From positions 372,001 through 436,000 of the forward strand of contig NW_027272213.1 in assembly GCF_040938485.1 (NCBI RefSeq): a stretch of 64,000 nt of DNA. The letters are read 5' to 3'. The notes beneath the pieces were generated by a model, which saw nothing but the letters and a program-made list of their open reading frames with translations, was not told the DNA's origin and made no database searches. This stretch comes from Diadema antillarum. Taxonomy: Eukaryota. Each line of letters starts with the position of its first letter. Within the stretch, counting starts at the first letter, position 1. Of this stretch, positions 1 to 64,000 are shown in pieces. The translations under genes were made by a program, and so were the position numbers.

Positions 1-1218
1 ATTATCCAATTAAAATTAGTTTAAGGAAAGTAAACACTCAACACATTTGTGACATTTGTCATTTTACTATTTTGCCACTTATGTGAAACTGTCGTCACTC
101 ATCCAGACGTAACATAGACCTATTGGGAGAAGCATGCATTATGGTGGATACATACCACTTACCATAGCAACATTTCTAGTTTTATTCCATATCTCTTGAA
201 ATTCAAAGGTAAAGGATTAAAAAGGCCATTTCAAAATTCAAAAACAAAACCCTTCTTAATTCAGAGCAATTCTGATATACTTATTTCATTTTGCTATTTT
301 GATGCCAAATTTCGTTCCATATTTACCTATTAGTGCTACAGTGTTTTTCTGTCACAGATTTACCTGTGATTTGAAGATTATGAACAGCTGTTTCTATAAG
401 TTAAGTAACTGAAGTGATTTACCAACAAATTAAATCAAGTGATATTTCGTTTGATATGATAATGTAGGATGTTCAATGTGTGGACAAGTGAAAGGTGTTC
501 TTCAAGCCAACTTTATGATTGATGAGAAATTATGAAAATGTGAATTTAAAGCATTATATGGAATTCATGGCTGTGTAATCTTAGTATTCGAGTGTATTTA
601 TGACATATTTTTTTGGTTGTGCAATTCTATGTATTCCTGTAGGCACCTACACTGTTGTACATTGTGCCAAAGATAAACAGTCTCAACTACATGTACTGCA
701 TAAGCTGTTCGTCTTTGCATACATATATATTTTTGTGAATGAGAAGGTCACAGGTATTGTCACAAGATTATGTTTTCGTAAATTGACACTGAGACCCTCT
801 TAAATGCACTAAATATTATACCCCAGTATAGCGCTTGGTGAGAATTTTGCTTGTCAAATTTGCAAACCAAAAATGATTCACAAATTCACAAAAATGGCAA
901 CATATTGGTACAGTGCACTACTACATCATGTACATGTATTATTTTTTCATGCAACAACCTTATTCGTATGTATAGTCCTCTGTGTTTGTAGTGCAATATC
1001 AACACGTGGATGCTTTTGCTTTGTTATAGTTTCCAGGAAATAAAGCGTGTAATTTGTATATATCAAGGAAAAACACCTTAGCATGTCTTATACATACAGT
1101 TGTATGCTGTAAACTTACTCTCATAGATTGCATGCCTGTGTTTGTGTGCGTGTTTGTGTGCGTGTTTGTGTACGTGTTTGTGTGTGTGTGTCATATTGTT
1201 TACTTAGACAGTCACATA

Positions 1219-1497
1219 CACACGAAAAAAGGAGTGCAAATATGTACCGGTAAGGGTACAGATGCTTGTCGCTATACAAGGAACCCTAGAGGTACTCATC
1301 TGTACCCTATGCAGGGGTACTCATCTGTACCCCATACAGGGGTACACAATCTGTACCCTAGAGGTACATATAAGTACCCAAGGCAGGGGTACTTATATGT
1401 ACCCCTGTATGGGGTACATATAAGTACCGCTAGGGTTCCTTGTATAGCGACAAGCATCTGTACCTCTAGGGGTACATATTTGCTCTCCTATTTTTTA

Positions 1498-1502
<5 letters not shown>
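1219..1502. mobile_element. Non-autonomous DNA transposon (CACAC...GTGTG ends, TA flanks; CMC/EnSpm-like MITE) with internal GGTAC/GTACC palindromic subrepeats
   Basis: Perfect 35-bp inverted repeat at 1255-1289 / 1430-1464, extending imperfectly outward to CACACgAAAAAA / TTTTTTaGTGTG; TA on both sides. Superfamily assignment is inference. Confidence 0.75.
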
Positions 1503-1546
<44 letters not shown>

Positions 1547-1547
1547 T
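1503..1547. repeat. (TA)n microsatellite followed by poly-T
   Basis: Seen directly. Confidence 0.95.
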
Positions 1548-3704
1548 GGACGAGTAACACGGCTTACAATAAGCTCTGCTTTCGTTTTCCTCATATTCAC
1601 ATCCGTATACATTGTATATGCTGTCTGGTTTTCGATATTACAAGTATATACACCGCTGAAAATCAAGCATGATTATGTTTTCCTGGACTGTATGTGTACA
1701 AATATAAAGTGTATAATATATCCCGTCCTTTAATACAAGAATGAAAACACGTACACGAAATATACAACATTCATATTGTTTAAAGGTGAAAGTAGTATAA
1801 TTCATATCGGTACATCTGTTGTCTGGCACGTCTGGTTAGTAAATTTTCGATATCATTTATTACACCGCAGAAAATCAAGCATGATTGTTTTTAGAACAAC
1901 ACGTCTTGTCAGCTTGCTTGTTTATGAAAATATTATTGTATATCCTTCACTTTGCCAGAATGAAATGCGAACATGAACTATGTTGTTAAGAGGTAAAACA
2001 ATGCGCGTAAATTTCACAAAGACGTTAAGGCTGCTGCATTCAAGTCCATTATATCAAATGATTTTCGCTATGCATAGTTCTTCTCACATTATAGATGAAT
2101 GAATGCCTGTATGAATGAGTCGCATGAGATCAGTAAATGTGTGAAAACATTTCGGAAACATAAGTGTTGGTAAACAAATAGACATCAGGATATAAAATGC
2201 ATAGAAATGTAATAAATCACAATTTGAAATAATCAGTGAATCTATCAATATTTTGTTCTAAAGGTGATTATTAGCAATTTTCCATCTACGAATTTTATTT
2301 ACATCTGCTTGATAAAATGTCTGGTAATGGCAACTCCCGCAAGAAATGAAGCTTCACCATTACACGGACTCGAAGGAAACTGGCTCAGTATGAGAAGCAA
2401 TGGGTCTAGTCACAAAAGTGACATCACGATCATTCATTCCCAGTCCAGTATACAAGTTGTATACAACTACACCAATTATAGGATTTTTGTCGCTTCTCTT
2501 TGTTGTGCTGTGTATGTGTGTGAGTATAATATATGCGTGTGCATGTGTTAGCCGTAAATAATTTTGATACTGAATGTCCACGATTTGACTGAAAGTTTAC
2601 GCTCTTGTTTTTACAGTCACTCACTTGTTGTTCACTATAAACAAGTGTGCATTAAATGCATCTTTTCACCGCTGAAACGGTCAAATTTCAAGGTGCGGTT
2701 TAATAGGCTTATCGTTACAACCAATATCTATATGACTGCTGCATGTCTGCACAAAGTGTGCAGATACAATGTTATAAACCTGAATCCGTACCTCAACCAG
2801 TACTGTACAGTCCCTTTAATGTCCCTTGTCATTGAAAAACAATATAATGAAATAGCTAATTAAAAAAAAAAGAGGGCTGAACCCCATGTACAACCTTCCT
2901 TTCTCAGCCTACCTGTGAATGATTAGAGAAGTTGAATGTTCAAAAAGGCACATCGGATACCTTTTAATCATTTGAATTCAATGGCGCATCAAAGACTTGA
3001 CGTAGTGCTTTGAAAACTCCTTGACAGGGATCCCTTGCAAGCCCTTGATCATGTTCATCTATACGTGGAGCTAACGGAGGAAACATCGTGCCGCTGTAAC
3101 GATGCCTTTTCGTACTCCATACCCTGACTAGAGCATAGATAATCATAGTCCCATAATTATATCGACTGTATCAAATAATCGCTTATGCATCACTACCAGG
3201 TAATGAACGGGGAAAGAATGTTTCGAAGCCAGCTGAAGTCGAGACCACATGCATGATTTCAAACGTTATGATTCCATTATTCTTTCTTTTAATCGGCCTC
3301 AAATAAAACAATGATAAGTCGTTTTATGTATCTGATATGTTTGTTCAACCCTGCAAAAAGATGACGTCATCACGATGGAAAATCGAATCAAAATGTTCAC
3401 AATCTAAGAAAATACGAAGAAATAATATCACGCCCAGGCAAATATCCCCCCTGCCATAATGGTCGACAAAACGGCTTTTACATGGGTGCAGCCTGTACAT
3501 CGTTATTAAGGGGATAGAGCTGTTATTATTTTTCTCCTTTTTAAATTTATTTTGTTTTACATCAGCACCGTGCATTAGAAAAACACGCAGTCTCATAATC
3601 TTCACTGTTTACCATACTTGAGGATCTTCATTAACATTGTTAACATAACTATTAATACTTGATAATTATATTACAATGGAAATATTGGAAAATCAAATAT
3701 ACTT

Positions 3705-3800
3705 ATTATTATCATCATCATCATTTGTATCATTATTAATATCATTATCATCATTATCATTATCATCATTATCATTATCAGAAGTATCATCATTATTATG
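3705..3800. repeat. Degenerate (ATC/ATT)n trinucleotide microsatellite
   Basis: Run of attatcatc-type units just left of the duplication boundary. Confidence 0.85.
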
Positions 3801-4028
3801 TTTTTGCAGCTTTTTGCGCACATTCTGAGAAGATATTACTAGTTTTCACTGGGAAAGTCAAAACGGTGCACGATCAACTTTAATCATGTCTTAACTTATG
3901 ATGACATTCAATTTGTTAAAAGCTGTAAAAAAAGGCAAGAACTTGCTGCACTCTGTGTCTCCGATGGAAGATGCAGCCATATTTACTAAAAGGCCATTTA
4001 TTCTGTCGATCGAGAAGAGGATCGAATT

Positions 4029-7000
4029 TCAAGGTACTTTTAATGTTTGAACTGGAAGACTATCTCTCCATCCTCGCTGTAACTGTTGACTCAGTAGCCG
4101 CACCAATTCCTTGTTCTCGGTCTTATCGGCCACATTGTCATTTTGATCGGGGTCCGAATCGTTCATGTACAGCTCTCTGGCTTTAACGTCGCTCCAATCC
4201 CCCTCGAACGTGTTGGGATCAAACTTGACCCACTCGGTGAAGTGGTAATCGGCTGTCCTCATGGAGTAACCCATAATGGTGATATTTTTCAGTTTCGGTA
4301 GATCAGTTTGTTCGCATGGCGTCACTCCGGGCCGCGGGTACTGACTGTAAGTGGCGTTCTTCCATCGAGTGTACATCGGCGGCAGGCTCACCCTGTGGTT
4401 CGTGACGAGAGACCCTTGGCTTAGCAATGGCACAAAGCTGTAACCTTCCGTGCACAGTGAAGTGTTGAATGGTTTCGGTGGGCAAAGAGGTGGAACTGTC
4501 AGACCCGCCAATTCAGAGAGAGTGGGAAAAATGTCTACCATTTCTACAAACTGCTCTACTATCATCCCGTCTTTGACGCTTTTCTCTCTATCTTTATTTG
4601 ATTTTGTCACTGATTCCGCCAGCAAGGGGTTTATCTGCGGGAATTTCTTCAGCCTTGACGATGTATTTCCTGTGGTAACGCCAGGCACGTGTACGATAAA
4701 GGGGACCCGAGCAGACAATTCGTAGTTGGAATATTTGCACCATTCGGCGTGTTCACCAAGCTGCCAACCTATCAAGGAAACAGAACAATGAAGGAATAAA
4801 CGTTTAAACAGGCAACAATGAAATCACACAACACCAATGTTGTAAGGCCTTAATTCTCTGTCTCTGTAAAGTAATTATATTGAGTGATATTATTCGGGAA
4901 AAACATCTTTAAAAAGGTAACTAGGTATTCATTCTCTAGGATTACAATGGCATGAAATTTCATAACTACGTTCCATTCAACGACCTCAGAACGGCAAACT
5001 TAAAGGTAGGGGATACCTTTTACAGACCTCCCAAAATGCAGCAAAACATTAAATATGAACCTCAGGGGACTTGCTTAGGCCACTGCTTAGAAATTTGGAA
5101 GTCAACAGTTATCTAGAATTTGAATAATGCACAAAACTCAACTTCTCAGTAGTTCTGTGTGTCAGCCACACTTAAGCCTTTTTGTTGCATTCGTCTGTAT
5201 TTGCGATCTATAAACACAAATCTAAAAGTACAAGAGCTGATGTAATAACATATAGAGTGCGTGGCAAGAATGTATATAGAAATGTTAGTAAGTGTTTATG
5301 AACTTTCTTCACAAAATATACATGATGGACACACATGCAGTACATGGGTCTGCAAAGGTAGCCTAGTAATGTACTGGAATTTACGGTGAGCCCCGAAAAC
5401 AATTCAATTCAAAATCTAACGGTCAAAAAAATGTACTAAATGTTACCTTCCACTTTCAATACTTTATGGGAGTTTCTAATATGATACTCTCTTCAACATA
5501 CCACTGTATTTATACAACTCTTCATTTAAGGCGTGCAAATGGGATTCCCTACCTTTAAAGCTTCGCCTTTGCTGTCATAATGTGAGAGAACATTATTGTG
5601 TGATAGATTTCAACCTGCAAAAGAAAATTGAAGCTTCGTGCAATAACAAGTGCAACTCATGAACTGAGATATTACAATAATTATGTAAATATATTTTCTT
5701 TCACTCTTCAAAATGAAACCTGATTTGATGTTTAAACCAAGTTGTCAAACGTAGCCCTATAAGGGGGAGCTCGAGTGATTTTAAGTAGGAAATTATAGTG
5801 AAAAGCCCATGGACAAAAACCGCTGGTGCCAAAGGGAACTCTAACCAGGACCTCAATGATCGACAGACCATGAACTTAGCCACTTGGACACAGCAACTCC
5901 TGCATTGAGACGAGACGTACGTCTTCAAGAGGACTCACCATGGTCTCCCACAAATACAATGATGGTGTCATTCGCAAAGCCAGATTGTTCGAGAGCCTCA
6001 AGCAGTCCTCCAATTAGGAAGTCCGTGTAAGACGTAGCCGCGTAATAACTCTGTCGCATTGGAGCCTGTATTGGTGAAAATGGTTTCAATATACGTGGGA
6101 AGCAATTTACTCGAGTCAATTAAGAAACACTGACTATTGGACGCTATAAAGTTAGATACTATCTATCATAAACTGAAAGGGTAGCTCGCTAACTGAGTTA
6201 ACGACGACAACAGAGATGACGTTGATAATATGTTGATGATCTTTTGGAAAATTATCCACAAGGTTTGTGGCAGGTACATGATTGTGACTTCTTTTGCTTT
6301 CCCATCTTTTTTTAATGGCTTCACTCACACTGCAACTGTGATGCTCCTGCGCGTATTGAATACACCTTTTGAAAATATACATGTATATTTTTTTGCACAT
6401 TTTTTGTCCCTTTTGAATCTCTTGTACTACAAAGTGCTTGGTCAAAAATTATTCTGTGCTATATACCATAGTAGGAAATTATCATTATCATGACAGTGGG
6501 AACGTTTAGTCATTATTTTGCTGTTTTAAAGTTACTACATCATGCAAGACAAACATCAGATCAAACCCATGCTTACATGAAGATCGATTGGAATAGTGCC
6601 GTAGGGGAAGCTAAGATTCAGTGCGGCTATATCGTCTCGAAGTCGAATCGTGTAATAGTCCTCGTATGCTACCTCTGGTTGAGACAGTGACCGGTTGGGA
6701 TTTGTTGCTATGGCAATGGAGTCGATTGGATACAGCGACTTGAACTCCTCCGGGTACTTCCAAGGGATGTGTGGCTTGTGGATACCCACTGCCAAGAAAA
6801 ATGGCGGCTTCATGATACTTTGGTGGAGTTTTGAGTCGTCTGAAGGTCGTTTGGCGAGGGAGAGGTTCTCAAGGATCCTGACCGCTTCCTCGACGGACTG
6901 GATGTCGGGAAGAGTCTTCTCTGGCATCTTCGAGACGTCGACTGGACACATCACGTTATTGTGAAGCGTGCCATCTTCATTTGGACACACCTAGAAGGAC

Positions 7001-7446
7001 AACATCAATTTCAGAACATGATCGAGCAAATAAACTATGGAGGCCTTGTCTGTTCAATTTAAAGCAAGACCCGCCATCTTCTCGTTCTCTTGGGACTTCA
7101 AGTATTGTTTCCATATATAACGGGTATGACACCACATAGTTTTGCAGTCTTCTGATCCCGCGATGACAGCATCAGAACTTTAAGAATTCATAACGTTTTA
7201 ACGAATTGTCAGATTTTTCTCAAACTTTCACCGATGTAATGTCCTACGATACTATATGATGTTGCATTCTCTCAATTCATATCACATTGTATTACATTAT
7301 GTGGGTCTCATTCTCCTTTAAGTGACTCTTATAAGATCGAATTAATTTCTATTTTAATAACGATCCTGGAGCATTATACTATTACATTATTTCATGACAT
7401 GTATACTTTATACTATGTTTTGATTTTCGTTGATTGGAAATAAACT

Positions 7447-7492
<46 letters not shown>

Positions 7493-10386
7493 ATACTACG
7501 CTAATCTAGATATTTCCTCAGAGCAGTGTATGATAATATTCCAAAACTATTTCACTCATTTCCGAGTCTCATTCTGCAGCTTATCTTATTCTTTTTTAAT
7601 CAATTAATTAATCTTTTTTTTTTTGGAAAAGAATAATGTATTCTGAAGTTTGCACTTACTTTTGCACCTGAGTATTTCCTAGTGGATGGGTGAAAGGCGG
7701 GAACGGACCAGCTGTATGGGAAATCATCGCTTTTGTTACTAGGTCGTCCTGGAAAAAATGGAATAAAAAGGTATAAAAGCAAATGCGAAACCAAGCGTTA
7801 GTTGCAAAAAGCCACGTACACTCGTGTGGGGCAGAACATTTCCAGTGGAAAACCAGGAACTTACAGGTCAACTCTGTCGCATACCTAAAATACTGGAGGC
7901 GATTGAGCCAATATTAATCTAAGAATGTGAGATAAGTCAGTGCGGTGCAATATACATGTATCATCTATAGTATAGCTACCAACGCTTTGCTCCCTCTGTA
8001 TAGGCCTACGTTAACTCGGTCCATTACGAGACTCTGAAATTCCCATGTGCAGTATGTGTATTGGAACAAACAGGTTTCCCTGGAGGCCATGTCACAAGTT
8101 CACGCTGCCTTTCTGAGTTTTGTTGTCCCAGTCTCATAACATGGAAGAGATATACGTATTACAGGGAAAGCTATCACATAATCCCAGAACGATCATGGAC
8201 AATCTCTATTCTGCAAATGTTGCGATCGACTTCATTAATTGCTTCTATGAGAGTGGGACAAAGATTGAGATGAAGAGTGGGCGAAGGTACCTGTGGATGT
8301 GCTGATATTTCTAGCAATGACACCTGTATAGTAAACTGAGTAAATCTATATCTAAAGGGCAACATTTGGAATCGTAAAATCCGCGATATGATTATTTCAT
8401 TGCAATAATAACCCCCAACTTCATGTGCAGCTCTCAATCATTCTAACCCCTTCTCTCAAGACATAGACCTATACAACTCCATCCCCACATCATCTCACAT
8501 GTGAGCTTTGACGAGAAGTAATGTACATATCATTATATATATTTTTTTCTTGCCTTAAGCGAAATCTGATGGTGAAGAGTCGATACACTTTTTAGATACA
8601 ATATTAGGGTTAGATTTCGTCATGCCAAAAGTACCCTTTTACTGGAGGTTAAGGGAACACGCAGGCATGCAGTTCCTCCGACCCAGGCGCCTGGAGCATA
8701 ATTATAAACACATAAAGGGACGCCAGGACATTGCTTCACCTTCGCCTAACCAAATTACTCTCGTCTCTGAATAACATGAAAAAAAAAAGGAAGACTGAAG
8801 AGATCACGGCTTCCTGGGGATAAATGGTGTCAGATTGTAGGCCTATAATATTGTTGATTTCGCTTGACGGAACCATACTGCTTTGGATAGTCCTTCAAAG
8901 CTTCAAAGCTTCCTCTGCTTTATAGGTCCATAGAAACCACTTGCGTCGCTAGAATTAAATGTATTCCTGCGTAACTAGTATAATCGTTAGCAAGAAAAAG
9001 AAAAGAAAAGAAAGAAAAGCAGGTGAATAAATAAATATAGATGCACCTGGATGAAAGACCTTGCCAACGGAAGCCGTGAAATATCCGTTGTCTTTGAAAT
9101 GCTGCGGGAGTGTGGTGTAATTCCCTGCATGTGTGCGCCAGTAGGACCCAAAGTCATACAGCCTGGTGGTGTCTGGACGTCGACTCGTCAGGAAAGAGAC
9201 CCGGCTCGGGGCGCACACCGCTTGCTTGCAGGGAAAAATAATCAAGCAAAGAAATATAAAATGAAGAGTGACACTGACATACACATGAGGGACACAGTAC
9301 TCTGTAATTTGATCATTGTTTAGTAGCTCCATGATTTGGTGCAACACAAGCACTATGGTGTATTTTTGCGATCAAAGCCGAGAAATTGTAAATTGATTAC
9401 TAAAACCCATGATTTTGATCTACTTGTTTAGCTTTGCTAGTATACGTTTCGTTTGAGAACTTGAAGGCCCTGCTTGTCAAAATAACCGAAAAAAGATAAA
9501 TCTTTAAAAAATCACCCGATCACTAAAAAGTATGAATGATTAATTTCTTACTAAGCATTTATTGTAGAAAACTGGTCAGTTACAATTCATATTGAAAAAC
9601 AAAAAAGCACAAAATCTAAAAACAAAGAAATACACAACACAATCCAAAACGATATAATTCTTAAAAAGGCGACAATAAGATCTAGGGATTAATTTGCATT
9701 ATCAATTGATTAATCAAAATTAGAAATTGATAATTTCTACAATTTCTAAGACACTATCTTGCAGACTACAATGCGGGCGTCGTGTTTGCCAATATTTTGT
9801 CGCAGATCGCGCCCCTGATTGCTGCGATAGGGGAGGGGGGGGGGAATCAGCCCCCTCCCCCATATGGCATACATCCAAAAAAGCCCAATCTGATTAGGAT
9901 AGGGTTAAATTAATATTGTCATTAGTACATGTACCGCCCAGCTGACAAATTCTAAGAGATCCGAAATCCATCAGTTTCTGAAGACTCAATTTCGCTGAAG
10001 CCTTGCACAACTTCATTATCATAATAATATACTCAATTCATCAAGACATGTGAATCAGATTTTGGCGTAAAACTAGTTGACTTTCTTTCTTCGTACGCAC
10101 ATTGGAAATGACATTGTTCAAAAGCTGACACACCCTCGATCAATGGAAGTGGAAAACAAACAGAGAAACAAACAAATATACAAACAAGCACGCGAATGAT
10201 GAGTAGCAAGCAAAGACGCAACAATCAAGCTATATACCTGAGCCATTGCGTTGGTGAAAAGTGCCGACTGCCCAGCGAGCCGGTCGATGTTTGGCGAGAT
10301 GATTGGACCTCCATAGCAACCAAGAGATGGGCGGAGATCATCGACCACGATGAAGAGAACGTTGAGTTTTTCACCTTCCGATGAAC
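4029..10386 (-). CDS. IDS: Iduronate 2-sulfatase-like, copy A (5' end runs into the N-gap)
   Basis: Exons (minus): <=10386-10238, 9224-9047 (178), 7748-7660 (89), 6990-6577 (414), 6065-5939 (127), 4768-4029 (740, stop). Phases are consistent and donors are GT. Motifs [57 protein letters not shown] match the IDS family. Confidence 0.93.
5004..5554. mobile_element. Kolobok-type non-autonomous element in the last intron of IDS-A
   Basis: TTAA at 5000-5003 and 5555-5558; termini AGGTAGGG / CCCTACCT; absent at the homologous site in unit B (about 16850). Confidence 0.8.
7448..7492. repeat. (GATT)n microsatellite
   Basis: Seen directly. Confidence 0.95.
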
Positions 10387-10563
10387 NNNNNNNNNNNNNN
10401 NNNNNNNNNNNNNNNNNNNNNNNNNNNNNNNNNNNNNNNNNNNNNNNNNNNNNNNNNNNNNNNNNNNNNNNNNNNNNNNNNNNNNNNNNNNNNNNNNNNN
10501 NNNNNNNNNNNNNNNNNNNNNNNNNNNNNNNNNNNNNNNNNNNNNNNNNNNNNNNNNNNNNNN
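10387..10563. other. N-gap (177 N) at an (AAC/AAT)n repeat, covering the 5' part of IDS-A exon 2
   Basis: Seen directly; homologous gap at 24772-24945. Confidence 0.98.
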
Positions 10564-10888
10564 AACAACAATAAGAAAAATAATAAGAATGACAACAACA
10601 ATAACAAATAATAACGTTTTGTGATGCTAATGATAATGTATCAAGCTTTTATCGAAAAGGGATACGCCATATTCGTTGACGCGATATTGTCATCCCTCCT
10701 ATATATAGTAGTCGATGTCGCGGCGTCATGTTGTATTTACATAGCTCCATGCCCGGGACGCCTCTGTTATACATGGTGTGGTTACATGTAGATCCATGGT
10801 TATTCCCCACCTCCCTGCATGATTAAGCGGGCATTGTGCGCTCAGTGCATATACAGACAGAGAAAGTACACTAGACAGATACAATTAC

Positions 10889-10969
10889 GGCTGAGGTTTC
10901 GCTTGCCAGAGTGAATAGCACGCAGCCTGCAAATGTCAGCTGGCCTACAATAATACGTGTTGATGTCAT
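10889..10969 (-). CDS. IDS: Putative exon 1 of IDS-A (signal-peptide-like MTSTRIIVGQLTFAGCVLFTLASETSA)
   Basis: ATG at 10969, hydrophobic 27-aa peptide, GTAATT donor. The join to exon 2 cannot be verified because of the gap. Confidence 0.4.
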
Positions 10970-13011
10970 TATGTACAAAGTTTATCACCCTCCTAAAATG
11001 GGACGAGCATGTACGTCTCCACTAATCGCGTTTGATCAAGTCTATATACTCCATTATAACGGAATCACACCACAATAATCTGATAAGATCGAACGGTGAT
11101 CATAACGTTTTTTTCTGAGCGGAGGAAGCTATCTAAATTGGTTATCGAGAGCCTGATTTTGGGTCGATAAAATACAATTTGACCATTCGTATACGGTAAG
11201 GAGACATTGGTGAGAGAGGGTCTTTATACTCTTGTGAGTATGCGGGTTAGGCCTATAATACCCTATACATTCAGCGATATATTTCATATACCCACCAGTA
11301 TCATATGGTAATATTTTCAAGACAGAGAATTTTATGTCCATGTAGACACCATTAAGAATATGTTGCTAGATCATCTGAAGGCCTATATTCAACACTCTTG
11401 GCTTTGGAGATGATTCCATGAAAGACACCATGACAAAGACATCGGTACATCGTACTCCTGATTACACCTATGAGACATTGTTTAGCTATACGTACCGTTC
11501 AATTCCGTGATGAGAAGCTGAGAGAAAATAAACATTAGCGAAACGAAGAGTCCCTGCTTTCGCATGTTTGCACACTGTACAGATCGTGGATTTCATGCGA
11601 AGAAGACAGATGAGTGCATGGCACAGCCTATAATAATGGCGCAGACGAGCCGTCTCAGATTTACAGCGCCTTTATCCTAGGGTTTGTGAAGATTAACTCT
11701 GCGAATTACCAATCCAGGTATTTGTCTCACCTTATGCACCCAAGCGTCTGAAGTAAATTGGATCAAGACATACGTGGATATGGACCAACATTATAATTTC
11801 CTCCATTCGCTGTACAGCGTCAACGGACCGTATGTGTATAATACGAATCCGCAAACATATTCTTGAGGCCTTGTCACTGGCATCATGAGGTCAAATCTTA
11901 AAGTTAAGTGAAAATGCTAGAATTTCATCTTTATAATTTTTACATATTTAAATCTCGGAATGGCTCAAGGTATCTTCTTGGTCTAATGTTTTAGCGTCAG
12001 TTGGCGTTGTATTGAGATCATAATTATTCTGTAGTAATTGTGCGCAACTATACAGCAATGGAAATTCTGCTATTTTTTTCGATAAGATAACTTCGTTATT
12101 TATTTTTCTGTGCAATTTATGTTTGATATTTAAGCTGTATATTTTCACAGATATGTTTTTATGATATTCCTTTGAATACAACTCAATATTCTGTATCGTT
12201 TGAAAGTCATTTGCATAATTACTATGTTATGATTTGTACATGGCAACCATCATACGGATCAGGTGTAAGCCAGAATCCTTTCATCAGTAGATAGCCACAT
12301 GCTGTGATTTTATGACTATAAGCTTCAATTTGACGAATACAATGTAGATGTTTTCATCATCTTTAACCAACGCTTCACACGTTTGTACACACTAATGAAT
12401 GTTTTCTTTTTGGTCAACTTGGTATGCATAAATGTTTCTAAACGCCACAACCAGGACATTTTATTATTCACTGTTATGTTAACATAGCACTATCATGCAG
12501 AACTATCTTACTAATGTTTATTACAGTACTATTATGTATACAATGTACTATATCTCCATGCCATAATTATGTTCAAGTATATTGTGGTCTCATTTTTTCT
12601 TAAGTGCAATGATTCCACTTTCATGTGATTTACATATAGTACTATAATGCAAGTCATTACGATGTTACAACATTGGTGATTGGTTTTTTTTTAACATAAT
12701 TTATTATGATACATGTATGATTATGAGAGGGCAAGGTGCGCGAGTACGCGCGTATGTAAGCTTGTGAGAAGTCGAGTGTGAATACATTGCGGATTCTTTT
12801 TTTATAAGCCGTAGTGTGTGCATGTGGTGTGTGTGTATGTGCGTTCGAAAATGCGAGTTGGTGAGCTCTTTATAGTTCGAACAAAAATTATTCATAAGTG
12901 TTCGATGTATGAACTTTTAATTGTTATGAAAACTCTGCACTCATGCAATATGTGCACTCATGTACAATTCAACTTCTGCTTGCCGTGCATGCATTGAGTA
13001 GAGACCATTAT

Positions 13012-13183
13012 NNNNNNNNNNNNNNNNNNNNNNNNNNNNNNNNNNNNNNNNNNNNNNNNNNNNNNNNNNNNNNNNNNNNNNNNNNNNNNNNNNNNNNNNN
13101 NNNNNNNNNNNNNNNNNNNNNNNNNNNNNNNNNNNNNNNNNNNNNNNNNNNNNNNNNNNNNNNNNNNNNNNNNNNNNNNNNNN
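13012..13183. other. N-gap (172 N)
   Basis: Seen directly; homologous gap at 27924-28104. Confidence 0.98.
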
Positions 13184-13552
13184 AGTTGAACACAGGTTTT
13201 GGAAAATCGCCACGTTCTTATAACGCGATGCGAAACCAATAAGTCGGTGTACACACACACACAGTTCTGGAGGAAAAATATGTCAAGAATAAAACTGTCC
13301 GAGCCCTGCCACCTTTCAATGTATTCCGATTTACCAGAGTTGGACTTATAATATAAAAATGGGATTCCGTTCTCAAGCCAGCAAGGTTATATAGAACGTT
13401 GTTATTCATTCAGCTGGGTCCTAATAATATACTTGTACTGCAGTTCGCCTAGAGACTAAGGTGGCAACTACACCGGGGTACAAGGATGCCCATCGAGCAT
13501 ACAATCTTAATTTTAATTAGTGCATGTCTTCGAATGAATTGCATTTGTGTAA

Positions 13553-13602
13553 AACAAACAAACAAACAAACAAACAAACAAACAAACAAACAAACAAACA
13601 AA
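13553..13602. repeat. (AAAC)n microsatellite (paralogous copy at about 28503-28562)
   Basis: Seen directly. Confidence 0.95.
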
Positions 13603-13857
13603 CATGAATTAGAACATAATTTCAGGACCTGAATACGTAGTAGTAGCAGTAAGACAGATAGTAAGTATGAGACGTAAATTTACAATAGCAGAGGAAGAAT
13701 GAATCACTCTCATCACATGAACAGCGTGGCGCCTCGCACAATATAGGGACCAATATAGCGACCATACACCACGCCACATGTGAGGTGCTTTACGAAACCG
13801 TCTAGGTGCGATGTGTGCACCCCTCATCTCAGGGGTGAGCTCCTGACGGGGTCAATG

Positions 13858-14043
13858 TAGTTTGCAGGCACAAACCCTTGTTGGTCGTAAATAAATCTGT
13901 GCCAAAGCATCTCTTTCATATTTCCTCCACTGTAATTGTGCTCTTGTTAGGAGAGACATGCATTCGGGGCCTAAATGACGCAGTGCCAGTAGTCTTGGCG
14001 CAGACTCCTTTACGACCAAACAAGGGTTTGTGCCTACAAACTA
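13858..14043. mobile_element. Mutator-like (MULE) MITE
   Basis: About 34-bp TIRs (TAGTTTGcAGGCACAAACCCTTG...) and a 9-bp target duplication GGGTCAATG at 13849-13857 and 14044-14052. The unit-B copy (about 28828-28952) is internally deleted. Confidence 0.8.
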
Positions 14044-15855
14044 GGGTCAATGGGTCAAGGGTCGGTCACTACCCCCCCCCCCCCCCACACCCCACACCAC
14101 CCTTCGATCCAGCTGAAAAATCTGAGGGCGGAAGCCCGATTGTTGTCCTTTGTTTTGTGAGCTTTTAATTTTGTCAATTTTAGTTTACATTTCTTATGAA
14201 AGCTGGAAAATGTGTGTGTATATGACAATGTGTGTGTGTGTGTGTGTGGGTGGGTGTGCGCGCGCGCGAGCGTGCTGTGGCTACTGCTCCTGTCTCTGGG
14301 AGTAGTATAGGTGCCTACTGTTATCCAATGTTATATTAGACAGGTCTCTTAGATTAACACAGCAAATGTCATAATATTGTTTGCGTTTAGTTTTTTGTAT
14401 TTCTAAGCCCTATTCACTACATTATGTCGACGATCAGTGCTAAATCATGTCATGATTATTGGGGCCATGAGCGAAGAGGATGAGGGCTGTTGGCAAGGGA
14501 TTCAAAAGAAATCAATCACAGCATTAGGGCCCATCTCAAAACCAGGAATAACTGGAGTTCTGGACTAACATTAGATAAACTCCTCAGTATGCAGAATAAT
14601 CTAGAAGAAAATACAAAAATGACACTCATGATATTGAGAAGAGTCATGCAATGTGTTAACTGAACATGTGCAGCAGAATCATGTGTTTGTATCTTTATTT
14701 GTAACTTGATTGTTTATGTGCTATATTCAGTATTTCACCATATCCCCCACCCCATCATGAGGGGTGCACATATAAAAACAAAACAAAAACAACTTGGGTT
14801 TTCTGCTCGAGTGATTTCTCTGAATGAGATTCTGAATAAGGTAATTACACTGTTCCAGTATTACTATCTCGGCTTCCAAAGGACAGATAACAGCTAGGTA
14901 TGTGGTATTGAGTAAAATTACATGAGATACTTGTACATGCAAACATGCAAACATACATGCACTACATACAGAATTACACACATACATACACATATAGAGC
15001 ATATAATATATATGTACATATATCTATCTATCTATCTATCTATATATATATATATAATCTATATACATGTATGTATATAAGTAAAAATATATGTATATAA
15101 TATATACACAAATGTATATTTATCATATATATATATACACACACACACACAACTAAACATGAAAAAATAAACAAATACAGTATACATTGTATAATAATGC
15201 ACATCATACACACATTCAATATAGATTATACATACAATTCATGCATACATAGATGTGCACATGTATATTTCTCTACATGGATAGATACAGAGATAACTTT
15301 GATAATTTTAAATGCTTTGTATTAATATAACTATGGCATATTTGTAAATATATTGTGAGAAAATTACATGCATTAACACTTTTACCCTCTTTTTTATTTC
15401 ACCATTTAAGGGTTCTCCATGTGCACAGCATTACAGTTGGCTGAAAATTGCTATCCATATTCCATCCATATTCAATTAATTAAATTCCTCTACTATTAAT
15501 TCATCATCCATTAGTAAAGATAATGAGGCAATACGTATTTTACCACGAATACTGACAGCAATAGATATTTTATCTAATGCAAACACAATCAATGCAAAAA
15601 TCTCCACTTCCTGCCATTAATATAATTAATATCATGCTTTTTGCGCACATTCTGAGTAGATATTATTAGTTTTCACTAGGAAAGTCAAAACGGTGCACGA
15701 TCAACTTTAATCATTATCTTAACTTATGATGACATTCAATTTGTTAAACGCTGTAAAAAAGGCAAGAACTTGCAGCACTCTGTGTCTCCGATGGAAAATG
15801 CAGCCATATTTACTAAAAGGCCATTTATTCTGTCGATCGAGAAGAGGATCGAACT

Positions 15856-18743
15856 TCAAGGTACTTTTAATGTTTGAACTGGTAGACTATCTCTCCATCC
15901 TCGCTGTAACTGTTGACTAAGTAGCCGCACCAATTCCTTGTTCTCTGTCTTATCGGCCACATTGTCATTTTGATCGGGGTCCGAATCATTCATGTACAGC
16001 TCTCTGGCTTCAACGTCGCTCCAATCCCCCTCGAACGTGTTGGGATCAAACTTGACCCACTCGGTGAAGTGGTAATCGGCTGTCCTCATGGAGTAACCCA
16101 TAATGGTGATATTTTTCAGTTTCGGTAGATCAGTTTGTTCGCATGGCGTCACTCCGGGCCGCGGGTACTGACTGTAAGTGGCGTTCTTCCATCGCCTGTA
16201 CGTCGGCGGCAGGCTCACCCTGTTGTTCGTGACGAGAGACCCTTGGCTTAGCAATGGCGCGAAGCTGTAACCTTCCGTGCACAGTGAGAGGTTGAATGGT
16301 TTCGGTGGGCAAAGAGGTGGAACTGTCAGACCCGCCAATTCAGACAGAGCGGGAAAAATGTCTACCATTTCTACAAACTGCTCTACTATCATCCCGTCTT
16401 TGACGCTTTTCTCTCTATCTTTATTTGATTTTGTCACCGATTCCGCCAGCAGGGGGTTTCTCTGCGGGAATTTCTTCAGCCTTGACGATGTATTTCCTGC
16501 GGTAACGCCAGGCACGTGTACGATAAGGGGGACCCGAGTTGACAATTCGTAGTTGGAATATTTGCTCCATTCGGCGTGTTCACCCAGCTGCCAACCTAAG
16601 GAAACAGGACAAAGAAGGAACCATCTTTTAAACTTGTAAAAATTGATAAAATAACACAACACGGATTTTGTAGGACTAAGGCCTTGTCTATCTCTGTCTA
16701 ATAAAGCAATTAAATTGAATGATATTATTCGGGGAAATATCTTTACAAAGGTAATTGAGTATACATTCTCTCAAGGTTACACTGGAATGGAATTTCACTG
16801 CGTCACAATGTTTGCACCTTCTTTCATTAAACGGCCTCATGACTGTAAATTTTGAAGCTTTGCCTTTGCTGTCATAATGTTACGATAGGGAACATTGTTT
16901 TGTGATATAAGATTTGAATTTGCAAAAGAAAAGTGAAGCTTCGTGACATAGCAAGTACAACTTATGCATTGAGAATTTTTTTTTTATACATGTTATGTAT
17001 TTTCCTTTCACTCTTCAGAATGAAATCTGATTTGATTTTTAAATCATAAGTTGCCATACGTGGCCATAAGGGGGAGCAATGAGTGCTTGTAAGTAGGAAA
17101 TTAATAGTGAAATGCCCATGGGCAAAAACCGCTGGTGCTAGGGAACTCTAACAGGGACCTAAATGATGGACAGACTGCGATCTTATCCACTTGGACACAG
17201 CAGCTCCTGCATTGAGACGTGGTGTGTCTTCGAGAGGACTCACCATGGTCTCCAACGAATACAATGATGGTGTCATTCGCAAAGCCAGATTGTTCGAGAG
17301 CGTCCAGCAGTCCTCCAATCAGGAAGTCCGTGTAAGACGTAGCCGCGTAATAACCCTGTCGCAGTGCAGTCTGTATTGGGGAAACATAATTTTCAATACG
17401 TGGGGGCAATTTAGTCTAGCCAAATTGCACAACTGCAGAAATTATACTGATTATTGGACGCTAAAAAGTTAGATACTATCTAACATTAATGGTATCTCGC
17501 TGACTGAGTTCATGATAACAACAGAGATGACGATGATGATAACGATGGCAATTACCTTTCGCAAATTATCCGCAATTAAGATTTGTGAAAAGTACATGAT
17601 TATGTCTTCTTTTGTGCTTCCGTCTTTTTTGTTTTCTACTTCCAGTCATATTGCAACTATGATATTCCTGCATGTGCGTATTGAATACACCTTTTGAAAA
17701 TATGTATACATATTTTTTCGCACATGTTTTGTCTCTTTTGAATCTCTTGTACTACAAAGTTCTGGGTCTAAAATTATTCTGTGCTATAAAATATACCACG
17801 GTAGGAAATTATCATTATCATGACAGAAGGAATATATCGTCATTATTTTGTTGTTTTAAAATTACGACACCATGCAAGACAAACATCAGATCAAACCCGC
17901 GCTTACATGAAGATCGATTGGAATAGTGCCGTAGGGGAAGCTAAGATTCAGTGCGGCTATGTCGTCTCGGAGTCGAATCCTGGAAAAGTCCTCGTATGCT
18001 ACCTCTGGTTGAGACGGTGACCGCTGCGGATTTGTTGCTATGGCAATGGAGTCGATTGGATACAGTGACTTGAACTCCTCCGGGTACTTCCAGGGGATGT
18101 GTGGCTTGTGGATACCCACTGCCAAGAAAAATGGCGGCTTCATGATACTTTGGTGGAGTTTTGAGTCATCTGACTCTCCAGAGCGTCCTCTGTGACTTCT
18201 CAAACGGTGATCATGGAGAGTGTTGGCCGGGTGGCGTCTGGCGAACGAGAGGTTCTTCAGGATCCTCACCGCTTCCTCAACAGACTGGATGTCGGGCAGA
18301 GTCTTCTCTGGCATCTTCGAGACGTCGACTGGACACATCACGTTATTGTGAAGCGTGCCATCTTCATTTGGACACACCTAGAAGGACAACATCAATTTCA
18401 GAGTATGATCGTGCAAACAGTAACAAGAGTTTTGTCTGTTTAGTTTAAAACAAGACCCACTATCTTCTTGTTCTCTACGAGGTTGCAAGGCTTAAATCTG
18501 TTTATCGACAAATAACGATATTGATTAGTCTTCGAATTTCGCTATAAGCTAGCTAGTTCTCCTTCCCCCCTCTCCCCAGCATCCCCAATCTGTTTACTTA
18601 ATACAAACGTGCGTGGTTCATTTCACGTTGTGGTTGACGTGCTAACAAGGGAACTCTGGAGAGGGTTAATGGATATCTTGATCTGATTTTGTACAGCCGC
18701 CAATGATAGGCCATTTTTCGGAATTTGTGCATCCACACACGCA

Positions 18744-18788
<45 letters not shown>

Positions 18789-21700
18789 AAAACAACAACA
18801 ACAAAACAACAACAAAAAGAGCTACAGGAGACATAACAAAAGATTTTAGGATAATGAAACCCAAATATACACCTGGATTGAGTGACTGTAACAGCCATGA
18901 AATTATATATATTATGTGGAACACATCATACGTTTGAGGAAAATCGGACGTAAAAGTAGTTGTGCATGAATCTTTGAAGTTTCGGTGCAGCCGTCGCTGA
19001 ATGAGAAGACTACTGCAGTTCGTGACGTCATTCATGGAAAACTTCCTCAAAATTTCATTCTTTTACGAAAAGTACAAATTCCCTCTACTTGCTAAGTACT
19101 GATATATGTTAAAGGTTTAATGGGAACATTATTCCTCCTGCGTTCAGGAGGAAGTAAGTCAAGCAATCTTTCATTTATATCAGAAAAGTGATGTTTAATT
19201 CACTTCATAATTATTTTCTTTGTATCGGTTTCCATATGATGGCTCAAAGTTTAGTAGTCTTCTCACTCAGCGATGGCAGCACAGGAACTTTAAAAATTCA
19301 TAACGTTTCAACGGATTGTCAGATTGGCCAATGTGTTCTACTGATTGTTGCATCCCCTCAGTGCACATTATTGCATATCTGCATGGGTTTCAGTCTCCTT
19401 TACGTGACTGTAAGATCGACTTGAACTGGACAATACTGGAGCATTTACTATGCTAATCTAGATCCTTCCTCAGAGCAATGATTCAGTAGATGTATTTCGA
19501 AACTTTTCCAAAAAAACCAAACAAACAGTTTATCTTAATTTCTTTATGCAAAGAGTAGTGTATTCTGAAGTTTGCACTTACTTTTGCACCTGAGTATTTA
19601 ATAGTGGATGGGTGAAAGGCGGGAACAGACCAGCTATATGGGAAATCATCGCTTTTGTTACTCGTTTTTCCTGAAAATAGTTGAACAAAAAGGTATAAAA
19701 ACAAATGCGAAAAAAAGCGTTAGTTGCAAAAAACCAGACTCGTGTGTACAAAACATTTCCAATAGAAAACCAGGATCTTATAGGTCAATTCTGACGTATA
19801 TACCAAAAATACTGGAGATAATTGATTCAATATCAATCTAAAAATGTGAGATAGATCAGTGCGGTGCGATATCAGCTCTAGAAACTAACAACGTTTTGCT
19901 CCCTCAATACGTTAAAAGAAACCAAAACCCAAAGAGAAATATGGATTGAGAGGAAGCAGCAACATTAGTAGAACACATTACTTTCACTGATGTGTTCTAC
20001 TAATGTTGCTGCTTTCACTCAATCCACATTGCCCTGTGGGTGTTAGTTTCCTTTAACCTTCTGTGTGCCATATGTATTTCATGTCAATAATTTTATATGT
20101 GAAATTTGTGCATATATTTGACTCACTTGCACAGAAAGGTTTAACTCAGTCCATAATAGAGACTCTGAAGTTCACGTGCAGTATGATTTGTGTCGGAACA
20201 ATCAGGTTCCCATGAGGTCATGTCACGAGTTCACGGTGACTTTCTAGTGTTCTGTTGTCCCAGTCTCATTACATGGGAGAGATTACGTATTACAGGGAAA
20301 TCTATCACATAATCCCAGAACGATCATGGACACTCCCTATTCTGCAAATGTTGCGATCGACTTCATCTCTTCTAACCGAGTGGAACAAATATCGAGAGGA
20401 AGAGTGGGCGACGGTACCTGTGGATGCGCTAATATTTCTAGCAATGACACTTGCAGTACTGAGTAAATCTATATCTAAAGGGCAACATTTGGAATTGTAA
20501 AATCCGCGCTATGAATATGTTCAGAATATATCGCAATAATACCCCCACCCTAAAAAAATGAAACAAAAAAAAACTCAATAGGCCTATAGGGTATGCATAT
20601 ATAATGCTTGTTCCCGCTCTTTGAAAGCACCCCTATTCCGGGCTGCCAACGTTTCTAAATCCCTTTCGCAGGCTTTTCCTGTCTTGGAGACATTAAACCC
20701 GGAACGCTGCTCATCATAGATCAATGCCCCCCCCCCCCTTCATACTTCAGGTGCAGCTCTCGATCATTCAAACCCCCTCTCTCAAGATATTAATAGGCCT
20801 ATGCAACCCCATCCCCACCTCATCTCACATGTGAGGTTTGACGAGAAGTAATTTGTGCATAATTATTATTGCATTTTTTCTTGTCTTAAAGGAGACCTCC
20901 GGATGATTTTCAGATTTTTACGTTTGAACAACTATAAATTAGTTATGCTGAAGACAGAGTTTCAGAATTTGTGATAACTGGGATGAAGAATAAGAATATT
21001 TTCAAAATTTAGAACAAATTGCAATGAACAAGGACGATGACATGGCAGAGTCACCATACAAAATTGAATGCATGAGTTGGGTCTAAAGGAACCAGACCAA
21101 AAGAAGAAGGCATGCATAGATTATACACAGGTGAACTCGCAAGCAAGCAGTATTGTAATGGAATTACACTGCTACATTTCTGAAATATGTGAACCTCCTA
21201 TGTCATCATCCTTGTTCAGTGTAATGTGTTTAAGGTTTTTCAAACTATTGTTTCTCTGCTCAAGAACCACAATAAATTCCACAAATTACATGGAGTTGTC
21301 GATTTATGTACTACATGATGTGAAATTATGAAAATCGTCTGGAATGTCCCTTTAAGCGAAATCTGAGGGTGAAGAGTCTATACACTGTTTTTAAAAAATA
21401 CAATATTCGGGTTAGTTTTCGTCATGCCAACAGGCATGCAGTTCCTCCGACCCTGGTGCCTGGAGCATAAACACATAAAGAGACGCCAGGACATTGCTTC
21501 ACCTTCGCCTAACCAAATTACTCTCGTCTCTGAATTACATGAAAAAAAAAGGAAGACTGAAGAGATCACGGCTTCCTGGGGATAAATGGTGTCAGATTGT
21601 AGGCCCATAATATTGTTGACTTCGCTTGACAGAACCATACTGCTTTGGATAGTCCTTCAAAGCTTCAAAGCTTCCTCTGCTTTATAGGTCCATGGAAACC

Positions 21701-24700
21701 ACTTGCGTCGCGAGAATTAAATGTATTCCAGCGTAACTGGTATACCGGTAATCATTAGCAAGAAAAAAAACCCAGAAAGAACTAGAAATGTCGCTTTGGC
21801 GACTGGTATGCCTCCGCCATAATGCATGATTTTCCCAATAGGTCTAGATAGTACATGTGGACAATGTGTGATTACATTTTCACAAAATTGGCAAAATATT
21901 GAAATAACAAATTTGTCACAAATGTGTTGAATGTTCACCTTTCTTGACCTAGGTTTAATTGGATGAATAGGAGAGCATGTATCTAGGGATTTAAGGACTT
22001 TAACTTGACTTTGACCCATTCATACATTTAGGCATTGAGTAATTTTCAAGGTACAGGTGTGGAGAGTTGGTGTGAATTTCTGAATTGAATAGTAAATTGT
22101 TACCATTTTCATCTGGCCTTGACCCTAAAATTCATAAGATAATCACTTTCAGGTAGAACATGCATAATATGTACTAAGTTTCAAGATAACTTGAGCCACT
22201 TCCGAGATATGGAGGAAAAAGTTAGTTCAGCACTTTCGCTTGATCTTTGACCTTTTGACCTTTTAGGCAAAAAAAGAAGAAAAAAAACTTTCCACAGAAT
22301 TTCTATTAGGTTACACATGCATACACCAAGTGTAAAAAAATAATAATAACCCTGCTGGCATTGCATAAATATGAGGGAAATAGTAAAATTTTGAAGTGTT
22401 GCACTTGACCTTTGACCCCTGACCTTTGACCCCATGAACACTACATTCTCTAGATAATCAATTCCAGTCAGTACATGTATATACTATGTTCCATGAAGAT
22501 ACCTTGAACAATTTTCCAAGGTACGGAAAAAAAAAGAAGTATTAATATTTTTACTTGACCTTTTGACCTTTGACCTTTGACCTCATGACCCAAACTTTCA
22601 CCAGAGAATCTTAATTGGGTAATACATGTATACACTAAGTTTCAAGAAAATATCTTCAGGCATTCAATAGATATGGTGGAAATAGTGAAATTTTATGTAT
22701 TTGACCTGACCTTTTGACCTTTAACCTTTGACCTCATGACCCAAACCTTCACCAGAGAATCTTAATTGGGTAATACATGTATACACTAAGTTTCAAGAAA
22801 ATATCTTCAGGCATTCAATAGATATGGTGGAAATACAAGTAGTGAAATTTTATGCATTTGACCCTGACCTTTTGACCTTTGACCACATGACCCAAACTTT
22901 CACCAGAGAATCTTAATTGGGTAATACATGTATACACTAAGTTTCAAGAAAATATCTTCAGGCATTCAATAGATATGGTGGAAATAGTGAAATTTTATGT
23001 ATTTGACCCTGACCTTTTGACCTTTGACCTTTGACCTCATGACCCAAACTTTCACCAGAGAATTTTAATTGGGTAATACATGTATACACTAAGTTTCAAG
23101 AAAATATCTTCAGGCATTCAATAGATATGGTGGAAATAGTGAAATTTTATGTATTTGACCTTGACCTTTTGACCTTTGACCTTGAGCATGTGCACCCAAA
23201 AGTTGATAGGCACAACTTCACCCCCTAATACACATACATACCAAGTTTCATTAGGATACCTCAACAGGTTTTGATAGTTACCTTGTCCACAAAATTCATT
23301 ACGGACGGACGGAAAGACGGACGGAAAGACGGACGGACGGACGGACGGACAACCCGACAACATAATGCCTCCGGCACCACTTCGTGGCGGAGGCATAAAA
23401 ACATGTGATGGTGTATAAATAAATATTGATGCACCTGGATGAAAGACCTTGCCAACGGAAGCCGTGAAATATCCGTTGTCTTTGAAATGCTGCGGGAGTG
23501 TGGTATAATTCCCTGCATGTGTTCGCCAGTAGGACCCAAAGTCATACAGCCTGGTGGTGTCTGGACGTCGACTCGTCAGGAAAGAGACCCGGCTCGGGGC
23601 GCACACCGCTTGCTTGCAGGGAAAAATAATCAAGCAAAGAAATATAGAATGAAGAGTGACACTGACATACACATGAGGGACACAGTACTCTGTAATTTGA
23701 TCATTGTTTAGTAGCTCCATGATTTGATGCAACACAAACACAATGGTGTATTTTTGCGATCAAAGCCGAGAAATTGTAAATTGATTACTAAAACCCATGA
23801 TTTTGATCTACTTGTTTAGCTTTGCTAGTATACGTTTCGTTTGAGAACTCGTAGGCCCTGCTCATCAAAATAATCGGAAAAAAATCTTTAAAAAATCATC
23901 CGATCATTAAATTAAAGTATGAATGATTAATTTCTTGCTAAGTATTTATTGTAGAAAACTGGTCAGTTACAATTCATACTGAAAAACAAAAAAGCACAAA
24001 ATTTAAAAACAAAGAAATACATAACACAATCCAAAACGATATAATTTCTAAAAAGGCGACAATAAGATCTAGGGATTAATTTGCATTATCAATTGATTAA
24101 TCAAAATTAGAAATTGATAATTTCTACAATTTCTAAGACACTATCTTGCAGACTACAATATATACGGGTGTCGTGTTTGCCAAATTTTGTCGCAGATCGC
24201 GCCCCTGATTGCTGCGATGGGGTGGGGGAGGGGGGAATCAGCCCCCTCCCCCATTATGGCATACAGCCAAAAAAAGTCCAATTTGATTAGGGTTAAATTA
24301 ATATTGTCATAATTAGTACATGTACCGACCAGCTGACAAATTCTAAGAGATCCGAAATCCATCAGTTTCTGAAGACTCGATTTCGCTGAAGCCTTGCACA
24401 ACTTCATTATCATAATATAATACTCAATTCATCAAGTGAATCAGATTTTGGCGTAAAACTAGTTGACTTTCTTTCTTCGTACGCACATTGGAAATGACAT
24501 TGTTCAAAAGCTGACACACCCTTGATCAATGGAAGTGGAAAACAAACAGAGAAACAAACAAATATACAAACAAGCACGTGAATGATGAGTAGCAAGCAAA
24601 GACGCGACAATCAAGCTATACCTGAGCCATTGCGTTGGTGAAAAGTGCCGACTGCCCAGCGAGCTGGTCGATGTTTGGCGAGATGATTGGACCTCCATAG

Positions 24701-24771
24701 CAACCAAGAGATGGGCGGAGATCATCGACCACGATGAAGAGAACGTTGAGTTTTTCACCTTCCGATGAACA
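15856..24771 (-). CDS. IDS: Iduronate 2-sulfatase-like, copy B (5' end runs into the N-gap)
   Basis: Exons (minus): <=24771-24622, 23612-23435 (178), 19670-19582 (89), 18377-17907 (471), 17370-17244 (127), 16595-15856 (740, stop). Open and phase-consistent, with the same catalytic motifs as copy A. Confidence 0.93.
18845..19402. mobile_element. Decayed copy of the Kolobok-type family seen intact at 44371-44929
   Basis: Shared internal blocks (GAACACATCA..GTTTGAGGAAAATCGGAC; AAAAATTCATAACG..AACGGATTGTC). Only the right part survives in unit A (about 7140-7325). Boundaries are approximate. Confidence 0.6.
19916..20052. mobile_element. Short hairpin MITE (internally deleted Kolobok-type)
   Basis: TTAA at 19912-19915 and 20053-20056; internal inverted repeat GCAGCAACATTAGTAGAACACAT / ATGTGTTCTACTAATGTTGCTGC; empty TTAA at 8011-8014 in unit A. 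Confidence 0.75.
20057..20140. mobile_element. Small piggyBac-like MITE
   Basis: TTAA-CCTTCTGTG...CACAGAAAGG-T-TTAA with imperfect TIRs; absent in unit A. Confidence 0.55.
20890..21351. mobile_element. Kolobok-type non-autonomous element
   Basis: TTAA at 20886-20889 and 21352-21355; AGG...CCT termini; single empty TTAA at 8555-8558 in unit A. Confidence 0.85.
21780..23401 (-). mobile_element. Helentron-associated non-autonomous element (HINE/DINE-1-like)
   Basis: On the minus strand: T-run, subterminal IR TATGCCTCCGCC plus partial inverted copy, (CCGT)n microsatellite, internal tandem array, matching GGCGGAGGCATA, 3' hairpin GTCGCCAAAGCGAC, then TTTCTAGTT. No TSD; absent in unit A. Confidence 0.8.
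22557..23190. repeat. About 151-bp tandem repeat array (4 full units plus partial) inside the HINE
   Basis: CATGACCCAAA anchors at 22584, 22735, 22886 and 23038 (periods 151, 151, 152). Confidence 0.92.
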
Positions 24772-24945
24772 NNNNNNNNNNNNNNNNNNNNNNNNNNNNN
24801 NNNNNNNNNNNNNNNNNNNNNNNNNNNNNNNNNNNNNNNNNNNNNNNNNNNNNNNNNNNNNNNNNNNNNNNNNNNNNNNNNNNNNNNNNNNNNNNNNNNN
24901 NNNNNNNNNNNNNNNNNNNNNNNNNNNNNNNNNNNNNNNNNNNNN
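24772..24945. other. N-gap (174 N) covering the 5' part of IDS-B exon 2
   Basis: Seen directly. Confidence 0.98.
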
Positions 24946-25062
24946 AACAATAACAACTGATAACGTTTTGTGATGCTAATAATAATGTATCAAGTTTTTA
25001 TCGAAAAGGGATATACGCCATATTCGTTGATGCGATATAAATGTCATCCCTCCACTTATATA

Positions 25063-25697
25063 CCGGGTGTCCCAAAAAAAGCGGAACGGTGGATTTTCAG
25101 TACCTTGCGTTCTAAAAGTGATACATTTTTTGACATTAATAGAAAGAACATCTTCCGCAGAAGACCATGATACCAAAATCATTAAATTTGGTTTAGCACT
25201 TTTTATTCTACGCCAATTTTTGTAAATGCAGTCATTTTCAATTTTTTGCAACTTATGAGATAATAATTTGGGTGCGACACGCGTTCCATACGGTGAATTG
25301 TGTAAGCTCGTTGATCCATGTCAACAAAAGATAACGCTTTCATATTGGGAGCGCGCGCACACACACACACACACACACAGACACACACACACGGGTTTCC
25401 CAATGTGAAAGCTGTATCTTTCGTTGACACGGATCACCGAGCTTACACAATATTCACCGTATGGATCGCGTAGTGCACTTTAATTATTATCTCATAAGTC
25501 GCAAAAATCCGGCGAAATTTGGCAATTACTGCATTTTCAGAAATTGGCGTAGAATAAAAAGTACTGAACCAAATTTGATGATTTTGGTATCATAGTCTTC
25601 TGCGGAAGATGCTCTTTCTAATGATGTCAAAAGATATATAACTTTTAGACCGCAAGATACTGAATATCCACCGTTCCCCTTTTTTTGGGACACCCGG
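25063..25697. mobile_element. Tc1/mariner-type foldback MITE
   Basis: TA flanks (25061-62, 25698-99); termini CCGGGTGTCCCAAAAAA / TTTTTTGGGACACCCGG; about 290-bp imperfect arms around a (CA)n loop; absent in unit A (about 10700). Confidence 0.88.
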
Positions 25698-25857
25698 TAT
25701 AGTCGATGTCGCGGCATCATGTTGTATTTACATAGGTCCATGCCCGGGATGCCTCTGTTAATCATGGTGTGGTTGTAGATCCATGGTTATTCCCCACCTT
25801 CCTGCACTGTGCGCTCAGTGCATACAGACAGAGAACGTACTAGACAGATACAATTAC

Positions 25858-25939
25858 GGCTGAGGTTTCGCTTGCAAGAGTGTATAGCACGCAGCCTGCA
25901 AAATGTCAGCTGGCCTACAATGATACGTGTTGATGTCAT
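25858..25939 (-). CDS. IDS: Putative exon 1 of IDS-B (82 bp; one base longer than in copy A)
   Basis: Homologous to 10889-10969 but reads CTGCAAAATGTC (4 A) versus CTGCAAATGTC (3 A), which shifts the frame after codon 13. Confidence 0.3.
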
Positions 25940-27923
25940 ATTATATACAAAGTTTATCACGCTCCTAAAATGGGACGAGCATTTAGGAGATTACGTCTCT
26001 ACTAGTCACTTTGATCAAGCCTATATACTCCATGCATAATGGAATCACACACAATAATCTGATAAGATCGAACGGTGACGTTTTCCTGAGGAAGCTAACT
26101 AAATTGGTTGTCGCGAGCCTGATTTTGGGTCGATAAAATACAATTTTACCATTATACGGTAGGAAGACATTGGTGAGAGAGGGCCTTACTCTTGTGAGTA
26201 TGCGGGTTAGGCCTATAATATACCCTTTAAACATTCAACGATATATTTCATATATCCATCAGTATTATATGGTAATATTTTCAAGACAGAGAATTCTATG
26301 TCCATGTAGACACCATTAAGAATATGTTGCTAGATCGATCTGAAGGCCTATATTCCACACTCTTGGCTTTGGAGATGATTCCATGGAAGACCCTATTATA
26401 CTCCTGAGTATACACCTATGACATTGTTTAGCTATACGTACCGTTCAATTCCGTGATGAGAAGCTGGGAAAAAATCAACATTAGCGAAACGAAGAGTCCC
26501 TGCTTTCGCATGTTTGCACACTCTACAGCTCGTGGATTTCATGCGAAGAAGACAGATGAGTCGCAGAGCCTATAATAATGGCGCAGACGAGCGCCGTCTC
26601 AGCTTTCCAGTGCCTTCTGTGTCCTATCAAGGGTTTGTGAACTAATCCAGGTATTCGTCTTTCCTAATATATGCACTCAAGCGTCAGAAAAATTGGATCG
26701 GGACATCAGGTGGATATGGACCAACATTATTACTTTCCTCCACTCGCTGTACAGCGTCAACGGACAGTATAATACGAATCCGCAAATATAGGCCTCTTCT
26801 CGAGGCCTTGAGGGCACCGCTTTAGGTCAAAGGTTGAAGTCAAGTGAAAATGCTAGAATTTCACTTTTATAATAATTACATATCTCGGAATGGCTCAAGG
26901 TATCTTCTTGATGTAATATTTTAGTGTTTTGGCGTTGTATTGAGATCATAATTATTCTGTCGTAATTATGCGCAACTATAGCAATGGGAATTCTGCTAAG
27001 ATAACTTCGTTATTTATTTTTCTGTGCAATTATACTTTAATATGTTTGATATTCAAGTTATATATTTTCACAGATATATTTTTACGATATTCCTTTGAAT
27101 ACAACTCAATATTCTGTATCGTTTGAAAGTGATTTGCATAATTACTATGTTATGATTTGTACATGGCAACCATCATACGGATCAGGTGTAAGCCAGAATC
27201 CTTTTATCCAGTAGATAGCCACATGCTGTGATTATATGACTATAAACTTCAATTTGACGAAAACAATGTAGATGTTTTCATCATCTTTAACCAACGCTTC
27301 ACACGTTTGTACACACTAATGAATGTTTTCTTTTTGTTCAACTTGGTATGCATAAATGTTTCCAAACGCCACAATCAGGATATTTTATTATTCACTGTTA
27401 TGTTAATATAGCACTATCATGCAGAGCTATCTTACTAATGTTTATTACAGTACACATGCATACAATGTACTATATCTCCATGCCATAATAGTTCAAGTAT
27501 ATTGTGGTCTCATTTTTTCTTAAGTGCAATGATTCCATTTTCATGTGATTTATATATGTTCTATAATGCAAGTCATTAAGATGTTACATCGGTGATTGGT
27601 ATCTTCTTTTTTTTTTTTACATATCATGATATAATTATGAGAGGGCAAGGTGAGCGAGCACGCGTGTATGTAAGCTTGTGAGAAGTCGAGTGTGTATACA
27701 TTGCGGATTCTTTTTTTATAAGCTATAGTGTGTGCATGTGGTGTGTGTGTATGTGCGTTCGAAAATGCGAGTTGGTGAGCTCGTTATAGTTCGAACAAAA
27801 ATATTCATAAGTGTTCGATGTATGAACTTTTAATTGTTATGAAAACTCATGTGCACTCATGCAATAAGTGCACTCATGTGTTATTCAACTTCTGCTTGCC
27901 ATGCATGCATTGAGTAAAGACCA

Positions 27924-28104
27924 NNNNNNNNNNNNNNNNNNNNNNNNNNNNNNNNNNNNNNNNNNNNNNNNNNNNNNNNNNNNNNNNNNNNNNNNNNNNN
28001 NNNNNNNNNNNNNNNNNNNNNNNNNNNNNNNNNNNNNNNNNNNNNNNNNNNNNNNNNNNNNNNNNNNNNNNNNNNNNNNNNNNNNNNNNNNNNNNNNNNN
28101 NNNN
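27924..28104. other. N-gap (181 N)
   Basis: Seen directly. Confidence 0.98.
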
Positions 28105-29141
28105 TGAATCAGGTTTTGGAAAATCGCCAGGTTCTTACAACGCGATGAGAAACCGGTCGGTGTACAATAATAAGTCGGTGTATACACACACACACACACA
28201 CACACAGTTCTGGAGGAAAAACATATCAAGAATAAAACTGTCCGAGCCCTGCCACCTTTCAATGTATTCCGATTTACCAGAGTTGGACTTATAATATAGT
28301 AAAAATGGGACTCCGTTCTCAAGCCAGCAAGGTTATACAGAACGTTGTTATTGATTCAGCTGGGTCCTAATAATATACTTGTACTGCAGTTCGCCTATAC
28401 AGAGACTAAGGTGGCAACTACACCGGGGTACAAGGATGCCCATAGAGCATACAATCTTAATTTTAATTAGTGCATGTCTTCGAATGAATTGCATTTGTGT
28501 GAAAACAAACAAACAAACAAACAAACAAACAAACAAACAAACAAACAAACAAACAAACAAACATGTATTCATGAATTAGAACATAATTTCAGGACCTGTA
28601 TACGTAATAGTAGCAGTAAGACAGATAGCAACCATGAGACGTAAATTTACAATATAGCAGAGGAAGAATGAATCACAATCATCACGTGAACAGCGTGGCG
28701 CCTCGCACAATATATGGACCAATATAGCGACCATACGCCACGCCACATGTGAGGTGCTTTACGAAACCGTCTTAGATGCGATGTGTGCACCCCTCATCGC
28801 AGGGGTGAGCTCCTGACGGGGTCAATGTAGTTTGAAGGCACAAACCCTTGTTGGTCGTAAATAAATCTGTACAAAGCATCTCTTTCATATTTCCTCGATC
28901 CTCTGTAGGTGCTCTTGTTAGGAGAGACATCCAGGGTTTGTGCCTACAAACTATTGTCAATGGGGTCAAAGGGCGATCATTCCCCCCCCCCCTTCGATCC
29001 AGCGGAAAATTTTGAGGGCAGAACCCCGATTGTTGTCCTTTGTCAGTTTTTTTTTTGTCAGTTTTGCTTTCCATTTCTTATGAAAGTTAGAAAAAGCATG
29101 TATGTGGTGTGTGTGTGTGCGTGTGTGTGTGAGTGTGTGTG

Positions 29142-29175
<34 letters not shown>

Positions 29176-29364
29176 CACGCGTCGTATATCAAGGGAGAGG
29201 GCTATGGCTCCTGTCTGTGAGAGCAGTAGGTGCCTACTGTTGTCCAATGTTAGATTAAAATTATATAGCACAGCGAATGTCATATTGTTTGTGTTTTGGT
29301 TTCGTATTCCTAAGCCTTACAAACTACATTCTACCGACGATCAATGCTAAATAATGTACATGAT

Positions 29365-29533
29365 CAGGGGCGGATCCAGGAATTCTCTAAAGGGGGGTGG
29401 GGGGCGTGACTAATATTTCTGGTGCCACTTCCGGGTTTCATTTCATTTTTTTCTTTTTATTTCTTTTGTTTTTAACGAAAAATAAGGGGGGGGGGGCGTG
29501 CGCCGGTTGCGCCCCCCTCTGGATCCGCCACTG
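29365..29533. mobile_element. MITE with CAG(G/T)GGCGGATCC termini
   Basis: TIR CAGGGGCGGATCCAG / CTGGATCCGCCACTG; ATGAT on both sides; empty site in unit A (about 14450). Confidence 0.85.
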
Positions 29534-29773
29534 ATGATTGTTGGGGCCATGAGCGAAGAGGAAGAGGCTTGTTGACATGGGATTCAAAAGAAATTGCAAT
29601 ATTATTTAGGACCCATCTCAAAACCAGGAATAACTCGAGTTGTGGACTAACATTAGATAAACTCCCCAGTATGCAGAGTAATCTAGAGGAAAATAAAAAA
29701 ATGACACGCCTATTCATGATACTGAGAAGGGTCATGCAATGTCTCAGCTGAGCATGTGCAGTGGAATCATGTA

Positions 29774-29935
29774 CAGGGGCGGATCCAGGGAGGACCGCAA
29801 CCGGCGCACGCCCCCCTTTATTTTTTGTTGAAACAAAAGAAATAAAAAGAAAAAAATGGGGGAGGGGTGCGTGCGCCACCCCTTTAATTTTTGTAAACGT
29901 GCCCCCTCTTTACGGAATTCCTGGATCCGCCCCTG
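29774..29935. mobile_element. Second copy of the same MITE family, opposite orientation
   Basis: TIR CAGGGGCGGATCCAGG / CCTGGATCCGCCCCTG; flanks ATGTA / ACGTA; absent in unit A. Confidence 0.85.
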
Positions 29936-30265
29936 ACGTACGTGTACGTGTTTCTATCTATATGTGTATTACTTGATTGTTTATGTGCTATATTCAATAT
30001 TTCTGCATATCCCCATGCCATCATGAGGGTTGCCCATATAAAAACAAAACAAGAACGAACAAACAAACAAACAAACATTTGAGTCTTCTGCTCGAGTACT
30101 TTCCATAAATGATAGATTCTAAATAGGGTAATCATACTAGTACAAGTGTATTACTATCTTGGCTGCCAGGGGGCAGATAACAAGTACGTGTATGTAGTAT
30201 TATAGAATATAATGACATGAGATACATGCAAACATATACATATACAGTGTACATAATCATATACC

Positions 30266-30443
30266 NNNNNNNNNNNNNNNNNNNNNNNNNNNNNNNNNNN
30301 NNNNNNNNNNNNNNNNNNNNNNNNNNNNNNNNNNNNNNNNNNNNNNNNNNNNNNNNNNNNNNNNNNNNNNNNNNNNNNNNNNNNNNNNNNNNNNNNNNNN
30401 NNNNNNNNNNNNNNNNNNNNNNNNNNNNNNNNNNNNNNNNNNN
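30266..30443. other. N-gap (178 N), homologous to the AT-rich low-complexity tract at about 14990-15400
   Basis: Seen directly; flanks align to unit A. Confidence 0.95.
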
Positions 30444-31545
30444 CTAGGCTGAAAATTGCTATCCATATTCCATCCCTATTCAATTAAGTAAATCACTCTA
30501 CTCTCAATTCATCTTCCATTTGTAGAGATTATGAGGCAATACTTTACCACAAAAAACTGACAGCAGTAGATATTTCATCCAATGTAAATACAATGGATGC
30601 AAAAATTCCCAGTTACTGTCATTATTATAATTAATGGTATCATGCTACATACTGTATTATCATCAGTAGCAGTACTAGCATTATTATAATTCGACAGATC
30701 TTTGAGACTTTCCCTCCCCTGATTTCTTTGTTGTTGATTTTTCCCTCGACTTGTGAGCTAAAACCTTCCAATATAGTATGAGCCTTCAAAACTCTACCCC
30801 ATTCTGTACATACTTGCAAATGAGTGCAATATGCTAGCGTACTCTCAACTTGAAGCATTGTTCCTTTTGTTTTGTACTTCTGATATGACTCAAAACCTGT
30901 TATTTCCCAGCTTGCTTAGTCCACGTAATATTGTACCATTACATCATGTAGAATGTAGAACATAACTCCATATCGATAGGAAAGCAAAAAACTGAAGACT
31001 GCTGTGAAATGTTTGTACACCTTTAATTCAATGACAAGGAATACATACTAACAACTGATAAAAGATATACATGTACTACTAGCATCACTTGAAAGACTGA
31101 TATACCAATATTCTTGAAAATATCTTCATTTATTTGCCAAAGTACTGATTGTTCAATGCGTAACCATAACACACAAATATAAAGTCACATTAATCAATGT
31201 TTTTCTAGCATGATGGCTGAATTTTCATGAGGTGTTGAATTCAAATTCTCAAATGAAATGGAACCAGGAACTCAAACTGACTGAATTGGCACACGCTACA
31301 TGATGCAAGGCAACCATAATGTTTATTCATTGCAAGATATGTAACAAATGAACTTGACAGGACTGATACCTGGTAAAATATATCACCTACTATTATTAGA
31401 GTACTGTTGATGTTACAAACTTAAGCAAACTGTCTAGACATAAGTTTTTTATATAAACATGTAGTACTGTAATATCAGGGAGGCAGGACTCTATCTCCAT
31501 GGTAACATCACTTCCTGCGGGCTAACATCTCACAGAATACCAATA

Positions 31546-34500
31546 TCAATTTCTGCTGGCCAGGACCGGTTGGGAGTAGCGCCATCCATTTTGTAACTCT
31601 TGACTCAACTTCTTCACCAAGTCCTTATACTCGCTTTCATCTGCCACATTGTTGTCCTCCAGTGGGTCCACACCTCTGATGTAAAGCTCCCTCGCTTTCA
31701 CATCCGACCAATCAGCTTTGATCGTGGTGCCGTTGAATCCGACCCATTCTGTGTAGTGGTAGTCTTCAGTCAGCATGGAATAACCCATGACGGTGATGAT
31801 CTCTAGGTTTGGCAGGTCTGTGTAGACGCTTGGGGTCATCCCTGGCCGGGGATACTGGCTGAAGGTAGCATTCTTCCATCTGGAGAACTCTTGCTTGATC
31901 TCTTGTCTGCTGTGTGCCTTTACAAGGGGTGCAAAACTGTTCCCTTCTGCACAGAAGTCCACCTTGAATGGCTGTGGAGGGCAAACAGGTGGCACCTTCA
32001 GCCCAGCTAGCTCAGAAAGACTTGGAAACATGTCCACCAGTTCTACCAGGTCTTCGACCGCCACTCCAATATCACCCTTTAATTGTCTCTTTTGTTTTGT
32101 TGCAATTTTAGATGATAGCTTTGATTTCTCCCTTCTCTCCTTGGTAGCAAGCTCAAAGGGGTCTCTAAGAGGGAATTTCCTCTTTGAACGCTGATAGTTC
32201 GTGTCTGTCATCCCAGGAACGTGAACCATCAGAGGCACTCTTGTTGCCACTTCAAAGTTGGAATACTTGCACCATTCCCCATGCTCACCTAGTTGCCAAC
32301 CTGTGAGATTGTTGACAGCATGTAATCATATAAATGCTGAAATATAGGAATACATTGCTCATGTTAATTAATATTTCCATCAAACTTGGGAGAAAATCTC
32401 TGTGCATCATGAGCCAAAGCCAACCAACGTGTAGAGAGTTATTTATACAGTGGAAACTCGATATAACGAGATGGTCGGGACAGAATCATTTTCCTCGTTA
32501 TAGCCGATATCTCGTTATATCAGTAGGCATAAAAGAAGGCATAAAATAAAGACATTAATTTGCACATGTGGGACTACCCATCATATTTCAATCAATACTG
32601 ATAACTTGATATTGTGTGTGAGGGAATTACTCACCTTTATGGGTAAGAAGATGTTTTTCGCCAAGGAAATCCAATATCAAGAATGTGTTTCTTATTAATT
32701 GTAGATGTTTGAATTTGTAAATTTATATAGCTTGCGATTGTATCATGATTGTCTGTGGATTGGTATGTGGTTATCGTATGGGTGTGTGTTGTGTGGAAAG
32801 CTTGAATATGGTCTGCACAATGCTGTGTGTGTTTGTGACACATTCTGTATGTACATTATGACTGCGTGTGTGTGAAGACGGGGAATTCCCTAAGTAGAAG
32901 GCCAATCACAGCATCAGATTGCCTCACACCTGCTAGCGTCATGATGATGTCATGTATACATATGGCCGTCCCACCACATTTTCTGCATGTATCAGTGTGC
33001 GTGCACACACACACTTCACACGTACAATATGCAGTGCTAGCTGGAGTGCACTGAAGAAAATGATTATGTGTATACAAGACAGTTTTTGGCGCATCAAGCT
33101 TTACAATCTCGGAAGATGATAGCACAGGCGAAGTAAAGCGTTACCGAAGGCATTTTGCTTTACCTCGCTATAGCAGGTTTGATTTACTATGTTTTTCTTT
33201 GTTTGGAAGTCACAAAATTTATCTCGCTATAGCAGTTATTTCGTTATAGCCGATCTCGCTATAAGAGTAGCATTTTACATTGACTTGTGTGGAAGGAAAT
33301 TTGGGACTGAGAAAATTTCCTCGTTATAACCGATATCTCGTTATAGCAGTGTTCGTTATACCGAGTTTCCCCTGTATTGGGTGTCAGATCACTCTACACC
33401 AAGTGTAGAGCATATAGATCTGTGTAGATCTGTAATGTGTAGACACCAAGTGTAGATCTGTAATGCACATTTCTTGCCCATGGCTTTTATGAGTATGAAA
33501 ATGATGATCATTTTGTTTCTCTTAGCTTGAAAAAGAAATGCTATTTACCTGCTGAAAAATTTCGGTACTGACATAATTTCATCAATACAAGTACACTCAT
33601 ACCGACAGCTTGGATTTTGGCTATTATCTGAAGATGCACTCACCTTTCACCAATAGGCAGTGAACTTTTGTCAAAGCCTTAACTGTCACATATTTTACTT
33701 TCTGACATTTCAAGCCACAAATTCTTTGAGAATTTTTATTTTGTCATTGTTTATTCATTTGGCCAGTCATAGCCAATTTCTACAAATTTGTTGATAGGAA
33801 GTCCCAGAAATGCAGAATTATACCTTCAACTATGACCCACCCACTCTCTCTCAAACAGATAAGAATATCAAGATCATCATAACAAGTTTTCTGTGCTATT
33901 ACAGATCCACACAACATCACTACTTACAGTACACTCCCATTATAACGAACACGGTTACAATGAAACTCCGGTTAGTGAAAATTCACTCCGCAACAGTATA
34001 CACACTATGTATTCTTAATTGTTTATTTGTTCGGTTATAATGAAATTTCGATATAACAAAAGAAAACTGCCAGTCCCGAGGACTCCGTTATGACAGGAGT
34101 GTACTGTATCAAAAAATACACCCACAAACAATGAGACATGAATTTGTAATACACACAAGTATATTGTGCATATGAAAAACTTCAACTTGATGGCTTCCGT
34201 AAGTGTGAGAATTGAGAACAACAATATCTAAGTGCTAATTTTATGCATATAATCTCTTCAAAGCATTATAGTCTCACCATGGTCTCCCACAAAAGAGATG
34301 ATGGTGTTGTTGGCAAATCCAGCCTCTTCCAGACCTTGGAGAACTCGGCCCAACTCGTAGTCAACGAAGGTTGATGCAGCATAATAACTCTGTCTCATCA
34401 AAGCCTGCACAGAGGCAGAAAAGAATATTAAGTTATTGATGTTAAGATGGACACAGTTATGATTTTCTTGTGTTGTCAGCAATGGCATTCCTGAGCAGTT

Positions 34501-37500
34501 AGAAATGTAAACTGTATGAATTGTGAACTGTATGAAGCAATAATGCAAATATGCATCATATTAGACTTGACATAACGGAAACTGTCCTCTACTTGCATGC
34601 CTTTATAACTCTCCTAAGATATTAGAAAATACCCCCCCCCAAAAAAAACAAAAACACAAAAAACAAACAAACAAACAAACAAACAGCACAACAACAACAA
34701 CAGCAACAATGCACTCTCAAAGAACACTGAATTGATTACGCTATCAAATCGTGACAATATTACTGGTTTTTTTTTTCTATTTTTCTTGTTCATGTTGAGA
34801 AGCATGTATTGTGTGATATATCACCCTGGTAGCTCACATGAAGTAGTGTCCACATGCAGCCTATGGCTTATGGACAGCAGAGAACTGAGGCTGGCATTAG
34901 GGAGGACCACTCACATGGTGGTCATCTGGAATGAGACCGTACGGAAAGCTGAGGTTCATGGCTTTCATATCATCTCTCTGTCTGGCTGTGAAGAAGTCTT
35001 CCCAAGCCACGCTGGGCAGTTTGGCCGGAATCTGCCTGTTTGGGGCGATCTCCACAGATTCCAGGGGGTACAGGTCGCGGAACTCTTCGGGATACTTCCA
35101 GTTCAGGTGTGGCTTCCTGAAACCAACTGCCAGGAAGAAAGGCGAATCCCAGGTGGGTGAATCTGGTGAAGAATTTTTCCTGTAAGAGTCCAAATATTAA
35201 TCATCATTCAAACCTGAGCACACAAATACATGTACATATGTATGTAATGTTTTATTGTGCATCTTAGCATGAGAATGTTTACATGATATGCTACTGCTCA
35301 GTCTGTTGTTACACATAAACAATGGAACTATGTAAATTTGTATGAAAACTTTTTTTTTTTCACAATCTCACATATAGTGTAAATGACTAGATATTTGATT
35401 CACCACAACAGCAAAAATAGTTCTACCGGATAAATGCATCATACCACTTCAGCCTTTATGAACACTGTTATACTTGAGTATTAGTGAGAAGGTGATTAAC
35501 ATTTTTAGCTGTAAAATAGAGAGTGATAAAGAGAATGTTGAGCCTCACCTGGCAGCAGACAAGTTAGCCAGGATCTCCAAGGCTCTCTCAGTGGTCTGAA
35601 GATCTGGAAGGGAATGTTCAGGCATCCTAGACACGTTGACTGGACACACCACATTGTTGTGAAGTTTTCCATCTTCTGAGGGACACACCTATTATCAGAC
35701 AAATTAAAGGGCAATGATATTTGGCCGCAATAATTACAGAGCGTTTGTTGTGCATTATTTATGTACATGTGCGTGCCTCTGTGTGTGCATAAGGATTTAC
35801 AGATTAATAGGGACAAAAGATAGAACAGAGCACAAGTGTATCCTCAGATATAACCTACAACCATTTGTTTGCATCTTCTTCCTTGAATGATTATGAAACA
35901 ATGATTTAGTCTAATTCAAATAAAACAAACAAACAAACAAACAAACAAACAAACAAACAAACACACAAACAAACATATGTGCATATCCCGAGTTCAAGAA
36001 TGAATACATTTTATGTGTGGTTGCATTACTTTGTTTTCATAAGTTCTTTATTATATACATGTATAGCCTTCATTGGAAACATTTGCTTACCTTGGCATAC
36101 ACATACTTCTCTGTAGAAGCATGGTAGGGAGGAATAGACCAGCTGTATGGGAAGTCATCTGTTCCATTGGAAGCTACACCTGTATTTCCAGTGAAATCAA
36201 AGGATATCTTGACATTCCACACACAGACACTGCATTGGACAATGCATCTTATAAAGTTATATTGCACTTAATGGATTAGTAGCATGTATCTATGTGAAAT
36301 TAAATTTTCAGCAGAAATCATAAATGCTAGTTTGAAGCATATGTGCTGAGTAAACATCACTTGAATGATTTGTTAACAGTGATAGATCTATAAAGAATCA
36401 CTGCAATAAATGACATGTGAAAGTCTATTGATACGATATGTAATTCATGAGCTATTAGTATCATCATAGACAACAGTGACGGATCATGGGGGAGTGCACC
36501 GGATGCCCCCTTTTATTTTTTGTTAAAACAAAACAAAACAAAACAAAAATGGGGGGGCATATGCACCTCCACTTTAATTTTTTAAAGGTGTCCCCCTCCC
36601 CCCTTTTACAGAATTCCTGGAAACGCCCTTGTAGAAAGTAAGCTAAATTTGATAAGATGCATTATATCTTACAGACTTGGTATGGGGATACCATGCAATG
36701 GGAAAGCTAATCTGACTCAAATATATTCAAGCATCCCAGGAATAAATTGTGAATAACTTTATCACTGATCTCTATGTAATTACACAAGTAGCCAAAGAAC
36801 ACCAATGAGAGCATGCTTCCATGCACATATTCATGAACAGGCAAGTCTATTCCAACAGGCCGACAATGGCCATGGTTTTTTAATGTACAGATATTCAGGG
36901 GGGCATTTCATGAAGGAACTTGTCGGATAAAATATCAGACAAGTCAATTATATCCGACAAGTTTTGAGAAATTCTTTAGTCTGATTGGCTGATTTCTCTG
37001 AACTTGTCGGATATAAATGACTTGTCGGACATTTTATTCGACAAGTTCCTTCATGAAACGCCCCCCAGATGGCAGCGAAAGAAGACTGATTCAATCAGGC
37101 CAGCCTTATCTCTCCACACTACAAAGATTTTAACCCATTGAGGACGGACTGATTTTGCTACAACAGGGATTTCCCATAGACACCTGTCTGAGTACACTTG
37201 GGACTCGTCCTCAACGGTTCAAGAGAAAAAGACTGATTCGATAAATTGGCAGAAAACTTTTGTGTTTCATTTGGTTTGGGATGTCTCTACTTAGAGAAGC
37301 ACAGAAGACAATTTTCAAAACATTGAGACTTTGATTTACATGTAGGTAGTCACAATCCATTTGTGACTGCTGACTATGTCCACATGCTGAATCTGAGTTT
37401 CGAAAACAAAAACAACAACAAAACCCTTCCTAGTTTAATAGTAAATATACCTGGATGAAAAACCTTGCCAACTGATGCAGTAAAGTAACCATTTTCCTTG

Positions 37501-39382
37501 AAGTGTTGAGGGAGAGTGGTGTAGTTTCCTGCGAAGGTTCTCCAGTAGAAGCCAAAGTCATAGAGTTTGGTTGTGTCTGGTCTGCGTCCTGTCAAAAATG
37601 AGATTCGGCTTGGGCCACAGACAGCTTGCTGAAATTTAAAAAAAAAAACCACCCAAATGAAAAATAATCAGTTTGACAACCGATATCTCATCACTGTGCA
37701 TATCAGTTGCAATATGTATTTCCTGTGTACTGTAGGCCTATAATCCTACCTCCCCTCCCTCACCACCATAAAAAGAAAAATGACAATAAAAGAAAAAAAT
37801 GCAGATCAACAGACTGTATTCAAAAACTATGATCCACAAAAATCATGATAGACTTATTGTACATTGTATATACCCACCAATGCAAGTGGATTGAAAGTCA
37901 GCTTTTCTTTTTTTGTGTACCGAGAACTTTAATTTAGAGAAGCTTCCAAAGATCTTTATTTGATTGAGTGTGTGTTTGGGCATGCACTTCTTGACCTTCT
38001 GATTTAGTTCATCAAGCCATTTTTTTTTTAACCTGCCTATGATGGAGATGCTGTAATGCAGACAATATTTTTGATAGAAATGAATAAATATCTTCACCCC
38101 AGTTATACATGCAACACATTACCTGCACAAAGGCATTGTTGAAGACTGCAGATTGGGAAGCCAGTTGGTCAAGGTTTGGGGATATAATTGGACCACCATA
38201 GCAATTCAGCGATGCTCGTAGATCATCAGCAACTATGAACAGCACATTTGGTTTTGAGTTTGACGCTTCTCCTGGAAAAGCAATGAGAAACGTGTTTTAA
38301 CCATTTTTGCAAGATTGGTTAACAAACTTTAACTTCCTTAATAAAAAAAACACCCTTGGTATATTGAAGCATGGTTGCAGCAGCTTACACAATGTCATGT
38401 CAAAGAAAACACTCTGTCTCTGTCATATGAAATATGGTGGAGTACAACGTATCTGAGCAGAGCAACTAATTCGACATTCTAGAGCACTGCAACTTTATTT
38501 AAAGACCAAGGGGGAAAAAAAGCAAATCTCACTTTCAATATCTCATCTGATGCTTTAATATACAACAAATTTCATCAATTTTACTAGGGTCTACACCAAT
38601 TGTAGAAGTTCAGGACACCACCACAGCTCAGCCACACTGACATGACCACAATAGGGTAAAATTTACTGGTACATGTAGTTGATAGATGTGCAGGGGGGCG
38701 GATCCAGGAATTCGTGGTAAAGGGGGAAGGGGCGCAAAAAAAAAAAATTCTGGTGCCACTTCCAGGTTTAATCAGCTGACAAGCAAAAAAAAAAAAAAAG
38801 AAAAAAGAAAAAAGAAAAAGCCTCACATACTTTTTTTTGTGTCTTTTTTGTCAAGCGTCATTCTTTTAACTTTGTGCCAATAATCCAAGGAAATACTCTT
38901 CTTCCTGGTGGTGAGCAACCACAAAACAACTAGGCCTAGATCTCAGCCCCATCTAGTTTGTGTCACTCATGGTTTACTATTATTAGAACTAGATTTTCAA
39001 TATATGTCACTTTCAAATTTAAATTGTTGAATTGGATGTCTACGGGCCGGACGAATCAGTCAACATGGACTAAAAGGAGGTCGGCATATGTATATAAATT
39101 CATAAATAACCATCAATCATAGCTAGTACTAGGTAGTAGAGACTAGAGTAGTAAACATGGTAAATAGTAGGCAGCACGGTCATTTCCTGTTCCCTGTAGT
39201 TTGTGTCTTCCATAATATTTGGCTTTGCCTTTATACTGCCTTGGCTTTTAAGTTTTATCTCATTTTGCCGAGGGTAAATGAATAAATAAATCGTTACCTC
39301 TCCTGGTAAGTAACAGTATGAAAGGAATGACGAAGTACTGGTATCTTGAAAGGATCATCCTGTCCCTGGTTGCAGAAGACAT
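31546..39382 (-). CDS. IDS: Iduronate 2-sulfatase-like, copy C (complete, 8 coding exons, 595 aa)
   Basis: Exons (minus): 39382-39298 (85), 38271-38123 (149), 37628-37451 (178), 36179-36091 (89), 35688-35549 (140), 35179-34915 (265), 34404-34278 (127), 32300-31546 (755); total 1788 nt, all GT-AG and phase-consistent. N-terminal hydrophobic signal, [49 protein letters not shown]. Confidence 0.95.
32448..33374. mobile_element. pogo/Tigger-like non-autonomous element in the last intron of IDS-C
   Basis: TA-CAGTGGAAACTCG ... CGAGTTTCCCCTG-TA; repeated CTCGTTATA(A/G)C subterminal motifs. Confidence 0.8.
33927..34106. mobile_element. pogo-like MITE, CAGTGCACTCC family
   Basis: TA-CAGTACACTCC...GGAGTGTACTG-TA; related copies at 52793-53018 and 54290-54808. 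Confidence 0.8.
36474..36631. mobile_element. Degenerate copy of the 29365/29774 MITE family (another partial copy starts at 38691)
   Basis: CAGTGACGGATCA...TTCCTGGAAACGCCCTTG with the same internal layout. Confidence 0.6.
36899..37065. mobile_element. PIF/Harbinger-type MITE
   Basis: TIR GGGGGCATTTCATGAAGGAACTTGTCG / CGACAAGTTCCTTCATGAAACGCCCCC; 3-bp CAG target duplication on both sides. Confidence 0.85.
37134..37222. mobile_element. piggyBac-like MITE (inverted, truncated relative at about 56568-56642)
   Basis: TTAA-CCCATTGAGGACG ... CGTCCTCAACGGTTCAA. Confidence 0.7.
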
Positions 39383-39460
39383 TGTCCAGAGGAAGTGAAG
39401 CAAGAAGCTCAGCACTCAGCAAACGCACGTCGTTGCACCTTGGTTCGTGTTGCCAACGAT

Positions 39461-39518
39461 GTGTCACGTGACACTAGATGCATCATGTGACACGAATCTG
39501 AGTACACTGTCACGTGAT
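39461..39518. promoter_or_regulatory. Cluster of CLEAR/E-box motifs upstream of IDS-C, between IDS-C and IDS-D
   Basis: GTCACGTGAC at 39463-39472 (inside the 14-bp palindrome GTGTCACGTGACAC), TCATGTGAC at 39483-39491, GTCACGTGAT at 39509-39518; 80-136 bp from the IDS-C ATG. GTCACGTGAC is the known TFEB/MITF CLEAR consensus of lysosomal genes. Confidence 0.7.
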
Positions 39519-41250
39519 CGTACTCCCAGGTTCGGGCTGCAGCTACAGAGACAGAGGCGACGGTCCGGTCCGTGTTTGATAACTCCTTGGTGTTTAAAAG
39601 GTTGAAAGAAGGCACAGCTCGTGAGCCAGCCACCAACAGGGATCCGATCTGAAGGATGATATCACTAGTGGTGTCACTTCAGTCAGTAACTATCCGTTTA
39701 CGTTTGGCGTTTCTACACAGCCCAACCGTTAAGTTCTACTTCTAGAATCTAGTAAGTTTTAATTCCCACTCCCAGGCATGATTCCTCATGTAATTTTTTA
39801 TGTTATCTCGTTATTTTCTAGCTCCCTTGACCAATTGTTGACCGCCGTGTGCATTACTAAATTAGGTATGCAGCACTTAACTTAAAGTAATTTTAACCAT
39901 TCCAAAATTTATCATGATTTATATTCAGTATTAAATTATTTGTGTAATGTTACATTGTCATTGTGCCATTGAATTGTCACATTGATGATGCAGAAATCCA
40001 GTGGGGGCAGTGGCAGTGAATTGACCTTACAAATTACAATGAATGCAAAACATTTCATTTTGATGATCAGTGCAAACAAGAAGTTGTATAAGCTATTATT
40101 TACGTGAGGGTTTAATTTTTGCGAATTTTGCAAATCACAGTGGGATCGCGAATTTAACAACATGGGAACATGCCTCCATGCACTTTGTTGATAGAGCATT
40201 AACGTAAGCATCGATGTCAGTTCGCGAAAACAACATCTCGCGAAATGTCTGCGACCTTGTCATTCGCAAAAATTAAACGGTGTATTAAGTTAGCAGTAGC
40301 TGACAAATGGAAGGTTACACTGTTTGTAGGGCAGTTTAGAGTATGGTAACTAAAATTAGTTGGGAGGGCTGAGGGGGGATAAGGAAGTCTCAGATTTCCA
40401 GGAAGAGTGCCAGTATTGTCCAGACCAAACAAAAAAAGCGAGGGAAGGGAGGGGAAGTGTTAGTGCATTGATAATGATTAAAGGAGTGAGAATTTAATTA
40501 GATCTAATTATCAATACCATTGCTTATAAATTTGATGATATAATTCTAACAGAAGTTCAAAATAATGAAGTCCCCAAAGATATCATATATCAGAAAGAGT
40601 TGGTTTCCTTATGTCCCTCCACTTGTCTATACCACTAACCTATCCTTGTTAAATACAACTGTAGCTCACTCACAGATGCATGCACTCATACTAGTCATAG
40701 TCCCACGCCATTGGAAAGTGGTAGGGTGGGGGAGGGGAGACATAAGGAAGACTAATGTTTCAATGTGACACAGCAGAATTAATGGCAGTCAATGCATCAT
40801 GTGACATGATCATGACCTATCCAGTAAATTATTATGTAATTGAAATAAGAGCATACAGAAAAGGTGACTAAAGAGGATGAAATCATATGGAAAAATTTTC
40901 CAAACAGCATGCCATTTAACCACATGAAATGGAGGGTGTAGAGAGCTTAATGCATTGGTTACTGCGAGTGAATGCAAGATTCCCTATGACAGATGTTGGT
41001 TGGAACATGATTTTACATGGCCTGACCTTTGCATTGCTAACAAATGGTGCTTCTGGTGTTTTTGCAGCTCTGATTCACGAGTTTTACAGCCAAGGTGGGA
41101 TCACTAGACTTTAATACCCAGAGCCTATCAAGTGAACTGGAAATGGGACCCATGGTCATGAGTTGATGCTGATTGCTGTCAAAAGAAATTGAGTCCAGGA
41201 AACACCTTGATACTACTAGGCTGGTGGAACACAGATGTAGCCGCCCCAGT

Positions 41251-44200
41251 ATGCAGCTGTCACATTTTCTTGTCATTTTCGTGCTGCTTCTCATCACTAT
41301 CAGTAGGGGTAAGAAATTTATACACATAAATTTATGTCTCAGATCTCAAGAATGAAATGACATATTGTCAGTGAGATTAGACTGCAAGGATAGAAACTTA
41401 GTTCAACCTCTCAATTCCTCCTGCTTTAGTTTGCCTTGTGGGTTTGCCAGGGTGAAAATATGAGTTGAAACCCCAATGATGCTGTGCTCAGGACAGACAA
41501 GAACAATGTGTCACTGGCTCAAAAGTGGTGCAGAGCATGGTGCCACAGTAGCGTGGTGGGTCAGTTAATCACTACTTCTGTACAAAGTGGTGACTGGGCA
41601 GGTGTCTCGTGCTGTGCTATGATTAAGAACTGCAATCCAGGGGATGATTCTGCAACTGCAAGCATGGAATCATTTGATAACAAAGTTTTCTTGACTTTAT
41701 CAAGACTGTTGATTCAGGTATGCTTTGAAAGAGGGTTGGCAGATTTGCGGGGGTGATTTGCAGAGCCCTGGAAAAAAAAAATTGAGAAACTTTGAATGTG
41801 CTGATGTTTTACCCAAACAGGACAAAGTAGAGAAAAGTTTCTGTAGAGCAAGGATTCAAAAGTTCTTCCTCTCTCTCATTAATAGGGTCTGATTTATTCA
41901 CTATCTTACAGGAGATGCATCAAAACCAAATGTGCTGTTCATAGTTGCTGATGATCTACGAGCATCGCTGAATTGCTATGGTGGTCCGATTATATCCCCA
42001 AACCTTGACCAACTGGCTTCCCAATCTGCAGTCTTCAACAATGCCTTTGTGCAGGTAAAGTAATTATGATATTCTATCAAAATGTGATCCTGTAGAAGAG
42101 TAACAAATGATTGAATGCAATGATATTGAAACATGAGATACAAAGGAGATGTAGCTGGCATGCATCATAAAAAGGAGATGCAGCTGCATCATGCAACACC
42201 AGGATTATACTAAGAAAGCTGCATTCATATCTGCATCCATGATTCAGTTACTGTGGCAAGCAATGAGGATACAGAAAAGAGCTTTCTTGATTACCCACAA
42301 GCTGTGACATCAGTTGTATTGGACTTCTTGTTTATTAATTTGTATGGTACATGAGATGTTACCATTTTTCAGTTTCTTTTTTATTGTATCAAAATTTGCT
42401 TCAAGCCATTTCAGCAACTGAATAGCGTCTAAAAATAATAGTAAATGGAATCAATCCTTCACAAGTCTTCAGATAAATTCTTCCTTTTATGTACAGGTGT
42501 GTTTTGTTTTGTTTTGTTTTGTTTTGTTTTGTTTTGTTTTGTTTTGTTAGGGATGTCTTTGTATGTATTATGGGAAAGAGAAAATACTGCTTAATATGAC
42601 AGTTTATTTGCATGACAAAGATGCTGTTATCAGAATCATGCAGGGAATCCTGCAGGGAATAGTATAATACAGACATTCACATATTTATACATGTTTCACC
42701 CTATCTTATACTCCCTCCACTCTCCCATCTTCTTTTTGTTTTTCAGCAAGCTGTCTGTGGCCCAAGCCGAATCTCATTCTTGACAGGACGCAGACCAGAC
42801 ACAACCAAACTCTATGACTTTGGCTTCTACTGGAGAACCTTCGCAGGAAACTACACCACTCTGCCTCAACACTTCAAGGAAAATGGTTACTTTACTGCAT
42901 CAGTTGGCAAGGTTTTTCATCCAGGTATGATTACTGACACACAAGAAAATATAAGTCTTTTTGAAAAATAAAATGAAATCTCAGTGTCCACATACTCCAT
43001 ACTCTTCACTTTTATATACAAATCAAAAGCAGATCGTCACTGATACATAAATCAAATCTCCATGATACATGTAGTGAAATCAGTTTTGCTTAACAGTTTG
43101 AATTTCAACCTTGAAAACCAAATAAAAGTTTGGTGATAAGATTTTGGAAAAAGCTTCTACTTCAACACTATTTATTCTTTTGATTAATTAACATGTGCCA
43201 AACAAAAGCTTACCTAACCTGTGATAATGGTACATAATTCGACACATGATTTTCCATTAGTTTTTTATAATTGACATCAATATAACCCAGATGACAAGGA
43301 TGATTGCACATTTGAATTGGATGAATGTGTCAGTTTGCAAGAGTACTTGCCAGACATTGACATATCATACTTTGTTCATTCATTCATTCATTCATCCATC
43401 CATCCATCCATCCACTCATTCAATTGTTTCAATGTAGATGAAATACATCATTCTGTATGACATGTATGTGATTAGAATACCAAAAGTGAATTCCAATGGT
43501 AGCCTTTTGTTTGCTGTTATTGTTTCAGGTGTAGCTTCTAATGAAACAGATGACTACCCATACAGCTGGTCTATTCCTCCCTACCATGCTTCTACAGAGA
43601 AGTACATTTATGCCAAGGTAATGAGCAAATTCAGAATGACAGAGTGATAAACATATAAATAGGCCTGCAGTAACGTTTTTGTGTAGTGTCACCTTTTTTA
43701 AAGACGCAAAGTTACACATTGCTACCATAGCAGCCAAAGTTTAATGATAACGGTCCAATTTGTCCCTGCTATGACATGTGCAATGTAATTGAAGTATTTA
43801 ATACATTTTGTGGGAGACTTTTTTCTAACATATTACCATGATTTTGGACAGTAATTCAGCTGGAGACCATTTTAATCCACCACCTTGGCTTATTTTCGTA
43901 TGTGCAATAATAATGCATCATGCAGTGGTAGTAACTGACACAGCTGCTGAGTTGCACATACATGCACTGCATAGCATTTTACTGCTTGGTACTGTAATCA
44001 GGAAGAGAAAGAAAAATAAATCAATTCACAGGATATATTTGATGTAGTAGCATTCTTGTGTTGTTGCGTTAAGATTACTAACACAACAAAATCTTCTTGT
44101 GTAAAGCACTAAAAATCACTTTCACCTATTGTTGGGTAATACTGCAGACAATGATGAACAAAATAAAAATCAATTAACAAAATGGCACATTTTTCATTGG

Positions 44201-47200
44201 TATGCAGGGGTACCAAATATATACCACATCATATAATTCAACAAAATAGAATAATGCTCATCATGTTCCATATTAATGCATTGTCAGCAAGTTCTTAAGT
44301 CATGTCTTAATCCTTGTCAAGAATACCTTTTTATCATATCTATATTGCCTGTATCATTGTAGTCATTTAAAGGACAAGTTCACCTTCATAGACGTGTGGG
44401 TTGAGTGAATGCAGTAATATTAGTAGAACACATCAGTGAGAGTTTGAGGAAAATCGGACAATCCGTTCAAAAGTTATGAATTTTTGAAGTTTCTGCTCAG
44501 TCACAGCTGGATGAAAAGACTACTATAGCTTGTGATGTCACGTGAGTACAAAGATATAAAGAAAGAATAAAGAAAATTCAACATATTTCCATTTTTCTCG
44601 CATAACAAAAGAACACTCGACTTCTCTCTTTCAGAAGGCAGGGGGAATAATATTACCCTTAACATACGTCAGTAGCAAGTCGAAGAAATGTGTACTTTAT
44701 TCAAAAAGTAAAGTTTTGTGAAATTCTCCTTTTATTTTCCTTATATAGTTGTACGCATGTGACATCATACACTGTAGTAGTCTTCTCTTCCAGCAGTGAC
44801 TGCACAGATACTTTAAAAATTTATAACTTTTGAACGGATTGTCCAATTTTCCTCAAACTTTCACTGAAGTATTCTACTAATATTGCTGCATTCTCTCAAT
44901 CCTTATGTATATGAAGGTGGACTTGTCCTTTAATCTAAGGCATTCTTTTCATTTTATCATACAGAGTACAAGCAAAGCATTGTTGAGTTGTGTCCCTGCA
45001 CCCTTTTACAACACTGTACCTCCAAATATGAATACAGTTTATCACAACACACAGAGGCTCACACACCTTATATAATCTTGTGTCATGGCTGATCATCATT
45101 GCCCATTGATTTGTCTAATAACAGGTGTGTCCCTCAGAAGATGGAAAACTTCACAACAATGTGGTGTGTCCAGTCAACGTGTCCAAGATGCCCGAGCACT
45201 CTCTCCCAGATCTTCAGACCACTGAGAGAGCCTTGGAGATCCTGGCTAACTTGTCTGCTGCCAGGTGAGGTTCAACCTTCTCTTTGTCTCTCTCTTTTTT
45301 TCTTTTTTCTTTTTTTTTTTTAACAGCCAAAAACTTTTATAATTCACTCAGCAATACCCCGGACAGTTTGCATAACCAGAAAAACTGTGAGCTGTTAAGA
45401 TAAATCAAACATCAAATCATATTGTAAACTTTTTTTTTCTTTTTTTCTTTTTACAAGAGTGCAACAAGAGATAGATATACAAATTTGAAGAGCTTTGTGC
45501 ATCGTTGGAAAAGACTGAAAAATAATTCGTCATATATCTGCTCTTTAGTAAATTAAGATGCACTGTACTGTGAGCCACATGTGTAAATGATGGTAGTTAC
45601 AGCGGTGTTCAAATATATTTGTTTATCTTGTGGACTTTTGCAGAAAAGATTCCTCACCAGAATCACCCACCTGGGATTCGCCTTTCTTCCTGGCAGTTGG
45701 CTTCAGGAAGCCACACCTGAACTGGAAGTACCCCGAAGAGTTCCGTGACCTGTACCCCCTGGAATCTGTGGAGATCGCCCCAAACAGGCAGATTCCGGCC
45801 AAACTGCCCAGCGTGGCTTGGGCAGACTTCTTCACAACCAGACTAAGAGATGATATCAAAGCCATGAACCTCAGCTTTCCTTACGGTCTCATTCCAGATG
45901 ACTACCACGTGAGTGGGCCGTCTCTAATACTGGCCTCTGATCACTTTTTTTGGGCCTATGGCAATTACCCCCTGGGCAATTACCTGGGACTCTTCTCCTG
46001 ACCCTGACCTTAATCCTAAATCCTGATCCTAAACCTAACCCTAACCCTAATCTTTACTCTAACCTTATTACTAACCAGTATTTAGCGTGGGGTAATTGCC
46101 CTGATACGGAAAATGCTGTGTAAAAACAGCAAGCTGTTGTGTCAATGCAGTCAACCTATCTGTACCAGCTGCTTGTGGGAAGCTGCAAAAGTGGCTATTG
46201 GAGACAGGTGGCCACTATTCCATTGGTTGCTATAACAGTTTGATTATGCAATCAAATAGTGACTGTGGGATACAAATCTTGTGTCTGCTGGCTGTGTTAA
46301 ACAGGTTGCCGCCATATGCAGGGACTTAATCACTGTATTTCTTGTGGGAGAATTTTAGGTGACTGCATGAAGCAGGTGGCCACTAAAGACAGGTTTGACT
46401 GTATATACCAGTTAAGATGAAAACCTCAATCTTTCTCCCTACCGGTTCCATGACATTTGCTCCTGCGATGTAATTGCTCTCATGAAATATCTACACGCTA
46501 AGCCAACCATAAATTCTACCTACAAATGTAACCCTAACCCTAATTCCAATTCTCACACCAAACTAACCCTAAATCCTTGTCGAAAATAAGACCAGAGCTA
46601 TCGTCACAGGAGTAAATGTTGTGTCACTCTCCCTACCACATGATTCTTGTATTGTCCTCATACCTGTAGTCTAAGCCAGAACAGCCGGAAGACATTATTC
46701 AGAGGAGACCGCAAGATGAAAAGGAATGAAAAGAAAATAAGGAATATCAATAATTGCCAATCACAAGCCTTGTGGTGTATTGTAACAGTTTAAAGTCACA
46801 AACTTCTAAAACATGTGATCTTCAGTTTGTGGCAAGAATAGGTATTGATCGCTGAATTTAATGCAATTTTGACAAAGTGTATGCTTCAAAACATTCTGTT
46901 ATTGTGGCATCATACATATTGTATCATGTTCTGTGATTCAAAAGTCTCACTCCACTCACAGAAATAAAATGATTTTGTATTTATGGCTGTATGTGCATGA
47001 TTGTAATTCCATTGGATAATCTGTGTCAATGTCAATATAAAAATACAAAATCTTCAGTGCTACATGTGGAAACGAGCCTCACTTTTGCACTGCCATAAAT
47101 ATTTGCTACACACCAGGCTTTGATGAGACAGAGTTATTATTCTGCATCAACCTTCGTTGACTACGAGTTGGGCCGAGTCCTCCAAGGTTTGGAAGAGGCT

Positions 47201-48668
47201 GGATTTGCCAACAACACCATCATCTCATTTATAGGGGACCATGGTAAGGTTTAGTGACTGAAAATTTCCTTGTTAGAGAAAAAGATAGGAAAGCCACAGA
47301 AAGCTATTTAATACCCTACAATTTTTTTTTATCCTTGAATAGTTATGCCTGTAGTTTGTAAACTTCTAGTGTGTAGCAGTAGACTGCTACCTCTCTGGGT
47401 TATCCTTTTTCAATTTTATTTGATTTGATCAGAATCATATGCACAGAGCTAGCTCAGGAAGAAATTCCAAGCAGATGAATGAAAAGAAAATATGGATGCT
47501 GATTGTTCTCATGACATTCTAGAACATAATCGATAGCTTTATTAGAGAAGCTTAATGCAGATCTTTCTACCTGTTGGCAAAAGTGGTATGTACTTCGTCA
47601 AGTTTGTCATATTGATGTTATAACTTCAGGTAAAACTGAAATGTCAAGAGTTTAATCAAGAACTGGGAATCACATTATCTGTACATTTGCTGATTGTAAA
47701 ATTTAGTAAATGAAGGATTAAAAAAAAAAATTTTACTCCAAGGAAACAAAAAGTCAAAGAAAACAAAATTTAAAATCCAGGGTAAACAGAAATGCTCATT
47801 TGATAAATGGTAGATGAGGTGGAATTAAAAATTGCATGTTGCATTGTGATAGAGAGTGATTCTTAGGTTTGCAGTGCATTTTTAAGTCCTTGGAATTTTG
47901 TGATGTAATTGTTTTGCAGGGTACCAACTAGGAGAGCACGGAGAATGGAGTAAGTGTTCCAACTTTGAAGTGGCAACGAGAGTGCCTCTAATAGTGCACG
48001 TTCCTGGGATGACCGACACAAAGTTTCCACAGTTAAAGGCTAAATTTCCTCTCAGAGATCCTTTCCAACAGGCTTCCAAGAACATAAAGGAGAAATCAAA
48101 GCCAACATCTAAACTTCCAGTTGGTGCAAAGAGACGCTTAAAGGGTGATATTGGAGTGGCAGTTGAAGAGCTGGTAGAACTGGTGGACTTGTTTCCAAGT
48201 CTGTCTGAGCTGGCTGGGCTGAAGGTACCACCTGTTTGCCCTCCACAGCCATTCAAGGTGGACTTCTGTGCAGAGGGGAACAGTTTTGCACCCCTGGTAA
48301 AGGCACACAGCAGACAAGAGATCAAGCAAGAGTTTTCCAGATGGAAGAATGCTACCTTCAGCCAGTATCCCCGGCCAGGGACGACCCCGAGCGTCTACAC
48401 AGACCTGCCTAACCTAGAGATCATCACTGTCATGGGTTATTCCATGCTGACTGAAGACTACCACTACACAGAATGGGTCGGATTCAACGGCACCACGATC
48501 AAAGCTGATTGGTCGGATGTGAAAGCGAGGGAGCTTTACATCAGAGGCGTGGACCCACTGGAGGACAACAATGTGGCAGATGAAAGCGAGTATAAGGACT
48601 TGGTGCTGAAGTTGAGTCAAGAGTTACAAAATGGATGGCGCTACTCCCAGCCTGTCATGGCCAACTGA
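41251..48668 (+). CDS. IDS: Iduronate 2-sulfatase-like, copy D (complete, 8 coding exons, 582 aa)
   Basis: Exons: 41251-41308 (58; [20 protein letters not shown] signal), 41912-42054 (143), 42747-42924 (178), 43529-43617 (89), 45125-45264 (140), 45644-45908 (265), 47117-47243 (127), 47920-48668 (749); total 1749 nt, all GT-AG and phase-consistent. Confidence 0.95.
44371..44929. mobile_element. Intact Kolobok-type non-autonomous element in IDS-D intron 4
   Basis: TTAA-AGGACAAGTTCACCTTCAT ... ATGAAGGTGGACTTGTCCT-TTAA, with long subterminal inverted similarity. Confidence 0.88.
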
Positions 48669-49834
48669 AATTAGCAAGACTTTCCTGAGACCATATATAT
48701 TATGTTATACTTTAACATGTTATTTGAACATTTGTCAAATACATAAGAAATTCAAAAAACAATAAAATACTTTTTCTGATGGCACAATTTTTTTCTCTTG
48801 CATTTGCTAAGGACACTAAAAAGAATATTTACTCAAAAAATGTGCCCTTTTTTAGCTTTATTTTATAATAATACCAAAATGTCTGATTTCATGCATCATT
48901 ATGCATAAATTAGCATAATTTAGCATAAATGATAATTTGTTTAGAAATTAACTTCATGGTACTTTAGACTACGTCATGTTGAAGCAATGTGTGTGCCAAT
49001 TTGCATGGCGATCGCGCGGTCGACGGCTGAGATCTGGAGGGGGGGGGGCCTGGGATAGCTGAATAGCAATAGCTGAATAGTGTACAATTTTGTTGAAGGT
49101 AATTTCAAAATGACAGCATAAATCAGTTTCATTAAATTCAAGATTTATTTTTGAATTAGGGTTCAGATTTTGGTCTATTTTCAACCCTCTGTAGAAAACT
49201 TTAACTTTGCACAGGGGTCAATTGGTGTGTATGGTTGTGTGTGGTTAACATGCAGACAATGGTCCTGAACAATGGCCAGGATTGGAATGCTCTATTACAT
49301 ATTCACAAGAAATTCCACTATCACAGCTAGTCTTTATTCATCCTGAAATGTAGTGTATGCAAGCACACAAAAACATGTGCTTTAATACTTTTTTCATGTG
49401 CATGCAGTTTACCCTTTACCATTAATTCAGACTAGCAGTGCCCAGGGCAATTCGTCATGAATTATTAATCAAGCATTCAAGTGCCTTGGAGCAAGAGACC
49501 AGAAATGTAGTCAGCAGAGCTCTGAAAAGGTGGTATTCATGGTATTCTTGTCCATTGTTCAGGGTCATTGTAAGCACACATTGACATACACATCATTGGC
49601 TCCTGTGTAAAGCTCAATTTTGTACAGAGGGTTTAAATTTGACCAAAATCTGGAACTTAACTTTAAAATTAATCATGGATTTTTTGAAACTTCATGCTTT
49701 TATTGTCGATCACCTCCAACTAAATTGTACACTATTCAGCTATTACTAATATCAGACAGTGATATCTGATATATAATTTTTTAGCTATTAGGGATCAAAA
49801 GTGGGAAATGTTTTTTTGTAAAACCTAGCACATA

Positions 49835-50038
49835 CTGTAAAACAATATTTTCGAGGCATGAAATTTTTGTGAATTGGAGCCGATGGCCTTTTTCGCAGCA
49901 TGAAATTTTATGAGCTGCCTCTAACATTCAGGGCGTATAGTGTAGACAAAAACTTTCATGTGCATTTTGATTTTGCAAATCTTGGCTCTTGCAAAATTCA
50001 CAAAATTAAAATGCACGCAAACATTCCTAGTTTTACAA
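49835..50038. mobile_element. TA-flanked CTGTAAAAC...GTTTTACAG MITE, decayed copy
   Basis: Aligns along its length with 57254-57461. Related fragments at about 40080-40270, 52330-52540 and 57990-58160. Confidence 0.7.
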
Positions 50039-50960
50039 TAGTCATGGAGTCAATAATACAGATGATGTTGGCCTTCTGAGCAACATTACTACATGTACAT
50101 CGACAATCAGTTTACTACCAGGTATGTTTTGAGCACTGCATACACCTATTTGTAAATAGTGCCTAGTGTTGTGTTAGTGAAGTGTGTAACCCGAGTACCA
50201 AAAATATTAACGTTAAGCTCAAATAAATATTTTGTTTCTTAATTGTTGCAATCAGAATACAACATATGGAGTGTGTAATCATTAGATATGATACTGGTAG
50301 AAGTATCAACATTATGTGTTTCTTAATTCTGAGGTTGAACCTCAAATGGACTTGTGTAGGGACGATTCCAAGTCAAAGCTGCTACACATACATCTACATT
50401 GCAATGGCTTTATTAAAGTGCACTTTGTGAGGGAAGAATTATTTAATGGTGCCTATTCATGCTCCATATTCTATTTTGATGTACATATCTTTAAAATGAT
50501 ATGCATTAATCATGCTCAAGCTTAAGCTGTATATTTTGCATTTTGATAGAGGCAATGCTAAGAGTTTTGATTGACGTAGCAGTCATAAAATTTGTGTACT
50601 AACTTTGGCTGTATGTTGTATTGTAGGATACCACGGGCACCTTCAAGCTTTGAATTGAGGATTGTCAACTCACCTGAGTCAAAGACGAAGCTCCAAATTC
50701 AAGAATCTTTGCAAATCTTCTTATTGAACCAGAAGTGATAAGCTAAGTTAGTGCTATGAGTGAGTGGATTGGTGGCTGTCTTTTTCAAATTTTGTTCATG
50801 GAAGTTCGGGGGGGCAAATTGGGATCAAATTTTCTGGCTTTCATCTGCTCTTTGAAAATTAGTGCATGGTCAAATTCCCTACACACTTGGCAGGTATTAT
50901 GGCAATTGTGATATAATTTACAAATGGACACCATGCCTCCCTGGAGGCTCCATGTAACAT

Positions 50961-51042
50961 AGTCTGCAAGAATGTGTGGAAGGTGAACTTGTGATAGTTG
51001 GAGTCTGCAAGAATGTGTGGAAGGTGAACTTGTGATAGTTGG
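50961..51042. repeat. Perfect 41-bp tandem duplication
   Basis: AGTCTGCAAGAATGTGTGGAAGGTGAACTTGTGATAGTTGG twice in a row. Confidence 0.95.
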
Positions 51043-53018
51043 GTGAGCACTAGATCCATGATTGGTGTCTCTTTGTTTTTTCTTCCATCCCATTAAAACA
51101 AATAAGGATAACGATTGAATAGAAACTGTGTCAAAGTATTGCTCTAGATCAAAAACTTCTACCAGTACACATGGTTTTGTAGTCTAAAATCTGGTACTTT
51201 TTGATGGAGCCTTGCAGTTTTCATTAACCCTATTATAACTGGGCTATTTGAGACCAAGTTTTTACTGGGGGGGTCAATTTGACCCGGGAACGGTGTACCC
51301 GGAGATAGCAAATTTGGTCTCAAAATATGCGAGAGACTTCAATGCCTGGCACAGTGAAGTATTGATTGATTTGGTTTGATTGCTTATGGATGGAATAAGG
51401 GCAAATGTAAAATCTTACCTAGCTATCTGCTAAATGTGTTAGCTAAATGTTAGACATTTGATAAATGATTGATTTAAGTTGCTGTACAGGGAAAACCAGA
51501 TATAATGAGTTTGCTCATGAGGTACATGTACCACTTATAACAAGCTAAAATCATTGGTCCAGAATTTGGTTTTCCTGTGATGTAGACTATTCATTACATT
51601 CTTCTACACTCGGGTCATTGAAATGAAACTGAAATCAACCGTGTGAATCACACAGCAAAGCTAGTTTTGCATTTGGCTGTGGTGAGTGTAATGAACTTTA
51701 TGTTGTGTGCCATTCTTCATGTTTGAAATAATGCTGTATGGGTAGGCTACTACTACTTAGGCATCACTTTTATTATTATTATTTTTATTATTATTTTATT
51801 TGGCTTTCAATCACAAATACATTTTTCGAAATCAGAAAATTGTACATTGGAGTGGTAAGGGGGCACCAGGTTGGGTAGCCCGGGTCTGGAAAGAGCCAAC
51901 TAAATGACTTAGGCCCTCAGGCCATCCTCCCCAACCCACCTGGTGCACTCAAAACAGTCAGTTTACAATATAAAAAATACAAATTTCATTAACAGGCATA
52001 CATAAAAAACAAAAACAAAACAACTGTTTCTTTGTAAGTGTCAATTTGAGATATGTGAACCTACCAATCTTTCTTATTCCATTCAGATATCAGAGGTCAT
52101 TTTCTAAATAAAATACTACTAAGAAAAAAAAAAAAATTATACATTGCATATATGTATGTCAGCTCTTAAATGACAGTTTTAACAGTACTATTTGTGATTT
52201 CCATGGAATTATGGCAATACATGTAATAAAATTAGCACACATTTTATGCATTTGCATCTGTTGTCAATTATTTCCCATTGATGTTTGTATGAATTTGCTA
52301 AAATGATTGCTTTCTTATCATAATTAACCCCATTTGAATAACTGTAAGAATGGATATTTTCGTGCGACTACCCGGCCGGGTAAGAAGAGTTCTGCTTGTC
52401 TTTAATTGCGGAGAATCAAGATATAAACTACTTGAACATATGGCAAGCAAAAATATTCGGGTGCTCTTATTTTCACGCTTGTTTGTTTTTGCATGAAAAG
52501 AGTGAAAATTTTAACACTGTGAAAATTTCCACTTTTACAGTAAATATCCAGAAAAAGTTCATGCAGTGATAACTGTGGCTACTATGATAAGAGCTAGGCA
52601 ACAGAGATAGAAGAGCTTGTTAGATGTTGCTGTAGTAGCTTATATCATGGCAACTGCAAATCTCTGAATAGAAAAACACACACACACACGCACACACACA
52701 CACACACACACACAGACCACACACCACATCCTACACATACGCCACACACACACATGCTCACAGAGTACATTTTGTACACATACTCACATGTACAGTGCAC
52801 TCCCATTATAATAAACACGGTTGCAATATGTATTGTATAACAAAACTCTTGTTGCAAGGAAGTAAATATTAAAGTCCTATGATTATCACTCATCTATACC
52901 TTTATTATTTATATACTGGTACTGTATAATTATTGTTTGGCTATAATGAAATTTCGATATAATGAAAGAAAGCTGCAAGTCCCAAGGACTTCATTACAAA
53001 CAGAGCTGTGCATCTGTA

Positions 53019-53019
<1 letters not shown>

Positions 53020-53100
<81 letters not shown>
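53020..53100. repeat. (AC)n microsatellite, about 40 units
   Basis: Seen directly, at the right end of the MITE at 52793-53018. Confidence 0.95.
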
Positions 53101-53102
<2 letters not shown>

Positions 53103-54289
53103 AAGAGACGTATAATTCAACTTTGTCATTCCAAATGGCAATGCGTTTTTACTACAGTATGTGAAATACATTTTTAGATTACAGTCAATACAGGGTTTAA
53201 TGAGATATATGCTCTTTCTGTCTTGTTTTATGTATTTGTGTGTTAGTGCCCACAGTACTGACAGATTGGTTTTATATGAATAGTTGGATCTGTGTTCATC
53301 ATGGGTCTTTTTCTACATTCATGTACATGCACTTTGGACAGAACAGCCCTCTCAGATCCAGTAAACACACCCACAATGTAAATGTGCAAGTGCTGACGTA
53401 AGGGTTGTAATTTTATTGGTCACACACTCTTCAATGCAATCTGGTGGATAATTTGTTGTAGAATCTCCATTCATAATACCAAATGACTGTAGCTCTTCAA
53501 GTATACAGTGTACAATATTATGCCACTTGTTGACCACCTCTAAGGCATCAACTCTGCAGTGAATTCTAATAACTGGCGGGGCACCAATAAACAACTCTTA
53601 CCTAGTTTGATGAAGAGCAAGTTGCAAAACATTCACAACTCAATTTGAGCTTAATCTACAGTAAGACTGATTGATCCGTGTTGAGTATGGTTGTATGATG
53701 TAATGAATAAATTACTCAACTCTGCAGTGTATGTGTACCTATCATAGTATCCATGGAAGACACATAGCAAATGGATAAAACCAATTTTATTCAGTCAAGA
53801 CAATGGTAAAAACGAACAGAATTCCTGCACCCTCCTAAAAACATATCTAATTTCATTTACTATCCCAGTATACTGCACCAATTTAATTCTGCTACTTTAT
53901 TATTATAAACATATTTCAAGAATATCTGAATGCTCAAGGTTGGTTTACACAGTTATGTATGCAGTGTAGATCTGAATGCATACTGGATTGCATGGATTTG
54001 CAAAGAATTTGACATGGTTACAAAATTTTCTGCAGACTGACAGTAATTCAAAACAAAACACTGATAATTATACATGTGTGTCAGTTACAGCAATTACCAA
54101 GAGAACCCCCAGTTTGTTGTGCTGTCTTTCTAGAAAATGTTCTCTCAAACGACACAAAATTCTTTGTGTGATTAATCATTTATATGCATAAATATTCTAT
54201 ACACTCCAATATGCACAGGTAAGTGCACATGAACTGTGGGCATGACAGGGCTTATTTTTCATTTGATAATTTCAAGGCTTGTGTGTATA

Positions 54290-54808
54290 CAGTGCACTCC
54301 CGTTATAACGAAATACTCGGGACCGGCAGTTTTCTTTCGTTATAACCGAACAAATACAATATATAACGAAAACAAGGAAACAACGTATGTATATCATACT
54401 CTGTTTGCTGAATACTCATCATACACTGGAAAGCTATGTGAAATGTGGTGGGATAACTGTATTACAATAATAAACGCAAGTTCCCCTCAGAAACTGTGCG
54501 TGACACAAGGAGCGAACACACAGTGGTGTGAAGCGTTCACCTATGCAGAGACGCTATAAATGCTTGTTCTGCTACGTATTTTCGAAAGCAATTCGCATTT
54601 CGTTATAACGGAGCACATTTCTTTTGTTTTTCTTTGTCTGTGGCGCTCGGAAAAGACTTCGTTATAATGGAAATTTCGCTATAACCGTGTTCGTTATAAG
54701 CGAATTTTGTACCATAGACTTTAATGGTGATAATTTTGAGACCAGAAGATTTACTTCGTTATAACGAAATTTCGTTATGACCGTGTTCGTTGTAACGGGA
54801 GTGCACTG
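54290..54808. mobile_element. pogo-like non-autonomous element, longest CAGTGCACTCC-family copy
   Basis: TA-CAGTGCACTCCCGTTATAACGA ... CGTTGTAACGGGAGTGCACTG-TA. Confidence 0.88.
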
Positions 54809-55701
54809 TATATCATTACAGAAAAAAACAAAAACAATACCCCTGTGAAGATGTATGTGGTGTATACAGCACATCCAATATACTGGAGAGAAAATGTAAT
54901 GGCCATATCAGAAGCATGACCAACTTTCATTTGCACAATACTTTCTTCTGGCAAAAGAAAGACCCAACACTTCAGTGTTCCCATTAAGATATGTATTGAG
55001 GTATCTAAATATCAATACACCTGTCGGTAACGTAGCTTTTGGAAAGCAAGGTGCACATATATGCAGTACGTACATTGACAAAAGCACTGAAAGGTCATGT
55101 AAGCACAATATCAATCTTTTTTTTTTCCCCACAAAATTACCACCATGCTTCTAAAATCTGCTGGGGAGTACAGGCATTAATACCTGAAAAAGATTCACAT
55201 ATTTGGTAGTAGCTGTGTATATAACTGATAAGATGGTCTACATAAATATTGGTCTGCTTTTGGTCATACACACAATTAAGCGACTTCTACAGCATGGAAC
55301 AACATTGTTATATTGCCTGCAATTATGTCACATCAGGTAATACAATCCAGAATTTGACTGGCTGCAAAAGGAGATTATGTGTATTGTGACAATGTGTATT
55401 ATGTGTATTTATGTAGACCATATGACAAATATTACTTTGTCTGCCCCCTCCCCCCCCCCCCCCAAAAAAAAAAGATACTTGCCCTGATAGTTTGAAGTGC
55501 TTCTCACAGATATGATCTCTTCAGGAAATTTAGGAAGATATAACTCCTGCAGGGATGTCATGTGTTATAGTGCACCTCCAAAAAGGCAATATCTGCATAA
55601 TACAGCTGCATATTGAGCTGCATAAACTATCACCATTATTCTCTGCTGCACATTCCCTCATCTATTGGCACTGAGAACACCTCCAGAACACTAAAATGGT
55701 A

Positions 55702-58700
55702 TCAACTGTGTCGGTCTTTCCACATCCTCAATTCCCCTGGCTTCATGGACTGGTCCACTCCGCAGATGGGGGTGGCATCGTAGGGAGATATTGTGTAGCC
55801 ATTCTCGTAGAGGAAAACCTTCTTGCAGGCCTCAAATGTCATGAACATGAAACCAGCATAGGGTGCTATCTGGAAGATGGAGAAAGAGAGAGAAAGAGCA
55901 TGAGAAGGGGGGGGGGGGGGGATAGATAAAAAGCAATACACAAAATGTTTATCAATTCATTTCAAATTTGCATATTTGAGTACGGACCCTCTTATAATCC
56001 CTAATATTACATAAGTTGGTCATATACCAGTTGAGTTGGTATTAAAATGGATAACTAATTGTATGTGATAGTGGACCATTTGCAGTGGTCTTCCAAGACC
56101 ACAACATCACTAGACATATCCTTTTTATGGAAAACAAAACAAAAAAAAATACGCACACATTATTGTGCATGTGTCGGGGTTCGCAAAATAATGGCAAATT
56201 AGAAAAGCAGCAAAAATGATGTTGGGGGATGTGATTTTGGTATATGTTGTGAACATGAGACACTGAAGTCGTGTAAAATCAGTTGTGAATTTATTACAAC
56301 CATCTTACATTTGGTTTAATGATGATGCTTTGACAATTAGAAATTAACATTGGCTATATGTGCTATTGCCAAACTACTTTGACTATCCTATGTAACAGAT
56401 AATGATGATCTTTTCCTCTTTTTTTTTTGGGGGGGGGGGGATAAAGAGAATGTTCTCACCACATTGTTTGAAATGTCACTTTATTTCCACACTTATCCAT
56501 AATTCTACACATTCTGCCTCTTTCCATCCTTCATTTTATGTAATGGTGTTCACAAAGAAATAATATTAACCCGTTGAGGACGAGTACCGAGTATACTCGA
56601 GCAGGTGTCTATGGGAAATGCGTGTTGTAGCAAAATCAGTCCCCCTCCCACCTTGCATAGATTTGCTGTGTTTCCTCGCCAGAACCCCTGCCAGCCATAT
56701 GTTGTCTTGATAGCTCTGTAGCATCCCACCATGCCGTGGAAGTTGAGATCCACTCCACCTCCATTCTTCATCACTCTGCTCTGGGCCTGGGAAAAAAAGG
56801 AAGAAAAAAACATTTGTAACATCAAACCCTTAGAGTGGAATTCACAAGCAAGCTTTGTTACAAAGGCATTGAAGAAAGAAAGTTGAATACTATTGTATTG
56901 GTAAGAAGCTCCTTTTGTCTCCCACATCAAAACTAAATTCAAACAGCTCATTTTGAAATATCACAAACTCATATAAAAACAAGCAACTCTCATTTTTCAA
57001 ATAGAAGAATGAAATTGACATATCATTGGCTGAGAACCAGAAGGGCGTTATCACATTTTTTCATTTATTTATTTATTTATTTTCTTTTCTTTTCTTTTTT
57101 TTTTTTTTGGGGGGGGGGGGTAGAAGGGGGTACTGATTTAATGGTTGGATGTAGAGCTCAATCTCCTTTACATCATGGTGTCAATTTCAAATTATTTTCA
57201 ATGTTTAGTAAGATGTTAAAATCATCACCACAAGGGTGCTATTTTACCTCATACTGTAAAACATGATATATTCGCGGCATGAATTTTTCGCGAATTGGAG
57301 CCGACGGCCTTTTTTGCGGCATGAAATTTTACGCGAACTGCCACTGGCATTCAATGCATATAGTGTAGACAAGAACTTTCGCGTGCATTTTAATTTCGCG
57401 AATCTTGGCACTCGCGAAATTCGCGAAATTAAAATGCACGCGAAAATTCCTCGTTTTACAGTATTTTGAATAATGCTTATAAATCTACCCACTTTTGATT
57501 ACATAAACTTTTTATTTCATGAAAATTGATTGCATAATTTTTATTTAAATGCTAAAATCTTAGAATGCTATAGCACCCCTCTGGTTCTCAGCTGATGATA
57601 TCATTGTATGGATGAGAATCTCTACCTGTAGCTTCTTCCTGACTGTGTCAAATGGATAAGACAGTGTCTGTGCAATGGCACCAGCAAGGCATCCATTGAT
57701 AAAGTTCTCCAGCGGAGTCAGCATGTAGCGGGGTTTGGAAGAAAACATGTCCAGAAACTCATAGGCTGCAAACGTTCCAGCACTGAAGGGTATGGAACCT
57801 GTGGAAAGATTTGTTTTCAAAGATAACTTGTGATAACATCAGCATTGAAAGATGTTGATTCAATTCATTTTTTTTTTTAAATTGACCAGTCTATTAGAGA
57901 CGTACATCATTGATGCTACTTTGGCAAGAATGTTCCATGAATATGTAGAAACTCCCACCCCTTACAATAATCCTTATGCCATTAAATACTCCTGTATGAG
58001 CTGTTATTTTTGCGGTTTTAATTTTCACTAATTTCATGACTCACAGTTGGATCGTGAATTTAACAACACGTGAAAATGTTGCCATGCGCAAGGTTATACT
58101 ATAGTCCATCATACTGATAGCGTTGGTGTCAATTCATGAAAAACAACATCTCGCAAAAATTGAGGCAGGAGTTAGGGTTTTTCTCTAGTTGTTTAAGGTG
58201 AGTCAAGGGTATTTTTTTTTTCCTGTAGTACAAGTGGGGGGGGGGGAGGGACGAAAGACAAAAAAACCAACAACAACAACACTAACACTAAAACTATACA
58301 GGTCAACACTGGTATAGCTAGTACTGGTACTAGTAGAACACTGTCACTAGATTCCGATATGTGACACTGACACTCAGTCTCAAGTGACAGTCAGTATACA
58401 AATGACGCACAGGTCTGAGTGCGTCAGTCGGAATTATAGAATGGGTAGCGAGAATCCTGCGATCTGATTGGTCGAGAGCTATGTGTTTATTTTTACTGGC
58501 CACACGCTGAGTCACAGTGGTAAACATGTTATCGCGCACTTAGCAAGAGTACGCGACGCGTACTTGTAACAAAGGTTCACGCACTAAAGCAAGCGTTCGC
58601 GCACTCGGCTTGGCCATGCATCCAGTAAAAACTTATGCATGGCTGGCCATGCATCCAGTAAAAACCGTAAGTACGGGTATGCATGCCCTTTACGGAAAGC

Positions 58701-59997
58701 CAAAAGGAAATGCATCCAGTAATTTTGTCATCGGGTAACACGATAGAAAACTGGGTTTTGACAAGAAAATTACCCATTCTATAAATCAAATGACGCACGT
58801 CTTTTCGTGCTTCAGTCGGAATATAGTGTGCATGCGGTAACTATGGAATTTAGCCTAAACCCACTCGGCTTCGCCTCGTGGGTTAAGCATTCCATAGTTA
58901 CCTTATGCACACAATTCCGACTGACGCACTCAGACCTGTGCGTCATTTGTATATTGTGTGCATAAGGTAACTATGGAATGCTTAACCCACGAGGCGAAGC
59001 CGAGTGGGTTTAGGCTAAATTCCATAGTTACCGCATGCACACTATATTCCGACTGACGCACGAAAAGACATGTGCATCATTTGATTTATAGAATGGGTAA
59101 TTTTCTTGTCAAAAACCCAGTTTTCTATCGTGTTACCCGATGACAAAATTACTGGATGCATTTCCTTTTGGCTTTCCGTAAAGGGCATGCATACCCGTAC
59201 TTACGGTTTTTACTGGATGCATGGCCAGCCATGCAAAGTTTTTACTGGATGCATGGCCAAGCCGAGTGCGCGAACGCTTGCTTTAGTGCGCGAACCTTTG
59301 TTACAAGTACGCGTACTCTTGCTAAGTGCGCGATAACATGTTTACCACTGTGACTCAGCGTGCGGCCAGTAAAAATGAACACATAGCTCTCGACCAATCA
59401 GATCGCAGGATTCTCGCTACCCATTCTATAATGCGCAATGACAGTGGTGACAAGGACCAAACGAGTTGACTTGCCAAGTAATGATGTGAACATCCCTTTG
59501 TAAAATGCCAGCAATCCTTCCTCCCTGAGAATGAGTCTGAACGCATGAACGATTCCCTTGTATCTTCTCCTCTGACGATCGGTAGGCTGCACAATCAACC
59601 TTGTTTTTACCATGTCTGTTGGGTAAGTCACTATCGTCGCAGTCATCCCGCCGAGAGCTCCAGCAAGCATTGCTCTCGACGCAGTCAGACGACCGGTGTC
59701 GTCTGCTAGCAATACCTTGCACTTAGAAAATGCCATGAATTGGACGGCACTAAATGGACTCAGTCGCAAACAACCGATAAGATTTCCTTTCCAAAATGCT
59801 CTGACTCCATGTGAGGTGTAAATGTTGGCAAACGATCGCAAGAAGCCTTGCTGAAGAGTCTCTTTCGTGCCTACTTGCATCCGAATTTTCACGACATCAA
59901 GGGGCGATGTGAACGTGCGACTGGTTAACCCGGCTACAGCGCCGCATGACAAATTCTGAAGATAGGTAAGCCGACTGTCTCTACCTCCTCGAACCAT
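55702..59997 (-). CDS. SLC25A43: Solute carrier family 25 member 43 (mitochondrial carrier), complete, 332 aa
   Basis: Exons (minus): 59997-59475 (523), 57798-57626 (173), 56786-56652 (135), 55869-55702 (168); total 999 nt. Carrier signatures PLDVVKIR, PTDMVKTR, PFDTVRKK. SLC25A43-specific stretches RDSRLT, GGVDLNF, YENGY..SP, GVDQSMKP.EL. Confidence 0.93.
57254..57461. mobile_element. TA-flanked CTGTAAAAC...GTTTTACAG MITE, intact copy in SLC25A43 intron 2
   Basis: TA at 57252-53 and 57462-63; terminal inverted repeats; CpG-rich (young) version of 49835-50038. Confidence 0.8.
58399..59432. repeat. About 1-kb palindrome of composite transposon origin in SLC25A43 intron 1
   Basis: Arms 58433-58915 and 58953-59432 are near-identical reverse complements around a 37-bp spacer. 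The spacer is itself the inverted copy of 58399-58435. Confidence 0.92.
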
Positions 59998-60446
59998 TTT
60001 GCAGAGATTGTGAACTGATCCCTGGTAATGAACGACACGTGAAGTCTAACTTCTAAGATAATGCAGGTCTTCGCAAGTCTACTCGTAGATTTACTTCAAA
60101 GAACGAACAGTTTCTCGTCATCTTCTCCCGGCTCCCTCCCTGAGCTGCGCTACCTAGCTACTCTGTAAAATCTGCTTTTCACGTTCAACGACTCACACCA
60201 CACACGAGAGATTCTTGAGCTGAGTACGAGAATTTACGTAACAGAGAAATCGTGATCAGTGTTAGAAATAGAAACCTGGGTATTTTTAAATAAATTTTCA
60301 AGAAATCGATTGCTTGAAATATATTCTTTGTCATACTATTATTTGACTTGACTAATGATATGCATTTTGGTGAAAATACTATTTATAAAATTTGATCAGA
60401 GCAAACGTATTAATCGAGACAAATTTCATTTTACGTCATCGTCAAG
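59998..60446. promoter_or_regulatory. Probable bidirectional promoter between SLC25A43 and the UFSP2-like gene
   Basis: Divergent ATGs about 450 bp apart; locally CpG-enriched; YY1-like AAGATGGCAG over the plus-strand ATG. Confidence 0.6.
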
Positions 60447-63400
60447 ATGGCAGCGCCCTGTGGTCCTGGCGTTACGATTTTCTCTGGCGCTATTGAGGTA
60501 TAGTTATCGTATTTTCTTCGACAAAGAGTGTTGTAAACTTGTGTAAAGAGATTGATTGTTATTTTTTCAAGTTTTCTGTACAAGTTATTTGTTGGCTTGT
60601 CTTAACGGTACCACTAAAAAGCTGTTCGTTCCAATTCCATATGTGAGTGAAAGGTCAAACTTAAGTCCCATCTACGTTGAATCACGTTGGTTAGCCACAG
60701 CTACACAGCTGCAACTAAGAAAACTTGCTGATGCGCTGACGCTGCTAGAGTGCTGTGTCTGTCACAATGTGCAGGCTGTGGAACTTGGCTATACCCATAG
60801 CATGATAAAACCATCATCATTTTAGCCTCTAGTAATGGCACTGGGAGGTCTAGGTCAAACTTCGTAACTCATCTGTCGTGGTACGAGTATGGATACTCAG
60901 GATAGATTAGAAGCTATACTCCGCAGCTACAGTCCAGGGCTGCCAACTCTCACTCATTTGACATTGAGAGTGAGACTCACTCATTTCGGTCCTTTCTCAG
61001 TCTAAAACTTTATTTCATTTGCATGCATTTCTATTGATCTCACTCATCAGCTCATTTTGACTCCTAAATTATAGCATTGGCCTATGGGAGTCTCACTCTC
61101 AACTAGTTTCCAATGGCAATGTTGGCAGCGCTGCAGCTCCGGCATGGCTCAAACCCCATCCAGGCATCTTAATGACGTTAGCTACGTTAGACCGATTGTA
61201 TCTGTCTCTTCACGCAATCACGGTTCGCTTCTTATCCAGTGTTGGGACATGTATGGTCAGACATGTCCCAACATCACTCAGATAAGAAGCCCACCGTGAA
61301 GAAACAGATATTATCGGTCTAACCCCATCCCTGATTAATTACGGACGGTGTTCGTTCTTGATTGGAATATGAACATGATGTCGGTCAAGCTTCTATGATA
61401 TTGAACTTTTGAAGCTAAAATTGTAAAAAATAAAAGTGTTCATGTCTCACAGTGAACAGGGAGAGTTCTCACTACATGTTTTACTTGTCAGTCAGTCAAG
61501 ATATCCAAACACAATTTTTGTTGAAAATATCAAATTTATATTCAATGGCTCAAAATTTCACAATGAATAGAACTAAAGTTTAACCACTGTCCTATGAAAT
61601 TTTACCTAAAACACTCATTTTGATAACTCCTACAAATCATTCTTGCCTCACCAAGTTTTCAGAATAGAGAGTACCATAGTACAGTAATGAATTTCAGTAC
61701 CTGGTATATGTAGTCTATTTTGAAATGTGTTTTTTTTTTAAATTTATTTTCAGTATTTTGTGAGTCAACCAATATTTACATCATCTGAACAATGACTCTT
61801 TAAAATTGCATTTTTCTACTCCTGCGAGGAGGATACTAATTACTCCACAGAATCCACATGTCAGGATGTAAATACTGAGGTTTTAAAACTGATGCGTAGG
61901 CCATGGAGTAGAAATCAGTAACACATTAAACACTCTGATAGTATCTGTGACAGTATAAACACAAATTGTGTTGTGTATTGTATCCAAAGAAGGAAACCAC
62001 CATTTTTTTCTCTTGAAGTTTAATATCTTCAATAATTCTTACTCATTCTCTCAATGGGATTGTGGATGAAAATTGGAAAGTGATTCTATTTAAAATGGTC
62101 TTTTCTAAAGTAAATTCATATTTTCTTTGAATGTAGAATTACAGCAGAATTTGTCACATTGCGTATAAATTCCTTTATTTTTGTCAGACCAATTGATCAA
62201 ATCCTTGTTGTCATTATTTTTTTTTTCTTAATAGCAAATAAAGAATTTCAACTTTGCAAAGACACTGCTGCTGATTGGACCTGATAATGAAGGTTCAGGA
62301 AATGATGATGGACCGATCACCATCTTGAGCTGCTCTCAGCTGGCCGGGGGCAGAGATCTGGCAGAGGAAGCCATCATCATCAATTCCTTACTTCCAGCAG
62401 GTAGACAGATTTAAGCACCTTGGGAGGGAGTACATCCATCAAACTTCCTTATAGTATAAGACTTCCATGTATAATAAATACGTCTACACAAACTCATGAT
62501 CTTATTTGTTTTTTCCAGAACGTAGCTGGTTTATAATTTAGCTAAAGATGCTTTCTTTTCGTGTGTTCAATGTCTTTTTATATGCTTTTTAATTCATTAC
62601 AGTAGTATATTTATGCTTTGAAATATTAATGATTGTCAATGAGAAAAAAAAATGGTTTGTGAGTTATGCTACAAGTCTCAAACTTCCTTTCCAGCAAAGG
62701 GATTTCTGTGCTACAAACTATATGTTGATAGAGACATTGAAAAAAAAATAGAGTCATTGTGTCAGTATGCATATCATCCCAATTGTTTATATTGATTGTT
62801 TATTGATGTTGCCCATCCTGAACTATGTTGTATGTTTTCGTTGTTGCAGGTGTGAATGTGCTGGGCCTTTTCCTAACTCAATCTTCAACATCAACTCTAC
62901 CAAGCTATGTCACTGAAATGCTCTCTGGTGAAATTGCAAAGGTGAAATGCTGTGAGAAGAAGCTATGCTGCCTCATAACATGCTATCTTATTCCATCCAC
63001 TGAGTACATTGTGGTGGCAACTGACAATCCTGCCTCATCAGTACAGCATGGCCATAATTGGTCACTTGAACAAGATTCTTTATTGCATATCTAGTACTTG
63101 GGCAAAATATTGAATTATATGATAGATTTTTTAAAAAGTATTTATATATACTTAACGCATATCCCAATTATAATGTATCACTTTTGATGATTATGAGAAA
63201 GAGAAGAGAGAAATTGCACAAAAAAAGATATGCTTAGCAGTTCTCTTTGTTCTTATCATTAGATTGCTGTCACAAAGTCATAGGATCATAGGATGATGAC
63301 ATTTTCCCATTATTTTCTCTAGACTCTGTTGTACCCGAGCTCTGTGATAACCAGCAGTTAGGCTATGCAGGGACTTCATCTGATAATTCATCCCTGTTCT

Positions 63401-63660
63401 CTAGACATCTCTATCATCTGTGTCTGATCTGTTGCCCCTCCTTCAGAACTTGTTTTCTTGCGGTAGAGTGGTGCTGCTTTTCACCAACGAGGAGGATATT
63501 GTGCTGGAGGAAACTGGACAGATCTACGATGTGGAGACCCAGGAGCGACGGCCGTGTGATGTCAAAGTTGTGACCGATGTTGGCGATTTCACCAGAAATG
63601 TTCTGATGTTCAGAATAAGATCTACGATGAGCATGAAGTGCCACTACCAACAAAAGACAG
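60447..63660 (+). CDS. UFSP2: Probable UFM1-specific peptidase 2 (long form with N-terminal MPN/ODR4-like domain); 5' exons only, continues beyond the window
   Basis: Exons 60447-60497 (51), 62235-62400 (166), 62850-62941 (92), 63405-63660 (256), phase-consistent and GT-AG. LLPAGVNVLGLF resembles the MPN/ODR4-fold motif LPGGLxVLG; VLMFRIRSTMSM resembles human UFSP2 ILFRIRGGLDL. The catalytic domain is not in the window, so the identity is tentative. Confidence 0.6.
60935..61133. mobile_element. hAT-like MITE in intron 1 of the UFSP2-like gene
   Basis: TIR CAGGGCTGCCAAC / GTTGGCAGCGCTG; no clear TSD left. Confidence 0.6.
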
Positions 63661-64000
63661 GTATGATCATGCTGCTCTAACAGCAGGTGGGATTGTTGGT
63701 ATTGCATTGAAGTATCATTGTATTTCTCTTTTTTTTGGGGGGGGGGGGTAGGTGTGGTTGGGAACTTTCCTTCTCGTAGTGTTAGGAATACTTTCTGTGT
63801 GCTGAATTTAGAAGGAAATATGAAATATATATGGTGTGAATTATATATTTATTTCAAATACCTGATGATCATTTGTGTAAGATAAAAGTGATTGATTATT
63901 AACCGCAAATTGAAAAGTTTGAACCCTGACCTGTAAGACATTTAAATATATCATTTCATGAGACATTATATGCAGATGCTATACATGAGCTGAGATTTGG

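What the first reader, a model, noticed from the sequence alone, without database searches (positions are those of the whole stretch)
4029..48668. Four-gene iduronate-2-sulfatase cluster forming two diverged subfamilies
IDS is single-copy and functional in human. Here four intact-looking paralogs sit within 45 kb: A/B ([28 protein letters not shown]) and C/D ([27 protein letters not shown]). All keep DD, the FGly cysteine, R, K, H, DH and K ligands. The 178/89/127-bp exons match the human IDS exon sizes as I recall them, which supports vertical descent. Inference: the expansion could serve degradation of unusual sulfated glycans (dietary algal polysaccharides or invertebrate sulfated GAGs), with A/B being a neofunctionalised branch.
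Basis: partly seen in the sequence, partly recalled or inferred. Interest (0 to 1): 0.72.

Follow-up and report, generated by a model that had tools for sequence, protein, structure and literature searches.

The report
Sea-urchin iduronate-sulfatase gene cluster
The window holds four real, intact-looking copies of a sea-urchin gene for a sugar-desulfating lysosomal-type enzyme, part of an old six-gene cluster that public databases already annotate, so it is a sound but fairly ordinary gene-family expansion.

Summary
Window 4029-48668 carries four iduronate-2-sulfatase (IDS)-like genes. A and B are a direct tandem pair, and C and D are a head-to-head pair. All four have open frames, GT-AG introns, 178/89/127-nt exons and all ten catalytic residues.

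The genome is the uncollapsed 1.75 Gb Diadema antillarum assembly. A second haplotig (C707) carries the same series, with A and B as separate loci on both, so the copies are not allelic artefacts. Both pairs are under purifying selection (dN/dS 0.29 and 0.25).

The N runs do not cut any visible exon. Two lie in intron 1 of A and B, 12 nt upstream of the exon 2 acceptor, so that acceptor is the one uncertain splice site.

The cluster is larger than reported. Two more genes (E, F) lie just upstream, and a seventh, the most human-like (G), lies elsewhere. The A/B, E, F and G lineages each have Strongylocentrotus or Lytechinus orthologues, so the family is old.

C/D is the more derived pair (R226, an extra intron, and Y337/C348 in D).

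RefSeq already names these genes "iduronate 2-sulfatase-like". The scan had already noted the C/D divergence island on other DNA of this genome. Substrates remain untested.

The parts
4029..11565 (-). Gene A, IDS-like, 7 exons, 584 aa. Exons: 11565-11496 (signal peptide, 70 nt), 10374-10238 (137), 9224-9047 (178), 7748-7660 (89), 6990-6577 (414, equal to human exons 5+6 fused), 6065-5939 (127), 4768-4029 (human exons 8+9 fused, with stop).
   Evidence: GT-AG at all junctions and no internal stop; the RefSeq allele model P0234 (584 aa, on the other haplotig) has the same structure. The RefSeq model on this contig (P0236, 518 aa) is truncated at the 5' end. Intron 1 holds the N run 10387-10563.
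15856..26511 (-). Gene B, tandem twin of A, 7 exons, 603 aa. Exons: 26511-26442, 24758-24622 (137), 23612-23435 (178), 19670-19582 (89), 18377-17907 (471), 17370-17244 (127), 16595-15856.
   Evidence: One search gives the model. In one search, RefSeq XP_071477898.1 (P0128, 603 aa) matches 100% at exons 1, 2 and the last, and 94-99% in the listed HSPs of exons 4-6 (which run past exon ends); exon 3 matched at 96.8% only for P0236/P0234. Intron 1 holds the N run 24772-24945.
31546..39382 (-). Gene C, 8 exons, 587 aa (595 aa from the upstream ATG at 39382). Exons: 39358/39382-39298, 38271-38123 (149), 37628-37451 (178), 36179-36091 (89), 35688-35549 (140), 35179-34915 (265), 34404-34278 (127), 32300-31546.
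   Evidence: One search gives the model. RefSeq XP_071477900.1 (P0125, 595 aa) matches 100% at exons 1, 5, 7 and the last, and 96-98% in HSPs that run past exon ends (exons 3 and 6); exons 2 and 4 gave no HSP at 90% or more.
41251..48668 (+). Gene D, head-to-head with C, 8 exons, 582 aa. Exons: 41251-41308 (signal peptide), 41912-42054 (143), 42747-42924 (178), 43529-43617 (89), 45125-45264 (140), 45644-45908 (265), 47117-47243 (127), 47920-48668.
   Evidence: One search gives the model; the allele model P0241 and D. setosum P0239 (both 582 aa) share this signal-peptide exon. The RefSeq model on this contig (P0237, 599 aa) uses another 5' exon at 39459-39569 that has no signal peptide.
3809..15638 (.). 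Tandem duplication unit 1 (gene A plus its upstream region).
   Evidence: it aligns collinearly with 15636-30646 at 69-95% nucleotide identity (mostly 74-95%), introns and intergenic DNA included. The end of unit 1 abuts the start of unit 2.
15636..30646 (.). Tandem duplication unit 2 (gene B plus its upstream region).
   Evidence: introns of A and B align over 46-100% of their length at 78-94% identity.
10387..10563 (.). N run inside intron 1 of A, 12 nt upstream of the proposed exon 2 acceptor.
   Evidence: An N run sits at the homologous place in B (24772-24945). Not filled.
24772..24945 (.). N run inside intron 1 of B.
   Evidence: The RefSeq model P0128 splices across this stretch.
13012..13183 (.). 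N run about 1.45 kb upstream of exon 1 of A (intergenic).
   Evidence: An N run sits at the homologous place upstream of B (27924-28104).
27924..28104 (.). N run about 1.4 kb upstream of exon 1 of B (intergenic).
30266..30443 (.). N run between the upstream region of B and the 3' end of C (intergenic).
47922..48206 (+). Divergence island at the start of D's last exon. It covers the [13 protein letters not shown] active-site flank and a basic loop.
   Evidence: dS is 0.47 and dN 0.175 here, against dS 0.12 and dN 0.009 for the rest of the exon (Fisher p = 6e-4); the C/D differences here are the same in D. setosum.
32014..32298 (-). The matching island in C ([13 protein letters not shown]).
39383..41250 (.). 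Shared 1.9 kb region between the divergent start codons of C and D, a candidate bidirectional promoter.
   Evidence: Promoter function is inferred only.

Best explanation
The window holds four of the six genes of a clustered family of iduronate-2-sulfatase (IDS, SulfAtlas S1_7) paralogues in the sea urchin Diadema antillarum. Each gene encodes a signal peptide, the CxPSR motif whose cysteine is converted to formylglycine, the calcium and sulfate ligands, and both IDS disulfides. Each is therefore most likely a secreted or lysosomal hydrolase that removes a sulfate ester from a sugar, probably a 2-O-sulfate at the non-reducing end (inferred from homology). The family arose by old tandem duplications before diadematoid and camarodont urchins split. 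Two younger events followed in the Diadema line: a direct tandem duplication gave A and B, and an inverted duplication gave C and D. C and D are older than they look. Their exons appear to be kept alike by gene conversion, apart from an island around the active-site flank. All four genes are kept by purifying selection. Shown here: gene structure, intactness, copy reality, phylogeny and selection. Inferred: enzymatic activity, substrates and expression.
For: IDS identity: the last exon matches human IDS (5FQL, 6IOZ) at E 9e-47. Exons hit Pfam Sulfatase and SGSH_C. RefSeq proteins on a contig of the same length (491,764 bp) match B and C: 100% at four exons of C and three of B, 94-99% in the other listed HSPs, and equal in length (B 603 aa; C 595 aa from the upstream ATG). 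All ten catalytic residues and four disulfide cysteines are kept. Real loci: haplotig C707 carries A', B', C' and D' separately, and each is 93-99.6% identical to its own copy against 84-92% to the paralogue. The assembly retains both haplotypes (PMC13511894). Selection: A-B has dN/dS 0.29 (p = 2.5e-6) and C-D 0.25 (p = 6e-11), with no rate asymmetry within either pair. Age: the echinoid clade has SH-aLRT 99. The G, E, A/B and F lineages each pair with S. purpuratus or Lytechinus proteins. D. setosum has both a C and a D orthologue. Conversion: C/D introns cannot be aligned while exon dS is 0.03-0.24, and an island has dS of about 0.5-1.1.
Against: No expression or activity data were available, so a silent copy cannot be excluded. 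The exon 2 acceptor of A and B (GGAAG|GT) has a weak pyrimidine tract and lies 12 nt from an N run, and the RefSeq model of A on this contig is truncated at the 5' end. The trees are quick-search trees with SH-aLRT support only; the careful search did not finish. Some inner nodes have support of only 81-91. Evidence for conversion after speciation rests on two 'species-pattern' sites and on dS heterogeneity.
Confidence: 0.85

Rival explanations
1. Some of the four copies are assembly artefacts: allelic haplotigs stitched in tandem in an uncollapsed, highly heterozygous assembly.
For: The assembly is about 2.5 times the haploid estimate, and 84% of BUSCO genes are duplicated. N runs sit at homologous places in both tandem units.
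Against: The other haplotype of the whole cluster is a separate contig (C707) that itself carries A', B', C' and D' in the same order. Each window copy is 93-99.6% identical to its own C707 partner, against 84-92% to the paralogue. A and B differ by a 57-nt exon insertion and by intron sizes. C and D have introns that cannot be aligned, and both have orthologues in D. setosum.
Confidence: 0.03
2. One gene of each young pair is an unexpressed or decaying copy (a young pseudogene) that merely still has an open frame.
For: There are no expression data. D carries changes next to the active site (W337Y, Y348C). The RefSeq models of A and D on this contig have odd 5' ends.
Against: There are no stops, frameshifts or broken splice sites in about 580 codons per gene. 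Pairwise dN/dS of 0.25-0.29 is far below 1. The polarised amino-acid changes are balanced, 6 versus 9 and 9 versus 12. D's Y337 and C348 are identical in D. setosum, so they are maintained.
Confidence: 0.1
3. The paralogues have split one ancestral job (tissue, stage or compartment) without any change of substrate. This is subfunctionalisation by regulation, with identical chemistry on iduronate-2-sulfate of heparan and dermatan sulfate.
For: The catalytic residues are invariant. The variable cleft positions (167, 226, 348, 479) also vary among single-copy IDS genes of other animals, vertebrates included, so they need not signal a new substrate.
Against: R226 is fixed within the E and F lineages across urchin species. 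D's pocket changes are conserved in two species inside an island that resists homogenisation. This pattern fits selection on the pocket itself.
Confidence: 0.35

Closest known systems
Human iduronate-2-sulfatase (IDS; PDB 5FQL and 6IOZ; SulfAtlas family S1_7)
   Same: It is the best solved-structure match (E 9e-47 for the last exon). All ten active-site residues are kept, as are both disulfides (C171-C184, C422-C432), the CxPSR formylglycine motif and a signal peptide. Intron positions and phases after Q80, G140, K169, Q293 and G336 are shared, which gives the 178-, 89- and 127-nt exons.
   Different: Human IDS is single copy, whereas this genome has seven genes. Human exons 5+6 are fused in A, B, E, F and G (C/D instead carry an extra phase-2 intron there), and exons 8+9 are fused in all seven. 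The docking-inferred substrate contacts N167, H226, Y348 and K479 are not all kept. Activity has not been tested.
RefSeq 'iduronate 2-sulfatase-like' genes of sea urchins (D. antillarum XP_071477898.1, XP_071477912.1, XP_071477900.1 and XP_071477901.1; several each in S. purpuratus, L. variegatus, L. pictus and D. setosum)
   Same: These are the same genes (A-D) or their orthologues. B and C agree with the RefSeq proteins in length and at 94-100% identity wherever the comparison listed an HSP.
   Different: RefSeq gives automatic names only. I found no paper in the held library that describes the expansion. The RefSeq models of A and D on this contig have doubtful 5' ends.
Bacterial S1_7 sulfatases of marine polysaccharide-utilisation loci (2-O-sulfatases acting on carrageenan or ulvan fragments). 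This comparison rests on my own knowledge and was not checked here.
   Same: They belong to the same SulfAtlas subfamily as IDS, and they show that the S1_7 scaffold can be retargeted to other 2-O-sulfated sugars.
   Different: They are prokaryotic and distantly related. The window genes sit inside the animal IDS clade with animal introns, so nothing suggests horizontal origin.

Membership tests
Formylglycine-dependent sulfatase (Pfam PF00884, SulfAtlas S1) | C-x-P-S-R motif with the cysteine that becomes formylglycine | tested here: met
   CAPSR is present in A and B, and CGPSR in C and D.
Formylglycine-dependent sulfatase (Pfam PF00884, SulfAtlas S1) | Match to the Sulfatase profile | tested here: met
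   The scan was exon by exon on gene D. Exon 2 scored 27.4 bits and exon 7 scored 34.0 bits, both above the 25-bit cut-off. Exon 3 scored 24.0 bits, just below it. The C-terminal exon hits PF16347 SGSH_C above its cut-off. RefSeq proteins B and C carry PF00884.
Iduronate-2-sulfatase (IDS, S1_7) | Ten active-site residues of human IDS (D45, D46, C84, R88, K135, H138, H229, D334, H335, K347) | tested here: met
   All ten are present in A, B, C and D and in the RefSeq proteins of B and C. Paralogue F, outside the window, has Q at position 138.
Iduronate-2-sulfatase (IDS, S1_7) | Closest solved structure and phylogenetic placement are IDS rather than another sulfatase | tested here: met
   5FQL and 6IOZ match at E 9e-47, and the next hit is an arylsulfatase at 5e-06. 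The genes fall in a well-supported echinoid clade that groups with other echinoderm IDS sequences among animal IDS.
Iduronate-2-sulfatase (IDS, S1_7) | IDS disulfides C171-C184 and C422-C432 | tested here: met
   All four cysteines are present in all seven paralogues. The residue roles are taken from PMC5472762.
Iduronate-2-sulfatase (IDS, S1_7) | N-terminal signal peptide for ER entry (needed for formylglycine formation) | tested here: inconclusive
   Hydrophobic first exons with phase-1 donors were found for all four genes and agree with RefSeq models. No signal-peptide predictor was available. In A and B the join to exon 2 crosses an N run.
Iduronate-2-sulfatase (IDS, S1_7) | Substrate contacts proposed for 2-sulfo-iduronate (N167, R273, Y348, K479, and H226 at the +1 site) | tested here: not met
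   R273 is kept. N167 is G in A and B and Y in C and D. K479 is L in all four. H226 is R in C and D. Y348 is C in D. These positions also vary in sharks, gar and other single-copy IDS genes, so they are weak as family markers.
Iduronate-2-sulfatase (IDS, S1_7) | Hydrolysis of the 2-O-sulfate of L-iduronate in heparan or dermatan sulfate | not testable with these tools
   This needs recombinant enzyme assays.

The most novel reading that the evidence does not exclude
The clustered urchin IDS paralogues have diverged in substrate. Some, such as D with its conserved Y337/C348 pocket or the R226 lineages C/D, E and F, would no longer act on iduronate-2-sulfate. They would act instead on other 2-O-sulfated alpha-L sugars that urchins make or eat. 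Candidates are the 2-sulfated alpha-L-fucans and galactans of egg jelly that gate species-specific fertilisation (structures in PMC6163371) and sulfated algal polysaccharides in the diet of this grazer.
Probability: 0.2. Interest if true: 0.6.

Novelty: new member of a known kind. Interest (0 to 1): 0.3.

Why it matters
The result gives a clean, checked picture of an animal IDS family that has stayed multi-copy since before the main urchin orders split. One pair (C/D) appears to be homogenised by gene conversion except around the catalytic pocket. That makes the family a tractable case for asking how a lysosomal glycosaminoglycan sulfatase is retargeted. It also offers candidate enzymes for turnover of echinoderm sulfated fucans and galactans, or for digestion of algal polysaccharides. 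There is a practical warning too. In this uncollapsed Diadema assembly every gene count is roughly doubled by the second haplotype, and the automatic models of A and D on this contig have doubtful 5' ends. The genes themselves are already annotated, and tandem expansions of this enzyme look common in marine invertebrates, so the surprise is modest.

Tried and rejected
- **Allelic artefact.** Rejected, because each copy has its own allele on C707.
- **Pseudogenes.** I found no stop, frameshift or broken splice site, and dN/dS is well below 1.
- **First candidate for exon 1 of C (38643).** Rejected, because no donor there gives a usable frame. It was replaced by 39358/39382-39298, which RefSeq confirms.
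- **CAPSR/CGPSR and HKPH/RKPH as subfamily markers.** Rejected, because both states occur in other lineages and in vertebrates.
- **Human docking contacts as proof of a new substrate.** Rejected as weak, because they vary even among vertebrate IDS.
- **Careful IQ-TREE search of 58 rows.** It did not finish in two 300-s runs, so I report quick trees only.
- **Big representative protein search.** Not used, because the word search with a database protein (P0001) already returned full-length named relatives.
- **Structure prediction and fold search.** Not run, because the tools return no coordinates, so pockets could not be compared.
- **Spliced models.** Searches used single exons by reference or database proteins. 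The only joining was a local frame check inside scripts.
- **N runs.** Not filled. C707 was used only for last-exon loci that contain no gap-homologous DNA.
- **Literature.** Four searches on the expansion itself and the two Diadema assembly papers turned up no description of an urchin IDS expansion.
- **Human exon sizes.** I could confirm from papers only the exon ends c.507 and c.1006. The other boundaries rest on my own memory plus the gap-free alignment.
Full report
**What is there**

A self-comparison shows two kinds of duplication.
- Window 3809-15638 is repeated directly at 15636-30646, mostly at 74-95% nucleotide identity (one short block 69%), introns and intergenic DNA included. This is the A/B pair.
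- C and D are an inverted, head-to-head pair in which only exons and up to 36 nt of their flanks align (90-96% identity).

Exon by exon, gene D hits Pfam Sulfatase and SGSH_C. Its last exon matches human iduronate-2-sulfatase (5FQL, 6IOZ) at E 9e-47, and the next hit is an arylsulfatase at 5e-06.

**Gene models**

I delimited exons from cross-paralogue alignments and splice signals.
- C (587 aa, or 595 aa from an upstream ATG) and D (582 aa) each have eight exons.
- A (584 aa) and B (603 aa) each have seven exons.
- Every junction is AG/GT, there is no internal stop, and each gene ends in a stop codon.
- All four have exons of 178, 89 and 127 nt, at places homologous to human exons 3, 4 and 7.
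- Two of the human boundaries (c.507 and c.1006) are documented in PMC7903682. The others I know only from memory.
- Human exons 8+9 are fused in all copies. Exons 5+6 are fused in A and B. C and D have an extra phase-2 intron in the variable loop before the HKPH/RKPH motif.

Joining was done only inside scripts to check the reading frame.

**The N runs**

- Runs 10387-10563 (A) and 24772-24945 (B) lie in intron 1, 12 nt upstream of the proposed exon 2 acceptor (GGAAG|GT).
- The exon 2 frame is open up to the gap edge, so the acceptor could also lie inside the gap.
- With the proposed acceptor, exon 2 is 137 nt and joins in phase to a signal-peptide exon about 1.1 kb (A) or 1.7 kb (B) upstream.
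- The RefSeq protein for B uses exactly this join.
- The other three runs are intergenic.
- Two pairs of runs sit at homologous positions in the two tandem units. This suggests a property of the sequence, or deliberate masking, rather than random breaks.
- I did not fill them or look up their letters.

**Which genome, and are the copies real?**

Proteins named "iduronate 2-sulfatase-like [Diadema antillarum]" lie on a contig of 491,764 bp, the length of the window's contig. They match B and C: 100% at four exons of C and three of B, 94-99% in the other listed HSPs, and the same lengths.

The 1.75 Gb assembly with about 2,960 scaffolds retains both haplotypes (PMC13511894 and its preprint). A whole-genome search finds the same series of last exons on contig C707.

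Each C707 locus is 93-99.6% identical to its own window copy, non-coding DNA included. Identity to the paralogous copy is only 84-92%. A, B, C and D are therefore distinct loci on both haplotypes, not alleles placed in tandem.

**The family is larger and older than reported**

- Two further complete genes, E and F, lie just upstream of the window (C1325:344208-360261).
- A seventh gene, G, lies on C1348, with an allele-like second match about 200 kb beyond D' on C707.
- All seven have open frames over about 560-600 aligned codons.
- Between lineages, protein identity is 60-67% and synonymous sites are saturated.
- A last-exon tree and a full-length tree of database proteins both give an echinoid clade with SH-aLRT 99.
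- In the full-length tree G, with S. purpuratus and L. variegatus orthologues, is sister to a cluster clade. In that clade the E, A/B and F lineages each pair with S. purpuratus or Lytechinus proteins.
- These duplications therefore predate the diadematoid-camarodont split.
- The C/D lineage was found only in Diadema. D. setosum has a C orthologue and a D orthologue, recognisable by their different signal peptides.
- These are quick-search trees. The careful search did not finish.

**Selection**

| Pair | dN | dS | dN/dS | One-sided p against neutrality |
|---|---|---|---|---|
| A-B | 0.028 | 0.096 | 0.29 | 2.5e-6 |
| C-D | 0.042 | 0.168 | 0.25 | 6e-11 |

Amino-acid changes polarised with the other paralogues are balanced: 6 versus 9 for A and B, and 9 versus 12 for C and D. 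Neither twin looks like a decaying copy.

**C and D are older than they look**

- Their introns cannot be aligned, whereas A/B introns align over 46-100% of their length.
- Exon dS ranges from 0.03 (exons 2-3) to about 0.5-1.1 in the first 60 or so codons of the last exon.
- In that island the C/D differences are the same in D. antillarum and D. setosum. They include W337 versus Y337 and Y348 versus C348 beside the catalytic K347.
- Outside the island the four proteins are nearly identical. The only informative sites there are two that group by species.
- This fits exon-limited gene conversion with a protected island.
I tested it here on the window copies and it held.

**Function**

All ten catalytic residues and both IDS disulfides are kept in A-D (roles from PMC5472762). 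The most likely mechanism is that of IDS:
1. The protein enters the ER through its signal peptide.
2. FGE converts the motif cysteine to formylglycine.
3. The enzyme carries out calcium-assisted hydrolysis of a sugar sulfate ester.

These steps are inferred from homology.

Cleft positions proposed by docking in the human enzyme vary. Position 167 is G in A and B and Y in C and D. Position 226 is H in A and B and R in C and D. Position 348 is C in D. Position 479 is L in all four. The same positions also vary among vertebrate and other single-copy IDS genes, so they are weak evidence for a new substrate.

A/B keeps H226, W337 and Y348, as do G and most outgroups, whereas C/D (with E and F) carries R226 and D has a remodelled pocket.

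**Novelty**

The genes are in RefSeq under automatic names, and several sea urchins show three to four such genes. Other marine invertebrates such as Littorina, sea stars and acorn worms also have several. I found no paper describing the urchin expansion. The finding is real, but it is an ordinary tandem expansion of a known enzyme family. It has one interesting twist, the conserved C/D divergence island, which this scan had already noted.

Noticed in passing
G000:C1325:344208-360261 (loci L012, L013), upstream of the window: Two more complete IDS-like genes, E and F, lie on the minus strand, so the cluster has six genes. In this haplotype F reads G-K-V-F-Q-G-G where the others read G-K-V-F-H-P-G. 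The catalytic H138 is therefore Q (and P139 is G). F-lineage proteins of S. purpuratus and L. variegatus keep H.
   Followed up: partly
G000:C1348:96371-111651 (loci L016, L017): A seventh gene, G, is the most human-like copy (YHKPH, EWAKYSNF, N167 kept). It is sister to the whole cluster clade and is probably the housekeeping lysosomal IDS.
   Followed up: partly
G000:C707:416155-416673: The other haplotig has an extra partial last-exon copy between A' and B'. RefSeq fuses material there into an 816-aa model (P0235). This looks like structural variation between haplotypes.
   Followed up: no
window 55700-60045, minus strand: A mitochondrial carrier (SLC25) gene lies here. ORF 59401-60045 hits Pfam Mito_carr at E 7e-47, and 57563-57838 hits it at 7e-09.
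   Followed up: partly
window 58423-59442: A near-perfect palindrome has arms of about 490 nt (95-99% complementary) and a 37-nt spacer. It abuts the SLC25 exon. It may be a foldback or MITE-like element.
   Followed up: no
window 22357-23183: A tandem array with a 151-nt unit (about 4 copies, 92% matches) lies in intron 3 of B. It accounts for part of the reason that this intron is 3.8 kb against 1.3 kb in A.
   Followed up: no
window 39459-39569, plus strand: The RefSeq model of D on this contig (P0237) starts at this alternative 5' exon, which lacks a signal peptide. The exon lies within about 80 nt of C's start codon, which is on the opposite strand. It may be an alternative transcript or a model error.
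   Followed up: no
window 35548-35180 and 45265-45643: C and D share a phase-2 intron inside the region homologous to human exon 5. The intron is absent from A, B, E, F and G, so it is most simply an intron gain in the C/D lineage.
   Followed up: partly

What the first reader, a model, noticed from the sequence alone, without database searches (positions are those of the whole stretch)
31546..48668. Exon-restricted concerted evolution between inverted paralogs IDS-C and IDS-D
By manual comparison, exon 3 differs at 2 of 178 nt and the core of exon 2 at 1 nt, including synonymous sites. Yet most introns diverge within a few bases of the splice sites, and exon 1 is unrelated. Old divergence survives as islands: seven differences in about 22 nt in exon 5 (TCT AGG ATG CCT GAA CAT TCC CTT vs TCC AAG ATG CCC GAG CAC TCT CTC) flanked by identical sequence, differences confined to the edges of the 89-bp exon, and the basic loop. 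This mosaic fits repeated short-tract gene conversion between fold-back arms, or mRNA/cDNA-templated conversion. It is an independent parallel to the human IDS/inverted IDSP1 recombination pair.
Basis: partly seen in the sequence, partly recalled or inferred. Interest (0 to 1): 0.75.

Follow-up and report, generated by a model that had tools for sequence, protein, structure and literature searches.

The report
Exon-only gene conversion between inverted paralogs
Two head-to-head iduronate-2-sulfatase genes of the sea urchin Diadema antillarum keep nearly identical coding exons while their introns have diverged almost beyond recognition, because short stretches of DNA are occasionally copied from one gene to the other; this is a clean new example of a known process.

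Summary
C (minus strand, 31546-38271) and D (plus strand, 41912-48668) are intact head-to-head IDS genes of Diadema antillarum. Their coding exons are 92-99% identical. Identity falls to chance within about 10-30 nt of most splice sites and right after the stop codon.

Controls rule out a simple recent duplication:
- Paralogs A/B (dS 0.086) and the second assembled haplotype have alignable introns at similar exon divergence.
- The D. setosum orthologs align intron by intron, C to C and D to D.
- The duplication is therefore roughly three times older than the species split.

In the homogenised exons, paralog dS (0.127-0.159) equals ortholog dS (0.134-0.148). In the first 230 nt of exon 8 it is 0.34-0.56.

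Twelve sites carry the same derived base in a C and a D allele (0.5-2.8 expected). Ten are still polymorphic, in patches under 120 bp. One patch includes intron bases, which favours a genomic rather than spliced-cDNA template.

Strict within-species clustering fails. Trees are by locus with a very short branch, or star-like, so conversion is slow and sporadic.

The exon-5 "old island" is private to one haplotype. Reads could not be checked. This is a new member of a known kind. The scan had not noted it on other DNA.

The parts
31546..32070 (-). Gene C, exon 8, nt 231 to stop: homogenised part
   Evidence: 21 differences from D in 525 nt; dS 0.08-0.20; GC3 0.60
32071..32300 (-). Gene C, exon 8, nt 1-230: unhomogenised segment including the basic loop
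   Evidence: 53 of 230 nt differ from D; dS 0.56, dN 0.21. Site patterns: 31 by locus, 0 by species. GC3 0.43
34278..34404 (-). Gene C exon 7
   Evidence: 127 nt, AG/GT bounded, 7 differences from D
34915..35179 (-). Gene C exon 6
   Evidence: 265 nt, 15 differences from D; old fixed differences lie in its 3' third
35001..35091 (-). Polymorphic D-to-C conversion patch in exon 6 of the window's C allele (minimum 35019-35068)
   Evidence: At exon positions 112, 139 and 161 the window's C allele equals both D alleles. The other C allele and D. setosum C carry the other base. Positions 91-161 are identical to D, against 7 differences in the other C allele
35549..35688 (-). Gene C exon 5
   Evidence: 140 nt; 7 differences from D, all at exon positions 60-81
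36091..36179 (-). Gene C exon 4
   Evidence: 89 nt; differences from D confined to the edges. On the other haplotype C and D share derived bases at positions 53 and 56
37451..37628 (-). Gene C exon 3 (holds the sulfatase Cys-x-Pro-x-Arg motif)
   Evidence: 178 nt, 2 differences from D; Pfam Sulfatase
38123..38271 (-). Gene C exon 2
   Evidence: 149 nt; the core differs from D at 1 nt, and the 5' edge has a 6-nt indel
39298..39382 (-). Gene C exon 1, coding part (signal peptide)
   Evidence: Matches residues 1-29 of RefSeq model P0103 (XP_071477900.1) exactly; no significant nucleotide similarity to D exon 1
38272..41911 (.). Head-to-head spacer holding both exon 1s and both intron 1s; no inverted symmetry
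   Evidence: No inverted match in self-BLAST. Collinear in the second haplotype and in D. setosum, so no inversion.
41251..41308 (+). Gene D exon 1, coding part (signal peptide), predicted
   Evidence: ORF, phase-1 donor and hydrophobic core. The same first exon is used in the models of the other haplotype (P0219) and of D. setosum (P0217). The RefSeq model of this copy (P0215) instead starts at 39459-39569
41912..42054 (+). Gene D exon 2
42747..42924 (+). Gene D exon 3
43529..43617 (+). Gene D exon 4
45113..45119 (+). Intron bases of C type in the window's D allele (positions -12 to -6 of intron 4)
   Evidence: At 4 sites in 7 nt the window's D allele carries the C-type base. The other D allele and D. 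setosum D agree on the D type. Over the last 17 nt it is 14/17 identical to C and 11/17 to its own allele
45125..45264 (+). Gene D exon 5
45182..45205 (+).
   Evidence: Four of the seven differences (exon positions 62, 69, 75, 78) are private to this D haplotype. Two are lineage-specific substitutions, one in D. antillarum C and one in D. One is private to the window's C allele
45644..45908 (+). Gene D exon 6
47117..47243 (+). Gene D exon 7
47920..48149 (+). Gene D, exon 8, nt 1-230: unhomogenised segment
48150..48668 (+). Gene D, exon 8, nt 231 to stop: homogenised part
   Evidence: best solved-structure match is human iduronate-2-sulfatase, E 6e-46

Best explanation
C and D are two intact iduronate-2-sulfatase paralogs of Diadema antillarum, arranged head to head.

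The duplication is old. It happened roughly three times longer ago than the split from D. setosum, which has the same pair. Since then the introns, UTRs, exon 1 and a poorly constrained loop in exon 8 have diverged freely.

The constrained coding exons have been kept alike by occasional short-tract interlocus gene conversion, templated by the partner's genomic DNA. Tracts run from tens of bp to about 100 bp.

The restriction to exons is mechanical (inferred). Only in exons has purifying selection kept out indels and preserved enough uninterrupted homology for strand invasion and heteroduplex formation. Tracts therefore start and end inside exons and leak at most a few tens of nt into introns.

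The rate is low. About one fifth of the substitutions that arose in the D. antillarum lineage have been copied to the partner. The pair therefore sits near a mutation-conversion balance, with paralog dS about equal to ortholog dS, and does not show textbook by-species clustering.

Most detectable recent events run from D to C and are still polymorphic.

Shown: the divergence contrasts, the orthology of the introns, the excess of shared derived sites, the patches, and the intron bases in one patch. Inferred: the homology-limited mechanism, the direction of transfer and the steady-state reading.
For: 1. Gene identity: Pfam Sulfatase and SGSH_C, and human IDS structures. Gene C equals RefSeq XP_071477900.1 of D. 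antillarum.

2. Exon/intron contrast. C-D dS is 0.174 overall and 0.05 in exons 2-3. The introns give no alignment beyond 30-36 nt flanks.

3. Internal controls:
- A-B paralogs have dS 0.086 and about 10 of 11.8 kb aligned at 69-95%.
- The C alleles have dS 0.10 and introns aligned at z=41-223.
- Orthologs have dS 0.134-0.148 and introns aligned at 78-93%.

4. A/B versus C/D dS is saturated, so there is no general synonymous constraint.

5. Introns assign orthology C to C and D to D across species. Intron 5 groups by locus, with p about 0.39 between loci and 0.14-0.24 between orthologs.

6. Homogenised exons: paralog dS is 0.127 in D. antillarum and 0.159 in D. setosum. Exon 8 nt 1-230: paralog dS 0.34-0.56 against ortholog dS 0.2.

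7. Trees: the C/D internal branch is 0.25 in exon 8 nt 1-230 and 0.014 in the other exons.

8. Twelve sites where both D. setosum genes agree carry the same derived base in at least one C and one D allele of D. antillarum. Expected by chance 0.5-2.8, P<=3e-5. There are none among 16 derived sites in exon 8 nt 1-230.

9. Patch sizes are under 120 bp.

10. Intron bases of C type occur in one D allele.

11. GC3 is 0.60 in the homogenised part of exon 8 and 0.41-0.43 in the unhomogenised part.

12. PMC13511894 states that this 1.75-Gb assembly retains both haplotypes.
Against: - Strict concerted evolution is not seen. Locus-supporting sites (17) outnumber species-supporting sites (8), against 4 of the third pattern. 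The excess of 8 over 4 is not significant on its own.
- The ML tree of the homogenised exons still groups by locus.
- Ten of the twelve shared derived sites rest on differences between two haplotype contigs of an assembly polished with about 9x short reads by Racon.
- The enrichment of old differences at exon edges expected from homology-limited tracts is only marginal (P about 0.05).
- The GC3 contrast may reflect the amino-acid composition of the loop.
- Ancestral polymorphism shared between the paralogs could account for some shared sites, although it would itself require earlier conversion.
Confidence: 0.75

Rival explanations
1. Homogenisation is templated by spliced transcripts (cDNA, or RNA-templated repair), which would by construction copy exons only.
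For: The step in identity lies within a few nt of most splice junctions. The same argument (dS below intron divergence) has been used for fungal ribosomal-protein paralogs (bioRxiv 10.1101/751792).
Against: - One patch in a D allele carries intron bases of C type, and the first 16 nt of intron 5 are a mosaic of C and D types across species.
- The 3' UTR and exon 1 are not homogenised, and similarity ends at the stop codon.
- The 5' exons, not the 3' exons, are the most alike.
- All six introns are retained in all six gene copies.
- Part of exon 8 is untouched.
- No patch is seen crossing an exon-exon junction.
Confidence: 0.08
2. There is no conversion: the duplication is old and the exon similarity is purifying selection, including selection on synonymous sites.
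For: dN/dS is 0.24, and both genes are intact in all copies. Ortholog dS (0.14) is somewhat below ortholog intron K (0.12-0.3).
Against: - A/B versus C/D dS is saturated.
- Within one exon, dS is 0.56 against 0.08-0.12.
- Paralog dS equals ortholog dS although intron 5 is 2.5-3 times more diverged between paralogs than between orthologs.
- Twelve shared derived sites against 0.5-2.8 expected.
Confidence: 0.06
3. This is simply a recent duplication whose introns were scrambled by fast indel and transposon turnover.
For: Intron turnover is fast here. Allelic intron lengths differ greatly (D intron 4 is 1507 against 6199 nt; C intron 7 is 1977 against 879 nt). D. setosum C intron 2 holds a retrotransposon-like ORF.
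Against: - The head-to-head pair, with the same locus-specific introns, exists in D. setosum, so the introns were already different before the species split.
- Orthologous introns still align at 78-93% at the same exon dS.
- Nothing alignable remains between C and D in introns 2, 3 and 7 (z<=2.2).
Confidence: 0.03
4. The pattern is an assembly or polishing artefact: exon sequence was exchanged among the four near-identical copies during short-read polishing of an uncollapsed diploid assembly.
For: The assembly was Racon-polished with about 9x 2x150 reads and keeps both haplotypes. The patches are shorter than a read.
Against: - Polishing cannot create 92-99% identity from diverged sequence.
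- The same exon/intron contrast is present in the independently made D. setosum assembly (paralog dS 0.159) and in both haplotype contigs.
- A read carrying three D-type bases would map better to D than to an unconverted C.
- A run from another sample and another study holds 60% of the words of the central 5.6 kb.
Confidence: 0.05

Closest known systems
Interlocus (ectopic) gene conversion between adjacent paralogs, detected mainly in exons (reviewed for Caenorhabditis in PMC3966223; theory in PMC3924837)
   Same: The paralogs are close together and inverted. Divergence is a mosaic. Variants are shared between the paralogs and within-locus diversity is raised. Tracts are short. The review states that conversion is usually reported for exonic regions, because introns diverge too fast to meet the homology threshold.
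   Different: This is a seven-exon gene in which every intron has diverged almost beyond alignment while nearly every exon is kept alike. The rate is so low that trees are star-like rather than by species.
Long-lasting concerted evolution of mammalian gene pairs such as BMP8A/B, DDX19A/B and TUBG1/2 (PMC2720389)
   Same: The duplication is older than the speciation events compared. Only part of the gene is homogenised. GC3 is higher in the homogenised part. BMP8A/B is also an inverted pair.
   Different: In those pairs the converted fragments span exons and the introns between them (over 97% identity across exon-intron-exon), and the paralogs cluster within species. Here introns are excluded and by-species clustering is absent.
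Coding-sequence-only homogenisation of fungal ribosomal-protein paralogs, attributed to cDNA donors (bioRxiv 10.1101/751792)
   Same: dS between the paralogs is lower than intron and flank divergence.
   Different: Here intron bases were transferred in at least one event, the UTRs are excluded, no intron has been lost and the genes are not known to be highly expressed. A genomic template fits better.
Human IDS / IDSP1 inverted pair (PMC11402328)
   Same: An IDS gene has an inverted IDS-derived copy within about 20 kb, and the two recombine.
   Different: The human partner is a 1.4-kb pseudogene. Its homology includes introns 2, 3 and 7, and the known outcome is a pathogenic inversion, mostly through the intron 7 homology. 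In Diadema both genes are intact, homology is exonic, the outcome is conversion, and no inversion is seen in three haplotypes. The two duplications are independent.
Islands of divergence persisting under gene conversion, as in GOT1 paralogs of Tigriopus californicus (PMC3728101)
   Same: Regions that escape conversion stand out as diverged islands within otherwise similar paralogs (abstract seen).
   Different: I did not read that paper beyond its abstract. Here the main island (exon 8 nt 1-230) has high dN and looks relaxed or functionally diverged, and the small exon-5 island is a single-haplotype variant.

Membership tests
Iduronate-2-sulfatase (sulfatase superfamily) | Sulfatase domain and C-terminal SGSH_C-like subdomain | tested here: met
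   PF00884 on exons 2, 3 and 6 and PF16347 on exon 8, searched exon by exon
Iduronate-2-sulfatase (sulfatase superfamily) | Closest solved structure is IDS | tested here: met
   Exon 8 against 5fql/6ioz, E 6e-46. RefSeq names both genes iduronate 2-sulfatase-like
Iduronate-2-sulfatase (sulfatase superfamily) | Cys-x-Pro-x-Arg formylglycine motif and intact reading frame | tested here: met
   The motif is present in exon 3 of all six copies, and there are no stops in exons 2-8. Enzyme activity was not tested
Concerted evolution by interlocus gene conversion | Paralog synonymous divergence far below the neutral divergence of linked non-coding sequence | tested here: met
   dS is 0.127-0.159, against intron 5 p about 0.39 and the other introns unalignable. 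Controls were A/B, the alleles and the orthologs
Concerted evolution by interlocus gene conversion | Mosaic, significantly clustered differences | tested here: met
   Runs test P=0.005, block variance P=0.002. dS is 0.56 against 0.08-0.12 within exon 8
Concerted evolution by interlocus gene conversion | Derived variants shared between the paralogs beyond chance | tested here: met
   12 observed against 0.5-2.8 expected, P<=3e-5. Caveat: reads were not checked
Concerted evolution by interlocus gene conversion | Paralogs within a species closer than orthologs between species (by-species clustering) | tested here: not met
   dS is 0.127 against 0.134-0.148, which is equal. Site patterns are 17 by locus, 8 by species, 4 other. 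The tree is by locus with a branch of 0.014, and exons 2-5 are star-like
cDNA/RNA-templated gene conversion | No intron bases are ever transferred | tested here: not met
   C-type bases at positions -12 to -6 of intron 4 in one D allele, and a mosaic first 16 nt of intron 5
cDNA/RNA-templated gene conversion | UTRs homogenised, 3' bias, occasional intron loss | tested here: not met
   The 3' UTR and exon 1 are unrelated, exons 2-3 are the most alike, and all introns are kept
IDS/IDSP1-type inversion-prone pair | Partner is a truncated pseudogene with intronic homology that mediates inversion | tested here: not met
   Both genes are complete, homology is exonic, and the spacer is collinear in the two haplotypes and in D. 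setosum

The most novel reading that the evidence does not exclude
Part of the exon homogenisation is templated by spliced transcripts (RNA or cDNA) in the sea-urchin germline, alongside the genomic-DNA events. This would explain why the step in identity sits within a few nucleotides of most splice junctions.
Probability: 0.08. Interest if true: 0.7.

Novelty: new member of a known kind. Interest (0 to 1): 0.35.

Why it matters
The locus is an unusually clean natural case of how far interlocus gene conversion can act on short homology. Exons of 89-265 nt are embedded in unrelated introns, yet they are kept within a few percent of each other for several times the age of a species split.

Conversion patches still segregate between the two haplotypes of a single animal. 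Tract length, direction bias, minimal homology and any mutagenic side effects in an echinoderm germline could therefore be measured by long-read amplicon sequencing of a few individuals and congeners.

It also carries a practical warning. Trees built from the coding sequence would greatly underestimate the age of this duplication.

It does not reveal a new mechanism.

Tried and rejected
No reads were laid. Those 60 bases were sent to no search tool afterwards. They were part of whole-region local alignments inside my scripts.
- Exon-8 word search for close relatives gave nothing above 63% identity, because full-length proteins fall outside the length window. A second search with a database protein (P0003) found the RefSeq models.
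- Third-donor idea for the exon-5 island: the genome has no other close paralog. Exon 5 of the other copies is at most 67% identical at the protein level, and A/B do not carry the island.
- Edge-effect test for old differences was only marginal.
- A run-of-identity (GENECONV-like) argument for the exon-6 patch was judged too weak on its own. It was replaced by the polarised shared-derived-site count.
- Exon 1 homology: the best local alignment falls at the donor site but is not significant (P=0.26).
Searches were made exon by exon by reference, or with database proteins. Exon alignments were concatenated only inside scripts, for counts and trees.
- The N runs in the A/B part of the window were not looked up.
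- The retrotransposon-like ORF in a D. setosum intron was only noted.
- The big representative search, structure prediction and the atlas were not needed.
Full report
WHAT IS THERE. The window holds four iduronate-2-sulfatase (IDS) genes:
- A: minus strand, 4050-10378
- B: minus strand, 15877-24762
- C: minus strand, 31546-38271
- D: plus strand, 41912-48668

Exon-by-exon searches give Pfam Sulfatase and SGSH_C, and human IDS as the best solved structure. C and D lie head to head around a 3.6-kb spacer. Exons 2-8 have canonical GT-AG introns at identical positions.

Gene C is identical to RefSeq XP_071477900.1 of Diadema antillarum.

Self-BLAST finds seven inverted islands that are exons 2-8. 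Differences between C and D are:
- exon 2: 3 of 143, plus a 6-nt indel at the edge
- exon 3: 2 of 178
- exon 4: 6 of 89
- exon 5: 7 of 140
- exon 6: 15 of 265
- exon 7: 7 of 127
- exon 8: 53 of the first 230 nt and 21 of the last 525 nt

Anchored at the junctions, intron identity is 0.82 at nt 1-5, 0.49 at nt 6-10 and at chance beyond about 30-40 nt. Exon identity stays near 0.9.

Sensitive searches intron by intron find only 30-36 nt next to exon 5 and weak collinear hits in intron 5. Global alignments give z<=2.2 for introns 2, 3 and 7. Similarity stops at the stop codon. The two first exons show no significant similarity. Synonymous differences are clustered.

IT IS NOT A SIMPLE RECENT DUPLICATION. 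C-D dS is 0.174 overall and 0.05 in exons 2-3. Three controls show what introns look like at such divergence:
- A-B: dS 0.086, about 10 of 11.8 kb aligned at 69-95%.
- The two C alleles: dS 0.10, introns aligned at z=41-223.
- The orthologs in D. setosum: dS 0.134-0.148, introns aligned at 78-93%.

A/B against C/D is saturated at synonymous sites, so there is no general synonymous constraint.

SECOND HAPLOTYPE. The genome search found the whole cluster a second time, on contig C707. It is collinear and 80-99.6% identical. PMC13511894 states that this 1.75-Gb assembly retains both haplotypes of one animal, with 84.4% of BUSCO genes duplicated, a haploid size of about 703 Mb and heterozygosity of 2.52%. 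I therefore treat C707 as the other haplotype. The exon/intron contrast is the same there.

CROSS-SPECIES TEST. The 90% cluster of gene C contains two D. setosum proteins. Their genes are also adjacent and head to head.

Introns assign orthology unambiguously, C to C and D to D. In D. setosum, C and D also align only at the exons, plus intron 5 at about 75% within one long hit. The duplication therefore predates the species split.

Intron 5 gives p about 0.39 between loci and 0.14-0.24 between orthologs. Exon 8 nt 1-230 gives paralog dS 0.34-0.56 and ortholog dS 0.2. Both suggest a duplication roughly three times older than the split (inference).

In the remaining exons:
- Paralog dS (0.127 in D. 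antillarum, 0.159 in D. setosum) equals ortholog dS.
- Four-taxon site patterns are 31:0:0 (locus:species:other) in exon 8 nt 1-230 and 17:8:4 elsewhere.
- ML trees group by locus everywhere, but the C/D internal branch is 0.25 in exon 8 nt 1-230 and 0.014 in the other exons. Exons 2-5 are star-like.

The exons were, however, within about 1% of each other around the time of speciation, when the introns were already very different.

DIRECT SIGNS OF CONVERSION. I took sites where both D. setosum genes agree as ancestral. At twelve such sites in the homogenised exons, the same derived base occurs in at least one C and one D allele of D. antillarum. Parallel mutation predicts 0.5-2.8 (P<=3e-5). 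There are none among the 16 derived sites of exon 8 nt 1-230.

Ten of the twelve are polymorphic. Usually D is fixed and one C allele carries the base, which suggests transfer from D to C. This fits the higher allelic dS of C (0.10) than of D (0.044).

The clearest patch is in exon 6. The window's C allele is identical to D over positions 91-161, where the other C allele differs at seven sites. The bounds are 50-91 bp. The other patches are under 120 bp. On the second haplotype, C and D share two derived bases 3 nt apart in exon 4.

TEMPLATE. In the window's D allele, four sites at positions -12 to -6 of intron 4 carry the C-type base, while the other D allele and D. setosum D agree on the D type. 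The first 16 nt of intron 5 are a mosaic of C and D types across the six copies. A spliced cDNA cannot supply intron bases.

In addition, the UTRs and exon 1 are not homogenised, the 5' exons are the most alike, and no intron has been lost. I therefore favour genomic DNA as the template. The exon restriction would then be a consequence of homology surviving only where selection forbids indels. The review PMC3966223 states this explanation in general terms.

RATE (rough inference). About 12 of 60 substitutions derived in the D. antillarum lineage have been copied to the partner. With a per-site conversion probability of about 0.4 per species-split time, and a synonymous rate of 0.07 per lineage over that time, the mutation-conversion balance predicts dS of about 0.17. 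That is close to the observed 0.13-0.16. It also predicts about ten old differences surviving in both species, against 14-17 observed. No burst of conversion is needed.

- The exon-5 island is not a fixed relic. Four of its seven differences are private to the window's D haplotype. They may be an unconverted old allele that is still segregating: at the one amino-acid site the window's D allele shares Lys with A/B. They may instead be a repair-associated mutation cluster next to the converted intron flank. I cannot tell which.
- The human IDS/IDSP1 parallel is superficial.

CAVEATS.
- The assembly was Racon-polished with about 9x short reads. This could in principle blur near-identical copies. 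It cannot explain multi-site patches, and it cannot explain the cross-species result, which also rests on an independent assembly.
They were included only in local whole-region alignments in scripts.
Exons were searched by reference, and full-length comparisons used database proteins.

FAMILY CONTEXT. A protein tree places C/D as a Diadema-only pair on a long stem among five echinoid IDS lineages. A/B belong to a different lineage that has camarodont orthologs.

VERDICT. This is a well-documented new example of homology-limited, exon-confined interlocus gene conversion. It is not a new mechanism.

Noticed in passing
window 4050-48668; G000:C1325 344208-420665; C707; C1348: The IDS family is expanded. 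At least six IDS-like genes lie in a row on this contig (two more upstream of the window) and there is a further locus elsewhere. The protein tree shows five echinoid IDS lineages, four of them with Strongylocentrotus or Lytechinus orthologs. The C/D lineage is seen only in Diadema among the proteins sampled.
   Followed up: partly
window 6577-6990 and 17907-18377 (minus strand): Genes A and B read straight through where C and D have intron 5, so that intron is absent in A/B. B carries an extra in-frame stretch of about 19 codons there. Intron 5 is also the only C/D intron that is still alignable and of conserved length (360-379 nt in five of six copies).
   Followed up: partly
window 3809-15638 versus 15636-30646: The tandem pair A/B is itself a mosaic, from 69% to 95% identity. 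The most similar block (9022-10386, 95%) spans exon 3, intron 2 and exon 2. In that pair, homogenisation or recent duplication includes introns, unlike in C/D.
   Followed up: no
window 32301-35548 (C introns 5-7) versus C707: The two C haplotypes are unusually diverged here. Intron 5 has p=0.24 between the alleles, more than between the other allele and D. setosum C (0.14). Introns 6 and 7 are at 0.11-0.13. The genome-wide heterozygosity is 2.5% and D introns are at 2.3%. This may be deep or trans-specific polymorphism, or something else.
   Followed up: no
window 45109-45201: The window's D allele has six private changes within about 95 nt: two in the last 8 nt of intron 4 and four in exon 5. 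They lie directly next to the intron bases that look converted from C. This may be mutagenesis linked to the repair event, or an old allele.
   Followed up: partly
window 39459-39569 (+) and 39298-39382 (-): The RefSeq model of this D copy (P0215) starts with a first exon that has no signal peptide. It lies only 77 nt from C's first exon, on the other strand. The models of the other haplotype and of D. setosum use the signal-peptide exon at 41251-41308. This is either an alternative first exon from a shared bidirectional promoter or a mis-annotation.
   Followed up: no
window 44367-44933; also 7108-7282, 18909-19325; 36895-37069: Fold-back, MITE-like inverted repeats lie inside introns (230-nt arms at 82% in D intron 4, with related copies in A and B introns; a 78-nt pair in C intron 3). 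Large intron length differences between the haplotypes and a 1079-residue retrotransposon-like ORF in D. setosum C intron 2 show fast intron turnover.
   Followed up: no
window 29083-29186 and 52676-53124: Short tandem-repeat-like arrays match each other in inverted orientation on either side of the C/D pair, about 24 kb apart. This is probably simple repeat sequence.
   Followed up: no
   Followed up: no
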